Of a stretch of DNA of 64,000 bases, positions 1-64,000 are shown in pieces (position 1 is the first letter of the stretch; every line of letters begins with the position of its first letter). Position numbers and translations under genes: made by a program. The notes under the pieces are model-generated. The model worked only from the letters and a program-made list of their open reading frames with translations, did no database searches and was not told the origin of the DNA. Origin of the DNA: Moniliella sp. 'wahieum' (lineage: Eukaryota). The stretch lies in NCBI GenBank assembly GCA_003971905.1, contig RSEE01000001.1, positions 124,001 to 188,000 on the forward strand, in the 5' to 3' direction.

Positions 1-1330
1 CCTGTTCACGCGACTGACCCAGGAGCTTGCTCAGCTCCTCCTCGGCGAGGGAGAGTGCATGTCGCGCCTCGGTCACAGCTTCTGTTTGTGCCTCGCTCCG
101 CCGCGCGAGCTCCGAAGAGAGGTGAGTGTCAAACTGGGCGCTATCGGCTTGGGACAGAGCACGGGAGGCATCGTACCCTCGGATTCCCAATGCTCGACTG
201 AGTGTGTGCACCTTGTCTGTCCTCTTGGCCATGAGTTCATGATAGGTACGTATCCGAGCCTCTAGACCCCCCTTTTCAGAAAATTTCTTTTGGCGCTCTT
301 GGTCCAGCTCGTCTATCCTGCCTCGGACACGGGCCAGGGATCGGCTCTTGCTCTTGCTCTCCTCATCCAAGCGCGCAAGGTACTGGTGAAACCCATCGAG
401 GCGTTCGCGCAATTCCTCGTCTGAACCCTCGATCGTCTCCATGCCAATCGCAAGCGACTCAAGTTCTTGTTGGCGCAAGGCTTCTCGTTCCTCTAGCAAC
501 TTGAGTTCGTTGACCGCTTTTTGTGCCTCAGCCGCCTTGTCGGCCGTTTGTTGATTCTCTTTCCCTCGTCGAGCAAGTTCATCTCCAAGGCAGCCGACGC
601 CGCCTCCTTCTCATCCAACGCGGCCGTCAGCACAGCGATCTTGCGCTCGAGTTTCCCCTGCATCTCTCTGTCGCGCTTGAGGCCCTCAAGCTCTTTGGCA
701 TCGATCTTGGCCTGGACTTGGCGTTCCTTGTAAAGAGACGTGACGCTGGTTAGGGCCTTGGTCCACTTGGTTGCTTCAAAAATCTCATCAAACTTGATTT
801 TGAGTTTGGACGACTCGGACATGGGCCAGTTGCTGTCCTCCTGGTGGCAAAAAATGACGTTTTCCAGAATCGCCTTGCTCACGCCCATCTCTCGCGGCAC
901 AAGGTCATCCACATCGTTGCACCGTACACTGATCGCTGGGTTTTTACCATGGGCATCCGGTTCTCTGGGTCGTCCTTGTAAAGTGTGTTTTCCAAGGTCT
1001 TCATGGACAGTCCGCCGCCGGCCTTGGTGGAGACCATGAGCTTGCGCTGGACCATAAAGCGTTCGCCGCGGTTGTTTCGGAAGATGAGGCTGACATGGGC
1101 ATGCACTTGGGGTGAGCCAGCCATATGGGGGTCGTAGACAAAGGCGCCACCCTTAGTGTTGGGGGGCAAGACGCCTGTGGTGGCGTACTTGAGGCATTCG
1201 ATGATGGTCGTTTTGCCGCTTCCGTTCTGCCCTACAATGACGGTGAGCGGCGAGTAAAAGGAGCAGCTCTGCTCGTCGCGGTCGCTGAAGGCACGTATGC
1301 GTGATGGCCATGCGGTAGATGGCCAGATGG
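1..1330 (-). CDS. RAD50: DNA repair ATPase Rad50 (5' part; runs off the window start; frameshifted; exact start uncertain)
   Basis: Joined frames give FYSPLTVIVGQNGSGKTTIIECLKYATTG (Walker A), LPPNTKGGAFVYDP and GVSKAILENVIFCHQEDSNWP..KFDEIFEATKWTKAL, followed by coiled coil. Confidence 0.95.
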
Positions 1331-1611
1331 ACTGCGGTAGGGTGTGGAGGGATGCGACGAGAGGGGCGGGTGTGGTGTGGTAACGGGCAACTAATGGTCA
1401 CTGCTAATTAGAGGGGAGGACGGAGTCCCAGAGCACCGCTTGCAGCGGAATGGGCGGGCGGAAGACGGCTGATGTAGAAATGTGTGAGACGTGAACTGAC
1501 GGGTGACGCGGCGCGTCGTCTTTCTGGGGTAAACGGTTAAGGCTGATGAGCGATGAAGCTTCAAGTGCCCAATGGCCGTCCTCTGTTTGCCACGTCTCCA
1601 CCCCCATCGAG

Positions 1612-2511
1612 ATGAGTGAGCAGCAGGTTGTTCTGATTACCGGCGCATCCCGCGGGATGGGCCTGCAGGTGGCCAATTCCTCCTCCACGGCACCACAGTA
1701 TCCCCCCCTCCGTGTCGTCTCCCTCTCCCGCCCGCCCCCCCGCGCTGAACGAGCTGCAAGCGCAGTTCCCCCACAATCTCCTTCTTGTCCAGGGCGACGT
1801 TACCAACCTGGACGACAACCAAGCTGCCGTCAAGGCTGCCCTTGACGCGTGGGGTCGGCGATGCTGTTGTGCTCAACGGTGGCCTGATCCACTTTGGTTC
1901 GCTGCCACGATGGATCCAGCCATGTTTGCCAATGCTGCTTAGGTCAACTTGGTCAGCTTGCAACTCACCCTTCACGCAGCTCTACCGGCCCTGCGCAAAT
2001 CCCCCTCGGGCAAGGCAAGGTCGTCCTCTGTCTCCTCCGGCGCTGCTGTTCCTCCCGTGCCGCTTGGGGAGCTTACAATGCCTCCAAGGCCGGTGCGAAC
2101 GCATTGATGCGTACCCTTGCTTCGGAGGAAGGAGGGGGAGCCAACGCAGCGCCCATCGCCGTCTTTTCTGTTCGTCCTGGACAGGTGGATACACAGGTTT
2201 GTATTCCATCCTCTGCCCTACATTTTTGCCATGGGAGCTGACACCATGATCTATGATAGATGCAGGAGGAGATGCGGGATGCCCATCGTCCTGACTTTGA
2301 CCAGGCTACGTTTGATTCCTTTTCCCAGGCCCACCGCGGAAGGCAAGCTACTCAAGGTGGAACAGCCTTCGCATGTGATTGCTGCCTTGTCTGTATGGGA
2401 TCCCGCTCTTCCCCTGCCAACAGCAGCGGAGAGGGCTTGGGCGCCCAAGGTGCGTTTTTCAACTGGAATGCCCCCGAGGTCGCAGAGGCTACTTGGCAGT
2501 GGCAGGCCTAA
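1612..2511 (+). CDS. Short-chain dehydrogenase/reductase (sepiapterin/benzil reductase-like), one intron ~2196-2259
   Basis: VVLITGASRGMG (TGxxxGxG), VQGDVT, WGAYNASKA (YxxxK), VRPGQVDTQM. Divergent from RAD50. Confidence 0.9.
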
Positions 2512-3031
2512 AAGCCAACGCACGATGGCTGTTCCTTTGGCGGCAAAACATTGGTGTAGGCTGTCGTACGTGGCATCTTTTTCCTCGGTACAGATGACAC
2601 AAGACATTGGCGAGGGCGAGGGCCAAAGGAGTACGGGCAATCCATGTAGTGCGAACACACACGCTTTAACGTCCACTATGTCAGCTCGACCTCTTCCTTG
2701 TTCCTCGCGTATTGCATCGCCAGTGCATTCGTTGTGAGGGCATGCTCAGGTGTATTTGCAAACCGACACAGCGATATGAGACTCTGCTTGTGCGTGCTCT
2801 GCGAGGAATGGAGGCGGCCGGAGGTGAAGGTGAGGCCGGAGGACGTGGGCGTGAGGTGCGAAGAGCAAGACGGTGGGCGAGGGGTCGAGGCCTCCTCCAT
2901 CATGCATCATATCATCGATCATCGCATCCCACTGTCCAATCACAGCCACATCACCTGCTGTCGACTGGCGAGTGTCCGCAGCCTGTGCGCATGCTCCGGT
3001 GTGGGACAGGTGTGATGTGGGTTGGATCGTC

Positions 3032-3870
3032 ATGGCACCCCACCTCCACTGGCTCTGTACCCCCCATGCCCTCGCCTGTGTCGTGGGCGTCCCGCCGCGC
3101 GCACCGCAGCCAGTCCTTCGACTCGGCCGCTGCTCCGCGGCCAGCTCACCGCGGGTGGGAGCTCAACTACCTCCCCGCCCGCCCCGCCCGCCCGCCCACG
3201 CCGCCCCCGTCTCCTCCGCCCTCGGCCTCCACCTCCACCCCGAATCCCATCTCCCCCCCCCCGCTGGCCGCACCGCGTCGCTGCGCCCTGGCACGCTGGC
3301 CAGCGCCTCGTCCGCCGCGCCCCGCCACCACCGCCACCGCCGCCCGCCCTGCCTCTTCCGGCGCCACGTCCCCCCCCGCCGACGGCCCCCCGTCGCGCCG
3401 GCGCCGCTCTCGGTGCCCGCCAACATCGTCCCCTGTGTCTTCCCGCCGTATGCACAGCACTCGCTCGCCGTCCTGCTCGAGGTGCTCGTCAGCGGCCGTG
3501 TGCGGTCCAAGATGTGCGGTGTCGACCGGGCGACGAACGAGGTGGTATTTGTGTGGCGCCGGGTGCAGGGAATGTGGGAAAAAGTGTATGACCTGGTGAT
3601 TGTACGGACGGGAGAGGTGGTGGTCCGTACGCGGCACGATTGGGGCACCAACACGTTTGCAGCGGAAGACCCTGTTTGGGCGGCGCCCGCTTTGCCATTC
3701 GCCGTCGGACCCTCTTGTCGAGCGAGATGGTGGTGGACTGTGCCCTGGCAGCTCCAGCGGCCGGCCTGATGGTCGCCCGTCTTCCGATCGTACACCGGCC
3801 CTACCAGCACACCCATGAGATTCTCCATCCCGCCGGCCCCGTCTTGGCTACATCCAGATCAACAAACTGA
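3032..3870 (+). CDS. Hypothetical protein (Pro-rich N-terminus, beta-rich central part)
   Basis: GC-rich ORFs with protein-like text (VVFVWRRVQGMWEKVYDLVIVRTGEVVVRT); no family recognised; ends uncertain. Confidence 0.35.
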
Positions 3871-4926
3871 GTGGGCGCTTGTGTCTCCGCCTTTGGGGTA
3901 CGCCGCCCTCTGCCGCCACCGCGCAGGCTTGCCTGGACTAACCAACCTTCTGCACAGTCTCTCCTGGATTCGACATCATTGTGGCCTTTGTGGTGGCCTG
4001 TGTGCTCGCCAAGAAAGAAGGTGGATTGGGCTATCGACCCCGTGATGGGGAACTTCAAACGTGCCCCTACGCTTCACAGTCCCGACTACGATCGGTTGTT
4101 ACGGCACCCGCACTGGCTCCTACGATGGTACGTACGCTGTGTAACCTCTTTGCATGGCCACGCAGCCGTTCCATCATCACTCGGTCCCTCATGGGCCACC
4201 TTCCATCCACCATCCTTTTTCCTCGACTTCATCCACCCTCCGTACCCTCTAGTCCTTCGTCCCTCATGATATCTTTGCCCGTCCTGGCCGCTTCACATCT
4301 GGCGCCCCCCAAATCTACCCTTGCTCTGTTACTTTGGCTCGGCGACCCCCGCTCGACACTGGGCCGCATATGCAGTGCGAGTCCGAGGGAGGGGTCCCGC
4401 ATACGGGTACCACGTTTACCCCTTTGTCTATCCTCTGTTATCCTCTGTTACCTCTATGCCTCATACCATTAACATCACACAAGTTGGGGTCGGGAAACAT
4501 CTGATGCCTTTTTGTCGGTCTTAGTGCACCGCTCTTTCCTTTTCCCCCTGATTGCCGGTGAGGTATCGCCGCCTCCCACGTAGCCCTCCGCGTTGCTGTC
4601 GACCATGCTTAGGCTGTGAGTGGGGCCGCAACAGGGAACATTGATGACATGCGAGGTTGAGGACGCTAAGGCGTCTGTCAGCCCAAGCCAAACTGACCAG
4701 TCTCTCGTGCTTCTTCAGAAGAACCGAGACCCTAGATGAACAAGTGGAGCTGTACTGAGTTGCTTACATTCTCTCCACATCTAGATGCACAATGCAAGGT
4801 GCTGGGAACTGGAAGGATTGAATACTGAGAGTGACTCTCAATTAGATGGTTCACCGCTCGGATGTCTACCACGTTCATCGTATCCACACGAGCTTCCTCG
4901 GGCATGGGAAAAAAGGATGGTGGGCA

Positions 4927-5064
4927 CCAGAGGGTCCTGAGGTCCTGACGATTCCCCAGGTTCCTTAACCGAGGTTGGCGCTATCAAGCAGCACGCGCAG
5001 GATGAACGGGGGTCGGTTTACTAGGCTGTCTTCGTACCAGGATTAAGCTATGTCAATGATATGG
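4927..5064. repeat. Diverged copy of the B+A repeat family (see 47550-47775)
   Basis: GGGTCCTGA..TCCTG.CGAT.CCCC.GGT.CCTT.ACC...GATGAACGG...GGTTTA...TTAAGCT.TGTCAATGA aligns by eye with 47623-47760. Confidence 0.75.
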
Positions 5065-5360
5065 TTGCAGTATAAATGTCCATAAAATTTTCTTGCCAGG
5101 CGAGAGAGGGTGTGTCATTATCTCATCTCGCTCTATGCACTATGCTAGACCCTGCACTTACCTTGGCTCTGTTCAAGGTTCAAGGTGGAATCACGATCAA
5201 TAACGAGCGAGTGCGAGAGAGAAGCGAGAACACGTTGCTTTGCAGCGCCTGACCAAGCCCGATCGGGGGTGGCCGGTGGGGGGTCAACAAATGTCAGAGA
5301 GGGTCTGGGGGTCTCACTGGCGAACACACACGCCAGTTGCGCAAGTGCAGGAAACGGAGC

Positions 5361-5406
5361 GATGGAATGGAATGGATGGAATGGAATGAATTGGAATGAG
5401 ATGGAA
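5361..5406. repeat. Imperfect (GGAAT)n microsatellite
   Basis: atggaatggaatggatggaatggaatgaattggaatgagatggaa. Confidence 0.8.
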
Positions 5407-5658
5407 CGACCGGAGGGAATCGCGTCTCACGCCTCAGGCTTCAGGAATCAAGCGTCAAAGAACGAGAAACCCAAGTTCATGATGAGATGAGGAACAAGGA
5501 ACAAGGAACGGTAGAGGAAGGAGGAATGAAGCTAGGGAGGAGGGAGGACATTGAATATTGAGCAATGGAGGAGGGAGGTAGGGAGACGGGGACCGAATCA
5601 GTCTCTAATGCAGTGACAGGAAAAGATGGGGAAGGGGGGAGAATGCGCGACCGACAAG

Positions 5659-8600
5659 CTAGCGAGGCGCGGCGGAGCAACGGTTCTCCTGCAACACGCG
5701 GTCCAGGCGGGCAACCAAGTCGGGGTCCAAGGCCCATTGCGCCGCACGTGATTGACTCGGTGGTGCGGGGGGGGGCGGGGGCCGAAGGCGAGGCCTGGAG
5801 GAGGACTGGAGCTGGAGCTGCCGCTGCAGTTGGAGCGGGATCCCAAGGGGGAAAACGGGATGGCTGGGAAGGTGTGGTGAACGCCAGCGGGACCGCAGGC
5901 TGGACCCTTCCCCAATCGGTACATCTTCCCATTGTCCGACCCGCAGTGGGTCCATGCGCGCCTCAAGGCGGGACAAGGGAGGGTCAAGCAGGCGGCGCGT
6001 AAACGCGTCGGGGCCCACCAGGTCGTGCGCAAGATCACGCGCTTGAGCAGTGGTGGAGTGGGCCGATAGAGCCCAGGGGGGTTGGTCGGCTTCGTCGCCC
6101 CTGAAAGGGAATACCGGCCCGCGAGGGCTGAAGAGCCCGCCCTGCTGCTCCAGGCGCATACTCAGTCGGCCAAATGCTTCCCTCGAGACAGTAAGCCGAC
6201 GGTCGCCAAGGAGTGTGCGACGCTGCTGGTCCGACGGATGCAACGTTTCCATCACCAACTCCATCGTGCCCGGGTCTGGCATTTCCGGCGTTCTGGCCAC
6301 CACAGACGGGAGGGATTGCATCCCTTGTGAGGCAGGGATGGGCATGTGCTCGATCCCAAGTGTCACTGCCGCCTGTACCGCAGCTCTTGTATATGCGTCT
6401 TCGGTTCGCTCCCCATCCTGGGGCAACATCACGTTGACCGTGTGGCATGCTGCTGCTGCTTCCATGTAGAGGGAATCCGAGTCGGGAGGCAGGGCTGGAC
6501 GTGCAGCAAGGCCTGTAGGATGAAACATCCGCCGCCAAATGAGGTAGAGAATGGAAAGGTAATCCCTCAGGTTATGGACCCCGCTTCCAGAGTAGACGCA
6601 AAACGTGGCGCGCTGGTGCTCATTGAACTCGGGTGGGGGGCACGGCACATACACTGTAACTCTTTCTTGCGGAACGCGGGTACGCCTGTCAGGGACAGGT
6701 GGGTGAGCTTGTTGAGCTTGAGAACGGCATAGTACACCCCAGGGACAGTCAGACGATCGCAGTACGAAAGATGAATCCGCTCCAGTGACGTGTGTCGTTC
6801 GACCAGGGAGATAAGGGCCGCATCAGTCAGTCCTTGAACCTTGACAAGCCCGATCCGGCGCAGCTTGGGCAAATTCAGGCCAATCTCTCGCACCGCCGCA
6901 TCAGTCAAGTCAGGGCAATAAGCAAGATCAATGTACCGCAAGCGAGTGCAGGAGCGCACCAGGTACTTGATACCCCGGTCTGTAATCCTAATAGTATCAG
7001 TCATGGTCAGTATAGGGCCCGTCAACGTGGTGCGGTGTAGGAACGTACTTTTCGCATCGACCCAAATGGAGGTAGTGAAGGTTTTTCCCTAAGCGCGAGA
7101 TGGCGTAGATGGCATCGTCGGTCAGGAGCGAGCATTTCGAAAGAACCAAATTGCGCAACTTGGGAGAATGGTTAATGATCCCTTCGATAGCCGAATCGGT
7201 GAGCTGGGTGCAGTTGCCCAAATCGAGGATTCGGAGTTGCTCAAAGATGCGGGTGGGCGTGGTGGGAGCGAGGCATGAGAAAGCGGGGGAATGTCCATCT
7301 CCTTGTGAGGTGAAACGCCGCTTGCGCGTGAGGCCGTCGGGCAAGCTGAAGGCACACCCGATAGTTCCGAGCCGTATACGTCCTCTTCGTGAGTCACGTC
7401 ATCCTCGTCAAGAAGTACGATCTTGGACGCATCGCGCACATCGGCGGGGATAATGTCATCCTCCCATTTATTGTCGAGGACGATGCCATTGGAGAGAACG
7501 TTGGTGCGGCGAACAAGACCAGCATTAGGTGCTGGGAAACCCAGGGAGGTGAGTTGCAGGCAGCCTGTAAGCTTCAGTTCACGAAGAACATGGGTGTGTC
7601 GCCAGATGGCGGCCACCCCCTCGTCCGAGATATCAATGCAACCCGTCAAATCAATCTCCAGCAGATGACGGCAGTGCCGTGCAAGGGCGACAACAGCACT
7701 GTTATTGACAAGAGCGCAATTGCCGAGCTTGACCCTGCGAAGTAGGGGACAGTGCACGGCGAGGGGGATGACGCCTTTACTCGAAATCTTGGAACAGTTG
7801 GTAAGGTTGATACCTTGTAGGCGGGGGCACGCCTTGGCAATGGCTTCGAGTGTCTCGTCCGTAAGCTGGGCCACATCCGTTAGGTCAATGGCCACCATGG
7901 CGGTGCATTGGGGGAGCACTTCGCGCAAGATGCCGTCAGGCAAGTGTTTGGCCCCCGCCAAAGTCAGCCTTTCCAACTGGCGGCAGTGAGCAATTGCACG
8001 GAACACCTGGGCACGGGGACCAGCCAGATCTTTGCCAATCAAACAGCAGTTGATCCTTCTCACATAATCGCTGTAGGGGAACATGGTTTCAGGTGGCCCC
8101 GATCCTTCTTCCAGCCCTAGGGGCGAGGTGACCGGAGGCAAGACCAAGGGGACCGGGGGGGTGAATGGGGATGAAATTAAATCCGACGATAGTGGCGGCG
8201 GTAGGTGAGTGCCGCTCTCTGACACGGCATGGTCAGCGGCAGTGGATTCCATAGACACCGACAAGAAGTCGGTCGCTTCAGGAAGAGCGTTCGAGGTTGA
8301 GTCTGTAGTGGCAGACCCACCGCCAGTGGAGTGATCCGAAAGCTGGAGGATGGCGAGGGCGGACTGGAGAGACGGGGACAAAGTCTGCCCAGTTGAGCCA
8401 ACCAGGACGGCGACCATGTGGTCAAATACCCGAGGGAAGTGAAATGTGTGTTTGTACCAAAGCAGCTCAAGGCCGGCATGGCACCAACGATGACTGACGA
8501 CCAAGCATTCGGTGAGATCCGCAGAGCCGTTGGCCTGGACGAATCGGAGAATTTGAAGCAAGATCTCGTGCGGGAGGGTGGCGAAGGTGGTCTTTGGCAC

Positions 8601-9237
8601 AGTGTCCTCAACCAAGGGAAGGCAGGGCGGGCGTATCTTGGCCTCGGGCGCATCCTCCTCGTCGCTCTCATCAGCAGACGTCGGGTCATCGTCGTCGTGC
8701 CAGGAGGCGGACATGGAATGGGCCGATACAAAAGCAGAGGACGCCGAAGGGGGTGGGGAGGTGGAGCGGGAGCGGGATGGAGAAGGCGAGCGAGACGGAG
8801 TGCGAGCACGGAATAGTCCCGTGTTCCCAGAGTGTAGCGGGCGAGTACGGGGAGTATCAAGCGAGCGAGTACCACCGATGGCGTCCCGGTCAGCTGATCG
8901 GGGAGCAGCCGAGGGGTGAGCCAGAGAGGGTTTGGCGGTAGCGGCAGACGCAGCGGCGCCAGCACTGGTGCCTACGTCCACTGGAGATTGGATCGAAGGC
9001 GGGGGCGGATGGATCCAGAGCGGGGCACGCAAAGAGGAGGAAGGCACGAGGGTGTCCCTGCGCGCGAGGAGTGGGGTAGACGCAGTGGGATCCTCCACAG
9101 GGGACAGACGGACGCCGATGGAGCTGGAATCGAGGTCGGCAGGGCTGGTGGCAAGGGCCGGGCGGGTGGCGGGGCGCGGGCGAGAGCGAGGCAGGCAGGG
9201 GAGGTGTTGGCGGCGGAGGGAGGGGGGGGGCGTCCAT
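5659..9237 (-). CDS. GRR1: SCF F-box/LRR protein, Grr1/GrrA family
   Basis: F-box (LPHEILLQILRFV...CLVVSHRWCHAGLELLW), FPYSDYVRRIN, many cysteine-containing LRRs, and THLSLTGVPAF..ELQ...PPPEFNEHQRATFCVYSGSGVHNLRDYL. Intron near 6990-7047; frameshifts. Confidence 0.92.
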
Positions 9238-10336
9238 GGCGGGCAGTGGGGGAGGGGTGGGGGTGGGGAGGAGGAGGGATGGTGGGGGCGTGTCTGAAGC
9301 GAGGCTTGGCAGCCGCCGCAAATCGCCAATCAGTCATCGGCATGCGTGTTCGCGTGCACTGAACGTTCACCTGAACGCTCAAACGTTCATCTTCAGCTGC
9401 CTCTCAGCCTGAGATCGCAGCCTCTCCTCTCGACTCCGATCCCAGCAGCCGCCAGCAGCAGCACGCCTCAGCCTCAGCCCCACCGCCGCACGCCGCCAGC
9501 ACGCCGCTCCAGCCGCAGCACGCCACAGCCTCCCACTCCCCAGGATACGGGAACCCTAGCGGCCCTGCCCACACACGGCCCTCATGCCCCATCCACGTTC
9601 AACCTCAAATACGCTCAACCCGTGATCGATAAGCAAAACCCAACACCACATATGCCCGCCCAAACATAAATAGAGAGAGCAGCTGCCTCGCCGGCATTGG
9701 CTTCGCCCAGTGCGGTTGCGACGGGCAGGGATGACTAGGGTATTCCGCTCAATCTAAATCCTATCCACAGTGGCGAGACACTATCCTTCGCATTCCGCAA
9801 GAAAAGTAAAAAAAAATCCTACTGAAAAAAGATGAGCACAAAAGTAACTTAAGGTGATGACCGAAGACGTCAGTGACCTATGGCCAATGATTAATGACCA
9901 GGGTCGACGGCAAGACGATGAAAGTGAGAGGCCGACGCGCTTTTCCACCTCAGAGAACACGGTCCCAACCACACGTTGCACACTTGTAAGGCCAATCTGA
10001 CGCTCTCTCTGATCGTAACATCTTAACCAGCTTGTCAAGCTTCTCACGGTCTATTGAAACACCCCATCCCCAAACCTCACACACCAATCGCATCGAGCGC
10101 CCGTAGCATCCATTAGAATGAAGGTAGTGTGCATATTGCATGAAGTGAACAAAAAACGGAACTGTTCATCCATGCAGTCTGAAGATAATAAAGACTGAAA
10201 AACAGAATGAGATCGAATAGGTGCAACCTGAAAACGGATACAAGGGAACACTTTTTTCATGAAAGGCTTGATGCGATCAACAAGTTGGGTGACCAAGCGC
10301 CAAACCGAGAGAAAAGAGAGAGGACTGAGGACTGAT

Positions 10337-12542
10337 TTAGGCCACCGACACGGTGGGCGTGATCATCCTCCTGCGAGTGTAGACCGTACCGGCCTCCACA
10401 TCCTCGTCCATATCCACGTTCTTGCCGTCGTTGCGCTCTCGGCCGGCTGCCAAGGTCTGGGCAAAGATCGAGCGTTCCCGCACCTCCTTGCCCTTGTACC
10501 ATAGAATGTAAATGGGGAAGATAATGAGGATCGAAGCAAAGGCCAGCAGAGTGGTGGCCCACTCGTACCCCATCTTTCGTACATTGGTACCGAGAACATG
10601 GCCGAAATGCCCGCGAGGAAATCACGCGCCAGCGCATTTCCACCACACGCACTCGCACTGTCGTCATGGTCAGCCAACAAAACACAACAACAAAGCCAGA
10701 CACGGGAACGTACCTGTAAGGACCGTAGGCGGCAATCATATAGTCAACAGTGGCAAAATAGATAGCGTAATTGGCCATCGAAATGAGCGCACTGAAAATT
10801 AGCGGTGCGATCCAGTGGGAATGAGGGGGACCCATGGAGGTCCAGGCAAAGCCGAATAGACCCAACGTCTCCCAAGGACAAAGGAAGAGGAGATATGTCA
10901 AACGAGCCTCGGGCGTGAGCGCGTTACGATCACGCTTCCTCTGCTTGAGCTCCCATCCAAACCGGGGCAGGTAGAGGCCCAAGCGATAACATAGCCAATG
11001 ATGACCGAAAGAAAGGCGAGGCCGACTTCGACGGTAGTGAAACTCCACTGGCCAAACACCAGTTCAAAGCTTTTGGAAAATAAAGATAAGCATGTCGCTA
11101 AACCCAGAAAGAAGGGAGCAGAAGAGCACAATTGGCTCCCGCACAAACATCTCAAATGGACGGATCCAATGCGTAGCCATCGACTTGAAGTTGATGCTAC
11201 CCTTGGCCTCGGTCGGACCCCAGATATTGGACTCGCCGGCACGACGACGACGACGGGCCTCACGGTCCAAGAGGATGGTGGAACGTGTCTCGGGCACAAT
11301 GAAAAAGTGAAGCAGCTGAGTCAGGCCATTGAAGCACAGCTGACTCCAGAAGTTCCAAATCAAAGGCACACCTGGGATACCAAGGAATCCTCCGATGAAC
11401 GCACCCCCTGACACACCAAAGCACGAGAGGAGCACCATGAATGCCAAAGCGTACTGCTGCTCGTCCGGCTCAAACAGATCAGCCACCACAGCCAGGGTGA
11501 CACCACCATTAGCCGTAAAGAGGCCACAGAAGAAACGAGAGACGACAATCGAACCAAAGTTGGGCGCCAAGGCAGCCAAAATGGTAAAGCCTTGGAGTCA
11601 AGAGAAAGTTAGCCGGTTGCTTCAAAACAGGACAAACAGGGTGGGCTCATATACGCACTGTTAACGAGGGTCAAAGACAATTGCAAGATTGGCTTCCTCC
11701 CAAATTCCTCAGACCATGGTGCCCACAGCTCACAGCCAAAACTGTAAGCCACCAGGTAAATCATCTGACCCACACGGGCCGCTTGTGCGCTGACATGGAA
11801 CTTTTCGACAATCCCAGGCACGGCATTGGAGTAGCAAGAAGTGTTGTAGTTCATCGAGACTTGAATCAGGGCGGTAAAAACAAGGGTCAACCACTTCTTC
11901 CAGGTGGGGAAAGAATATCCTGTAGCGAGATACCCAGCGCGTTCGGTAAGAACAATTTCCTTCTTCGTTGGGGCGTAACTGCGCCTCGCCCTCAATCGCC
12001 TTTTCAGCGTTGGACTTGAGCAGGTCGTTCTTGTTCTCGATCCGCTTGATTTCATGGGGATAGTAAGTCCGCATCCGGTCGCCTAGGCCAGGGTGACGGA
12101 TCTTGACACGTCCATCGGGATACTGGAAGGCAGTCAGAGCGGGGTCTTCCGTAGTCTCCTTTTGCTCGGGCTCCTTCTCGTCTGGGCTGTCGACCGAAGT
12201 TTGCGATCCATCTTCGTTGGATGGGGGGGTGGGAGTGCTAGCCTCTGGCTGGGACGGGTTTGGCACCTGAGCCATGTCGAGCGCCTCGGGTGGGGGGGCG
12301 CCTCGACTGCTCATGTCACCGGGACGAAGCAGGGCGGTGAGAGCAGCGGCAGGAATGCTGCGAGTGCGGCTCTTAGTGCGGGAGTGGGCATTGGTGAGCG
12401 CAGGACCTTCGTCGTCCGAGATGGCTGTCTCGTCAGCCGCAGAGGCAGGGGCGGCATTGGACAGAGCCGCGCGGGCTTGGGCAGCCGTAGTCTGGGACCC
12501 CGCTGACGCCCTATCGAACGGGCGTGGCTCGGTACTTGACAT
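10337..12542 (-). CDS. MFS transporter, DHA1 (drug/polyamine:H+ antiporter-like)
   Basis: WKKWL, WAPWSEEFGRKPILQLSL, FFIVPETRSTILL, WIRPFEMFVREPIV, PEARL, DYMIAAYGPY, SACGGNALARDFLAG. Introns ~11590-11655 and ~10655-10712. Confidence 0.92.
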
Positions 12543-13226
12543 GGGTACTGTGACTGTTGGTTAGGCGAGGGCGGATGGGGGTGGTGGGCAGTGCAGAAAT
12601 ATAAAACGGTGTCGTTCTTGAGAAAGGAGAATCGAAAAGAATATATAGCCACGCAGGGAAAAAAACGGCCGCGTAGAAAGAGCACCCGTCTTATAACGGG
12701 TGACGTATGACGCGTGACGTTGACGGACCCGCGCGTGTAAATCCAGGGCGTCTTCGTGCCGAAAAGTTCGATCACAGTGACGCCGACAGTTTCGCACAGG
12801 GGGGCTGTCACATGCCCCATGCAATGCGTCAAATATGACACCTCACCCACGCGCAGCAGGCCGGCGGAATGGCACACGAGGCGCCTTGGCAGTCGAAACT
12901 GGGCTCGAGCATTGCAACGCTTGCGGCAGTGTGACCCACCCCCCATCCGATCTGGAGGATCTGAATCTAACATCGGTGATGGCTGGCATGGAACATGGTC
13001 ACTGGATCGAGAGGACATGGCTGTTGGGCGTTGGGCCGGCCCACCTCCTACACGCTGCATCAGAGCAGCAAGTACCTGTTGGCCTGCGTGCTCCCGGTCA
13101 GCTGACGGACAGAATCAGGCCGGCGGGTCGGGGCCTGCCGGGGCCAGAACGCCCGCCGGGGCGGTTCTGGCCTGTTACATGTTATGCAAGTTACGGCCAC
13201 AGGAAACATACAGATGTAAACGTGGA

Positions 13227-15830
13227 CGTTGAACGTTGAACCAACGTTGAACGTACGTACGTTGAACGCTAAACGGTACTGGACCCTGTGGGATAGGTTG
13301 TCGACTATCGACTATCCACCATCCATTTTGTAATTGGCCAGTGTCACGGTCCTCTTAGCTAATCAGGGGAATCTTCTCACCGCTCTCCCCGCTGCTGAAG
13401 GAGGAGTGGAATGGAGGATGTGGTTCTGAGGAGAGGTACAGGAGGCTATGAGAAGGGTAGGGCCTTATATAGACGAGAGTACCGCGGAGCTGAGGAAGCT
13501 TCCGGGCGGATAAGAGGGGTGATGACTATCACGCAGGATGGCGTGATTGGGGCATCGCCCCAACGCCCGCCGATCCTGTTCTCCCTCCTCCTACCAGTGC
13601 ATCTTTGGCTTCCCTTGGTACTTGGTCTCACTCGTATCGCCCGACCCTTACAGCCAGAGTAGAAGAGAGAACCTCTCTCTCTGGTTTCAACACCAGAGTA
13701 GACGCCGGTCAGATCTCAGGCTGTTTTCGGTAAAACCACGGGAAGTGATGTGGAACTCAATATCAATGCTGTTCCTCCCACTCTTTTCACACTTTACTGC
13801 CAGCATCCTATTGGCTGGGGGACTACGGCTATTTCTTGACCGGCCTGTAGTGATTAAAACTAGTTCTAACTAGCTCTAACCTACTAGTCACTACCCGTTT
13901 TAACTGCCGGTTACCCACCCCCTCGATGTTCGCGCTCGCTCACAACAGCGGGTCGATGACGTCAGTGACCAGTGATTTATTGATTATCGATTAAATATTA
14001 AGCGCTAAGCCCAAGCCTAAGCCTTAGGCCCCTTCGGCCTTAAACTTTTAAGTGATCCATTACTTGCTTTACTGATTAATGACGTATGATGCATGATGCA
14101 TGATGCATGGTGCAGATGGGTGCGGTGACCGGTGACCGGTGATGTATGATGTTTGATGCATGATGCCTGCCCCGAGCAAAATAAACGCCTTCGAAAAAGT
14201 GAGTAACTGCTGTCACAAACTGTCGCCTACTGTTGCCCGCCCGGGACAAGGCGGATCCATAGAGCAACTGGTAAGCCCGGTAACGAATATTACCCATCAT
14301 GCATGCAACAGCCAGTTACCGGTTGCCGGCTACCGGTCACCGCACCAGCAACCCCAGGAACCGCCAAGAGTCAAATAATCGTCGGCGCGACCGCCACATG
14401 AAGGCTGCTGCTGCTGGTGACCGGTGGCCTGTGGGTGAGTACTCAGGCTCAGTTAACTGAGTGCGGGCGAGCTGTCTGGGGATGGTTCAACGTTCAACGT
14501 TCAACGTTGATTAATGATTCCACCCTCCCCCACCGACCGTGGGGAAAGGGGCTCGGCCAGAGCGCCCTGTGCGCGCAGCGTCAGGCGCGTCAGATCTCAG
14601 ACCGTCAGACCGCCACGCGTCAGGAACCACTCTGAGAATGGCGAGAAGGCGCTAAAATTAATATAAGGACACACCGAGCATCCCGCTGCTGCCTTCCCCT
14701 GATTGCATCCCCACCATCTCCCCTTTTAGTCATGCTCGCCTCCCACAGGTTTGCTAAGGCCATATATAGGTAGGCCTGGGGCCCAAGGGCCTAAGACTTA
14801 AGGCAAAGGTAAGCCACGGGGAAAGGCACCACAAAAGGAAGGCAAATGTCAAGAGCCCGAGAGGAACTGTGCCCAAAACGTAAAGTCGAACAAGGGAATA
14901 AACTTCGATACTACACAATGGGGAATGTATGGGACCGCATGGTTCTCAGATTTTGTTGGCAGGCCGGATTTCTCGTTTTGTCAGTGGCAAAAAATTGCCT
15001 GTATGTTTGTGTGGCCGAGACAGGCACACGCCAATAACGTATTCAATACCGCAGCCTCCACTAGCTCTTTGGAAGCAGGACTGAGCGCGCTGAAGCCTGC
15101 TGGACTTCTTATATCTCAAGCTTGAAGAGCTTGTGAAGCTTGAAGGTAGGATCGCACAGCCATAATGCATAACCCAAGTAGAAACTAGTACGTGGAGCTA
15201 GGTGGATAAGTTTAGAGGTTCTGGCACGTCTGCTTCATCATATGCACATGCATCATGCGCCATGCGCCATGCACCATCGATCATCAATCATTAATCATTG
15301 ATCATCAAATCAGTTGACTAGGAACTGCGCTGTGCCAGTTACTAGTTACTTCTCGATTTACTAGAAGGGCTCGCCTCTCTCGTGTGACATGCGCCACGTG
15401 ACGTATGAGCATACGATGCAGTTGGGATCATCGATCATCGATCAGAGGACTTGCAGGCTCCTGCAACGCTTCCGGTCCGGCATTGCTCGCTCCGCGGCCG
15501 GCGGTGTTTCATACGGAGCGCGGCTGGCAGTGGCTGTCGTACCGAGTTTTACATTTCCCGCCGAAGTGGTCACCGGTCACCGGTCACTGGTCATTAATCA
15601 TTTGTCCTCGATCCTCTCTGTTGCGCCATACGTGATGCGTGACGTTGTGTGACTTGCATGTGCAACAACTGTGTGTTTGTTTTAATGCTGGCCCGTTTTG
15701 GGGAAGTTCTTCAAGCTTCAAGCTCCAAGCTAACGTCACGCATCACGCGTCACGAGTCAAGCTAGTCAACCTTCAAATCTTCAAGCTACAAGTGAAGCTT
15801 CATGCACTTCATGCATCACTCATCATATGC
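13227..15830. repeat. Cluster of 7-bp (TNA + palindromic 4-mer) arrays
   Basis: Examples: TGAACGT at 13230; TGATGCA/TGACCGG at 14073-14163; TCAACGT at 14487; TCACCGG at 15570; TCAAGCT at 15711. Confidence 0.85.
13342..13652. mobile_element. Solo LTR (311 bp)
   Basis: Starts TGTCACGG and ends CCCTTACA. Flanked by an exact 5-bp direct repeat GCCAG (13337-13341 and 13653-13657). Internal TATA-like TTATATAG. Confidence 0.75.
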
Positions 15831-15989
15831 GCGACTAGCGCGCTGATGATTGGTTAGGGTCGCACCGCGTTCCCCTCCTTCTCTCATGTTGCGTTCAAGG
15901 GCGGACTACACCAACTGACAAGAAGCTATCTATAACTGTTTCCTCCTTGGACAGCAGTGCAATCGTTATCCTTAGCTTGGTAGCGTAGA

Positions 15990-16275
15990 TCTCCCTTCTT
16001 TATAAAATTGGAACGGTTTTTCTTCCCCCGCTGCGTAAAATTGTACATCAGCATGCCACCTGGCACGTTCCAGGCAGCCGCAGCCAGGCCGATGTATATG
16101 GGTGATAAAATTCGCCCCTCCAGCGGGGAACGGTGGCTACGGTGGCGAAGGTGGACCGGTGGAATGGTAGCTAAGGTGGACCGGTGGAACGGTGGCTAAG
16201 GTGGCGACAGCACCAAGCACACCAAGCTGGGGCGAAGCCCCAGCTGCCCGGGCCGTAGGCCCGGTGGTCTTCTAG
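15990..16275 (+). mobile_element. Non-autonomous mini-Helitron
   Basis: 5' end A|TCTCCCTTCTTTATAAAA; internal GGTGGCTAAGGTGG-type minisatellite; two GC hairpins; 3' end CTAG|T. Related copies at 42499, 45991 and 47332. Confidence 0.75.
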
Positions 16276-16512
16276 TACTTGTCAATTAACGGACAACCGC
16301 GGTTCTGGGCTCTCAGATCTCATTATGGTGTGACCGATTCATGGCGCTCACCCATTGATCGCCCAGTGTAGTGCTTCGCCTCGCCCTAGCCCCCATTCTT
16401 TCAGAAGGGAGTAGTGATTAAGTGATTAGTGATTTGAGTGGGTCATTTAGCTCATCGAGCGCATTTCGATCCTGTGCCACCTCTCGACCGTTGCATTTTG
16501 CAAAACGATCTC

Positions 16513-18400
16513 TGTGATGAAAATGTCACATTGGAGGCGAAGGTGAAGAAGGCCAGAGGACTAGGTAGAGAGTATGTAGCAATCGTTCGTGGGGAAGAGT
16601 CAAGAGCAGAGGGCATGGTACGAATCGGAACAACAGGGAAAGGTCGAGACGCTCGGGGACGAAGGAATTGGAAATGGGAGCCTGCGAGCTGCGCTACATC
16701 CGGTTTGGAAGCGAAAGGCGGGCGAGAGAGGGTCCTGAGCCCTGGCCGGCCTTACCTGCAAGCGTCTCCTCCCGTTTCCTAAACGGGTTTTGGCGCAAAC
16801 AAGCATGGTAATGTGGGGAGTATGCTAATGCATTATTCTTTCTTCGCTTACAGTGTATAACGATAACAAAAATGGCAAAAATGGAAGCGGTAATTACTGC
16901 ATACAGTGCGACTCGGAATCACTCGTAAAGTCTGTGGTGCCGTGGAACACGGCACTCTCCGACGAACAGTCTATTACAAGAACGCTGGCCATCAGCAGAG
17001 AGTGGGCACAAAATTACAAGTGAAGCGAAGAACGGAGCGGTGGGAGAGGCAGGACACCAAGTGTAGAGAAGGAGGACGGAAAAGGGCGAGCGCGCGCGCA
17101 AGCGCGAAGAAGTATCGGGCATGAACTGATCTATAGTGCCTCTGAGCAATGGCGCCAGCCTCTATTAGTGTCACCCCACGTCACAACAGCCCCCCCCCGC
17201 CACCTGTCAGCTTGCCTAGGAATGCCGTGAGGACGAGGGGAGGTACGGGCGCGGCGGCTTGTCCATTGCAGATTGGGAGGCGCGGCGGAAGGTCAATACT
17301 TAGCCTCCACCGTTAAAGAACAGAGAGCCACGCTTCCCATGCAGGTACTCGTGCATACAGCTCGCGGCCATCAAAGTGGAGCAGCACGCACGTTGTGTCG
17401 CTGGAGGCTCGGACAACGCGATAGGGGCCCTCCTACTTGGCCGTTAGTGCGCCAAAAGTCTGGCAGCGTTTTACGACGCCAACGGAGCGCTTGACCAAGC
17501 AGCCGGGCGGGAAGTGGATACGTTATACCCGCGGGGATGAAGTACGCGTGGCGGCGATGCTGCTCTGCAGCTCGCGCAGACGCTCAGCACTGATGAAGTG
17601 GTCCTCCTGTACGGAGAAGAGAGGTTGGGTTGGACTTGCGTCAGGGATGTGTGTGCTTGCACCATCGGAAACGTGTTGGATGCGGCGCTCAAAGAAGATG
17701 GTAGCGGGGGCGGTATGGTCAATGTGGCGACAGAGCCTCTCAGGGACGGACATTGTGGGCGTGCACCAAAAAGGCATCGAGCACTGCTGGCCAACACCCA
17801 ATTTGGAGCAGAGAGAGGAACGGAGGGTAGTGCATAACCTTTTCCAAGCTCGAGACTTCTCTTATCGACCCCCGGCAAGGTCAAGAAGGCCTGGATAACT
17901 GGATAACGATACCGCCGAAGCTGCGGCGGCTGACCCCAAATAGAATGGAGCGCACCTGGGACAAACCGTGCCAGTTGGCGCTTATCCACGATCCTACAGA
18001 CATTCAATCTGCGGGCAGAGGACGCGAATATGGGAGTCCAGACCAATTTCGGGAGTTTAGTGCTCCCAACTGCGATCAAGCTAATAGATCAAGAAGCATA
18101 TGATAAAGTCGAGCTGCCGTTCATTTTCCACATCTTATCGCTCAGCACTCCTACTGAGAAGTCTCTGCTAATACGGAAGTGGGGATGTTTGATTATCGAT
18201 TATCATGAGGCAGCAGAGGGGGGTGGTGATGACGCGCGTCAGCATGACACGAGCATTGTATTTATTGGAAAAGCATGGAAAGGTCCGCATTTATCCGCGG
18301 GCGAAAGGGAAGTGTGTCGCCAAAAGGTCATGACCGCGTGGAAACAAGGGCAGGGGTTTTTAAAACACCTTGTGGCATGCCACAGGCATGTTCCCTGCTC
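16513..18400 (-). mobile_element. Decayed Ty3/gypsy retrotransposon remnant (RT and integrase fragments, PPT, probable 3' LTR)
   Basis: Minus strand: MPQG-LKTPA..FHAVM near 18330-18380 (RT motif, frameshifted). FPPGCLV...LTAK*EGPYRVVRA..TCVLLHFDGREL near 17350-17520 (integrase GPY/F region). G-run PPT then TGTTGTGA starting at 17188. Possible LTR end TCATCACA at 16513. Confidence 0.65.
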
Positions 18401-18892
18401 CCCACAGGTTATTTACGGTTGCTTCTGTTCTCCCACCACCCTGCTTTGAGCTGACCGTCGCAGCCGAATTCTGCCTCTGCCCTTCACGCGCCCTCCATTA
18501 TTGGTAGACAACTACTCAGCTGCCTGTTGGCTGTGGACTCAAAAAACCTCAGTCTGAGTGGCTGACTCTGGCGGCGAGAAAAGAAATCCGGCTGGCAACA
18601 GCGGTAACGGTAACCGGGATCTTGCGCGGCAAATACGCTTGTTTTTGTCGCCAATCACTTATCCTCGCAGCTTTTGCCGCCCATTGCTTGCCATAAGGTC
18701 AGCGTTGGTGTTGGCAGTATCAGCCAGTCCATTTTCCCCGCGGCATCCAGGATGCGACCGTTGTCGCAGCCGTATAACCCGTCGCCACCCCGTTCGCCAC
18801 CCCGTTCGCCCCGGGCTGCATCCTCTAACCATCATTCCCAGACCGGCTTGCAGCTCACACGGCCACTTCTCTTGTCCTCCAGCCACTTTGAT

Positions 18893-20084
18893 ATGAGCTT
18901 GCCCTCCAAGAGGAAGCATAGCCGTCACTCGCTCCCCACGCTTGCTCCAGCTGAGGATGACGACCACCTCTCAATCCCTGGAACCGATGCTTCCATTTGC
19001 GACCACAACACACTCCTCTCCCTGTTGAACCACCACCTGTGTCCTGCCGATTATGGCATTGCGTATGGAGCGGAAGACGTGCCACAGACGGTATTTCTCC
19101 AACTAGGGAAGACCCCAGTCTTCAGTTAACAAGCGCTGAAAGGCGGCAGATCGTGTTGAGAGTTGGTTTCACCATTGCGTGTCTCTTTTTATGCTGCATT
19201 TCCTCTCTGGTCGGGATTCTGTGGGTGTGTCTCCCTCCGGTTGAACCTGAAGATAAGGGCCAGTTCCGACTTCCGCGGTCGTTTGATGAGCTGGTGGTGC
19301 TGCATACGTTGATGATAAAGTACAAGGAATCATACAGTGCCCGCCTGCTCATCTGCTGGACCTCCACATTCATTTTTCTTCAGGCCTTCGCTATCCCCGG
19401 GAGCATGTGGATGGCTATTCTCGCCGGAGCAGTGTGGAGTATGCCCATTGCCTATCCACTGGTCATATCGGTGCGTTACTCTTTCCGCATATTATGCCCT
19501 ACTACTGCGACTGACTCAAACGCGATATGTTATATTAGGCTGTGGCGTGCGGAGCGACGGTAGCGTACTTTATCAGCATGCCCATGGACTCACTCTTGTT
19601 GGTTCGGCCGCGGTGGAGACAGCGGGTTGAGAGTTGGAAGGCCCGGATTCAAAAGGAAGACCACCTCATATCTTACCTTGTCTTACTCCGCATGGCTCCC
19701 GTTCCGCCTCACAGTGTGGTCAACATTGCTTCTCCCCACTTGGGTGTGAGCTTGTTCCCGTTTTGGATCAGTACGGCGATTGGCACCGCAGCTGTATCAT
19801 TCATTCAAGTTACCCTAGGCCAAAAGCTGGAAGAAATGACTACACCTGAGGAGATGCAACTCGTTTCAGGCCATAACATCCTCCTACTCGGTGGGATCAT
19901 CTTGGCTGCGCTCGTTCCGTTGGTGGCGAGGAAAGTTTACCAACAATCCCCCTTGGAAGATCCTGCTGGGCCAGAAGGCCAGGTTGCACTTCCCCCCACG
20001 CCCGGCCAGCCTATTCCTCCGATATTGAGGCTCATCTCAACGGATGAAGGGAGCTTACTTCCGCCTCGAGATCCTAACTCCTGA
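18893..20084 (+). CDS. SNARE-associated Golgi / VTT (DedA) domain protein, TMEM41/Tvp38-like; intron ~19471-19538
   Basis: FRLPRSFDEL, FIFLQAFAIPGSMWMAILAGAVW, CGATVAYFIS, YLVLLRMAPVPPHSVVNIASPHLGV..FWISTAIG. Confidence 0.85.
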
Positions 20085-20462
20085 TTTGAATGCACGTTAG
20101 TTGAACTTAACAGTCGATGCTTCTTCCGACTGTGCCGTGGCACCCCTAACCGACATTCTGTGCCGTGGGACCCGTAACCGACATTCGGACACTTCACGTT
20201 GATTCCCCCTATGCATGTGAACCATATCTATCATTCAGGATCCGTGGTGGCAGGGGCGGTACTGATGGTGGCTGTGGTGGTGGCGGGTTGTGAGGGTGAT
20301 GCCGACGACTGAGAGGAAGTAAATGAAAAAGGAGTCACCGACAGCGTTAACAATTGTTTGTTCCAATTCCGCCCAGGCGGGACTAGCCCCGCTGCCTGTG
20401 GTGCACTGGCATCAATTGGCTGTTGGATGTTAATCGCCTCAACTTGGCTGAGCTCGTCGTCG

Positions 20463-22242
20463 ATGCTCATCTTTGTGCCGCGGGACCTACCCCTCCCTAA
20501 GCCCTCCTCGCCTCTTGTTCTGATCGGCCACCGCTTTTCAGCTGACGGTCACTCGGCTCTCGTCGTTGTTCATGGCTTGGATTCTTGCCATCTTGGCCGC
20601 CTGGGATGGCACGACACTCGCACGCAAGATACGCCAACATCGCCGTCCGAAACAACAGACGTGATCCCGCTGGGCTTGTTCTACAACCAAGATGACTGTG
20701 TGGATGCGATTTCGCGTGATTATGATCTGGTACTTCAGTGCACTCACTATCTCAGTCGGGTAGGCGTCGGTCTCTCTCAGATATTACCTTGATGTACGAA
20801 GAACCCAATGCCTTGCTCGAACAAGACTCACACATTTCTCTTCTGTCAGATTCTCGTCGTATCCTCTCCCCACGCTCATCCTCTACGATCCTCCTAATCC
20901 TGACTTTCATCGTTTCCTCGCCACATCGCCTATCTCTCGCCGGAAGCACGCATCATCAGCGGAGGCCGTCGACGACTTTCAGACGTTCGTGTTGGCCATC
21001 CAAAAAATCAACCAGGTTATTTCCACACGGCGCAAGCTGCAAGGCATGCAACCATCTTCCCGTTCATCCAAGGCAGGATGGCATATTTTGTCCCCTTTCG
21101 ATGGCTGCGTGCGGCGGTGGGATACCCGCCACTGCTATCTCGTTCCCGCGTCGCGCGGCAGGTGTACGTGCGCCTTACCCAGGCGACTGTTGCCCCCGTG
21201 GTGGCATCTGATCTGAGGCGCAGGCGACATGCTGGGGAGCCAGCAGCCTGTCTCTCACGACCATACATGGCTGTGTGGGGCAGTCTATGGCTTATATTGT
21301 ACGACATTCTCCTGGGGCAAGTGATGGCCGCTATGCTCGTGTCCATCGCGGATGCAGGCAGGATCGCTGCTACAAGTCATTGGGTGCACAATATCCTAGT
21401 GGTACAGCCGATTGCGCTGCTCACCTGGCTCGAGCAGTGGCCTGTGGGCCTCAAACTCAACACTCCCCTTGCAACATTCTTGGGTGATATGGCGCGAGTG
21501 CTGTTACTGGCGTTTGATGAACTATTGTTGGCACCTCTCTTGGTCTTGGGGGAGCCGCCCCTCTCGACCTTACTGGTCCAGGGACTGATTTGGGGATGCA
21601 AATATGGGGGTTTGGCTCTCTTCTTTGCCTTGGCTACTGATGTGTTATCAGTACTCACGCTCCATCTCCGCCTTCTTCATGTGGGTTTAGCCGCTACTAC
21701 CCCGCGCTCTGGGCCAGAGTCTCTTCGCGCTGTTCTTCTGTTCCAAGGGCGGAGGAGAAATCCCCTCCGAGGGGGGCGCATTGACAGGGCTGGGCAGTAT
21801 GAGGTGACCAAACTCTACTCGGAACTCTTCTCTTTACGCTGCTGCTATTCCTTGCGCCAACAGTGGGAGTGTACTACCTTTGTGCGGCAATTCCTCTTGG
21901 CGGGCTGGTCCTTCTCACTGCGCTTCTCGACGCAGCTCGTGCGACCGTCAATTTCTTCCCCCTTCTTGGCTTCTTCTCCGGATTAAAGATCCAGCACGAG
22001 TACCTGGGGCTGTGTCATTGCTGATGATTGAGCCCGGACTCTTGCGTCGCGGCAGCAGCAGCGGGTGGGGAACGGCGTACGAGCTGCACTCTCAGCCTGT
22101 TTCGGTTTCCCAACTGTTCGACGGCTACACGGACCAGCTTGCGCCATTGTGGGATGTTCCAGCAGCATTGTGGAATCTGGCACGTGCACAGCCATTGGCA
22201 CTGCAGGTTGCTCCTCTGTCCATCCCATTTTTGGAGGAGTAG
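20463..22242 (+). CDS. GPI1: GPI-GlcNAc transferase subunit Gpi1/PIG-Q
   Basis: LWLILYDILLG, WLEQWPVGLKLNTPLATFLG, DVLSVLTLHL, LLFQGRRRNPLRGGRID, LRIKDPARVPG. Confidence 0.88.
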
Positions 22243-22529
22243 AAGGTGTTGGCCATGCATGAGATTCGATACCCATCCACCAGTATGTGGTCACAGCGTC
22301 GACCATAGTTTGCTCCACCTCGATTGCAGCGGAAGGGATGGAATTGAATTGGGGGGCCAATTCCGCCTCCCAGTGGAGCACACGCTCCTCCAGCCTCCTG
22401 GGGCCAAGTCGGGGAAGAAGGGTAGCGAAGACTGGCACAGTGCGGGCGCTCACGCGTCGCGCCTGCTTTTCTAGTTGGTTCGCCGAGCCCTTCCACATTG
22501 ACGCCACCACCTCATCCACCGCCACACCC

Positions 22530-24247
22530 ATGGCTGCTGTAGCGCACACGTCGTCCAGCGCCCCGGGCGCTACCGGGGGACCGGGAAACAAGGCCTTCAA
22601 GAACGCTGACAAGCCTGATGAGGTCCGCCGCTCCAACATGGCGGCTGCAAAGGCGGTCAGTGATGCGGTCCGCACCTCTCTCGGGCCCAAGGGCATGGAC
22701 AAGATGATCCAGACCGCTCAAGGCGAGGTAGTGATTACCAACGACGGAGCCACCATCCTCAAGCACATGGCTGTCATGCATCCCGCTGCTCGCATGCTCG
22801 TCGAGCTTTCCCAGGCCCAGGACATTGAGACGGGCGATGGCACCACGTCGGTCGTGGTTGTGGCAGGGGCGCTCCTGGGTGCAGCTGAGAAGATGCTGGC
22901 CAAGGGGTTCACCCCACCGTCATTGCCGAGTCGTTTGTCAAGGCATCTACCAAAGCCGTTGAATACCTGACCGAGATCAGCACCCCCATCGACTTGAGTG
23001 ACAAGGAAGCCCTCCTCCGTGCTGCTCACACCAGTCTCAACTCCAAGATTGTGTCGCAGTACTCGTCGACGCTTGCACCGATTGCGGTCAATTCTGTACT
23101 CGCCTGCTGCACAACAAGTCTCCCACTGCGCCGGGACCTGTGTCGGCACTGCCCATCACCTCCACTGGCGCAGCTCAGGAAAGCGCGCGTGGCACCGTCG
23201 AGCCAGCGGGACAGCGACGAGTGACGAGCCATCGGTGGACTTGCGCGACATTCGGTTGGTAAAGAAGGTGGGGGGCACCATCGAGGACACGGAGATGATG
23301 GATGGCCTTGTATGGAGCAGAACGCAGTGGCCAATTCTGGCCCGACCCATATGGAGAAGGCTAAAATTGGCGTGTGTCAGTTCCAGCTGTCTAGCCCCAA
23401 GCCTGATATGGACAATCAGATTGTGGTCAACGACTACCGTCAGATGGACAAGATCCTGAAGGAGGAGCGGCAATACTTGCTCAATATGTGCAAGAAGATC
23501 AAGAAGGCTGGGTGCAATGTCTTGCTGCTGCAAAAGTCTATCTTGCGCGACGCTGTCAACGACCTTGCGCTCCATTTCCTGGCCAAGCTCAAGATCCTTG
23601 TCATTAAAGACATTGAGCGCGACGAGATGGAGTTTGTGTGCAAGACGCTTCACACCACCCCCATTGCGGACATTGATGCATTTACCGAGGACAAGCTGGC
23701 GTATGCAGACTTGGTTGAGGAGGTACAGCTTGCGGGCACGCGTGTGGTCAAGGTGTCTGGCATCAAGAACATGGGCAACACCGTTAGCGTCTTGTGCACC
23801 GGTGCCAACAGCCTCGTCTTGGAGGAGAGCGAGCGGTCGCTTCACGATGCGCTGTGTGTAGTACGCTCGCTTGTCAAGAAGCGCGCCCTGATTGCCGGCG
23901 GTGGTGCCCCCGAGGTGCATGTTTCGCGGCAGCTGGCCCAGTATGCACAAAAGTTGCAGGGCATGGAAGCCTTCTGTTTCCAGGCATTTGCCGATGCTTT
24001 GGAGATCATCCCCACCACGTTGGCCGAAAATGCAGGGCTCAACCCGATCGCTATCGTGACTGAGCTGCGCAACCGACATGCTCAGGGGGAGACGACCGCC
24101 GGCATCAATGTACGCAAGGGAACAATCACCAACATTCTGGAAGAAAATGTGTTGCAGCCCTTACTTGTGAACACGTCGGCCATCGAGCTTGCTACTGAGA
24201 CCGTGTCCCTCCTGCTTCGGATCGACGACTACCATTTGGCCAGGTGA
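22530..24247 (+). CDS. CCT4: CCT/TRiC chaperonin subunit delta
   Basis: [81 protein letters not shown]. Confidence 0.97.
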
Positions 24248-24492
24248 AGAATTGCATCAGCATTTTGGTCGTTTTTATGTTGCTACTGCATAGCTCTTCA
24301 TGATGTGGGTGGCTGACTACATATCGAGAGCCTATAGCGAAAGAGCGAACAATATCTGTGTAGTACAGCATGTGTGCATGGAAGCCCTGCTCCAGAAGCA
24401 GGCAAGAAGGCAGATCAATGCCATTGGCTGGCCCACCAGCTAGTGGGTTGCGAGTCAGCCCTTTTTTTTGGGGGGGGGGGCATGCAAAGCAC

Positions 24493-25270
24493 TTAACGCT
24501 AGCCAGGGGGGTGGGCTCGACGAACTCAGCGCTCTTGACCTTGGCGCCAAGGTCCTCAGCACCCACCACGTTAGCCGCACCACCGTGGAGTTCAACCAAA
24601 CGCGAAACGTCAAACTTGGGCTTCTTGATGATCTTGACCTGTGGACAAACACATCCTTAAGAGGGTAGATCCCACGAGTCGACTTCTCGATCTCGCGGCC
24701 AATGACCTCAGGAATGAGCTTCTGGACAAGCTCCTTGATGTCGCACGTCTCGATCTCGCGCTTGATGATCTGGAACATCTTTTGCCGGATGGCGCGAACC
24801 TGGGCCGACTGGCGTAGGTGGTCTTCGACACGCTGTTGGAGCGACGCTTGGTGAAAGCAATGACAAAAGACGCACAACGTAGCCGTCCGTCAGCTTCACA
24901 TCCTGGTGTGCCTCAATGGTGTCTGCCACTTGCGGACGAGCGAACGGATCTTGTCCGTAGTGAAGTTCATCGAGTGGAAGTTGGTAAGGCACGACCGGCC
25001 CTGAACCTCATCGACGCGCAGAGAAAACTTGCGGAAGGACTGCTCCTCGTCCTTGTTGAGGTCAGCGAGCGAGGCCTCGACGATGCGGCCCTTGAGCGAG
25101 TCGTTGGCGTTCACCAGACCCTGGGACTTGTTGACGATGGTCTTGCCAACAGTACGGTTATCGAAGAAGGTGGGTGCCCGGATGTCGTGCCACACTTGGC
25201 GCGACATAGGGTCGACCGTCTTCTTCTTCATGCCCTTCTTGCCGAGCTTCTTGTTCTTGCCGATCGCCAT
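24493..25270 (-). CDS. RPS1: 40S ribosomal protein eS1 (S1/S3a); 5'-UTR intron 25280-25413
   Basis: [64 protein letters not shown] intron GTAAGC...GCTAAC...CAG. Confidence 0.96.
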
Positions 25271-25654
25271 CTTGGAAAACTGTCCGGGAACACTGCGCAC
25301 AGAGAGGTTAGCACTACTCCTTTGCCATGTATGGGGCCGTCAACGGGCAGACGACGACAGTATCGGTGTCGCCGTCCTGACAGAAGGGCCCTACTGGCGG
25401 GCACGATGCTTACCTCGAGGGTGGCGGTCCTATGTGTCGACGGTAACAGAGACGGCGAGAACTGCTGTTTGGTGGGAAGGCGGACACGGGCCAGGGGGTT
25501 GTAGGGTTATCCCATCTGCTGCGGCAACTCTTCGACCTAACCCTATACTTTCAGCAGTGCCGCTGTGCTGCACTCGCCAATTGCAATTTGCCATCAACAC
25601 GACTGATTTCAATCAGCTACGTGAACTGTGGGGCAAATTGTCGCTTCCTACGCA

Positions 25655-28084
25655 TTAACCGTGCCGCTAATACGATCGCTTTCTGGGGCGCATCTGTTCG
25701 TTATTCCTCTACTCCCAGTAGCAGCCGCACATCACTCGGCTCCAGTTCGACCAGCGCATCCGGATCTTCGTAGCCGCCCTCAGGGCTGCGCAAGGCCGCC
25801 ACAATCCGGGCGTACGTGTCTGCCATGCCCCCAACGCGGCCGCATGAACCGACGAACGAATGGAAGGATCCTTCAACGGCGAAAGCGAGCGAGCTTCCAG
25901 CGGAGCACCCGATCGTAGTACCTCACCCAGTACGAGCATCGCTTTTGACACAGATGCCGAATCGCACTCTCGATGCTGTGCGAGTGGTGTGGTATCCGGC
26001 GCAGAGGTAGCCTTGGCCAATGGTCCTAGGGCAGCCTGATCCACGAGACGTTGGGTGTAGGTTTCAACCAGGGCTTGGACCAAATCGGCACGTTGCTTCT
26101 CCAACCGTTTGGCCGCAGTGGCCGCAGGGCCAATAGGGGAAACAGGGCTGCCTGCCTGAAGCGCAGACAAAATGATCGTGTAACAGTTGATAAGAAAGAT
26201 ACCTTGGTCAAACCTCTCCTCGCCATACCCCGCGGATTGGGGATCGCCGTGCTGGGGCGAGATCGCTAGCCAATCGATCACACAGTGCTTCCATAGCCCC
26301 CACCAATTGAGTGACAATGGCACCCAATTGAACCTGGGCCATCTGCCGTGCTTGTGCGTCAAGTGCCGTCATCCTGACTGGTATCAAAAGGCATTGCGCG
26401 GAGGCCGTCGCGAGAAGATTCTTGAACGCCGCCGCTTCAGATTCGAGATATAGCTCCTTCGGATTGGTGGATGGATCTGCTTGCCTGACCTCTGAAGCGT
26501 GGCGGTTAAGCTCAGCATCAAAGGCGAGGGCTGCACGACGGGATAGATCTTGTACCGCTAGAACGAGTGGGCTGTGCTCCATCCGTCCTAACGTGCGGCG
26601 GAGGGTGACGCGGTAGAAATCAAGAATGTGGGCCAGACGGAGAAGTTGAAGCGAGTCGTTACCCTTCCCTCCCGCAGAGGTAAGTACACTCGTCACACGT
26701 TCTCGTAGAGGACGGGCTAGGGGAGCGAGGTACGGTTGACCAGTTCGTTCACAGCTTCCTCGGCCGCCGTCAATGCAGGTCCTGTGCCTTCCCGCACCCC
26801 TTCCACTTCCTCCTGGGCCCATTGGGCCGCACTTCGGGTCAAGTCGACCGAGCCCGAGTCAACCCCATGGCGCCGGGTCCCAATCCTGTGGGCCAAAGGA
26901 GTGTCCACATCTCCATACCGGGGCGATGCAAGAGTGCAGAATAAACTTCCCTCTCACTTGCCGAGGCCTGATGAACCCAAGCAAGCATATCGCCAACGTA
27001 CCGCAAGGAATCATGCGCCTGCGCTTCAATTGGACGTTCCCCGGGGCCTGAACCAAGACGCAAGGCCGTATCGAAGGAATAGAGAACAAGGCGCGCTCTC
27101 CGATCCGCCAGCTCAGACAGAGCCGGGCGGAGAAGACCATCCTTGCTCTCTTTGTGGAGGAAGGCAACCGCTCGCGGCACTTCACCAGCAGGGTTGGAAC
27201 CCAACTCCAACTGGGACGATAGGCTTGGATCGCGGAAGCGTACAACAAGCCATTGGGACAAGCGATGCAAGCCTCGATCCAGCTGGGCCGAGGCGGCTTC
27301 CATCACGTCCACCCCAGCGCGGATCCCACCACCTTCATGGGAAGCAGCCTCGCTGCCGGCGAGAAGCGACTGGGCTTCGGAGCGGATCCGTACCAGGATC
27401 AAGGGCAGCAAATGTATGCTCATCCACGTGGGTGTCCGCCTTGTCTAGGGCGGTGACCATATCTTGCGGGAGGGTGAAACGGCGAAGGAAAAGATTTGAT
27501 CGTCTGCTCCATCTCGGCCTTGGTTGCTTCGACCTGGGCTGGCTGGGCACTGGCCAGGAGCGGAGCGCAGAGACTGGCGGCGGTACGGGTTTGACGCTGG
27601 GCGGTGGTGGTGGCAGTGTGCATGTCGGCCAGACTGGCATCAAGCGCATCGAGGTCAGCGACGATGCCGTCGAGGCGAGCGAGGACGTTGTGAACGACAG
27701 CGCGGCGGGATGTGATGAGGGTATGCTCCATCTCCGCCTTCAGTGCAGCGACATCGGTAACAGCGCGAGGGTCTGAGAGGGTGCTCTCAAGGATGGGCTC
27801 GTCGGGAAGGGTGTGGGCGTGAATGTGGTGGAGACGGGCGAGTGCGCCGAGGGTCTGGGCAGCGCTGGCGGCGTCAATGGGACGGGCGAGGAGGGCCTCG
27901 GCGCGCAGCAGCACCGCCGAACCGTCCCGCTCGCCCCGCATGGGAGGCATGGGAAGCGGCATGGGCGCGGAGCGTATCCGAGAGGGCGGCCGAAGGGCAG
28001 GGTGGGCCGCAGAGGCTCAAGAGTGGCTGGGGGAGCCTGCGGCCAGAAGGAGCTCGGGTCGGAGGCAATGCGGCCGCTCGCCAT
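25655..28084 (-). CDS. COG6: Conserved oligomeric Golgi complex subunit 6 (3' end approximate)
   Basis: RPIEAQAHDSLRYVGDMLAWVHQASASERE signature; PLARPLRERV; GIFLINCY. Confidence 0.85.
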
Positions 28085-28628
28085 CGCCCATCCATCCTGT
28101 CGCCCGCGCCGCCCACCTGGCCTCATCGATCGGTGATCGATGATTAATGATTGGCAATCGATGGTCGTGTTGCGCCATCTCTCGTTTCAACTTTCATTCG
28201 CTCAGGCCATTCCGCCAGCCAGCCGCCTGCCCCCACAATTCCGCCGGATGTTCGTGCCCCCCCCCCCCCCCCTGGTTCGCCCTATGGAAACATGGACTAA
28301 CACATACCAACGCACTGTGCGCCGAAAGGCCATTGAGCTGTACCACATGACCGCCAACTTCCACCCCCCACCAAGCTCCCTGCTCGGATCACTATGACGA
28401 TCAATTGTCAACTCTCGCTCTATTGGCTGTCGATGAATCCTTCGAATCTGGCGCATTAGGAGGAATAGTACTTCAAACAAGGGGCGTCGCATGTCGTCCC
28501 TGGCCGATTCTTCTCCAAAAGAGTACAGATGTTGAGAAAAAGACAGCGCCACAGAAGGTCGAAAAAAGAAAGGGATATATGGAAACGCCCGAGGGCTCAT
28601 ACAAAACACTGGGCCCCACCACACACTC

Positions 28629-29973
28629 TCAATATTCCTCTTCCCCCTCTTCGTCCTCCAGCACAGTCTCGGCAGCAACCTCTTCATAGTCCTTTTCGAG
28701 CGCAGCCAGGTCCTCGCGGGCCTCGGAGAATTCGCCTTCCTCCATGCCCTCGCCGACGTACCAATGGACAAAGCACGCTTCGAGTAGAGCAAGTCGAACT
28801 TACGGTCGAGCCGGGTCCAGGCCGACGAAATGGCTGTGGTATTGGCCAACATGCAGAGCGAGCGACTCATGGCAGCCATGTCGCCCCCAGGAACCTGGGA
28901 AGGCGCTTCGTTGCAGATACCGACCTTGAACCCAGTAGGGCACCAGTCCACAAACTGGACTGTGCGCTTGGTCTTGATTGCTGCAATGGCCGTGTTGACA
29001 TCCTTCGGCACCACATCGCCCCGGTACAGAAGGCAAGAAGCCATAAACTTGCCCTCACGTGGATCGCATTTGACCATCTGGTTGCCCCGATCAAACGCGG
29101 ACGACGTCATTTCCGCCACACTGTTCTGCTCATGCGACACCTTGTCGGCCGAGATGATGGGCGAGAGGGAAGCAAGCGGGAAGTGGATGCGAGGGAAGGG
29201 AACTAGTTGGTTTGGAATTCGGTAAGATCAACGTTCAGCGATCCATCAAACCGGAGCGAGGCGGTAACGAAGACACAACCTGCGCAATCAGTCGGTTCAG
29301 GTTGGAGTACGAAGGCGAAGCAATGCCCAATTTGGTCTTGGCAATGTCATACAGTGCTTCATTGTCCACCATGAAGGAACAATCGGAGTTTTCGAGCGTA
29401 GTGTGGGTTGTGAGCACGGAATTGTACGGCTCCACCACTGAAGAAGACATCATAGGCGCAGGGTAGACCGAAAATTCGAGCTTGGCCTTCTTGCCATAAT
29501 CTTGGGCGAGATGCTCGAGGAGGAGCGAGCCAAACCCTGAACCCGTGCCTCCGCCAAATGAATGGAAGACAAAGAATCCCTGCAGGCCCCCAGTCACATC
29601 GGCCAGCTTGCGGACTCACTCCAGTGTGTCGTCAATCAGCTCCTTGCCCACGGTGTAGTGACCCCGGGCATAGTTGTTGGCCGCATCCTCCTTGCCTGTA
29701 ACGAGCGTCTCAGGGTGGAAGAGGGAGCGGTACGTTCCTGTCCGCACCTTATCCACCACATTGGGCTCAAGATCAACGTAGACAGAGCGAGGCACGTACT
29801 TCCCTGAACCTGTCTCGCAGAAGAAGGTGCTAAAGCCATCGTCGTTTGCCGAAGGAGAACCCGAGAAGGCGGCCATCAGGCGAAAGGCCGTGTTCTTGCA
29901 GATACAGCTCCCAGCAAGCATTGCCAATCTGGATGCCAGCTTGACCGACATGCAACGAGAGAACTTCACGCAT
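28629..29973 (-). CDS. Alpha-tubulin (divergent, apparently intronless)
   Basis: [64 protein letters not shown], acidic tail ending EEGEEEY*. Confidence 0.96.
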
Positions 29974-30380
29974 TGTAGGTGTTTAGGGGGGGGGGGGCTA
30001 GTACAGTAGGTGCGGTTGGTGGGGTGGTAGTAAAAACGAAGCTGGATATAAGGTAGAGACGTAGTTTGGCTTTTTATATAGACTCGCTCGCGCAAATTGG
30101 GCGGTGGCCCACGACCGTGCTCCCAGCACAGAGGCGTAGTGTGTCTCACGCCTGCCCGCACGAGGCGCGTGTGTGGCGCTCTGGTGGGCCAAGCACAGGG
30201 CCCCTTGGCGGGGAAATGGGTTTGGGTTGTCGCCGAAAAACACTGCCCCCCGGGCAGCCCCTTAAGTTAGGTGGCAGTCTGCGTCAGCAATCCCGCCCTT
30301 CTTGCGCTCCAAATGAACGGCCGCTCGGGGGCCTTCAGCAAGCTTAGCTTAGCGCCAGTAAGAGCTAGTAAGCCCCATCC

Positions 30381-30419
30381 AGCTTCAAGCTTCAAGCTTC
30401 AAGCTTCAAGCTTCAAGCT
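30381..30419. repeat. (TCAAGCT)5 heptamer array upstream of alpha-tubulin
   Basis: agcttcaagcttcaagcttcaagcttcaagcttcaagct. Confidence 0.95.
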
Positions 30420-31074
30420 ATATAGCATCGTGAATCATGCAATATGCGCCCTTTATTCATCGATCATGCTCATGTACCGGGCGCCTCTCTTCAAGTTTCA
30501 AGCTTCACCGATAGAGCGCGGCCTTCGCGCGTCTGTATATTACCGGTGGTGTGGCGGATTGGATGCGATCAACCAAGGAGGTACTTCTCTGTTTTGTTTG
30601 TTTTTTTCTCTTTGGACGGTCATTCTGACGCCGTCCACAGTCTTCCGGCCCTACTGTACACGTAGCACACACCCTTAAGGCGAACCATATATACCCCAAC
30701 CGTCCCAAAACTGAAGAGAGATGTTGTCACGGGACGACGATTATGAAGTCGCGTTGACAGCCACCTCCACTCCCTTTTATCGTCGCTCTCACTTTGTCTT
30801 CTCAGCTTCTCTCTCCCTATCACTACTCAAGTTATATATCTTTCGCTATCGTGACTTGGATTCTCGGCCTATCTATACAAAACCCATAACAACCCTCTCT
30901 TTTCCCCTCACCCTTCTTCTAGGAGAACTCAACTCTAGAAGAACCACCTTTCCGATCCGCTCCCTTGCCCTCCCTCGCCCATCAAGTCTCCCCGGTTTCT
31001 CCTCAGGTCCCTATAGCGTGTAACATCTTTGCAGACGCTGCCTGGCTCTTCTCGACGAACAGCAAAGCACTACT

Positions 31075-31149
31075 CCCCGCAAGATGAACGGTTCGGTTTA
31101 GACGTGGCGTTCCCCCTGTCCCAGCCTTAAGCTCTGTCAATGATATGGA
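31075..31149. repeat. B|A junction fragment of the split-repeat family
   Basis: CCCCGCAAGATGAACGGTTCGGTTTAGACGTGGCGTTCCCCCTGTCCCAGCCTTAAGCTCTGTCAATGA is nearly identical to 47688-47756. Confidence 0.9.
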
Positions 31150-32360
31150 TTCGAAAGATTGGGCTCAGCGGAAGCGCGGAAAAGTAAGAACATGACTGTT
31201 GGTCCATATATTGAAGCGCCAGTGAGGAGCGCCGAACCACACAGTTATAAGCGTCAAGCAAATATAACCCTTCTGTGTTGCGACGGGACTGACTTTACCT
31301 TCACTGGTCGTGGAGCCCTTCCAGCCTCACGGCCTCATTAGCTCACTAGCCCACTAGTCTCCGTGGCTCCGCGGACTCCGAAGGCTGCTGTGGCATGGGC
31401 GTACCGGGTACCAGCGACCAAATTAGTCTCCTGCTTTTGCTACCACCAACGCCCTTCGTCGAAGGGCCACAGAGGATGTTTATCAGGCCGGATAAGCCCG
31501 AAGGCCTAAGGTTAGGCCCCCAAGATCTGACACCCATCACAAGTTCGTGCCCCCAACCTTGCAGGATAGGCTCATTCTATACCTTCTGAGATGGTCGATG
31601 AGCGGTGTGTGCGCGGCTAGAACGTTAAACGTTAAACGTCCGTCACAAGAAAGGTGCTGTGGAGATGGGAGCCAACACAATGAAACAACCCTACAAGGAG
31701 TACCAACAGTGCTGGTGACCGGTGACCTGATCGATGATCGAGATGATCGGGGTGGCTGGCTGGAACGTTGGGGGACAGCCGGTAAGCCGGTAAGCGGTAA
31801 CCGGGAACCGGCAACCCTGGTGCAACCCTAGGAGCAGTCTGGCAACAACACGTAACGCAACGCGCAACGTAAGGCTGGTGGGGGGGAATTTGAAATTGCA
31901 CGCACCCTCTCCATGGGTGCCCGCGGGCGCGTTTGAGGCCGGCTGGGCCCTGGGCGGCGGCATGTGCCCTTGCAGCACACGGCGTGTGGCACCGCATGTG
32001 TCCTGTGGGCCTCGCGCCCACATCACGCGTCCGTGTTCAACGCTCACCGCGGAGCCTCGCCGCTGGAAGCGCGCATCACCGATCGCTGATCCGCAGCAGC
32101 CGAACACGGCCGCCGCATTTTTGCATCCTCATCGACCAGATCGATCATCGATCATCCTCGTCCTCGCAAACTCCACCGCCGTCACTGCGTCCCACCGCCC
32201 CCTCTCCTCCAGCCGCCAGCCCGCGATGGGTGTGCAGTGGCACTAACAACCCCACCCAACCTCCCGCCCCGCCCTCCCCCCCCGCACATGCCTCCTCCTT
32301 CGCCGCCCGTCCTCGACGGCGAGTTCGGCGGCCGTCCCTACTCGCCCCTCGCGCCGCTCG

Positions 32361-35300
32361 ATGAGCAGCCCGAGACCCAACCCACCGGATCCTGACCACG
32401 CCAGCTACCTCGGTAACGACCATGTGCCCCAGCCAAAACTGGGCTGGCTGCGTCACTTCAAGCTACGGATTCTGTACGGCGCCATTCGGTACCTCAACTT
32501 TTTCCGCATCCACGTCATTGTCTTTGTCTTTGCGCCCCTCATTGCCAGCGGCATTTTCTATGCTGCCAACGATCACGTCCACGTCCCCTACATCGATTGC
32601 CTCTTCCAATGTGTGTCGGCGATGACCGTGACGGGCCTGACGACCATCAACATCCCAGATTACCGGCTTCCAGCAGAGCATTCTCTATGTTCTCATGTGG
32701 TGCGGCAATATTTCCACTGTTGGGTGTGTCATGGTCTTTGTCCGTCGTTATTTTTTCCGCAAGCGCTTTGAGCATCTTGTACGCCACGACCCCAAGATTC
32801 GCCGTCGCGCTCGCCACATCCAGCGGCAGGTACAAGCAACAGCAGGATCATATCGCTCGAGTCCACCGCTTCCTCCGACCAAACAAATACCGATCTGAGG
32901 ACAAATCCAAGTCCTCCAGTAAAGATGACTCTGAGCTCAGCCACGACGCAAACTCTAAGTTCGGCTCATCATCCCCTGCCCAGGGCGAGAAGCGCAGCGA
33001 CAGTCCGTTCATCACCCCTCTCCCCAGTGCCCAGGAGCAGCGTCTGCCCCCTTCAGACCAGAGCGCTGTCCATTTATCACCGTCTCTTGACTCAAGCGGC
33101 ACGACGGCCCATCCGACGATAGACAGCCCACGCCCTCCGCCGGTCAATAAAAAGAAGCGTGGTCGCAAATCCCCTCTGACGGCAGAAATGATCAAGCGTG
33201 TTGACCGACCGGCGGTCAAGTTGGGCAAGAACATAATTCCTGGTAACGATGGGTTTTTTCAACGAATCATGCCCCACCATGGCTCCCAACATGACCAACC
33301 CAAGAAGGACGAGCCCACAAATGCGCCCTCTGAGGATCCAACACGCCCCCGTTTTGCCCCTCCACCCGAGAGCGAGTTGGCCAACATCCCTGCGGAAATT
33401 CGTGCGCGGGACTTGCAGTTGGCTGCGCTCCGGGCCGGCGAGGATGAACCTGATCGGGGACGGGACCGAAGACGGGATACCCAGGCAGAAAGTCGCCCTC
33501 ACTCTCGTTCCCGCAGAGGTATTATCCATAGTACCTCTGGAGCTACCACGCCCGAGGAGCGACGGCGCCGACGTTCGCCTTCGGCTTCCGGGAAAGAAAG
33601 GATCAGGAATCATTCTTGACGGCTTTCCGTGAGGGGGCCGCCCGGCATGCCCGTCAGGAATGGAGCGAGAAAAGGAAAAGGAACGGCGCAAGCGTGGCGG
33701 TGAAAGCTCCGTCGCTGCCACTCCCCTTGCTCGTAGTCCCCTTCAAGTTAGCCGTGCTCCCACGCCTGAAGTGGTGTATCCTTCCCAAGCCCCCACATGG
33801 ACTTGCCGCCTGAGATTTCAGGTGCGCCGACGCATGTCGATCCTTCAATCAACTTGGCCCCAGCGCTTCCTGAAGACTTGGAACCGATCTCGTCTCCTGC
33901 AGCTTCCGCTACGCCGGAAGAACCAGGGCCAACTGATGTGCCAGCAGTACCTCAAATATGAGAATTCCAGGACGCCTTTCCAGACCTCGCTCGTTGTCGG
34001 TCCGGGCGGGGTCGCCGTCAAGACCCGAATCACCCCTTTCATCGCTACCCGAGGAAAACGACGCGACGGATGCAGGGGCATATGGCATGTATCCGATGGG
34101 AATGAACGATTCCGACCGGTATTCTCGTTCGAGCGGGAGCCAGTTCCGCCGGTCCCGCTCGCCGGCAAGTCGATACGAGGGCGATCTCCCTCTGCCGAGG
34201 GCGTTGGAGTGGGCCTCTCCTCGGCTTAGGGCGCAAGCGATGAATTTGGCTGAAACGGGCGCTAGAACAGTGTCTTCCTCTGGCTTCCCCCGTACTGCCA
34301 CCCGTTCCACCGCGTTTGACCAGGCTGTTCGACGGACAAGGACCTTGGGCCCCGGTATGCCTCGCACCCAGACCCAGCAGAGCAGAGATACACTCGGTTC
34401 CCTGCGCCGGACCCAGACCCAGCGTGACGCATTCCCTCGGACCCAGACCATTGGTTTTGCGGACAACACGCAGTTCATCCCCGAAGGATATACCTCCAGT
34501 CTTCCGCGCGGTCCGGGGCTCCGGGGGCGAACAGCAACGGGCACCTTCTCCCGTACGCAGACGTACCGGTCGGGAATGGGAATGGGGGAACGTACGCTCA
34601 CCGGTCGTACCAGGGGTCCGAAAGGGTACGGGTACAGAATGGACCGGACCAACACTATGCTGGACACGATGCAAACGGGTTTGGGGGGCTGGCCTACGCC
34701 GACCGACTTTCTCATTTATATCTACCGTCGTTTGAGACCCTCCCCGCCGCGAGACCACTTGCCGCGCATGAACACGATCACGTCCACATTCTCGAGAGGG
34801 CAGGATGGAGGAGAAGGAGATGCTTCCTCTGGACCAAGACGGAACTACTTTCCTTTGATGTGCTTGTATCGCGCAACAGCCGCTTCCATCGCCTTACAGA
34901 AGCTCAACGAGAAGAGCTCGGAGGGTGGAGTATCGTGCCCTTGATCTTCTGAGCAAGCTGGTTCCGATCTACATTCTCGGGATCAACTTTCTTTGCGTTA
35001 CTGTGGTTGCCCCTTATGCTGCAAGTAAGACAGCATTCCACAAGTACATTCCTGTTTTTGAGTCGCAAAAGCCATACACGCCTAATCGGGTATGGTGGGT
35101 CTTCTTCAATTCCATCTCTGCCTACTCCAATTCGGGCATGTCGCTCATTGACACCTCGTTCCAAAATATGCAAGATGCGTACCTGCCCATGACCTGTATC
35201 GCCTTTCTTATCCTCGCGGGCAACACAGCCTTCCCTGTCTTTCTGCGCTTCTTTATCTGGCTGTGTTCCCATTTGGTTCCCAAAACCAGCAGGACCCACG

Positions 35301-36547
35301 AGTCGCTTATGTTCCTCCTGGACCACCCGCGCAGATGCTTGTGTATCTGTTCCCCTCGGCGCAAACTTGGTTCCTTGTCTTGACTCTTCTCGGTCTCAAG
35401 TACGTGCTGCTCCCCCCCTTTCCTTGATTCTCTCTCTCTGACCCAATACATCAGCTTGACCGATTGGGTATGCTTCCTGGTCCTTGACTTGGGCAACCCA
35501 GTGATCATGACCATTTCCAAGGGTCAGCGTGTGTTTGATGGGCTGTTTCAGGCGGTTGCTGTCCGCGCCGCCGGGTTCCAAGCTGTGTCGGTGTTGCGTC
35601 TTGCGCCTGCGGTCCAGGTCCTGTACACGGTCATGATGTACCTCGCTGCGTTCCCAATCGCCATGTCGGTGCGGTCAACAAACGTATACGAGGAGCGGTC
35701 GTTAGGCGTGTTTGATGACGGTTCAGACGACGATGACCCTGGGGATACACCTGGTCCTTGGTCAAGACGTGCGACCGGTCAGAAGCGGGGGTGGTCGTCT
35801 TACCTTGTGCACCATGCACGGAAACAGCTGTCGTTTGACTTGTGGTGGCTCGCTTTTTCCCTTTGGTTGCTGTGCATCGTGGAGAAACACCAACTGGAAC
35901 GAGAGGACAACCAATCCTGGTTCACAGTCTTTTCCTGTTTATTCGAGCTCACCTCAGCCTATGGTACGGTTGGCCTCTCCATGGGTACCCCTATGGACAA
36001 CTTTTCCCTTTCAGGCCGGTTCAACGTCCTGGGAAAATTGGTTGTGATTGCCGTCATGCTGCGTGGGCGGCACCGTGGCCTCCCGGTGGCCATTGACCGA
36101 GCCATCATGCTCCCTGATGACCTGGAGCCAGGCGAGGCCGAGGTGTTGACGCCTTCGCTTGGGCCCGAGTCGGACGTGTGGGAGGACGAGGAGGAGAACA
36201 TGTCGGGCGCGGATGAAGATATGGGGGGCCAAGAGGGGGTGCAACACCAAGATTACAGCGCCCGCCCCGGGTCGGTGGAAGGATATACTGTCCGCACCCC
36301 TCCCCCACAAGAACAACCGCTTTCTACCAGCCCCACATCGTTCCATGAGGAGCCGGTAGTCTCCACTTCCCCCACAGCAGAGGCGACCACTCGCTCCGAC
36401 CTACGAAAAAACCGGAGCCATCCCTCACCTCTCCTTGCCCCTGCGGAAGTGAGACAGGCGGAAGGACCGATGGACTCGACGCACCTTCCCTCCTCACCAA
36501 GGCTTTCGAACGAGGAGGGCAACAACCTTGAACACTTCCATCCCTGA
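32361..36547 (+). CDS. Trk-family potassium transporter; intron ~35401-35453
   Basis: NFFRIH, YIDCLFQCVSAMTVTGL, GGVEYRAL, FNSISAYSNSGMSL, LILAGNTAFPVFLR, FLLDHPRRC, RAAGF, SVRSTNVYEERSLG, FELTSAYGTVGLS, MLRGRHRGLPVAIDRAIMLP. Confidence 0.95.
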
Positions 36548-37844
36548 TGGGTTTCCTATACATATATATACCTTTCTCTCCAATGCTTCCTTCTGCCAGC
36601 ATCTTTCTTTTATTGCGCATCTCTATACTATCTCAATTATTATCGTCATTTATGCTCATCGACATATATGATGATGCATTGCCACATGACGTGTCACACC
36701 TGTGCCCTGTGTTATAGGCACTCCTACCTGTGCGCGTAGCTATAGATCGTCGATCAAGCCTTTTGTATTATCGTATCAATAAACCTCGTTGGGGTTCGCC
36801 CATCATGGATGGAGAACTCATTGCCGCGAGAGACCTCGAAATAGGTGTGATCCGTCGAGAATCCAATCACTGAGGGTCTTCGGTTTATAATACCCCGTGT
36901 GCATACGCATATGTATGCTCAACTCTGTTTTCGAAGGGGGAGTGCGCAGAGCGCTCAAGAGACAGAGGAGAGAGGAGACGACGGTATACAACACATCTTG
37001 GCCTCTGCACCCATCCACCAATGCAAGGATAGCATGAGGCCTGCACGATCCGATCCTCGAGTGTGTATGCGCTCCATACTATGCGGGATGCCACCATGTT
37101 CACAAAATGAACCCGGTTGTGGAGGAGAAAGAAAGAGGAAACGGGGTGTGTCCTTCCGGGAAACAGGCGTCGTATGTACACGGATTATATCCCATGATGT
37201 GGGTAACGAAGGAGCATTTGGTACCATTGAGGGATGGAGATGGACCACACATCTTGAGAGACCCCACCAGTGTACAAAGGAGGCCAGGTTTGTGTATTAC
37301 TGGGGAAGGTAGTGGTGCATAAGGATATTACGGCGACGGCTTTTTGGAACCCTCCTCGGGATAGAAGGAGCTGTGCATCTCGACAGAGGAGGAGCAGGTT
37401 GGTTGCGCCATGATTACGAAGTATAGCAGTGAGGCACTTTCAAAAGGCACCCTTTCCCCTCTGATGGCTATTTATGACATCACAGATACTATTATGATAC
37501 AAAAGATCTTTAACAAGACGTTTGCGTTCCCCCACAGGAGAACGAGAGTCCTCCTTCTCCCCTCCGGCGTCTCTATATATGCTCTCTAATTAGTGATCCT
37601 GGTTCCCCAGTCTTATAAAGTAGAGTTAGGCAGTGGTGAAGCTTAGAGGAAAGACAGGAGCTGGGTTGAACGTCATCGCGTCATACTCCTCCACAAAAAA
37701 GCTTCAAGCTTATATATTCTACGTCTCAACGTTGCTTCCAAAATTCCCGCGCACAAGAGATATATGCATTGCCCGAAATCATAGCCTACTCAGCGTTAAA
37801 AGCTTGATTATTCTTCCGATCCTCTGTCCTTCCGCGCCAAGCGC

Positions 37845-39603
37845 CCAAGCCGGCTTCAAGCTTCATCGATCATTTTGCCATATGGTGATGTAATGCATTA
37901 TGGTATGGCGATGACCGGATGACCGAGAGAAGTGAGCAGTGAGCAGTGAGCGCTCCGCGCTCCAATCGCTGATTAATATGATTGTTGTGACGCACACCCG
38001 TGACCGCCTGGCCGTACCTTGCCCCAATCGCAAACAAAGGCATTCGCATTTCGAATGCAGCAAGCTTCAAAAAGAGTAAAACCAATGGATCCCATTCAAT
38101 GCATATCAACGTCATCAACATACCCAGGTGACATGCATCGTGCATTGCATCATGCATCGTGCGAGCTCCCGGTTCGTTCAGGCACGCGAAGGCATACGTC
38201 CACAGGGCCCAACCACTAACAGGTGCCATCAGGTGCCACACGTCCCTTGTGGATTGGATGATTATTTTCGCGATGCATGATAACACTCTTTCCGTCCGGC
38301 AAGAACCCTATATGTGTCTCTGTTTCCGTAAATGAATATACAGTCTCAGATGTCATACTGAAGAGTGTGACATTCGGCTGCTGTACAACAGTCTTCGGAT
38401 TTATAGTGCCTTTTGCGTCCGCCGATCGAGCAAACATAAACTTAGTGCCGGCATAGTATACCCGTGAAACGTGAAACACTCTCCCGGCATTTTGTGGCTT
38501 GTGGGGGGAAAAGAGGAAGCAGCTTATTCTTACTCGGCGAGTATAGAAGCGTCCTCAAAATATGGCGCGACCGCGATCAGGGAGATATTTTGCCCATCGG
38601 ATCTCAGATCTCAGATCTCAAATCTATAGACGGCAAGGCCTCTGGCAAGACCGAAGGGTTCAACTATAATTTAACTATTAGTCGCGCTTCCTTCCCTAAT
38701 GTAATGTCTCGTTCACGGCCGGCAGCGGGGATAATCGATAATCGATGGATGCTTTGTGTCGAAAAAAGTATAGAAGTGTGTGGATCTAGTGGAACCTATC
38801 TATAGATGCACTTCAAGCTTCAATGTCGATATGTTGATACTCTAAAATTGAACCTCACAAGCGCTAAGCTCTTCTCTCATCGATCATCATGTATCAGATC
38901 ATCAAATCTCAGATCTCAGATCATCTCAACGTTCAGCTCAACGTTCAACCGTTCATTGAGAATAAGCCTCTCAGGCTCTCATCAGGCCCTCAAGCCTCAG
39001 GCCTGAGGCCTCAGGCATCGGCCTCATTGAGTACTGAAGGCCTCAAGCTTCAAGCTTCAAGCTTCAAGGTCCTCCAGCTTCAAGCATGATGTATGATGCA
39101 TGAGCCGTTTTCGTAGTCGCAGGCCTCTCTAGGCATCTCTTTACAAGCTTCACTAGCCACTTACTACTCTTTTAACGTACTTCCGTGAAAACTCCGTTGT
39201 AACGTGTAACGCGTAACGTCTATAAAACGCGTAACGCATGACGCATGTTAAGCGTACGTTAAACGCACGTGTTGATGATGCAGGAATTATGTAAAGATGT
39301 GTGTGTTGGCTTAAGTCCGTGGGAAATGGTGCAACAGGTGTAGCCAAGTGGCAGGAACCGCTAAGCGCTGAAATCGCTAATAACGGCCCGGAGAAACCAT
39401 TGTCATGCTGGAGACTATACATGGATTAATGGATCATCTCGATCATCGATTATCGATAATCACACAACGCATCCACGGCCTCTCCATGTCTCCCGTCTCG
39501 AACAAATTGATGTTGACGACCCCCCCCCGGAGCCGCGTAACGCGTAACGCGTAACCCCAGTGTTGATAATCAACAGAACTACACAGTAACTAGTAACTAG
39601 TAA
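37845..39603. repeat. Dense cluster of 7-bp (TNA + palindromic 4-mer) arrays
   Basis: TCAGATC (38603), TAATCGA (38732), TCAACGT, TCAGGCC, TCAAGCT (39043), TAACGCG (39538), TAACTAG (39587). Confidence 0.85.
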
Positions 39604-39881
39604 TGTTTGGCACCTAGCCTTTGTGTCAGAGAAGAAAAAGGGCCAACAAGGATTAGGCAGAAGAGAAGCAACATATATGTGTGTGCTGGAAGAGATTATA
39701 CTTGTCTTCGAAAAAGAATAACTGAGACGTATATGTGGATTGTGTGTGTGCAGCAGTACAGCGTGCAGCCACTGTCATGTGTACGCGGCGGTTATGAGGT
39801 CAATGCATAGAGCATAGAGCCCCCGCCGGAACGCACATGCCGTGTATCTTGTGGGTAGCTGCCCGCGCATATGAATAACTT

Positions 39882-41061
39882 TTACGGTTGCTGTTGATTG
39901 TTGGCATCGCTTCGAGGGTTGTTTGGAGACAGCACTGCATCGTGCTGATGCTGGAAGGAAGACCAAAAGGAAGGTGGTGGATGAGGAGACAACGATGGCT
40001 GAGAGGCCATCCGCCTGCCTGGGGTTTCCCCCGCCGCGGCAGTTACTACTGGGAAGACCGGGGCCGGGGGCGGGGGCGGAGGATGAGATGTGAAGTGTGC
40101 CTCTGCGTAGGATGTCGATGAAGCCTCTGGCGCTTCGGTCGTATGCGGGCCAGTGGTGAAAGTGGGCGAATGGCTATTGGGCCAGTGATTACTCAACGAT
40201 GGCCCACCGACTTGGGATACCGAAGGTCCGAAGGGGAAATGCTTTGGTTTCACATCCTCCGGTTCATGGGTTAGTCCAAAAGACAGTTGTTGGTATCCAG
40301 TGCCATCGTCCGGAACAAACGCAAGACGACCAGAATCACTGGCATAGGTTGGAGGGCCCGACGTAGCTCCATATACCCATTCGATGTCCCATTCCCCACA
40401 TGCCCAGCAGATTGATGCGCAGTCGGGCCATAGTTAGATTGAGGAGAAATGGATGGGGCTGGAAATGGTCTACCCCCCGGAGGCATGTCTGGGGGTCTAA
40501 GCGACACTCCGTTTGGATGCGGCACAGGTGTTTGGTTCACAGAAGGAGGAAACGATCCGATGCCGTGGCGAAAGATGCGCGGTTCCGCCCCAGGTCCTCC
40601 TACTCCGGGTAAGGGAGCATGCAGCTCAAAAAACGGTCCGTTCTCTTGGCTTCTGCTTCCGGCTGGACCATCCAGAACATGAGGCCGAACTTCGGCCAGC
40701 TGAAACGAAACCGCCGTCGTGCTCGCGGGGTTCGCGTCAGGCGACGGAACCAGAAGGTTCACAGGCAGAGGATTGGGGCGCTGCTCATAACCTTGGCTTG
40801 TTGCAAGATGAGGATTGTGCTGATGGTGCATGGCCTGCAACATCCCTCGCAGCCGCGTGTTTCTTGGCGCAATTCTCTCACTGTATCTGTAAGGTTTGGG
40901 GGGGCGGGGGGCGGAGTTAGCATAACGTTTTGCAAGCCTGAAGAGGCATGCTCACTTTCGAGATCAGCAATGTACTTCCTGCGGCGCTCACGGAACGCAC
41001 GCTGCACCTCGAGGGCACGAGTGGGAGCTGCATCGCTTCGAGGTCGGCGGCCACGAGCCAT
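39882..41061 (-). CDS. bZIP transcription factor (AP-1/Yap-like basic region; 3' end uncertain)
   Basis: MARGRRPRSDAAPTRALEVQRAFRERRRKYIADLE matches the QRAFRER..YI..LE basic/zipper start; followed by P/S/Q-rich low-complexity sequence. Confidence 0.8.
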
Positions 41062-42498
41062 TGGATTGCCCAATGTCCAGAACCTTCTGGGGCGGCGGAG
41101 TTGGTAGAAGATGTGAGAGGTGAGTCCAAGGGACTGTTGCGGGCGGAGTGGTGGCGACAGGAGTCAAGAGCCGTAACCACAAAACTGGTGCGGACTTTGG
41201 CCACAGGAGGGGGTCGGCCCTGTCGATAGACGATATAATACGACACATCGCGCCTCATCGCGGGGCGTTGGTAACGGCACCTTATACACACACACACAAG
41301 AGGGAGCTGCCTATGCGACATCCCTTCCCTCCAGGATCCACCGCAGAGCGGCAGCTGGAAGCGTGCGCCACGTCGCAATTGCCAATTCATCCCATTGCGA
41401 CCTTTCGGATCACTTCACCTTGACCCATTTGACACAGCAGTGCGGGCCCGAGTCCCTACGGAGTCCCTTCGTTGGGTTCACGCGACCCTATTCGTTGAAC
41501 ACACTGAACATGTGGCATGAATATCAAGGAGCGCTGAGCAGCGCACCGCAGCCTCAGCGCCTCAGCCGCTAGCGGAGCCACGAGACGCTGGACGCGCTGG
41601 ACCACTGCTAGACCCCTATGCACCCCTCTTGTAATGGGTGATGTATGATGTGTGATTTGGGGACCGCTGGCGCCGAGGCGCTGAGCGCGCCTGACCGGTG
41701 ACTTCGGAGAGCTGATCGGGAAGTTGGTATCGCCTCGTTAAAATGATGGGGTGTAAGGGTCGAGCGATATACGAGTGTAGGCCGACTGCCGGTTGCGGGT
41801 TACCGGTTACCCGCATTACATGGTCATACCGGTCATACGAATACTGTCGCCGCTGATGGTCACCGGTCGTGCAGGTACGCGTTACGTGGCTACGGTCATA
41901 TTGCGGCACGAATCTGTGGGGGAGAAGGGGTCCAAGGTATACACCTGTGTTCTGGTCAGTTGGTTACAGCGCCGGTCTAGCCATGTCTAGCCAGATCTAG
42001 CCGCGCTCAGCTCAGTCTGTGCTGGCTGAGCGCTCAGGCTGAGCGGAGCGCAGTAGGTTGATCACGAGATCATCCACCATCTATCATGCGGAGCAGGTCT
42101 TTAGTCAGATCGGTCAGAGGCTGTGGGTCTATAGCTAAAGGGAGAGACGTCTCCGATTACTCGGTTAACACAGGTGCACTCATTGATCAGAACCGTAATC
42201 GATAATCCTACCGGTATCATATATCACCTATCATCGATCAGCGCTCTCTCAGGCTAGAGCGGGTTCAACTGTTGACCAGGGTCCTATGGGCTAGCCACCT
42301 CCGCGGCACTCCTGACCATCTTACTCATCCGGGCACCACACCAGTATCCCTATCCCCTGGCCTAGTGCCGCTCTCCTTTCTTCTCCTTCTTCTCCTTCTT
42401 CTTCTGATCCTCAGTCTGGGTTCAACCCAGCTCCTGTCTTCTCTCTGCCATTGCATAACTGCACTTAGGACGTCGCTGGGTAACCAGGATCATTAGCA

Positions 42499-42563
42499 AG
42501 CACCAAGCACCAAGCTGGGGCGAAGCCCCAGCTGACTGGGCCGTAGGCCCAGTGGTCTTCTAG
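42499..42563 (+). mobile_element. Helitron 3' terminus (same family as 15990-16275)
   Basis: AGCACCAAGCACCAAGCTGGGGCGAAGCCCCAGCTGACTGGGCCGTAGGCCCAGTGGTCTTCTAG|T. Confidence 0.8.
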
Positions 42564-42777
42564 TGTTTCAAAAAAGTACAAGGCGGAATAGGGATTGCTA
42601 GGAGGCGGCATTCGTTCCGCGTGCGGTTCATCCATTATCTTGTCTGACACGTCTCCTGGCTCCACCTTGGCCCGCCTGGCCACCATCGCGCGCTTGGGTC
42701 TGAGAAGCCCCTGGCGTCTCCACACCGTCTATCGACATGTCGGACAAGGAGCGTGCTGAATCTCCCAAAATTTTGCG

Positions 42778-43533
42778 TCAAAAATCTGCCTCCCTCTCAG
42801 ACAGCGAGGGAGAAGGGAAAGAGTTAACCACACCCCCCCCCCACTGAGGGCGAGGGGGATGACTCATCCGAGGTGGATGACTCGTCCGAGGGGGATGATT
42901 CGTCCGAGGAGGATGAAGATGACGAGATGGACTTGGGGCTCGCCATTGAGAGCTCTCTGGAATGTACAGGCGCCAAATCACTCTTCAGTCTCAGAGTCGT
43001 CTGTGCGGTCGTCGTCCTCGCCATCGGTGCCCTCTGCGTCAAAGAGGTTGACTGCAGTGCCGTCGTTGTCCCGTTCATCCTCCTCATCTGTTATTTGTGC
43101 CCGGGTTACTGCGATGTGACGGAGGTGGGTGAGTTGTGCACGAGTCGCACCCAGGCGGTACAAATTTCAGGGTTACCTTGCGGAGAAGATGCGTGTCCGC
43201 AATGCCCTCGAAAATTTCCCAGGCGCTCGTCCAGCCCAGTAGATAGCTTGCGGGGCGAGATGAGCGAAAAAAGTCAGATGACCTGCTGGACGACAACGGG
43301 GTGGCGACGTACTTATGATCGGACAAAGAGACAGTGATGGCACTGAAAATGTCATTGCAGCGCTTGCTGTTGTTCAGACTCCGGTTGAGCAAGACTGTGC
43401 ACAGGGCAGATGGGTCAGGGAAGTTGTGATGTTGTAAGATACGTCCCATTTCCATCCGGAAGTCAATGTCGTTCGGTGCATAGCAACAGAGGCGCTTTTG
43501 ATGAGAACGGGTGAGATAAGTTATTGTGGCCAT
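42778..43533 (-). CDS. Hypothetical protein or pseudogene with acidic/Ser-rich C-terminal part
   Basis: ORF pieces MATITYLTRSHQKRLCCYAPNDIDF..., DEEDERDND...GEDDDRTDDSETEE, and an 18-bp repeat encoding SDESS units. Interrupted; no family recognised. Confidence 0.3.
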
Positions 43534-43689
43534 ATTGCGAGGAGAGCAACGCGTGAAAAGGCGGGGCCGGTACGTACCAGGATTCGGACGCGCTCCTTGG
43601 CGACAGTGAACTCTTGGTGAGAGAGGATGCGAAAGTAGACTGGAAATGACGGACGAAATCAGCCCGAAAGGCTGCAATTGTGCGCCTTC

Positions 43690-43959
43690 CGTTGCCTCGA
43701 TCGATACGGTGCATGCTCTCTGGCAATTGGACGTGTTATTTGTTAGTAGATGGTTTAGGGGTTTGGGTTAACGCACCTCATTCAAATAGCCTTTGTTGAG
43801 CGTTACCCGCCTCTGGATCGTTTCGTTGCCTGTTGCGCGGATGCGGTGCATGCTCTCCGGGATCTGAACGATGTGTTATTTGTAATAGTTGGTTTAGAGG
43901 TTTGGCTCAACGCACCTCATCATTCAATAGCTTGTGCTGAGCGTTGCCCGCCTCTGGAT
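43690..43959. repeat. Diverged ~135-bp tandem duplication
   Basis: Both halves read CGTTGCCT...CGGTGCATGCTCTC...GTGTTATTTGT...TGGTTTAG...AACGCACCTCAT...TGAGCGTT.CCCGCCTCTGGAT. Confidence 0.85.
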
Positions 43960-45990
43960 GATGTTGGACAAGGCACTGTTGATGGTGGATCTAGTGGGGG
44001 AGGCGCCGAAGAGAGCGTGGACTCTTGACCACCATCAGCAAAACGTGCTGTCTAGCCGACATGCTAATGGATTCGACAATTTTTACCCAGTGGCACTGGC
44101 GTGACTTTGTGCGTCGCTTGCGGGATCTTGATCGACATCTTTTCTGGATCATTTGCCTGCGCGCTTTCACACGTGATATGCCGCTGTCTCTCAGGGACCG
44201 TCAGGATGCAGGCGGGGGGGCGATGCCAGATTGGTGGTGGGGGGGGGGGGCTCGTCCACGTACACAGCTCGTCCATTTCGGCTACCTGACAACCTAGCTT
44301 TTGTTGTTGACGGTGCGGGTGGAACTGGACCTGCGATACTGCTGGGTCCGCGAGAGGGGCTCGCACGAGCATAATTGCCTGGACGGGCTGTTGCACTTAC
44401 TCTGGTGGAACGGTGGCGAGGGATGGTGGTGGGGTGTGTGTGGAAAGAGGCAGGACCAGGGGGTCTGGCTGGCTCTTGTCAAGTGTGGCTGCAGTGCGGA
44501 GGTAGAGCAGATTGCGCCACTCACATGCGGGGGGTTCCATACAACGCACTAGGCAAGTCTTTTGCCCCTGGCCGGATTTGGCTAGCCAGGAGCCAAACTG
44601 AGGATGCACTGAGGCGCTGTTGCTGCAGGGAACAGGCTGCGCCCAACATTCTCTGCACCAGGCAGTGTACGCGCGGGCGCTGCCAGGGGGGGCGCCCAGG
44701 GGGTTAAGGCCTAAGGCCTAAGGGTACAATCCATTGGAGATCCTGAGGTCGACTAGCTCTCACGGTGGTTACGCACTTGGCTGATGGTGGGTCCGAGCGG
44801 GGCTAGGGACAAAGAAAGACTTCTCGGCGTATAGCAGAGGTGGCTGCCAGTGTGGCAAGGCTGTGTAGCATAAAGGAAGAACGGGGGATAGAAGGGAAAC
44901 CAGGGGGCGAGACGGTTTTGGGTACGGGCAACCTAAAAGGTAAAAGGGCACCGGGCGACTATCGTCTCCAGATTGAATCTGACCCCATGACCAACCTGGG
45001 GATGGGAATAGGAAGGCGACAGGCGCACATAGGCTTCGTCAGGCTTGCCAGCTCGTCTTCGCCCGTGACCGGCAGTAGGCAACTGTCGCTCGATGGTGAG
45101 CGAATAAGGCTACGTAGTGTCCTGGACAGATCGAAGCAGCCAGGCCAACAGTGAAAGTTGAGTCGCACATTCAAACGTTCGCCGTTGGTACACCGGCAAT
45201 GTATCGACACCGAGGTACTGGAGACTGGAGCCCTAGCTCCTCCAACTCTTGCTTCAACTCTTTTCGGCTGCAAGAATGTCCAGCACTGCCAGCCATTGGA
45301 TATGCACCGGATATGTCGTTGATACCCGTACTCGTCTTTTGACACAGAGGGACGCCCGACGTCACCAAGATCACACCGGGCACACCGGGTGGCGTCCAAT
45401 AGCCCAGCTGCAACACTGGACACTGCAGCAGGCATCATTCGTGCACCCTGCGCTCCGGCGCGCAAGCACGATCCCAGCTGGTTCCAACCGGCAACCGCTG
45501 GCCACCATCTCTACTGTGGCCCACATCTGACATTAATATGTCAGATGTGGCCTCCCTTGAATTTTGCACCTTCAGCCCCTCTCTGGATTGCCCCCTGGGT
45601 CTCCCACGCAAAATGGCGATGTGGAAGATGCTTTTGGATGGAGGACAACGCTGAAACGTGCGTTGCCCACAGTCGGCTGGTCCGTCTACCGAACCCGAAG
45701 CGACAGCGGATCCTCAGTCCGGATCCAAGCCAGAGCGGCGATCAACTCATCGGCGCGCACACAAGTCTGATGCCTCACATAAAGACGCACTCCTTTGCAG
45801 TCTCCGGCTCTGTATTGAGGATCTGTCAGAAACAATAATACGTCGCCACGGCCCGATTGCTAGCAATATGTTCGCGCCCTTTACGAACCCGTTCATTGCC
45901 GTCATCAACATCATCCAGTTGTGGTTACCAAAAAGTATATGCGGCGAGAGCTCGCCGAACTGGTCCTGTCACTGATTGAGATTATTACGC

Positions 45991-46066
45991 TGCGTCGCCA
46001 CCTTAGCCACCGTTCCACGCTGGAACCATTCCACGCTGGAGAGGGAACATAATATCTTTTCACCCG
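45991..46066 (-). mobile_element. Internal fragment of the mini-Helitron family (no terminal hairpin)
   Basis: Reverse complement contains GGGTGA...CTCCAGCG...GGAACGGTGGCTAAGGTGGCGAC, as at 16100-16208. Confidence 0.6.
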
Positions 46067-47000
46067 TCCCACATTGACTATGCGTGATAATAACTCAGAT
46101 GACCTCCACTCGCAATGGGGTGGATGGATTAACGCGAATCCCACTTCACCATCCGGCTCGCGCGTGTGCCAAGCGAGACGACTGTGATTTAACTATACAA
46201 GCGCGTATGTTGGCACGGTCACCTTTATCTCTAGCCTTTATCGCGGGAGCTACTGGGGGCATCGGTACTTCCTGGGCCTCTGACGCGACGCGACGTGGCT
46301 CTGCACATCGCCTTTATTTGCCAGACGGCCAGCTAATGATTCCAATGACAATCTTCCGGAGCATGGGACAGGTCGCACACGCAACACAGCGTTCATTAAG
46401 CAAAAGGTTGGACTTTTGCGTGAAGGAACAGTTGAAGTGCAAGCTGGTCCGCAAATGTAAAACCTGTCGTTACCCGTGTTCATCGTCGAACTGGTTGGTT
46501 CGCTCTGGTCCGTTCGACGGGGTCATTCTGCGACCACCGACAATTGATCTGGTCCAATGAATATCCGGCCGAGTCGGAACACTGCGATGAAGGACGTATA
46601 TACTACACGGACCAGTGGGGCCCAAGCTCCGGTCATCCAACACCTTACTGTTGTCGGAACCAACGAGGAATGGGTCATACGTTGGCTCATGAGTACACAC
46701 ACCTCATGGAACAAGAAGAAGATGGTGAAGAAGTGTTAAGTCGCGATACGACAGCCTAACCTCTGGGGAGACAGTCTCGCTTGACCGATTTCGGTTTCAG
46801 ACACCATCTCTCAAACGCGCCTGTCCGACTATGGATGTATCAGGACGAACGACTCTCGATGATCTCGTCGGTTTGCTCGGAGAACCCAACAGACTTTTCA
46901 TGGCTTTCGTTTGCGGGGTTAAAGCAATGTGAAGGGCCAACAAAAGTCTATCTTCAGCGGGGCTGCACCAGTCGTCCCTGCGTGCCCTGTACTCTGATGA

Positions 47001-47230
47001 GACCTGGAGTCCGGATTGTCCTCGAGGGTGATGCAATCGCACTGATGGTGGTGGTGATGGTCTAAGCCAACCAGCAACGCCTACTGAGGAACATCAAACA
47101 GCGAGTCGCCACCAGGGGCTAAGCTGCGGAACAAGGAAAAACAGGAGAGAAAAACAACGGAACTCCTAGGCCTGAGGAGGAACTGAAGGGACATTGGCCA
47201 AAGCACGAGCCACCCGGTGGCTCAACATAC
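47001..47230 (+). repeat. Dispersed diverged repeat / pseudogene fragment, copy 1 (paralogue at 58601)
   Basis: Shares ACCTGGAGTCC..GTCCTCGAGGG..GTGGTGGTGATGGT..AGTCGCCA..AGGGGCTA..ACGGAACTCCTAGGC..GAGCCACCC..CGGTGGCTCAACA with 58601-58832. Confidence 0.8.
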
Positions 47231-47331
47231 TCAAGCAGAACTAGCCGCAGGATGGATGCCTGATGAACCAAACCCTCATCAGTGGGCACAATGCTGTGCC
47301 GCATGGCCTGCCTTTTGGTCCATATATGAAA

Positions 47332-47548
47332 CGAGGAGACCACCGGGCCTACGGCCCGGTCTGCTGCGTCGCCACCGTAGCCACCGGTCCCCCGTCGCCA
47401 CCTTAGCCACCGTTCCCCCCTTCGCCACCGTAGTTATAATATCACCGATACGCGCTGGCTGGGGTGGCTGGGGTGGCTGGCTGCGCCCCGGTGGCTTACG
47501 CAATGCTGATGTAAAAGAGTGGTGCACACCCCGTTTGGGATTCTAATA
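47332..47548 (-). mobile_element. Diverged mini-Helitron copy (minus strand)
   Basis: Reverse complement has TACATCAGCAT...GGTGATA, the GGTGGCTAAGGTGGCGAC minisatellite, hairpin CCGGGCCGTAGGCCCGG and end TGGTCTCCTCG|T (CTAG mutated). Confidence 0.7.
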
Positions 47549-47549
47549 A

Positions 47550-47775
47550 CCCTGTCCCAGCCTTAAGCTCTGTCAATGAAATGGACGTGGTCTAGAGAGG
47601 GTACGGGACCGGATGGCGTGAGCCGGAGGGTCCTGATATCCTGGCGATCCCCCTGGTCCCTTGACCCTGGTGGCGCCCCCAAGTAACCCCCGCAAGATGA
47701 ACGGTTAGGTTTAGACGTAGCGTTCCCCCTGTCCCAGCCTTAAGCTCTGTCAATGAAATGGACGTGGTCTAGAGA
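47550..47775. mobile_element. A-B-A split direct repeat (possible tyrosine-recombinase retroelement terminus)
   Basis: Exact 49-bp direct repeat (47550-47598 = 47727-47775) around a 128-bp B segment; other copies at 4927, 31075 and 49380. Confidence 0.55.
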
Positions 47776-48065
47776 TGAGAGGTTCCATTTACCTGACGTT
47801 AAATCTTGGCCACATCAACTGCCGATGTTCCCCTGGCTAATCTGAAGACGCATGTCCCCGTAGAGCACACCCTTCCGTGCGGCGACTATGCCAAATTGAT
47901 TCCCTGCCCTCGGCCAGCTACCATGAGCGCGTATAGGAAGCACGCGTGTTGACAGGTGGTTCTGGTAGCATTCCTAGCAGAAGACACGAAATGGTGTGGT
48001 GGGATTTTGAAACGACGCAAAGTTTCACATGTATCCGGCAGTTGGCCCCCCGCGCTGCACATCAT

Positions 48066-48133
48066 TGACACCAACGACCTCTTTTGCGCCGTCGCTGACA
48101 TCAACGACCTCTTTTTCGACGTCGCTGACATCA
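48066..48133. repeat. 30-bp tandem repeat (~2.3 copies)
   Basis: tgacaccaacgacctcttttgcgccgtcgc / tgacatcaacgacctctttttcgacgtcgc / tgacatca. Confidence 0.85.
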
Positions 48134-49379
48134 TTTCCCTCAAAACCATGCGAACACGTCGCCGATGTCAGCCCCTGGACATCCGCTGATATTTTAAATC
48201 TATTTCGTTGATCCGCTGTGTATTTATCGAGAGACCCCCTGCTTTTTCCACCTGTACTTAAGTGCGTGGCATCCCCTTGGCGACGCCACTTACAAGCCGT
48301 CGCTGCACTAGTTGCAATGATGCATCAGTTCTTGATATAATGATGAACGTATTAAGGTGAGTATTTTATGGATGAACAATATACGTACTCTCGATTATAT
48401 CTGCGGATGGCCTCTGACGACGCTGATGCTCACTATATGATCTGCTGACCCCTTCCTCTTCCCAAAACGCATCCGCGCGACAAGAATTGCCCCCACGCTA
48501 AAGTCGAAGTCGGTTGGCCTAAATGAGGCCACCAAGTTTCCGGCACCTTTGCGACCACTGTCGCCCCGTTTCACCACTGCTTGCTTTGTCCTTATTTTCC
48601 GTTGCGCCTGCGGCAACGAACCCCTCTTTTGACATGTCTTTCCTTTCTACACCCCTATTGTGCCCGTTTTCCCTTTTAGATATACTCTGTACCCCTGGTT
48701 ATGGTGGGGATCCTTTCCCCAACACCTCCCATTCTGGCCCCTTCTCGCCTTTCCTGCCCGACTCCTCTGCCCGCTTCCAGCCAATTGATTCAGTACAGAG
48801 GCAATTCGTCTACCAGCTTTCCATTAGCCCACGAGCCGCTTCGAGTCCCCATACCAACTTATCACTTGGGTTCCTTTCCAGACGCAGCGTCAACAGCCGC
48901 CCCTGTTTAGTCCCAACTCTGGCAGTGTTTGTTCTCCATATTGCCTCTACCGGTTCCCAACAAGTCCTGGAGGCTTCAGACACGTTACTACGGTTCAAGT
49001 CAGTGCGTACGCCGCCTTTCCACACGTGAAGCTGTCTCCGCTCCACCCCCAAAGGCTTCTTCTTGTCCCTACCTCCGCTCGGATTCACCAGCTACAGCTC
49101 TTCAAGCCAGAAACCACCGTGAGTTGTCCTTCCGTGTCTCCTAAGGGTTTTTGTACCCCACAAACCTGGGTGAGCCCCCTGACGGGCCCGCCCGTGACTG
49201 TTAGCTTTTGCGGGCAGTGCCCCAAGGTTCTGGAGGCTTGAAGGGAGATCATCACCCTGAAAACAGTAGTGTCATTCTAAACGAGGAGAGTCGCTCTGTG
49301 TGGGGGGAAAGAATGTCTTTTCCCCGAGAAGAGGTATATGTGACGGGCAAAATTATTTAGAACCGCAAAACGTATATAT

Positions 49380-49409
49380 CCCTGTCCCAGCCTTAAGCTC
49401 TGTCAATGA
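49380..49409. repeat. A-segment copy of the split-repeat family
   Basis: CCCTGTCCCAGCCTTAAGCTCTGTCAATGA, starting at the same boundary as the 47550 copy. Confidence 0.85.
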
Positions 49410-49820
49410 GATCAGGATTAAGCTAAGAGACTGGATGATTCCTCACGGGAATGAGCAGTTCCATGCGATACCGTCGGATATATATGTCACAACCCCTGGC
49501 ATCCTGATGGACGTCCGTGACGAAAAGTTTCTAGTATACGAGACGAAATACACCAGTATGGTCACAGCCGGAGGGAATAGGAGGGGAGTGAAAGGTAAAT
49601 GTGTTTGTGGGAGAGGTGGCTGAGGCACGACAGAGAGTGAGGTTGTGTGTACCCCTTCACCCTCGATTTCCCTACCCCCACATTGTGTATTATCTTTGAA
49701 GGGCAGGTTATTAAGGTTATTGAACCAGAGAGGAAGGGCAAGTGGGGCGCTCTTGCTGTATTTGGGGGCTTGTTACTAACGGAACGATGCCATGACATAA
49801 ACTATGCACCCCTGCGTAAT

Positions 49821-49916
49821 GGTCGATAGCTTCAGTTGGTCAGAGCGTGGTACTAATATGTCTTGCCTGGAGTGTTGGTAATGCCAAGGTCATGAGTTCA
49901 AGCCTCATATTGACCA
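49821..49916 (+). tRNA. tRNA-Ile(AAT) with canonical intron
   Basis: Acceptor GGTCGAT/ATTGACC, D loop AGTTGGTCA, anticodon arm TGGTA-CTAATA..TGCCA, T arm ATGAG-TTCAAGC-CTCAT, downstream T7 terminator. D-stem start slightly irregular (possible indel). Confidence 0.88.
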
Positions 49917-50258
49917 CATATCCTTTTTTTGCTTGTTCTCTTCACTGATGGCTTGGATCAAGGTCTTGCGAGCTTTTCCTCCCTGTTCTGCTGACAGGAT
50001 TATAGGATTGCTGAGAAAAGGCCCTGCAGGCACGTATCAACCACCAAAAGATCAATGGATTATCCAGACCATTGAGAGTGCTGGGGTGGCGAGCCGCCGT
50101 GGGCGGGTACATGTGTGCTAGAGGAACAGGAAGAGAAGAGAGGTTGCCCACAGAGCAGGATCAAATGGGTGAAGGAAGCTGATGCAACAACGAAGACAGC
50201 TGCAAGAACGCAGCTGGTATGGTTGCCAGCGGTAGCCGATGTGGTTCCCAATCCCGCA

Positions 50259-50808
50259 TTAGGCTGAATTCGCATTGTCCCCCGCTGCTTTACGGCGGCG
50301 ATAGTCCTCTGCAGACCCAAAGATCCAAGGCTTGAGGATGGAGAACTGGCGACTGCCCGAATAGTCGGCAACGTGCTTTCCATCTTCGTAGAGGCGCATC
50401 GAGGGATAAGCAAGCACATTTTCTTGGTCGCAAATATCCCCCTGGACTGTACAATCAACACGGGCCATGTAGAAGGCACTGGAGTCTTCCAAGTGGGCAC
50501 TGATCTCGCTTAGGTCCTTCCACGTAGGCATGAAGTTTTTGCAGTCTGTACACCGAGCAGAGGTTAGTTCAGAAACTCGATCATCGTCAAGGACAACATA
50601 CGAGGGCAATAGGGGCTGTAAAATTCCACAAACCACATGCCGTGAGCTGTCTTGGTGGCAAAATCGGCCGCTGTCAAGGAGCGCAGGCCTGATTCATCAC
50701 TCTGAACGGGAGCGGGGCGGGGGCAGGGGCTGGCACTGGTGCGGGGGATGAAGAAACAAGAAGAGCACTGGCCAGAGCGGCAGCAGTGGCAAGGGCAGGG
50801 AAGCGCAT
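50259..50808 (-). CDS. Secreted thioredoxin/PDI-like protein (CPHC active site, Eps1-like), intron 50546-50601
   Basis: Signal peptide MRFPALATAAALASALLVSS. Splicing GTATGT...CTAAC...CAG gives WFVEFYSPYCPHCKNFMPTW, then ARVDCTVQGDICDQENVLAYPSMRLY. Confidence 0.85.
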
Positions 50809-50974
50809 GTTGGTGGCGGCAGGTGGTGTCCTATGGCCAACGTTACACGTTACGTGGTGCTGGCGAGTGGCAATGGTTGATCGCAACGGCAGTGCCGTTG
50901 CAGTGGCAGCGGGTGCTCGTTTGCATTCAATATTCATTACTTTCATTAATTCGTTTGATCCTTCCATTCGCCCA

Positions 50975-51040
50975 CGTGATGTGTGACACGCGTGACATGT
51001 GACATGTGACAACGTGTGACCCGCGTGATGCGTGATCGAC
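50975..51040. repeat. Heptamer array (TGACATG/TGATGCG type) upstream of the thioredoxin gene
   Basis: cgtgacatgtgacatgtgacaacg...cgtgatgcgtgatcg. Confidence 0.85.
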
Positions 51041-51777
51041 CGCCTCTCGCCGGTACCCCGTTCACTAGTGACTTCGAACTATCAATGTCATGGGTCGCTG
51101 GACGTCCTTGGACTCCTCCAGGTCCTCACAGCGTCTCATGAACGCTTCGCTCAGACACATCAGATCTCAGAACCTGGGCCTCAATCTTCCAGCTTCAATC
51201 TTTTGAGCATTGTGCTTCATATTCTCACAAGTAATAACAGGAGATGGAGATGGGGGAAAGGATGAGGATCATATTCATCGAGTGGAAAGAAAGCGAGGTA
51301 TATATGCCTCGAGTCACATGGAGGGAAAGAGGGAGCACAATCCAAAGGGGGAAAACAGGGTCTAGAACAAATCAAGGGGGCAGACAACTTGGTCACAAAA
51401 CGTGATCAAGTGAGTCTGAGATCTGATCCCGACAAGTATAACGATTAAAAAGAAGAGAGAGGAGATGATGCGGGCACACATGATGCAAATCATAAGAGAG
51501 AGAGAATCGGGCAGAACGGTGACGAGAAGATGCGATGAGATGTGTGTTAACATGGTCCCGAGGTGCCTCAGGCCTCAGGCGAGGTCTCAGGCTGAAGAGG
51601 GCCTAAGAAGTTGAGAGCCTCAAGCTCAACCCCTCAACGTTGAAGGTTGAAGTTCAACTTGAACCCCAATCAGCTTTTCAACTATTACTCCAACTAATCA
51701 ATCATACAGTAGCGCAGTTTCCAGATATTAGAGTCACGAGCATGTCGAGCCTCTGTAAAAGATCGCCAAAATCAAAA

Positions 51778-51881
51778 TGCACTCGCCGGATTCGAACCCG
51801 GGCAACAACTTATGCTAGCTCCTCGTGATGGAACCCCAAAGACATGGGAAAGTTGCATCTTAACCACTTGATCACGAGTGC
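51778..51881 (-). tRNA. tRNA-Gly(CCC) with canonical intron
   Basis: Reverse complement: GCACTCG/CGAGTGC acceptor, CAACT-TTCCCA..AGTTG anticodon arm, CCGGGTTCGAATCCGG T arm, followed by TTTT. Confidence 0.9.
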
Positions 51882-52185
51882 TGTTAGAACAAGACAGGAC
51901 AAAGATCTGTCTAATCTCACTTATCAACATCTCCCCACTCATCCCCGTCTCTAGACAAGCGCGTGGTATTAGTAGAGCAGCCTCAGGTTACCCATTACCA
52001 CAGTATCCATAGGAGAAAGGGTGTAAGGGAGCTGACCTGTCGATGATCTCCATGACAACGACAAGGAAAGGACAGAAGGAAAAGATGCAGCTATATGCAA
52101 AGAATCAAACAGAGATGACGGTAAAAATCCATGCAGGAATGGAGACGTGTTCAGTTAAGTCGTTAAATGCATGACGGTGAATTGT

Positions 52186-53338
52186 TTACTTGTCAACATC
52201 AAGGACGATACGGCCGGCGAGCTTGCCCTCGTGCATCTCGGCGTAAACCTCGTTGAGCTGGGACAGGCCACGAGTGTGGTAGATGACACGGACCTTGCCG
52301 CGCTCAGCCAGGCGGAGGGCCTCGATGGCGTCCTCACGGTTGCCCACAATGGAACCGACGATGCGCTTGGCAGTGACGGTGGTGTCGAACACGTCAGCCT
52401 TGATGAAGGTGCCGGGGGGCATGCCGACGGCAACGAGGGTACCGCGAGGGCGCAGGTAAGCGAGACCTTGGGTGTAAGCGGCCTCCGAAGCGGCAGCCAC
52501 GACGGAAGCGTGGGCACCGAGACCACCAGTGATGGCCTTGACCTCGGCAACGATGTCCTTCGACTCACGGAAGTCGATCCAGGCGTCGGCGCCAAGCTGC
52601 TTGACGAGCGCCTTCTTCTCATCGCCAGTATCGATACCAATGACACGGAAGCCCATCGCAGCAGCGTATTGCACACCAAGATGGCCCAATCCACCGCCAG
52701 CGCCGGGGAGCACAACCCAGTCACCGACGTTCAGACCGGCCTCAAGGAGAGCGCGGTAGATAGTCACACCGGCGCAAAGAATGGGGGCAGCATCGATGAG
52801 AGGCAGGGCGTCGGGAATCGGCGTCACGTACTTGGCAGGAGCCACAACGTACTGCTGGAAGGTACCGTCGACGCTGTAAAGTTCTCGAGGTGGATGCAGT
52901 TAGGCTCAAAGCCCACACGGCAGTAGTCGCAGTTCAGGCAGGCCGAAGCAACCCACTTGATACCCACACGGGCACCCTTCTGGATCCACTCCTCAGAGCC
53001 CGTACCGAGCTTGACGACAACACCGGCGCCTTCGTGGCCGCCAACCAGAGGCTCACCTTAGCCTGGAGCTTGGTAGGGAGAGGCCAGTCGCCAAGCATGG
53101 CGTGCAGATCACTGGATCAACGCGTTAACATCAATCTCGGATCAACGAGGGGGGGAAGAGCGGGGACGTACGTGTGGCAGACACCAGTGTAGGTGATGCG
53201 GACGAGGACCTCACCGGGCTTCAGCTGGATCTTGCTGGGGTCGTAGGTGACGAACTTGATGGGCCCGCCAACCTTGTCGAAGATGGCCTTGGTGGCCTGG
53301 GTGGGCACCTCAAGTTGTTGTTCGCGGGGGTCAGACAT
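52186..53338 (-). CDS. Zinc-dependent alcohol dehydrogenase (ADH1-like); intron ~53115-53172
   Basis: YTGVCHT|DLHA, GGHEGAGVVV, RVGIKWVASACLNCDYCRVGFEPNC, AAPILCAGVTIYRAL, PGAGGGLGHLGVQYA, GRIVLD. Confidence 0.95.
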
Positions 53339-54599
53339 GGTGGTGGGGGGGTCAAAAGTAAGCGAAGACTTGTGATGAGAGAAGAACGACGGCGGGGCCC
53401 GAAAGGGGTCGGGATTATATACCTACACGCCAGATGGCCTGGACATGAGCGGGAGGGCAGATGGCACACGACAGAGCTCAGTATGGACAGCTCGACATGT
53501 GACATGTGAAGCTTGAAGCGTCAAACCAGCACACGGTAAAGAAGGCGTGGCATGATGCATGACAAGGCAGATGATGTGCAGTGGGGTCAGATGGAGCGGT
53601 TGTGAACCTTGGGGCAACCCCTGCAAACTGAGGGTTGTGCGCCCGTTCAGAGAGATCCGCATTCTTCCAGCCGCCAGTAGCCTAGGACCAGGGGGTGTCG
53701 GCCTGAGGCCTGAGGATGTGCAGGTGGGGAGCTGGGGATGCCGAGTGCGCTGAGTTCATCAACAGCAGCCCAGGTCATGCCGTGGCATGGGAAATCGTAC
53801 CTGAGTCCGGCCTGAGGCCTGAGGCCTGGGCCTGAAGCTAGACCCGGACGTTGGCTGCCGCGGAGAGGGGCCAAAGTGGGATGGTCTGGGGATGGCAAGG
53901 GTGCGCTGTCAAGCGCTGGGGGCTGTACACTGGCTGGATGCCCATGTGATAGCGTGGTTTGAACGCAACATTGCTCGACTTTTGACTTTGAAAGTTGCAG
54001 TGCGGCGATAGTAAGACAAACCACCACTCCTTGGGTTCTTGGAATCCATGGCACTACCTTAGGCCTTAGGCCTTATAGTCAACCTAGTCACTGTCCATGC
54101 ACCCACGTCCGTAGCGATATTGATTGGATGTGTGTTGTGTACGTACGCTGAACCTTAACGTACTAACATTGATGCTTTGAAGCTTGAACCATGGACGCAC
54201 GGACCTTGTGGACCTTGGAGCTTTTTTGGACTTTGAAGAGTATAGGCTTTTGAAAAGGACGCTGAGCTGCTCTCTTGTAACGAAAGTGGCAGCGCAATCA
54301 TATCTGTTTGGTAAGTTTTGCAGGATACGCGGCGTGTGTCGGGGACTTTACGAAACGTCTTCTGATCAAAACGAGAGAATAGATAGTTGTTGTTCACAGA
54401 AAACGGATGCGGATGTTCAGAAGACTGAAGCGAACAAAGGAAGAAAATGGGCTAACTCAACGCGACTCGGGACTCATCACGTGTTGTCACAGTGGCCTAG
54501 TGGCCCCCCGTTGTAGTCGGACCTTTTTGGAAAGAGAAGGGAAACGCGGCAACCCAAAAACAATGCCATAACTCTTGCACGAAAAAATGTGTTGAGTAT

Positions 54600-54663
54600 T
54601 ACGTTGAACGTTGAACGTGTTGAACGTTGAACGTTGAACGTGTTGAACGTTGATCGTTGAACG
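54600..54663. repeat. (TGAACGT)n heptamer array
   Basis: acgttgaacgttgaacgtgttgaacgttgaacgttgaacgtgttgaacgttgatcgttgaacg. Confidence 0.95.
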
Positions 54664-56644
54664 GAGGCGGTACCACAGATTCGTGAGGAGGATGTGACCG
54701 TCGTCCTGCGTATATACTTCAGTGGTTGGGAGATGATCGATGAGGTTGTCGCCGGCGGGCATATGATGTCGTGGCAAAATGTACGGGAAGGCGCGCGCAG
54801 CCCCACAACACCAAAAGCCCACACAGAGGCCACCAGAGGCGCCGCAAGACTATACCCCCCCCCCTGCAGGTCATCGCTGCCGACATCGTCAACAATAGGC
54901 CTACCGCATCTGGAGGGCACACGTGCGCTCTCAGATCTCATATCTCATCACGCATCACGGTGCAGGACATCCATTCGACAGCCCCATCGTGAAAGACTAT
55001 CATTATAGAGTGCAACAGGATGATGGTATAGTGCATTGCATTGCATATGAGCTACAGAGGCGGGAGAATATTCCTTCCTGGCTGCAAGGAATGAACCCGA
55101 AGGCTCCGGACTTGGACTATCGGCGCCACTACGCCAGCGTGGCATCACATCTATTGAGCCCAAGTGGCTGCTTGCGTGCGTAATCGCGACACTGATTGAG
55201 TGGGCCTTCTGGGGCACGACTGCCTCCAAGAGCGTACTATACACTTCAGGAATGACAAGTTCCGGGAGGACAAATGTGACCCCTAAGGCCTGACGGCGCA
55301 GAGAGGGCGATCCCTTACCCCACAGGAACACACGGCGCCGGCTGCCGATAACCACTTCGTACCTAAACGAGCCTTAACTGACTTGGACTTGACAGCGCCG
55401 CGGCACTGAGCAGGGCGTCCACCTCTACCGCCTCCACTACTCGGATCCTCTCCCCTGCTTACCCTCATACCGTATCCTTTCCACTGCCGCCTTCCACAGC
55501 TGCGCTCTTAGTAGACCACGCAATCATCGAGACCCTTCTTCACGTTTGTTAGGCGAGACGCAATCGAAGAGAATTCAATTGCCCTACTCGGTGATGAGCC
55601 CTTTACAGGGTATGCATTTTCCACTGTCCTGGTCAAAATGCGCCCGCCTCCAACGGCACTTGTTCACGTACAAACCCGCTATGGATAGCGTATGAGCGGC
55701 AGGATTCTGTCTCGCGATGGAGGCTGCACATATCGAAGAGACCAAGGCACCTTTATATCTTCACTAGAGTATTTGTCCCGTATTTTGACCTCCGAAGCCT
55801 GCACATGTATACTCCCTGTCTCTTCCAGGTATGGTAAAAGGCTTAGACGGGAATCGCCAACACCTTTGCCATTGCATTTCTCTTCTACACATCTCCAGAG
55901 GTTCTAACACCCAATAAATCATTGGGTTCCTACGGTCTCTCACTTCTAAATGGCGCGCTTGGGCTTTTAACGATCGACTAGGCTCCTAGACTGCCGCTTG
56001 AAGTGCATTATGGAGCCCCTGGAGTTAGATTATTGGATATTATGTAGGTCAGGATGAGATCGATAAGGTGCAACTTATATGTGAAACCTAGTCAGCCTCG
56101 ACTTTTTATTGCAGTGCATTATTTGGGAGGAAGGCGTCGATGATCTGACGACCGCGCCCAGGGTATAGACTACGGGATGTCGCCTTCAGTGCGTATAAGG
56201 CTCCCGACCACCGCCGCCACCTCTCTCTACCCTTTGCTACTCACGCCCAGCGAACCTCTCAGTAGTATATACCAACATCCGGGTGGATCTGCTGGCACAG
56301 TGTGGACAACCCACGGACATCCCGGCTGAAACGTAAAACATTCAACCCTGGAGTAACATGCAACAAGACACAGAAGACGCAATACGGTGCAAATCACGTG
56401 TCGCAAGCCTTCCGAGACTAGTTCCGCTCGCAGTAGCTTGCCGTAGCCTATTCCGCTCGGTTGCGATGGAGGGCGGCAGTGAAAACCGATCGACGTTGCG
56501 GCAGCCAACCGCCACTTCGCTCGCCTTCCTAGCCCGCCCCACCGCGTTTCCCCTCTTGGCTCTTGTCTACTGCTTGACTGTCGTGTTCTGTGCACACTGC
56601 ATTCTCCGTCCTCTGCGCGTACCTGTTTCCCTGCCCATCCCACA

Positions 56645-57789
56645 ATGGAAGACGACTTTGACCTGTATGGCGTGAGTGTGCCTTTCTCTCCTGCTGCAAC
56701 ACGCTCTCCTTCACCCCCCTCCCTTCTCCTGTCAGCGAGGCAGAAAGCAGTTCCGGCCTGTGACTGACATCATGTACCTTCTTGTCCCATAGGACGACCT
56801 CTACACTGCACCTGCCTCGGCAGCAGCCGCACAAGATGCGCCACCGGAGCCATCTTCGCCTCCTACCATTGTGCGCAAGCGCCCGCGGGAGAGCGAGTCC
56901 CCGGACGAAGCTGCAAGCCCAAACCCTCCTCCCCGTCGTGATTCCGGCGGGTACACGAACCCAGGCCCCCCCGCCCCCCGCCCACAGGCGAATCCGACAC
57001 TGGCTACTCGAATGACAACCGTTCCTGGCAGCAGCCGCACTACCCTGATCCGAACGTGAAAGACGCCTTGACAGTGAGCGAGTTCAACTGGGTACGCGCC
57101 CCTCCCTCCCATTTCTCTGTTTGTTACGAGGAAGATGAACTAACCTCCAACAGTGGACTACGGACGAGGACATTCGCCAAGCTGCCGCTGCAGCGGGTGT
57201 GTCCATCTCACTCCGAAACATTACCTTTTCGGAGCATAAGGTCAATGGCAAGTCCAAGGGTGCGGTGTACATTGTCACTGGCTCCGAACAGGATGCTTTG
57301 ACGTTAGCGCAGTGGTGGAGCCAGAATCCCTATCAGGATGCGGAGATGGAAGTGGAACTGCTTTCCTCGGCACGAGGGAATCCGTATGCGGTATTGCCCA
57401 AAGACTCCGGGCGACAGAGCGATGGACGCGGGCGCGGTCGCGGTCGAGGCGGGAGGGACTTCCAGTCCCACCAGCGTGGGGATCGGAACCAAGCAGGCCC
57501 GCCAATGGGATGAATATGCCGATGATGCCAATGATGGGCATGCCGGCCATGGGATGATGGGCCTTTCCATGCCCCCCGCGCCGATGCCCGCCCCGTCTTC
57601 TCTACCGCGCCCGCCGCGCATGGCCGGTCTCCCTGCTCGTCCCAACTTTGCTCCCGCCCCGCAGATGGACCGACGGAACACAGGGACAATTTCCGTCCCG
57701 ACTTTGGGTACCGTCCACGTGGAGGCCGGAGCCACGGCGCGTGGGATGATGGTCGCGCGACCAAAAGACCGCGTCAGGCAAACGAGTGA
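56645..57789 (+). CDS. RRM protein resembling cleavage factor Im large subunit (CPSF6/7, CFIm68); two introns
   Basis: MEDDFDLYG, spliced [30 protein letters not shown], followed by RGG and M/P-rich tail. Confidence 0.8.
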
Positions 57790-58600
57790 ACGTCGAGCAG
57801 ACTTTGGCAATCCATACTGGTAGGGTATGGGTGTACAGCAGCATGCGTACTACGTAGTCTTTTGAGTTGGCAGACCATGGCCCATTCAACGATTATCGAT
57901 TATCGATTACGGGTAACGGAGAAAACATACACAACGGTGGTGGTAAGGTCCTGAGGAGTAGCTGGCTAGCCGAGGCAATATAGATTTTGTTGAGTCTCCC
58001 CCTAGCCCAGGAGCTGCGTCGCAGTCTGCGCTAGATCCACGACAGAGGACAACTTTGCGCTCTTGAGGATATCTCCGAAGCGCGAAGGTGCGTTTAGGTG
58101 CCCCGCAGTACATAGTATAACACGGGATATCAGTACTGTCAGAATGGAAGAGCAAAGGGGACGAGCGGAGGATAGCGGCATAGAAAAAAAACAAGATAGC
58201 TTAGTTTGAGCCAATCTGGCTCGACACATCGAGAGCATTCTGGCCCTTGTGCAAGCGAATGCCGGCCTTTTCTTCTTACCATCAGGGTAGATGAGGGGAG
58301 CGCAACTGTTTACAATAAAAACAAAATGGGCTTACGGGGAAGCGCCAGAGCCTTAGGGCGGTGGAAGGTCAGGTTGTGGCGCTCCTTCTTCTCATCCCCT
58401 GATTGTCTTTGATTGTCTTTGAGGGCCGCCTTCTTGGCAGCAATAGTAAGAGCCCCCGACTTCTTCTCAGCTGCCACACACACACGATCATTGGGTGGAA
58501 CAGTCGAGCGCAAGTCGGCCCGACGCAAAGCCAACCGTCGCAGCGTTCAATGCACACCGTGTGTGTGAGCATATGCCCCGACAACCACCCCCGGTGAAAA

Positions 58601-58832
58601 ACCTGGAGTCCTGATGGTCCTCGAGGGCAATGCAGTCGCGCTAGTAGTGGTGGTGATGGTGGTCAATGCTGCGCCTACTAGTACAGGGTGACATCAGCCA
58701 GCCAGTCGCCATTAGGGGCTAGGCGGAACTAGGGAAACACGGGAGCGAGAAAACCACGGAACTCCTAGGCTTGGGAGGGGGGCTGAAAGGGGACCTTTGC
58801 CCACTGGAGCCACCCACACGGTGGCTCAACAC
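58601..58832 (+). repeat. Dispersed diverged repeat / pseudogene fragment, copy 2 (paralogue at 47001)
   Basis: Collinear matches to 47001-47230. Confidence 0.8.
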
Positions 58833-59391
58833 ACTAGTTGGCCTCTCAGATGAGAATGAATGAGGATAAGCGATAATCGATAATAGGAGTTCAAACTCGC
58901 GGTTGGCTGATTGGGCCGATAGTACTGTTGCTGGCATGTTGGTCGCTTCATTTCGACCTGCTCCCCCGGCTTCACCGTCAGCGAGACCGATACCGGGGTG
59001 GACCAGCAGGCCTACGATATGCACGTATGCTGCCGGTTAGAGGCTGCGCCCAGACTCGGGGGCTCAATGGATGACGTCATGTGTGGTGGCTTATTGCCGC
59101 AGCGGTTGACTAGTGACTCCACGTATGCAACATTGAACGTTGACGCGTGACGCAGAACGCGTGTTGCGTCGCAGCACTATCCGCAGCTCGCAGCCCACAG
59201 ACCCTCCGACCTCCGCTTCGCTCTCCCTCGACCATCCATGGCATTCTGCTTCCCTATATCTGAAACGCCGCTGGCCTGAGATCGGAAAACCTCATCTTCC
59301 GCGCCATCCGTGCTGACATTCACATCAATGATCTGCCCTTTAGCAGCAGCAAAACCAAGGACGCCCTCGCGCCGATCGCCAGCCTACTCGG

Positions 59392-60308
59392 ATGACGATG
59401 ACTCGGTATGGTCTCTGGGGCTCACGGAAGCGGAGGGGGAGGAGAAGAAACCCACCCTACGTATCCCGCTTTGACCTGGGCATGGCCCATTACGGTCTCT
59501 TCCCTCAGTATGCTACCCACGACCAGCCTATTCTCCTTCGCCTCAAGCGGTCCTCCATTCTGTCCAGCCGAACCGATGTTTCCATTGTGCGCGGGCCCGT
59601 ACGTTCCGTTCCCCTTTACTCCCCCTACCCCCCCCAAACTTGCGCTGACTTTTTCTCTGCACTGTGTGATAGGGCGCCGGTTCGCCCCTCTCTTCCTACA
59701 CTGGCACTCCGATCCTGGGGGATCCCAAGGCCATGATGCGAAGGAACCAGGAGATTGTCTTGTCAGACTCCCAGGGCCCCTTGATGAGTCTACACCACGT
59801 TATGTACTCGTTCCAAGGCTGGGTAGCTGTCCGTCCTGGGACATTTAAGAAAGAAGTTCATCTTGCTAATTTGGGTGCCCTCACCGAATCCGATACGTTT
59901 CCGCCTGACGAATTGTTCCATGTACTCAAGCGCTCCGCAGTGCGATCGCGCTCTGCATTCGTGATCCCCACCAACTTGGATGGGGGGGCGGTGCAGTGCG
60001 AGATTCGGACCCGGCGACTTGCAGTGGCTCAGATCAAAGTCAAAGATCCACAGGGGGGGAAGGCGCCCCTTGTGTTAATCAAGGAGCGCAGTGGAATCAA
60101 GACAGATGCAGTGATCGAAGGTTCGTCTTTGCCCCTCTATACGATCATGCATGTGTTCACTACAGGCGCTAACTTAACCTCTCGGTGTTCGTTCTCACAT
60201 GGGCATGTGTATGGTCCAGTCGCACCTCACTTTGACCTTGCCTTGGCTGTAGCGTTGGCCATTATTTGTACTCAGCAAACGCTTGAGGTGGCAGCGGTTA
60301 CTGTCTAA
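59392..60308 (+). CDS. Possible LURP-one/tubby C-terminal-like protein
   Basis: Beta-rich ORF ending VAPHFDLALAVALAIIC, resembling the V.PG.DxAL..AL helix of this fold; probable intron near 59610-59672; start uncertain. Confidence 0.45.
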
Positions 60309-60387
60309 TCTGCTTTTTCTATCGTTCGTTTGGACATGAATTCCAACTGTGTTGACTCGAAACTAAATTTGTCCGCAAAGCCAAGCT

Positions 60388-60488
60388 GCTTCGTTGGCGC
60401 AGTTGGCTAGCGCGCAGGTCTCATACGCCTGTATGAGTGGATCTTCCACGTCATCCTGAGGTCGCCAGTTCGAGCCTGGCACGAAGCA
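60388..60488 (+). tRNA. tRNA-Met(CAT), elongator type, with intron
   Basis: GCTTCGT/ACGAAGC acceptor, GCGC D stem, CAGGT-CTCATA..TCCTG, GCCAG-TTCGAGC-CTGGC, T5 terminator. Confidence 0.93.
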
Positions 60489-60700
60489 CACCTTTTTGAC
60501 ATCCTTTTTGCCATTCTAGCGCAGCACGCCCACGGCTTGTCCATAAGGGGTAAGGCCGGTAACCAATAACCCCTTGAGCGGGAACCTTGAACGTCCTACA
60601 GGCGCTACAGACTTCCTAGAAAACCCACTCTTCACCTTGCCCCTCCACCTGGCTTCAGAACCACAAGTACCAGGATCAGGCCCGGCTTGGCTGATAAACG

Positions 60701-63700
60701 TTAAACATGCATCGACGGAATAGATCCTTCAGAAATCACATCTCTAACGTGCCTAGCTGGGCGGCAATCTGCGTATCTTCCTCGCCAGGCACCTGGTGAG
60801 CTCTTGGTTCGGTACGTCGCAGTTGCTCGAACCAAGTCGCAGCCTCGGGTGGACCTACTCGTACCAAGGAAGTAAGCAAGTCGACACCGCCGCTCGGCTG
60901 GGAACGAACCAGCTGCACAGCCAAGTCCCATGTCGCCGTAGGATCCTGACTCATCCACTCTTGTAGGAGCGGCCCTGCTCCGTCTTCGAGGTAACGGAGA
61001 AGAGGGAGGACATCGGGAAAGAGAGCGCGGCAACGGGGAGGACAATCGACGGCGGGGGAGACGTGGCAAGGCACCAGGAAACCCATTGCATCCCTTCGTC
61101 TGACGAGGCTGGCAGCCTCTCCACCATGCTCTGCAGCAGCTTCCCGCCGGTCTGGGAGGACCAGGTACGCGGCGGGGGCAGATCCACTTCGACCTCGTGG
61201 GCAAGGAGGTGTACGAGTAGGGGAAACGCGTCGGGCGAGGAAACTTGAATAGAAGCCCAGAGGGAAATATGGAGGGTGCGCAGCATTTCGCCCATCTCCT
61301 CCCATGGGGGGGAAGGTGGGGGACGGGAGGGGGACCCTCACCAGGGGGATGGATACCATTGGCGGTGCCATTAGGAGTGTTCTTCGCCAAACCGTTCGGC
61401 GCTTGGTGAGAAATGGTGTCTATTGAAGTAGTGTGCGATAGCGGGCTGATTCTTGCATCATTTTCTGATTCGAGAGATTGGGCAGGATTAGGCGAGTGGA
61501 GGGGCGGGAAAAGCGGTACGAGCTTAGCCATCACGGAGAGACAGAGTGCTTCCACCCCCCCTGCGTCCTTGGAATGCACCTGGTATCCAGCCCAAGAGTG
61601 GAGGACGGTGCACAGCTCTGCCACAGGGTGACATAGAGCACAGAGGGGTGGGCAGCCACTGCTTTGGGTAAGACGCGTAGCAGTTCATCCGTAATTTGTA
61701 AGGCTGTTTCGACTCGAGCCGGGGTATGACTGGACAGGGACCAAGAGTCAGCGGACACAGTATGAGGGAATGGTGGGAGGGAGGAGGTACGTACTAAGGA
61801 CCAACAGGCTGAGAAGGGCGATCAGCTCCTTCACTGGGTCCCACTGAGCCTGAGAAAGGTTGGTGGTTGGTGTATCCAGTCGTTCGAGGACTTCCATACG
61901 TTCGAGCAATGCGACAAAGACTTCTCGGGGAGCAGCGCGGCGAGATAAAATGCTCAAGATTTGCATGCCATCGGGAACGAGCGATTCTACGCCCAAGCAG
62001 GGTGTGAGCGCAGCAAATATGGTAAAGGTCTGCTCCAACATTGGCGGGGGTATCTCTTCCTGCATCTCCCATAGGAAAGGGACGAGGCCAGGTGAGCTAC
62101 GCCCTCCCTCGTTCTCCCCACGAAGAACATGATTCAGGTCCTGCACCGCGTGCCGCACCCCCCGCTCCCATGGCTCCCGCTCCCTCGTCCGCCCCCTCTC
62201 TCCTCTTACAGAATCCGAAACGAGCGATGTGTGGCGGCTAGCGTGTCTCCGCCCACGTTCCTCCGACACAGTAGAGCTCGGTGCCAACGATGGGCGGCGG
62301 GGGGATGGGGACGTCGTCCTCTTTCCTTTCTCTTCTTCCTCGGCAGTCTGCGTGCCCCCGAGGCTCAGGGCATGAGCCACCGCCTCGAGCGGACGGCTGT
62401 CGGTAAGGAAAATCTGGACTCGTTTCCGTAGTGGGCGGGTGAGGGTGCTGCCTCGATCGGATATTTGGCTTCCTCCTGGACGGGAAACAGTGCGGACCGA
62501 GGAGTGGGGCGGGCGCGGGGGAGCGCCTGTACGCGAGGGCCGGACGACCATGTAAAACCTCAAGCAGGGAATCTTACCTTCTCGTCCAGAAGGGCCTGGA
62601 CTGGACGGGGGGTACTTCCCCCGTTACAGGGGTAGAGGAGGATCGTTTTTCCTTTCTTCCTAGTGCGGACATGAGTGATTGCACAAAGGAGAGAGTCCCG
62701 GCGTTTGGGGTGGGGGGAACCTCCCAAACACATTCGAGTACCCACTCCTCATCCACCTGCCACGCATGGTATAGGATCCCAAAGCATCGCAGCGCATACT
62801 TGATAAAGCTCATCACTTTTTCCCCTGGTTCTTGTGAGGGGTTGAGCAGAGTGAGGAGGACGGACCCTTCGGAGACTAGAGATGGCTGAGCCGACAAGGT
62901 TGGCTGCTGAACGCGGGAAGGTGAAGGGGAGGTGACCGCTCTCGAATGGGAGTGAACGTGAGACACGTGCTTGCCCTGTCTTGTCCACCAGAAGCGGAAG
63001 ATTGATCCGGTGGGTGGGTGGGGTAGGCACAAAGGTGGAAGACTTGAATTCTTTGACGCCCCTCTCCGGCGGAGGGGGAGTCGCCCGCCAACAGCTCGAA
63101 ATTGCGCATCCTTTGTATCGCATCCATGTCCAGTAGCATTCCTGTCCGTCTTCTCAACTCGGGGTCAGGCACAAGCGCAACAGCTCGCTGAGCGCGGATC
63201 GCCATGTTGCGCAACGAGCTGGGATGTACCCAACGGGTAGCGTACGCCGGTCAAGACTCGCAGCATGGTCACCCCCACGGTCCAGGCATCAACCTCGGGA
63301 CCCCAGTAGGTCGCTGCTCCCAAGGGAGGAGAGCGCGTGCACAATCTCAGGACAATGAAAGGCAGGGCTGCCGCAGCATGTGCTGAGCTTGGCTTGGGAT
63401 TTGGAGTAGTGGGTGGCCAATCCAAAGTCGAGGAGCTTGAGTTGTAGAGTAGTTGGGTGGACAAGAATGTTCTCAGGTTTAATGTCCCGGTGGCAGATTT
63501 GCAAGGGGCGATGGATGGCGTCGACAGCGAAGGAGCTGAGGGGGGAAAACACTTTGCTCCCCACATCGGCGGGCAGCAAGGGAAGGCCAGGAGGGGGACG
63601 GTGCTTTTCATCAGGAGCAGCTTCTCGAGTGTCACGTAACCGCCCAGGTACTCTTCGATGAGGTAGAAGTGTCCCGGGGTCCGAATCGTTTCGTATACAG

Positions 63701-64000
63701 CCACCAGGTTGGGGTGAGGCGGCAGTTCGGCGAGCAACGTAGGCTCCCGCAGCAACCGCGTGGCGATCAGGATGTGAGGGGGAAGAGCGGCGTGTGCTTG
63801 AGAGCATAGAGTCTGCCCTGCTTGGCGGCAAGGAAAACGGTGCTGAACTTGCCGCGGCCCAGGATTTTGGGCAACAGGGTATAATCCCCAATGCCGGTAG
63901 CAAGCAGCCGATCCGCGCTCGCACCTCGGCACCTCGGAAGGAGGAGCAGCCTCGATGCGGGCAACAGGGGAGCACATCAGCGGCGCCCCACTCCTCGGGC
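60701..64000 (-). CDS. Ser/Thr kinase (CAMK/CAMKL-like) with long C-terminal extension including an ALF4/glomulin/Ybp1-like region; 5' end outside window
   Basis: ILGRGKFSTV, YALK, HPNLVAVYE, HRDIKPENIL, LLDFGLA, TCCGSPAFHCPE, GPEVDAW. Coding pieces continue without an intergenic gap through FIKYALRCFGILYH to ILSRRAAPREVFVALLE. Intron 61731-61794. Confidence 0.8.

Follow-up and report, generated by a model that had tools for sequence, protein, structure and literature searches.

The window analyzed here (the whole 64-kb stretch of DNA) comes from a smut-related fungus, and its gene-flanking DNA is dotted with 7-base repeats that resemble the scars of one recurring event. Clusters of them lie upstream of the MFS gene and of those for alpha-tubulin, thioredoxin, and ADH, and the DNA that holds the repeats is non-coding and mostly gene-upstream. 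An earlier, sequence-only reading had described them as T-N-A triplets separated by palindromic tetramers (pal4) with a period of 7, in which N is free and the arrays are intergenic. All arrays cited in that reading were found where it had placed them, and the rule is correct: TNA-pal4-TNA with the same N in both triplets occurs 103 times in the window, compared with 2.4 expected, making the pattern genuine and strong. Approximately 100 instances in 64 kb represent a high density for a stretch that is almost without dispersed repeats. The main regions and arrays are listed below; coordinates are those of the window, and no strand is assigned to the features themselves.

12498..18637, first hot region, intergenic and upstream of the MFS gene, with 31 TNA-pal4-TNA in 6.1 kb
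36539..42833, second hot intergenic region, with 25 TNA-pal4-TNA in 6.3 kb
43474..50294, cold non-coding region, with 2 TNA-pal4-TNA in 6.8 kb; contains dispersed repeat families
30381..30419, (AGCT-TCA) x 5.6, the longest of the perfect arrays, immediately upstream of the minus-strand alpha-tubulin ORFs
54601..54663, composite array of (TGA-ACGT) units; two of its steps are +9 (GTTGAAC-GT-GTTGAAC at 54610 and 54633), because of which Tandem Repeats Finder (TRF) gives periods of 16 and 23
14079..14166, in-phase TGA chain in which TGCA spacers give way to CCGG and then to TG+NN; in the last part, TGATG is fixed and the last 2 nt vary (TA, TT, CA, CC)
38877..39103, cluster of adjoining arrays with TCA/TGA in common and the spacers TCGA, GATC, ACGT, GGCC, AGCT, and TGCA
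53494..53519, mixed in-phase chain CATG-TGA-CATG-TGA-AGCT-TGA-AGC, with one TNA and two spacers

Counts against shuffled DNA and at other spacings, which the sequence-only reading had proposed, bear out the rule. We identified 61 perfect period-7 tandem arrays of at least two copies in the window, compared with 2.6 in 20 dinucleotide shuffles, while perfect period-8 arrays numbered 8 vs 0.8. The repeat unit is TNA plus a palindromic tetramer in 34 of the 61 period-7 arrays, and all 34 quasi-palindromic period-7 units are of the TNA type; chains of at least two strict units were found 32 times, with 0.48 expected. The signal is specific for spacing, triplet, and period. Palindromic spacers of 2 nt (10 vs 9.8) or 6 nt (2 vs 0.7) between TNAs are not enriched in the window, nor are the other symmetric triplets ANT, CNG, or GNC followed by a palindromic tetramer (9 vs 13.7), and self-complementary repeat units are in excess at period 7 only (34 vs 12.8), with no enrichment at periods 4, 5, 6, 8, and 9. 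A natural-DNA control, metagenome contigs totaling 528 kb, gave 0.73 and 0.61 occurrences of the two elementary forms per 64 kb, compared with 21 and 25 in the window, with AGCT spacers left out on both sides of the comparison. As TNA-pal4-TNA, 15 of the 16 palindromic tetramers are present, as had been claimed; AATT, which had been reported as not seen, occurs once in the form AATT-TGA-AATT (31887-31897). Most arrays have three units or fewer, and nothing is constant in them except the T and A flanking N and the spacing.

The arrays are restricted to non-coding DNA. TNA-pal4-TNA has a density of 0.04 per kb in confident coding sequence (23.5 kb) and of approximately 2.5 per kb elsewhere. The earlier statement that none are coding is nearly right in that 1 of the 103 instances is confidently coding (21648) and one more, at 29228, lies within codons of alpha-tubulin (LNVDL); neither looks like more than chance. 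The non-coding DNA is itself unevenly struck. The cold region is nearly empty. Its GC content is 0.54 and its TNA density 49.8 per kb, and the hot regions have similar values (0.52-0.54 and 47-58 per kb).

The junctions within the arrays have a simpler anatomy than the rule itself, and the period-7 rule is a by-product of that simpler event, i.e., the duplication of a 7-bp segment, abTNAxy, with TNA at its center. Most often, the product is the 12-mer TNAxy-y'x'-TNAxy or its mirror form, in which a 5-bp direct repeat encloses a 2-nt filler that is the reverse complement of the adjoining end. Among the 12-bp period-7 runs with a TNA-pal4 unit, 26 of 31 have this structure, while runs in phase (0,2), consisting of exactly TNA-pal4-TNA, are a minority of 6. 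When all TNAxy-NN-TNAxy 12-mers on both strands were considered, NN was the reverse complement of xy in 123 of 171, compared with a chance level of approximately 1/16. The two mirror forms are balanced, with 24 cases in which the downstream pair is repeated and 27 in which the upstream pair is repeated (0.2 and 0.1, respectively, in shuffles), and single 12-bp events were found at non-repeated sites. Representative scars are as follows:

12708..12719, elementary scar TGACG-CG-TGACG within an older TGACG-NN chain (12701-12725)
15798..15813, CTTCATG-CA-CTTCATG, both TNA-centered 7-mers whole, 2 palindromic nt, period 9
37910..37924, GATGACC-G-GATGACC, both 7-mers whole, 1 palindromic nt, period 8
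16413..16434, AGTGATT-A-AGTGATT-AGTGATT, a 1-nt palindromic junction plus a plain 7-bp duplication; TNA central, 7-mer non-palindromic
42025..42044, GCTGAGC-GCTCAG-GCTGAGC, both 7-mers whole, 6 palindromic nt
9358..9376, ACTGAAC-GTTCA-CCTGAAC, 5 palindromic nt, one mismatch between the 7-mer copies

As these scars illustrate, the palindromic junctions have several lengths. In the rarer products, both 7-mers are intact and are separated by 0, 1, 2, 4, or 6 palindromic nucleotides. Whole copies of abTNAxy with 2 palindromic nt between them were found 7 times (0.0 in shuffles) and with 1 nt 5 times (0.0), the latter at 4 loci, one of which was counted on both strands; the 4-nt and 6-nt forms were found once each, and the locus at 9358, which holds the first coordinate of the sequence-only reading, has a 5-nt filler. 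The window thus holds junction variants of +8, +9, +11, and +13 in addition to the +7 step. TNA is central in these products and in plain duplications alike: for the 2-nt-filler form, 7 cases are centered on TNA and 3 on any other sequence, with TNA-centered sites making up just 2,879 of the 63,993 sites in the window; plain 7-bp duplications of non-palindromic TNA heptamers number 9 vs 0.12 in shuffles; and of 13 TNA-containing perfect arrays of period 7 with a non-palindromic unit, 7 have TNA at the exact center of the duplicated frame, where chance predicts 1 in 7. Non-palindromic spacers have one fixed and one variable half (cgTA/cgCG/cgTT at 12701; TGATG followed by TA, TT, CA, or CC at 14140), and in-phase chains with differing spacers have the same TNA in all units. 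As in the excision footprint of a hairpin-forming cut-and-paste transposon, in which the target-site duplication (TSD) is retained, the window shows a duplication of fixed length together with P-type junction nucleotides, consistent with a putative hairpin.

Based on this anatomy, we suggest, with a probability of roughly 0.6, that a cut-and-paste DNA transposon, or else some transposase-like activity, left the arrays behind as excision scars that accumulated. Insertion of the element would generate a 7-bp TSD, nnTNAnn, symmetric about N, and the element would leave through hairpins on both flanks, as in hAT, Transib/RAG, and Mutator-like elements. In the available text of PMC5499845, hairpins in the flanking DNA are described for hAT, Transib, RAG, and MULE transposition, with footprints left by end joining, and according to that of PMC2175297, Artemis:DNA-PKcs cuts hairpins open mostly at 2 nt 3' of the tip, which leaves 3' overhangs of 4 nt that are inverted repeats, the P nucleotides. 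A nick at the same +2 position here would leave 3' overhangs of 4 nt, each self-complementary, with the sequence xyy'x' on the left flank and b'a'ab on the right flank. If these were aligned in register and each strand was ligated, the top strand would read abTNAxy-y'x'-TNAxy and the bottom strand would give the mirror form, abTNA-b'a'-abTNAxy; replication would part the two strands, with a net gain of exactly 7 bp and a junction tetramer that is palindromic by construction. Each scar would bring a new TNA, and repeated strikes by re-insertion at the new TNA sites could build arrays. At a palindromic site, the two overhangs would be fully complementary, and each further cycle would therefore add a perfect unit. 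Replication slippage may lengthen existing arrays further. Preference for promoters is a trait of many cut-and-paste elements and, together with selection against +7 frameshifts, fits the distribution of the arrays. The model requires a later mutation or a nested event for the 16 TNA-pal4-TNA (1.7 expected) in which neither flanking pair is repeated.

Several observations do not favor an excised transposon. No transposase domain was detected in the 138 of 196 ORFs of at least 110 aa in the 64-kb window that were scanned (E≤1e-5) or in 48 smaller ORFs between 43.4 and 50.3 kb (E≤1e-3), and a search of the window for terminal-inverted-repeat elements with a flanking duplication of 3 or 5 bp gave none, the TSD considered here being 7 bp; the window is too small for this absence to count. 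The usual target consensus of hAT elements is nTnnnnAn, in which T and A are not adjacent to the center, and Hermes-type hAT cleavage has a one-nucleotide offset, for which exact palindromes are not expected. The scars are also unusually dense and very uniform, as picked up by a pattern search that is blind to messy scars. In rice, excision footprints are heterogeneous, unlike the uniform fungal scars, and in the available text of PMC4423477, plain TSD-TSD junctions followed 8 of 94 excisions, while the others carried either a deletion (18 bp on average) or filler (13 bp on average). We found no description of the TNA-pal4 scar or array pattern in the literature and no report of footprints accumulating into tandem arrays.

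The same anatomy would result from a host process without a mobile element, and the agent is the sole difference between the two explanations. A TNA-specific nuclease with two-fold symmetry, e.g., a domesticated transposase, could make 7-nt staggered breaks in open promoter DNA, and fill-in followed by turn-around or hairpin synthesis would give identical +7 products. The lack of a recognizable element or transposase in the 64-kb window, the uniformity of the products, and the clustering of events near promoters all agree with this explanation; nevertheless, we regard it as rather unlikely, since a target duplication with flank hairpins is the output of one insertion-excision cycle, and we know of no repair route that hairpins a filled-in blunt end. 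That the cutting agent is specifically a hairpin-forming transposase kept by the host, which cuts promoter DNA open at TNA time and again and closes it in +7 steps, appears less probable still. If so, the genome would have a built-in generator of heritable variation in promoter length and spacing, and the arrays would serve regulation or nucleosome exclusion as tunable tracts.

Ordinary replication slippage is another candidate, in which heptamer microsatellites with self-complementary units would form slipped hairpins and expand more readily. This explanation draws on the findings that tandem duplications of all periods exceed shuffles in the window and that the two arrays of at least five units that were folded as single strands beat shuffles by far (z, −4.6 and −5.6). 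Three-unit arrays, in contrast, do not outdo shuffles in folding, the enrichment of self-complementary units is confined to period 7 among the periods compared, TNA alone works while the better-pairing CNG and GNC do not, and chains with different spacers keep a common phase and TNA. Slippage could neither give rise to the 12-mer where no repeat existed before nor place 1, 2, 4, or 6 palindromic nt between whole 7-mers, and we give it little credence as the origin; it probably does extend arrays once they exist. A microsatellite that grows by whole units without a preferred word is at odds with the single 12-bp events, the TNA requirement, and the +8, +9, +11, and +13 variants. The sequence-only reading had proposed a signal for a dimeric or polymerizing factor or for chromatin, with the footprint of an unusual mutational process as its alternative. 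Arrays built and kept by selection as such sites or as nucleosome-excluding DNA would account for their mostly gene-upstream location and near absence from the 6.8-kb cold region, which is non-coding and similar in composition, and some units contain TGAC or TGAT, which are bZIP-like half-sites. Yet, a protein cannot read "any palindromic tetramer", and the elementary forms are duplication junctions rather than sites. Nor does a binding signal explain the 12-mer with filler in 26 of 31 runs, the variants with 1, 2, 4, or 6 nt between 7-mers, the half-fixed non-palindromic spacers, the small size of most arrays, or the shuffle-like folding of three-unit arrays. An array of sites for a dimeric factor was rejected in that no half-site word is conserved. 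We therefore consider selection very unlikely as the origin, although the arrays may have been co-opted later as a signal, and it is the mutational alternative that the duplication-junction anatomy supports. The suggestion that heptameric repeats in Ustilago maydis are a special case was not confirmed, the term "heptanucleotide" being absent from the smut-fungus literature searched. Finally, a conserved gene appears to carry single-base indels in the assembly, and two or more of these lie in short homopolymer runs, in line with an assembly or sequencing artifact. The arrays are non-homopolymeric, diverse, short, and embedded in unique sequence; moreover, they avoid coding DNA and obey an exact symmetry rule that, to our knowledge, no read-error process yields, making an artifact extremely improbable.

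Among known systems, PIF/Harbinger and IS5-type elements have the target consensus TNA/TWA, i.e., the same target word, symmetric about N. The TSD of these elements is 3 bp in the available text of PMC12730594, while the duplicated segment in the fungus measures 7 bp, of which 5 bp can be seen in the main product. A PIF/Harbinger footprint, with only 3 bp repeated, was rejected on the grounds that the repeat reaches 2 nt past TNA in 26 of 31 runs and that the variants repeat whole 7-mers. Closer in length are hAT7 of Pucciniales and Kyakuja of Laccaria bicolor, basidiomycete DNA transposons for which the same text gives 7-bp TSDs (PMC12730594), matching the length suggested here; they belong to another subphylum, the window yielded no such element, and the likeness lies in host group and TSD length.

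The usual TSDs of hAT (8 bp), Transib (5 bp), and MULE (8-10 bp) elements differ from the 7 bp observed here. The likeness to the footprints of hAT, Transib, and Mutator-like elements consists of a TSD kept on both sides, flank hairpins, and end-joining footprints, as far as these are covered in the available text of PMC5499845. In V(D)J recombination, P nucleotides from hairpins opened at +2 form a 4-nt inverted repeat (PMC2175297, in the part available), which is the form of the array tetramer xyy'x', and array junction lengths matching other opening positions are also present. The fungal window, by contrast, is without a lymphocyte-type system, no recombination signal sequences were seen in it, and a counterpart of Artemis:DNA-PKcs is putative; V(D)J joining makes no 7-bp duplication, as the fungal event does. 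The heptamers of bacteria (cyanobacterial STRR and Xanthomonas GGGAATC; PMC4692102) also have a period of 7, are intergenic, and are sometimes near-palindromic with a free center base. They differ in that each genome has one or a few words, often with long hairpin arms, whereas here any spacer occurs and only TNA is constant, and the fungal junction variants point to an origin by duplication plus hairpin.

Tandem Repeats Finder (TRF) reported dozens of period-7 arrays in the window, and 61 perfect period-7 arrays with two or more copies were counted versus 2.6 in dinucleotide shuffles, while the same count at period 8 gave 8 versus 0.8. In 34 of the 61 perfect arrays, the unit is, in some rotation, TNA plus a palindromic tetramer, and all quasi-palindromic units of these arrays are of this kind. 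Self-complementary units were in excess at period 7 only (34 versus 12.8 for letter-shuffled units), with no excess at periods 4, 5, 6, 8, and 9 in the window. Chains with at least two strict units of this type numbered 32 versus 0.48 expected, and two TNA trinucleotides with identical N separated by a palindromic tetramer (TNA-pal4-TNA) were found 103 times versus 2.4 expected. In the window, TNA pairs with a palindromic 2-nt (10 versus 9.8) or 6-nt spacer (2 versus 0.7) were not enriched, and neither were instances with ANT, CNG, or GNC substituted for TNA (9 versus 13.7). These counts bear out the rule of TNA and palindromic tetramers with a period of 7 that the sequence-only reading had put forward, including the enrichment of 4-nt spacing over other spacings for which a check had been proposed. 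Its tally of spacers needs one correction: 15 types of palindromic tetramer do serve as spacer in TNA-pal4-TNA, but AATT, the one reported as unseen, is present once, as AATT-TGA-AATT at 31887.

The ends of period-7 runs are non-random. The commonest run length is exactly 12 bp (31 of the 128 period-7 runs of at least 10 bp), and 26 of these 31 runs read TNAxy-y'x'-TNAxy or the strand mirror y'x'TNA-xy-y'x'TNA, in which y'x' is the reverse complement of xy. Without pre-selecting palindromes, both strands together have 171 12-mers of the form TNAxy-NN-TNAxy, of which 123 have an NN that is reverse-complementary to xy. Sorting by the flanking pair that is repeated gave the following classes.

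TNA-f-TNA instances in the window versus shuffles
Palindromic spacer, only downstream pair repeated: 24 versus 0.2
Palindromic spacer, only upstream pair repeated: 27 versus 0.1
Palindromic spacer, both pairs repeated (within arrays): 36 versus 0.0
Palindromic spacer, neither pair repeated: 16 versus 1.7
Non-palindromic spacer, both pairs repeated (plain 7-bp duplication): 9 versus 0.12

Non-palindromic spacers in in-phase chains have one constant half and one that varies, as in TGACG followed by TA, CG, or TT and TGATG followed by TA, TT, CA, or CC; where spacers differ within a chain, TNA and the phase are common to all units.

To define the duplicated segment, we scanned for abTNAxy followed by m reverse-complement nucleotides and by a copy of the 7-mer from which t nucleotides were trimmed. 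With m = 2 and t = 2, the main form, 123 instances were found versus 0.56 expected. Both 7-mers were whole in seven instances with m = 2 (versus 0.0; for example, CTTCATG-CA-CTTCATG at 15798), in five instances at four loci with m = 1 (versus 0.0; for example, GATGACC-G-GATGACC at 37910), and in one instance each with m = 4 and m = 6 (the latter GCTGAGC-GCTCAG-GCTGAGC at 42025); a 5-nt junction with one mismatch lies at 9358-9376. These whole-7-mer variants account for the odd TRF periods of 8, 9, 16, and 23. The whole-7-mer form with m = 2 was centered on TNA seven times versus three times otherwise, with TNA-centered positions making up 2,879 of 63,993 in the window, and of the perfect 7-bp duplications that are non-palindromic and include TNA, 13 in all, 7 have TNA at the exact center of the duplicated frame. 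The duplicated segment is 7 bp with TNA at its center. A minor class comprises perfect 10-bp palindromes, TNAxy-y'x'-TN'A with N complemented (15 versus 4 with either remaining base; among them those at 14436, 16826, 37891, 42027, 48318, and 51062), which may be products with long palindromic (P) junctions or flips of N within arrays.

The window DNA is fungal, with Pfam matches to alpha-tubulin, CCT/TCP-1, COG6, TrkH, MFS, thioredoxin, zinc-ADH, Gpi1, and an F-box protein. One CCT4 exon shares 83-85% identity with Tilletia species and 84% with Malassezia (search in the "longer" length class), and a GRR1-like ORF matched only two relatives, at 52-55%; the host is therefore a thinly sampled member or relative of Ustilaginomycotina. 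In the alpha-tubulin gene on the minus strand, the frame shifts twice within ~100 bases at 29150-29330, at apparent single-base losses in short homopolymer runs, and the protein text on either side of the shift positions falls in different frames. Similarly, the COG6 ORFs at 25712-26368, 26211-26858, and 26842-27444 overlap each other in different frames. The shifts suggest either pseudogenes or indel errors left over from long-read assembly, and many apparent introns may be frameshifts instead.

Coding sequence was called by codon usage, with the Pfam-positive ORFs as the training set for the score. The 23.5 kb of confident coding sequence holds 1 of the 103 TNA-pal4-TNA instances, i.e., 0.04 per kb versus ~2.5 per kb outside, and a second instance within a gene lies in alpha-tubulin codons at 29228. 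Thus, the claim that coding regions lack the arrays holds as a strong depletion, with these two exceptions. Instances cluster as follows.

TNA-pal4-TNA clusters in the window
12.5-16.5 kb
30-32 kb
37.5-39.6 kb
41.5-42.3 kb
50.5-51.6 kb
53.4-55.3 kb
57.8-59.2 kb

Most clusters lie upstream of genes, namely those for MFS, tubulin, thioredoxin, and ADH, in agreement with the sequence-only reading. By contrast with these hot regions, the 6.8-kb non-coding stretch 43474-50294 has only two instances at similar GC content and TNA density; the ORFs scanned there had no Pfam match and its coding-score segments are weak. This stretch may be younger DNA or closed chromatin.

We use the term scar for a putative 7-bp duplication product with P junction nucleotides. 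The 7-bp duplication is two-fold symmetric around a free central base and the palindromic junctions have several lengths, as should be left behind when a hairpin-forming cut-and-paste element inserts and excises once; we propose this as the origin of the scars. Hairpins on flanking DNA, which end joining turns into footprints, are described for hAT, Transib, RAG, and MULE (PMC5499845), and the main position at which Artemis:DNA-PKcs is described to open hairpins lies 2 nt 3' of the tip, giving 4-nt inverted-repeat 3' overhangs (PMC2175297). Opening at +2 on the flanks ...abTNAxy and abTNAxy... would give the overhangs xyy'x' and b'a'ab, with the partner strands recessed by an equal two nucleotides. 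If the overhangs were then placed in register and each strand ligated, the top strand would read abTNAxy-y'x'-TNAxy and the bottom strand abTNA-b'a'-abTNAxy; this in-register ligation, which we infer, would yield both mirror forms in similar numbers (24 and 27 were counted) and a net gain of exactly 7 bp. Each scar would also bring a new TNA, and at a palindromic site the overhangs would be complementary, such that every further cycle would add a perfect unit. The ~51 arrays have 36 inner units, which corresponds to an average of 1.7 events per array. On a rough estimate, this exceeds the outcome of uniform targeting of TNA sites, and it is therefore likely that scarred sites are preferred, that slippage contributes, or both.

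As the sole origin of the arrays, slippage of hairpin-prone microsatellites fails: among the arrays folded, those of at least five units do fold better than shuffles (z of −4.6 and −5.6), but two three-unit arrays do not, and slippage does not account for 12-bp events that stand alone, for the junction variants, for the need for TNA, or for palindromy being confined to period 7. A grammar of binding sites, as the sequence-only reading had considered, also fails as an origin because T, A, and the spacing are the only constants and the units are duplication junctions, although arrays could possibly have been co-opted for binding at a later stage. An assembly or sequencing artefact is unlikely, even though the assembly apparently contains single-base indels in genes. 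Other target-site duplications (TSDs) were also considered. A 3-bp TSD (TNA) with leftover element ends as spacer was ruled out because each family would then have one constant spacer and because the repeat runs past TNA, and a symmetric 5-bp TSD (bTNAx) was ruled out on paper because its outcome is period 5. An asymmetric 5-bp TSD (TNAxy) with two P nucleotides was rejected as well; the main product fits, but the whole-7-mer variants and a two-fold symmetric enzyme do not.

Several observations count against a transposon. No transposase domain was found by Pfam in the window ORFs scanned, and a window search for inverted-end elements flanked by duplications of 3 or 5 bp yielded only array artefacts. 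The near lack of dispersed repeats in the window and the uniformity of the scars relative to rice excision sites also weigh against a transposon. The 16 instances with neither flank repeated count against excision, as does the high scar density against a transposon; by our own count, events exceed 1 per kb overall, and the hottest intergenic region has ~5 per kb. The hAT target consensus does not match a TNA-centered site, and Hermes cleavage, which is offset by one nucleotide, does not match the scars. A host nuclease acting by identical chemistry without a transposon could also be responsible.

Dispersed repeats are almost lacking in the window, with self-BLAST giving three short matches, which belong to one repeat family. 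The repeats noted are the following.

Repeats in the window other than the heptamer arrays
31075-31149, 47511-47585, 47688-47762, 49376-49412, and 5026-5062: five copies (70-100% identical) of a dispersed repeat with the core CCCTGTCCCAGCCTTAAGCTCTGTCAATGA
16122-16276, 42508-42564, and 47331-47421 (inverted): second repeat family
48066-48133: tandem repeat outside the heptamer rule, 30 bp x 2.3
42851-42916: tandem repeat outside the heptamer rule, 18 bp x 3.7
20130-20186: tandem repeat outside the heptamer rule, 28 bp x 2.0

The CCCTGTCCCAGCCTTAAGCTCTGTCAATGA repeat, which may represent a long terminal repeat end, is concentrated in the scar-poor region. The second family has a 9-bp-periodic GGTGG-rich part and two GC-rich hairpins; on alignment, its copies share the right end ...GGTGGTCTTCTAGT and differ at their left ends.

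Our data comprise the 64-kb window, 121 unrelated metagenome loci as natural-DNA controls, and published papers. Scanning metagenomes for (TCAAGCT)x3 gave at least 121 loci on contigs of very different GC content. Among the matches listed, 60 loci were 2.5 kb or longer, and in these the density of other spacers was no more than 0.54 per kb versus ~1.4 in the window, and no orthologous locus was obtained. One eukaryote contig (L063:1-20021), with tandem AAA_11/UvrD-like helicase genes ~5.5 kb apart, has several other TNA plus palindromic tetramer heptamer repeats, e.g., TGAGATC and TAACCGG, and may represent a second organism with the same process.

If scars do arise by insertion and excision, a single enzymatic cycle, in which 7 bp of target are duplicated, hairpins on the flanks are opened at +2, and the ends are joined in register, would explain a seemingly complex intergenic grammar, and a class of tandem repeats would be made and lengthened by transposon excision rather than polymerase slippage. 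The scars would then record, without experiment, both target choice (nnTNAnn, mostly in gene-upstream DNA) and the position at which host repair enzymes open hairpins, and they would often change the length of promoters by 7 bp. Arrays in other genomes could serve to trace the former activity of hairpin-forming transposons, including where no elements are left.

Among known systems, rice excision sites are heterogeneous, with 8 of 94 being plain TSD-TSD and the others having deletions or filler (PMC4423477), whereas the window scars are far more uniform, a uniformity to be read in light of a pattern scan that is blind to messy scars. In Basidiomycota, 7-bp target duplications, the length inferred for the window scars, are described for hAT7 of Pucciniales and Kyakuja of Laccaria (PMC12730594, the supplement of which gives consensus sequences without a TSD list for hAT7). 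A full-text literature search on the pattern, literal array strings included, found no description of it. Target duplication, flank hairpins, and P nucleotides are already known; as far as searched, what is new is one stereotyped form of scar, dense enough that quasi-palindromic heptamer arrays have built up as a family in promoter regions.

Follow-up and report, generated by a model that had tools for sequence, protein, structure and literature searches.

Footprints left by the excision of cut-and-paste transposons are usually seen singly, in reporter assays, and the hairpins made by RAG and Transib are flush, giving even palindromes. In the part of PMC5499845 that was available, hAT, Transib, RAG and MULE are described as forming hairpins on flanking DNA, which are opened and joined by host enzymes and leave footprints. 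The nucleases Pso2 and Artemis cut hairpins two nucleotides 3' of the apex, according to the accessible text of PMC3299998. For Ac/Ds, a hAT element, the palindromes are odd, with the complement of the element-adjacent base at their centre (excerpts of PMC5873905). Among fungal transposons, 7-bp duplications are given for hAT7 and Kyakuja (without TIRs), while the CMCT clade is characterized by CA..TG termini and duplications of 2-5 bp (passages of PMC12730594). With these systems we compared the heptamer arrays of a 64,000-nucleotide stretch of contig C1 (the whole stretch analysed, hereafter the window).

The arrays are real and far more frequent than chance would give. In the window, 103 units consist of a TNA trimer, a palindromic 4-mer and the same TNA again; 30 order-2 Markov simulations gave a mean of 2.4 (maximum 8). 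Five TNA in phase are found six times, and none of the 30 simulations produced such a run. Identity between 6-mers peaked at lag 7 (367 counts), with 106 and 70 counts at lags 6 and 8. Of the trimers that recur at lag 7 on either side of a palindromic 4-mer, the four TNA trimers were the commonest (43, 36, 15 and 9), and the next reached 7. Genome-wide, (TGA N4)x3 TGA gave 6,469 matches and its reversed control 1,204. The spacers of the window comprise 15 different palindromes, and units were present in every lineage sampled. Only 1 of the 103 units fell in gene blocks conserved between lineages (17.6 kb), where 28 were expected; the other 102 were non-coding. The densest cluster of heptamer arrays lies at 38132-39603.

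The CCT4 chaperonin encoded in the window was 83-87% identical to smut and Exobasidiomycete proteins and at most 81% identical to those of other basidiomycetes, and the organism was therefore placed in Ustilaginomycotina. The arrays discussed below lie ~1.5-3 kb upstream of a spliced MFS transporter gene on the minus strand (10257..12542, limits approximate), which was recognized from Pfam MFS_1 on 11067-11579 and from open reading frames and is ~80% conserved in other lineages. The next gene rightward with a Pfam hit encodes a VTT-domain membrane protein on the plus strand (18893..20084, start approximate). No Pfam or Rfam match was obtained in the ~6 kb array stretch between these two genes (Rfam: 12400-19000). 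The locus recurs several times in the 69.5-Mb assembly, with about six copies of the MFS gene and about six of CCT4, and the MFS copies have DNA identities of roughly 96%, 80% and 75% (contigs C1/C55, C9/C38 and C47/C10/C109/C160). Judged from these contigs, the assembly appears to comprise three lineages, each in two haplotypes, as would be found in a hybrid, a polyploid or a mixed sample.

The haplotype pairs C1/C55 and C9/C38, in ~86-96% alignment, served as built-in orthologues. Indels were compared over 268,640 aligned columns, a small share of the genome, with one block of <84% identity left out. An indel was counted as clean when its flanks were gap-free and had no more than 2 mismatches in 24 bases, and indel polarity was judged by indirect tests, without a close outgroup. 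Repeats were counted in a 304-kb set made of one haplotype from each of two lineages. The same alignments contained 1,538 clean 1-bp indels, and frameshifts occur in the CCT4 copies and in all copies of the element described below; part of these may be sequencing errors of the assembly.

We found that one type of event between haplotypes accounts for the unit. Clean indels numbered 33 at 5 bp, 28 at 6 bp, 86 at 7 bp and 24 at 8 bp. The event converts uv-TNA-xy into uv-TNA-(xy + its reverse complement)-TNA-xy (right form), or the mirror form from uv (left form). In other words, the palindromic insert is templated by the two bases beside TNA, and the duplicated unit is the TNA-centred 7-mer. This rule fits 28 of the 62 non-tandem 7-bp indels (16 right-form and 12 left-form), all of them T-N-A-centred; a further 5 of the 62 fit with other centres, and 29 fit with no centre. 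Tandem copies made up the other 24 of the 86 clean 7-bp indels, and 15 of these also fit the rule. Other lengths gave few fits: 0/58 at 4 bp, then 1/27, 1/22 and 1/20 with rising length, 3/18 at 9 bp, and 0/59 at 10-16 bp. The three fits among the 18 non-tandem 9-bp indels consist of the 7-mer, 2 inverted bases and the 7-mer again, and so display the whole TNA-centred unit. Across the 304 kb, the two nucleotides in the arrangement '7-mer, 2 nt, same 7-mer' were an inverted copy in 31 of 58 cases with a TNA centre and in 34 of 367 others; among the 27 TNA-centred misses, many derive from a few 9-bp tandem runs. Of exact 7-mer doublets, 21 of 80 were TNA-centred.

In indel-rich DNA, non-tandem TNA-palindrome repeats were haplotype-specific at 30 of 92 scorable sites (113 unscorable), compared with 9 of 235 for other period-7 repeats (248 unscorable), 1 of 255 for period 6 (142 unscorable) and 3 of 193 for period 8 (183 unscorable). 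Generic microhomology deletion therefore does not explain the TNA units. Within a single dispersed repeat family, the unit is missing at one site from at least 9 of the 18 copies aligned, on several contigs, and present in the rest; thus, at this one site, the unit is derived. Since a left-templated unit differs from a right-templated one, their accumulation puts unlike palindromes in phase within one array.

The earlier note on this DNA had listed eleven TGA at 14073-14163 with their spacers, plus arrays at 13992-14008 and 15570-15600, and every one of these is present in the sequence as given. Three of that note's four arrays obey the flank rule at both ends. Array 2 (14126..14163, plus strand), which goes back to an ancestral gg-TGA-tg site, is the type case of a two-dialect array, with left and right units in phase: its CCGG units are left-flank-templated, and the TGCA units that follow are right-flank-templated, two having decayed to TGTA and TGTT. 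Its counterpart in C55, of equal length, is a clean CCGG x3 then TGCA x2 between the flanks gg and tg. The TAA array (13992..14008, plus strand) takes ATAT from its left flank (at) and GCGC from its right flank (gc), thereby fitting the rule at both ends, and lies in a region strongly different in C55. The TCA array (15570..15600, plus strand) has CCGG units matching its left flank (gg) and a terminal TTAA matching its right flank (tt). This right-form TTAA unit is missing in C55, where the site bears a +9 scar (two copies of a TNA-centred 7-mer separated by a 2-nt inverted insert) that is not in the window. Array 1 (14073..14103, plus strand) has five TGA in phase, and its TGCA units obey the rule on the right (flank TG), while its spacers TTAA and CGTA are an exact fit to neither flank; both of these also occur in the partner haplotype C55 and are therefore older. 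A further array outside the earlier note's list (14487..14517, plus strand) has ACGT units in agreement with its left flank and TTAA in agreement with its right flank, its central trimer being TGA in the window and TCA in C55. Among 13 mixed arrays, the first spacer agrees with the left flank in 10 and the last spacer with the right flank in 9, with a chance of ~1/16 each.

Other repeats were also observed. A 173-bp dispersed repeat (13393-13565; ~40 listed copies of 93-99% identity) is absent from C55 and has a 5-bp duplication at its flanks. A second one, with internal 8-9-bp repeats, occupies 15991-16275, 42514-42564 and 47331-47421, the first copy being absent from C55. Copies of a ~230-bp non-TIR element with a purine-rich tract lie at 37591-37671 and 42270-42495; another, at ~68.5 kb of C1, sits within a ~15-bp duplication and is retroposon-like, and some copies have gained heptamer units. 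The inverted pair at 37591-42495 (4.9 kb) had been considered as a TIR element and was rejected, being two opposite copies of this ~230-bp element. The repeat-rich ~6 kb at 42254-48221 is replaced in C55 by 425 unrelated bases.

A candidate for the kind of transposon involved was found elsewhere in the assembly. A pattern search led to one element on C11, and the end of that element, used as query, retrieved the rest of a young family. Its five copies measure 4,849-4,970 bp, are 99.2-99.7% identical and have inverted ends, subterminal repeats and CT..AG termini. An exact 7-bp target duplication flanks four of the five full elements and a 378-bp derivative. T-(C/G)-A stands at flank positions 3-5 in each of the 13 distinct ends or insertions; the two C11 ends among them had been located by this very pattern and do not count as independent. 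The C11 element (L056:2241-7089) faces TNA at the expected distance at both ends, yet its flanks are unmatched, which suggests a rearrangement involving two insertions. The same 7-mer target, in either orientation, recurs at three full elements and at one further end, all with different wider flanks, and this points to a strong target preference.

The partner of the C35 element has the target 7-mer once, which confirms the duplication. The partner of the C29 element (C53) has a right-form scar at the same base, with an even palindrome that is not made of the element's terminal bases; the background of such scars is 43 in 10,048 TNA sites. Thus a scar occurred at 1 of 2 comparable element sites, a single element/scar pair; the search for a partner of the C34 element returned no match, and the partner of the C23 element is rearranged. 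Because the element copies are >99% alike and the C29/C53 flanks only 87%, the C53 scar is probably a separate visit to one favoured site and not the exit of a shared copy. At an old element end (C8:478694 versus C23:153503), the C8 copy has two extra bases at the flank, identical both to the flank bases when inverted and to the first two bases of the element; either a reopened-and-rejoined hairpin or slippage would account for them. In the one family examined, the TNA centre is common to element and scar targets, but A/T stands on both sides of TNA at 11 of 13 element ends and at 5 of 28 scar targets (Fisher p 8e-5). The TIR family is therefore not the sole source, and one has to invoke other families or extinct ones. 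Full elements were few, compared with haplotype-specific scars at ~1 per 10 kb.

The coding content of the family gave a weak lead. The copies have no long open frame, and no transposase was firmly identified in them. None of the 35 frames screened, out of 111 listed for the five copies, had a Pfam match, and a protein search with the longest frame found no match at E 0.1 among 1,550 candidates, which is weak evidence. Compared with the Atlas, the element came closest to a DUF4218 cluster (0.95, 190/256 features), with recognition below threshold, and one frame has an H-x3-H-like motif. The best Transposase_21 of the genome (PF02992; L045:7990-8985 on C17, E 7.5e-14) was rejected as a source, having no likeness to the TIR family. 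Kept in both haplotypes (C17 and C62) and without inverted ends within 20 kb, it is probably stationary and possibly domesticated. A generic scan of part of the assembly for TIRs with duplications found no TNA-centred element.

Taken together, we consider that the arrays are accumulated excision scars of a cut-and-paste element at TNA sites, with a probability of about 70%. The anatomy of the scars suggests that the transposase would seal each flank as a flush hairpin. A host nuclease of the Artemis/Pso2 type would then open it 2 nt 3' of the tip, leaving a 4-nt palindromic overhang on each side. End joining that kept one overhang would give +7 in the left or right form, and joining that kept one and a half would give +9. 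A flush hairpin opened 2 nt off the tip would account for the fixed length, the near-equal numbers of left and right forms and the even palindrome. The element's terminal bases were ruled out as the source of the spacers, which follow the flank in 28/28 fitting cases. As the scar would re-create the target, repeat visits could add left- or right-templated units in phase, and slippage and point mutation would afterwards lengthen and decay the runs. The arrays would be largely neutral, and their confinement to non-coding DNA would follow because +7 is a frameshift. A narrower proposal, to which we give somewhat less than even odds, is that the source is an unclassified group related to EnSpm and Transib, with CT..AG ends, 7-bp TNA targets and a RAG-type flush-hairpin exit, which has left about one scar unit per kb of non-coding DNA.

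That the arrays are not simple slippage repeats had been claimed from the window alone, and the claim held when adjacent spacer pairs were tabulated against a model of slippage and point mutation. Of 167 adjacent pairs in the 304 kb, 58 repeated one and the same palindrome, 45 were one-base variants, and 14 stepped from a palindrome to a different palindrome, 10 of these differing at all 4 positions. Simulation with matching decay produced ~0.9 such steps, and 0.003 with all 4 positions differing, so that the steps exceed the expectation for decayed repeats. Ordinary heptamer microsatellites, decaying through slippage and point mutation, are thus a very improbable origin. They would explain why 24 of the 86 clean 7-bp indels are tandem and why identical (58/167) and one-base (45/167) spacer pairs are common, and slippage surely acts once two units exist; however, they predict neither the 14 steps nor the 28 rule-fitting events that are not tandem copies, and they give no reason for a TNA centre. 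Slippage is refuted as the origin and stands as a secondary process only. The earlier note had further proposed that the lattice is selected or actively generated. Active generation stood, the unit event being seen between haplotypes, while selection did not. Haplotypes differed at 22 of 928 T/A positions, 32 of 928 spacer positions and 469 of 10,636 flank positions, where requiring the motif to be intact in one haplotype approximately halves the expected rate and sites are counted from both sides, so that they are not independent. Conservation of T and A above neutral expectation was therefore not found, and there is no sign of lattice selection. Spacer turnover is not random, the spacer being an inverted copy of the two bases beside TNA.

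A factor reading TGA half-sites at 7-bp spacing in promoters could still be imagined, since 102/103 units are non-coding, units occur in all lineages sampled and palindromic hexamers of the kind bound by transcription factors lie within them. We regard such a selected lattice as quite improbable, because T and A are not excessively conserved, about one third of the scorable non-tandem units are haplotype-specific, and the window uses 15 palindromes that follow the local flank. The lattice arises as a side product of duplicating a 7-bp, TNA-centred unit, and some units may have been co-opted later. A host copying error without any element, that is, a template switch at a break near TNA producing a micro tandem-inversion duplication, seems unlikely to us, though less so. 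A polymerase or end-joining enzyme would copy 2-3 bases backwards and re-prime upstream, and a free or domesticated transposase-like nuclease could be the source of the break. A 5-bp duplication with 2 inverted bases added also describes the +7 form, and the scars far exceed in number the elements recovered and use a wider range of targets than the one family. On the other hand, such an error does not predict a +9 form with the full TNA-centred 7-mer, nor the identical 7-bp duplication at real elements, the scar at an element site and the fixed length.

If the arrays are excision scars, such scars appear to form the dominant class of small insertions >4 bp by which haplotypes differ and to have seeded a repeat grammar across the genome, offering a route to tandem repeats other than slippage. 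They would also serve as a fossil tally of earlier transposition where few elements survive, and would let hairpin opening and end joining be read from the genome itself. They point to a transposon lineage whose duplication length and ends lie outside the description of the CMCT clade in the available part of PMC12730594. Should the reading as an unclassified group be true, this genome would be a natural archive of P-nucleotide joints, in which transposon exit and not slippage would be the main seed of tandem repeats and a steady source of palindromic promoter motifs. Such arrays should be read as transcription-factor lattices only where binding data support it. Among the listings of our literature searches on smuts and basidiomycetes, which covered few subscription journals, no paper describes the pattern.

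The comparison with known systems separates the features that are shared from those that are not. Tc1/mariner and Stowaway footprints, as far as the excerpt of PMC4561436 describes them, likewise combine a small duplication with a short insert upon excision, but their insert comes from the element ends, whereas here it follows the flank in 28/28 fitting cases. The fungal EnSpm/CACTA and Plavaka elements of the CMCT clade are alike in having TIRs with subterminal short repeats and an H-x3-H-like motif; the CT..AG ends and the 7-bp duplication set the present family apart from that clade as the consulted passages of PMC12730594 delimit it. Ac/Ds footprints in plants, S. cerevisiae and Candida albicans, in the portion of PMC5873905 at hand, are alike in combining the duplication with short P-nucleotide palindromes, in having a few dominant footprints and in showing short arms in a fungus. 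In contrast to Ac/Ds, the palindromes here are even. The odd-centred hAT form was ruled out by its occurrence in 0/28 clean 6-bp indels and by the even C53 scar, and its scar geometry places the element outside hAT. RAG/Transib (V(D)J coding joints, P nucleotides), hAT and MULE, insofar as the sources cover them, likewise leave short flank-templated palindromes at the joint. With RAG/Transib-type exit the arrays would also share opening by a host nuclease followed by end joining. The best reading, by analogy, is that scar formation works like RAG/Transib-type excision with P nucleotides. Unlike RAG/Transib, the duplication here is 7 bp and TNA-centred, and the outcome is very uniform (+7 and, less often, +9) and forms tandem arrays genome-wide.
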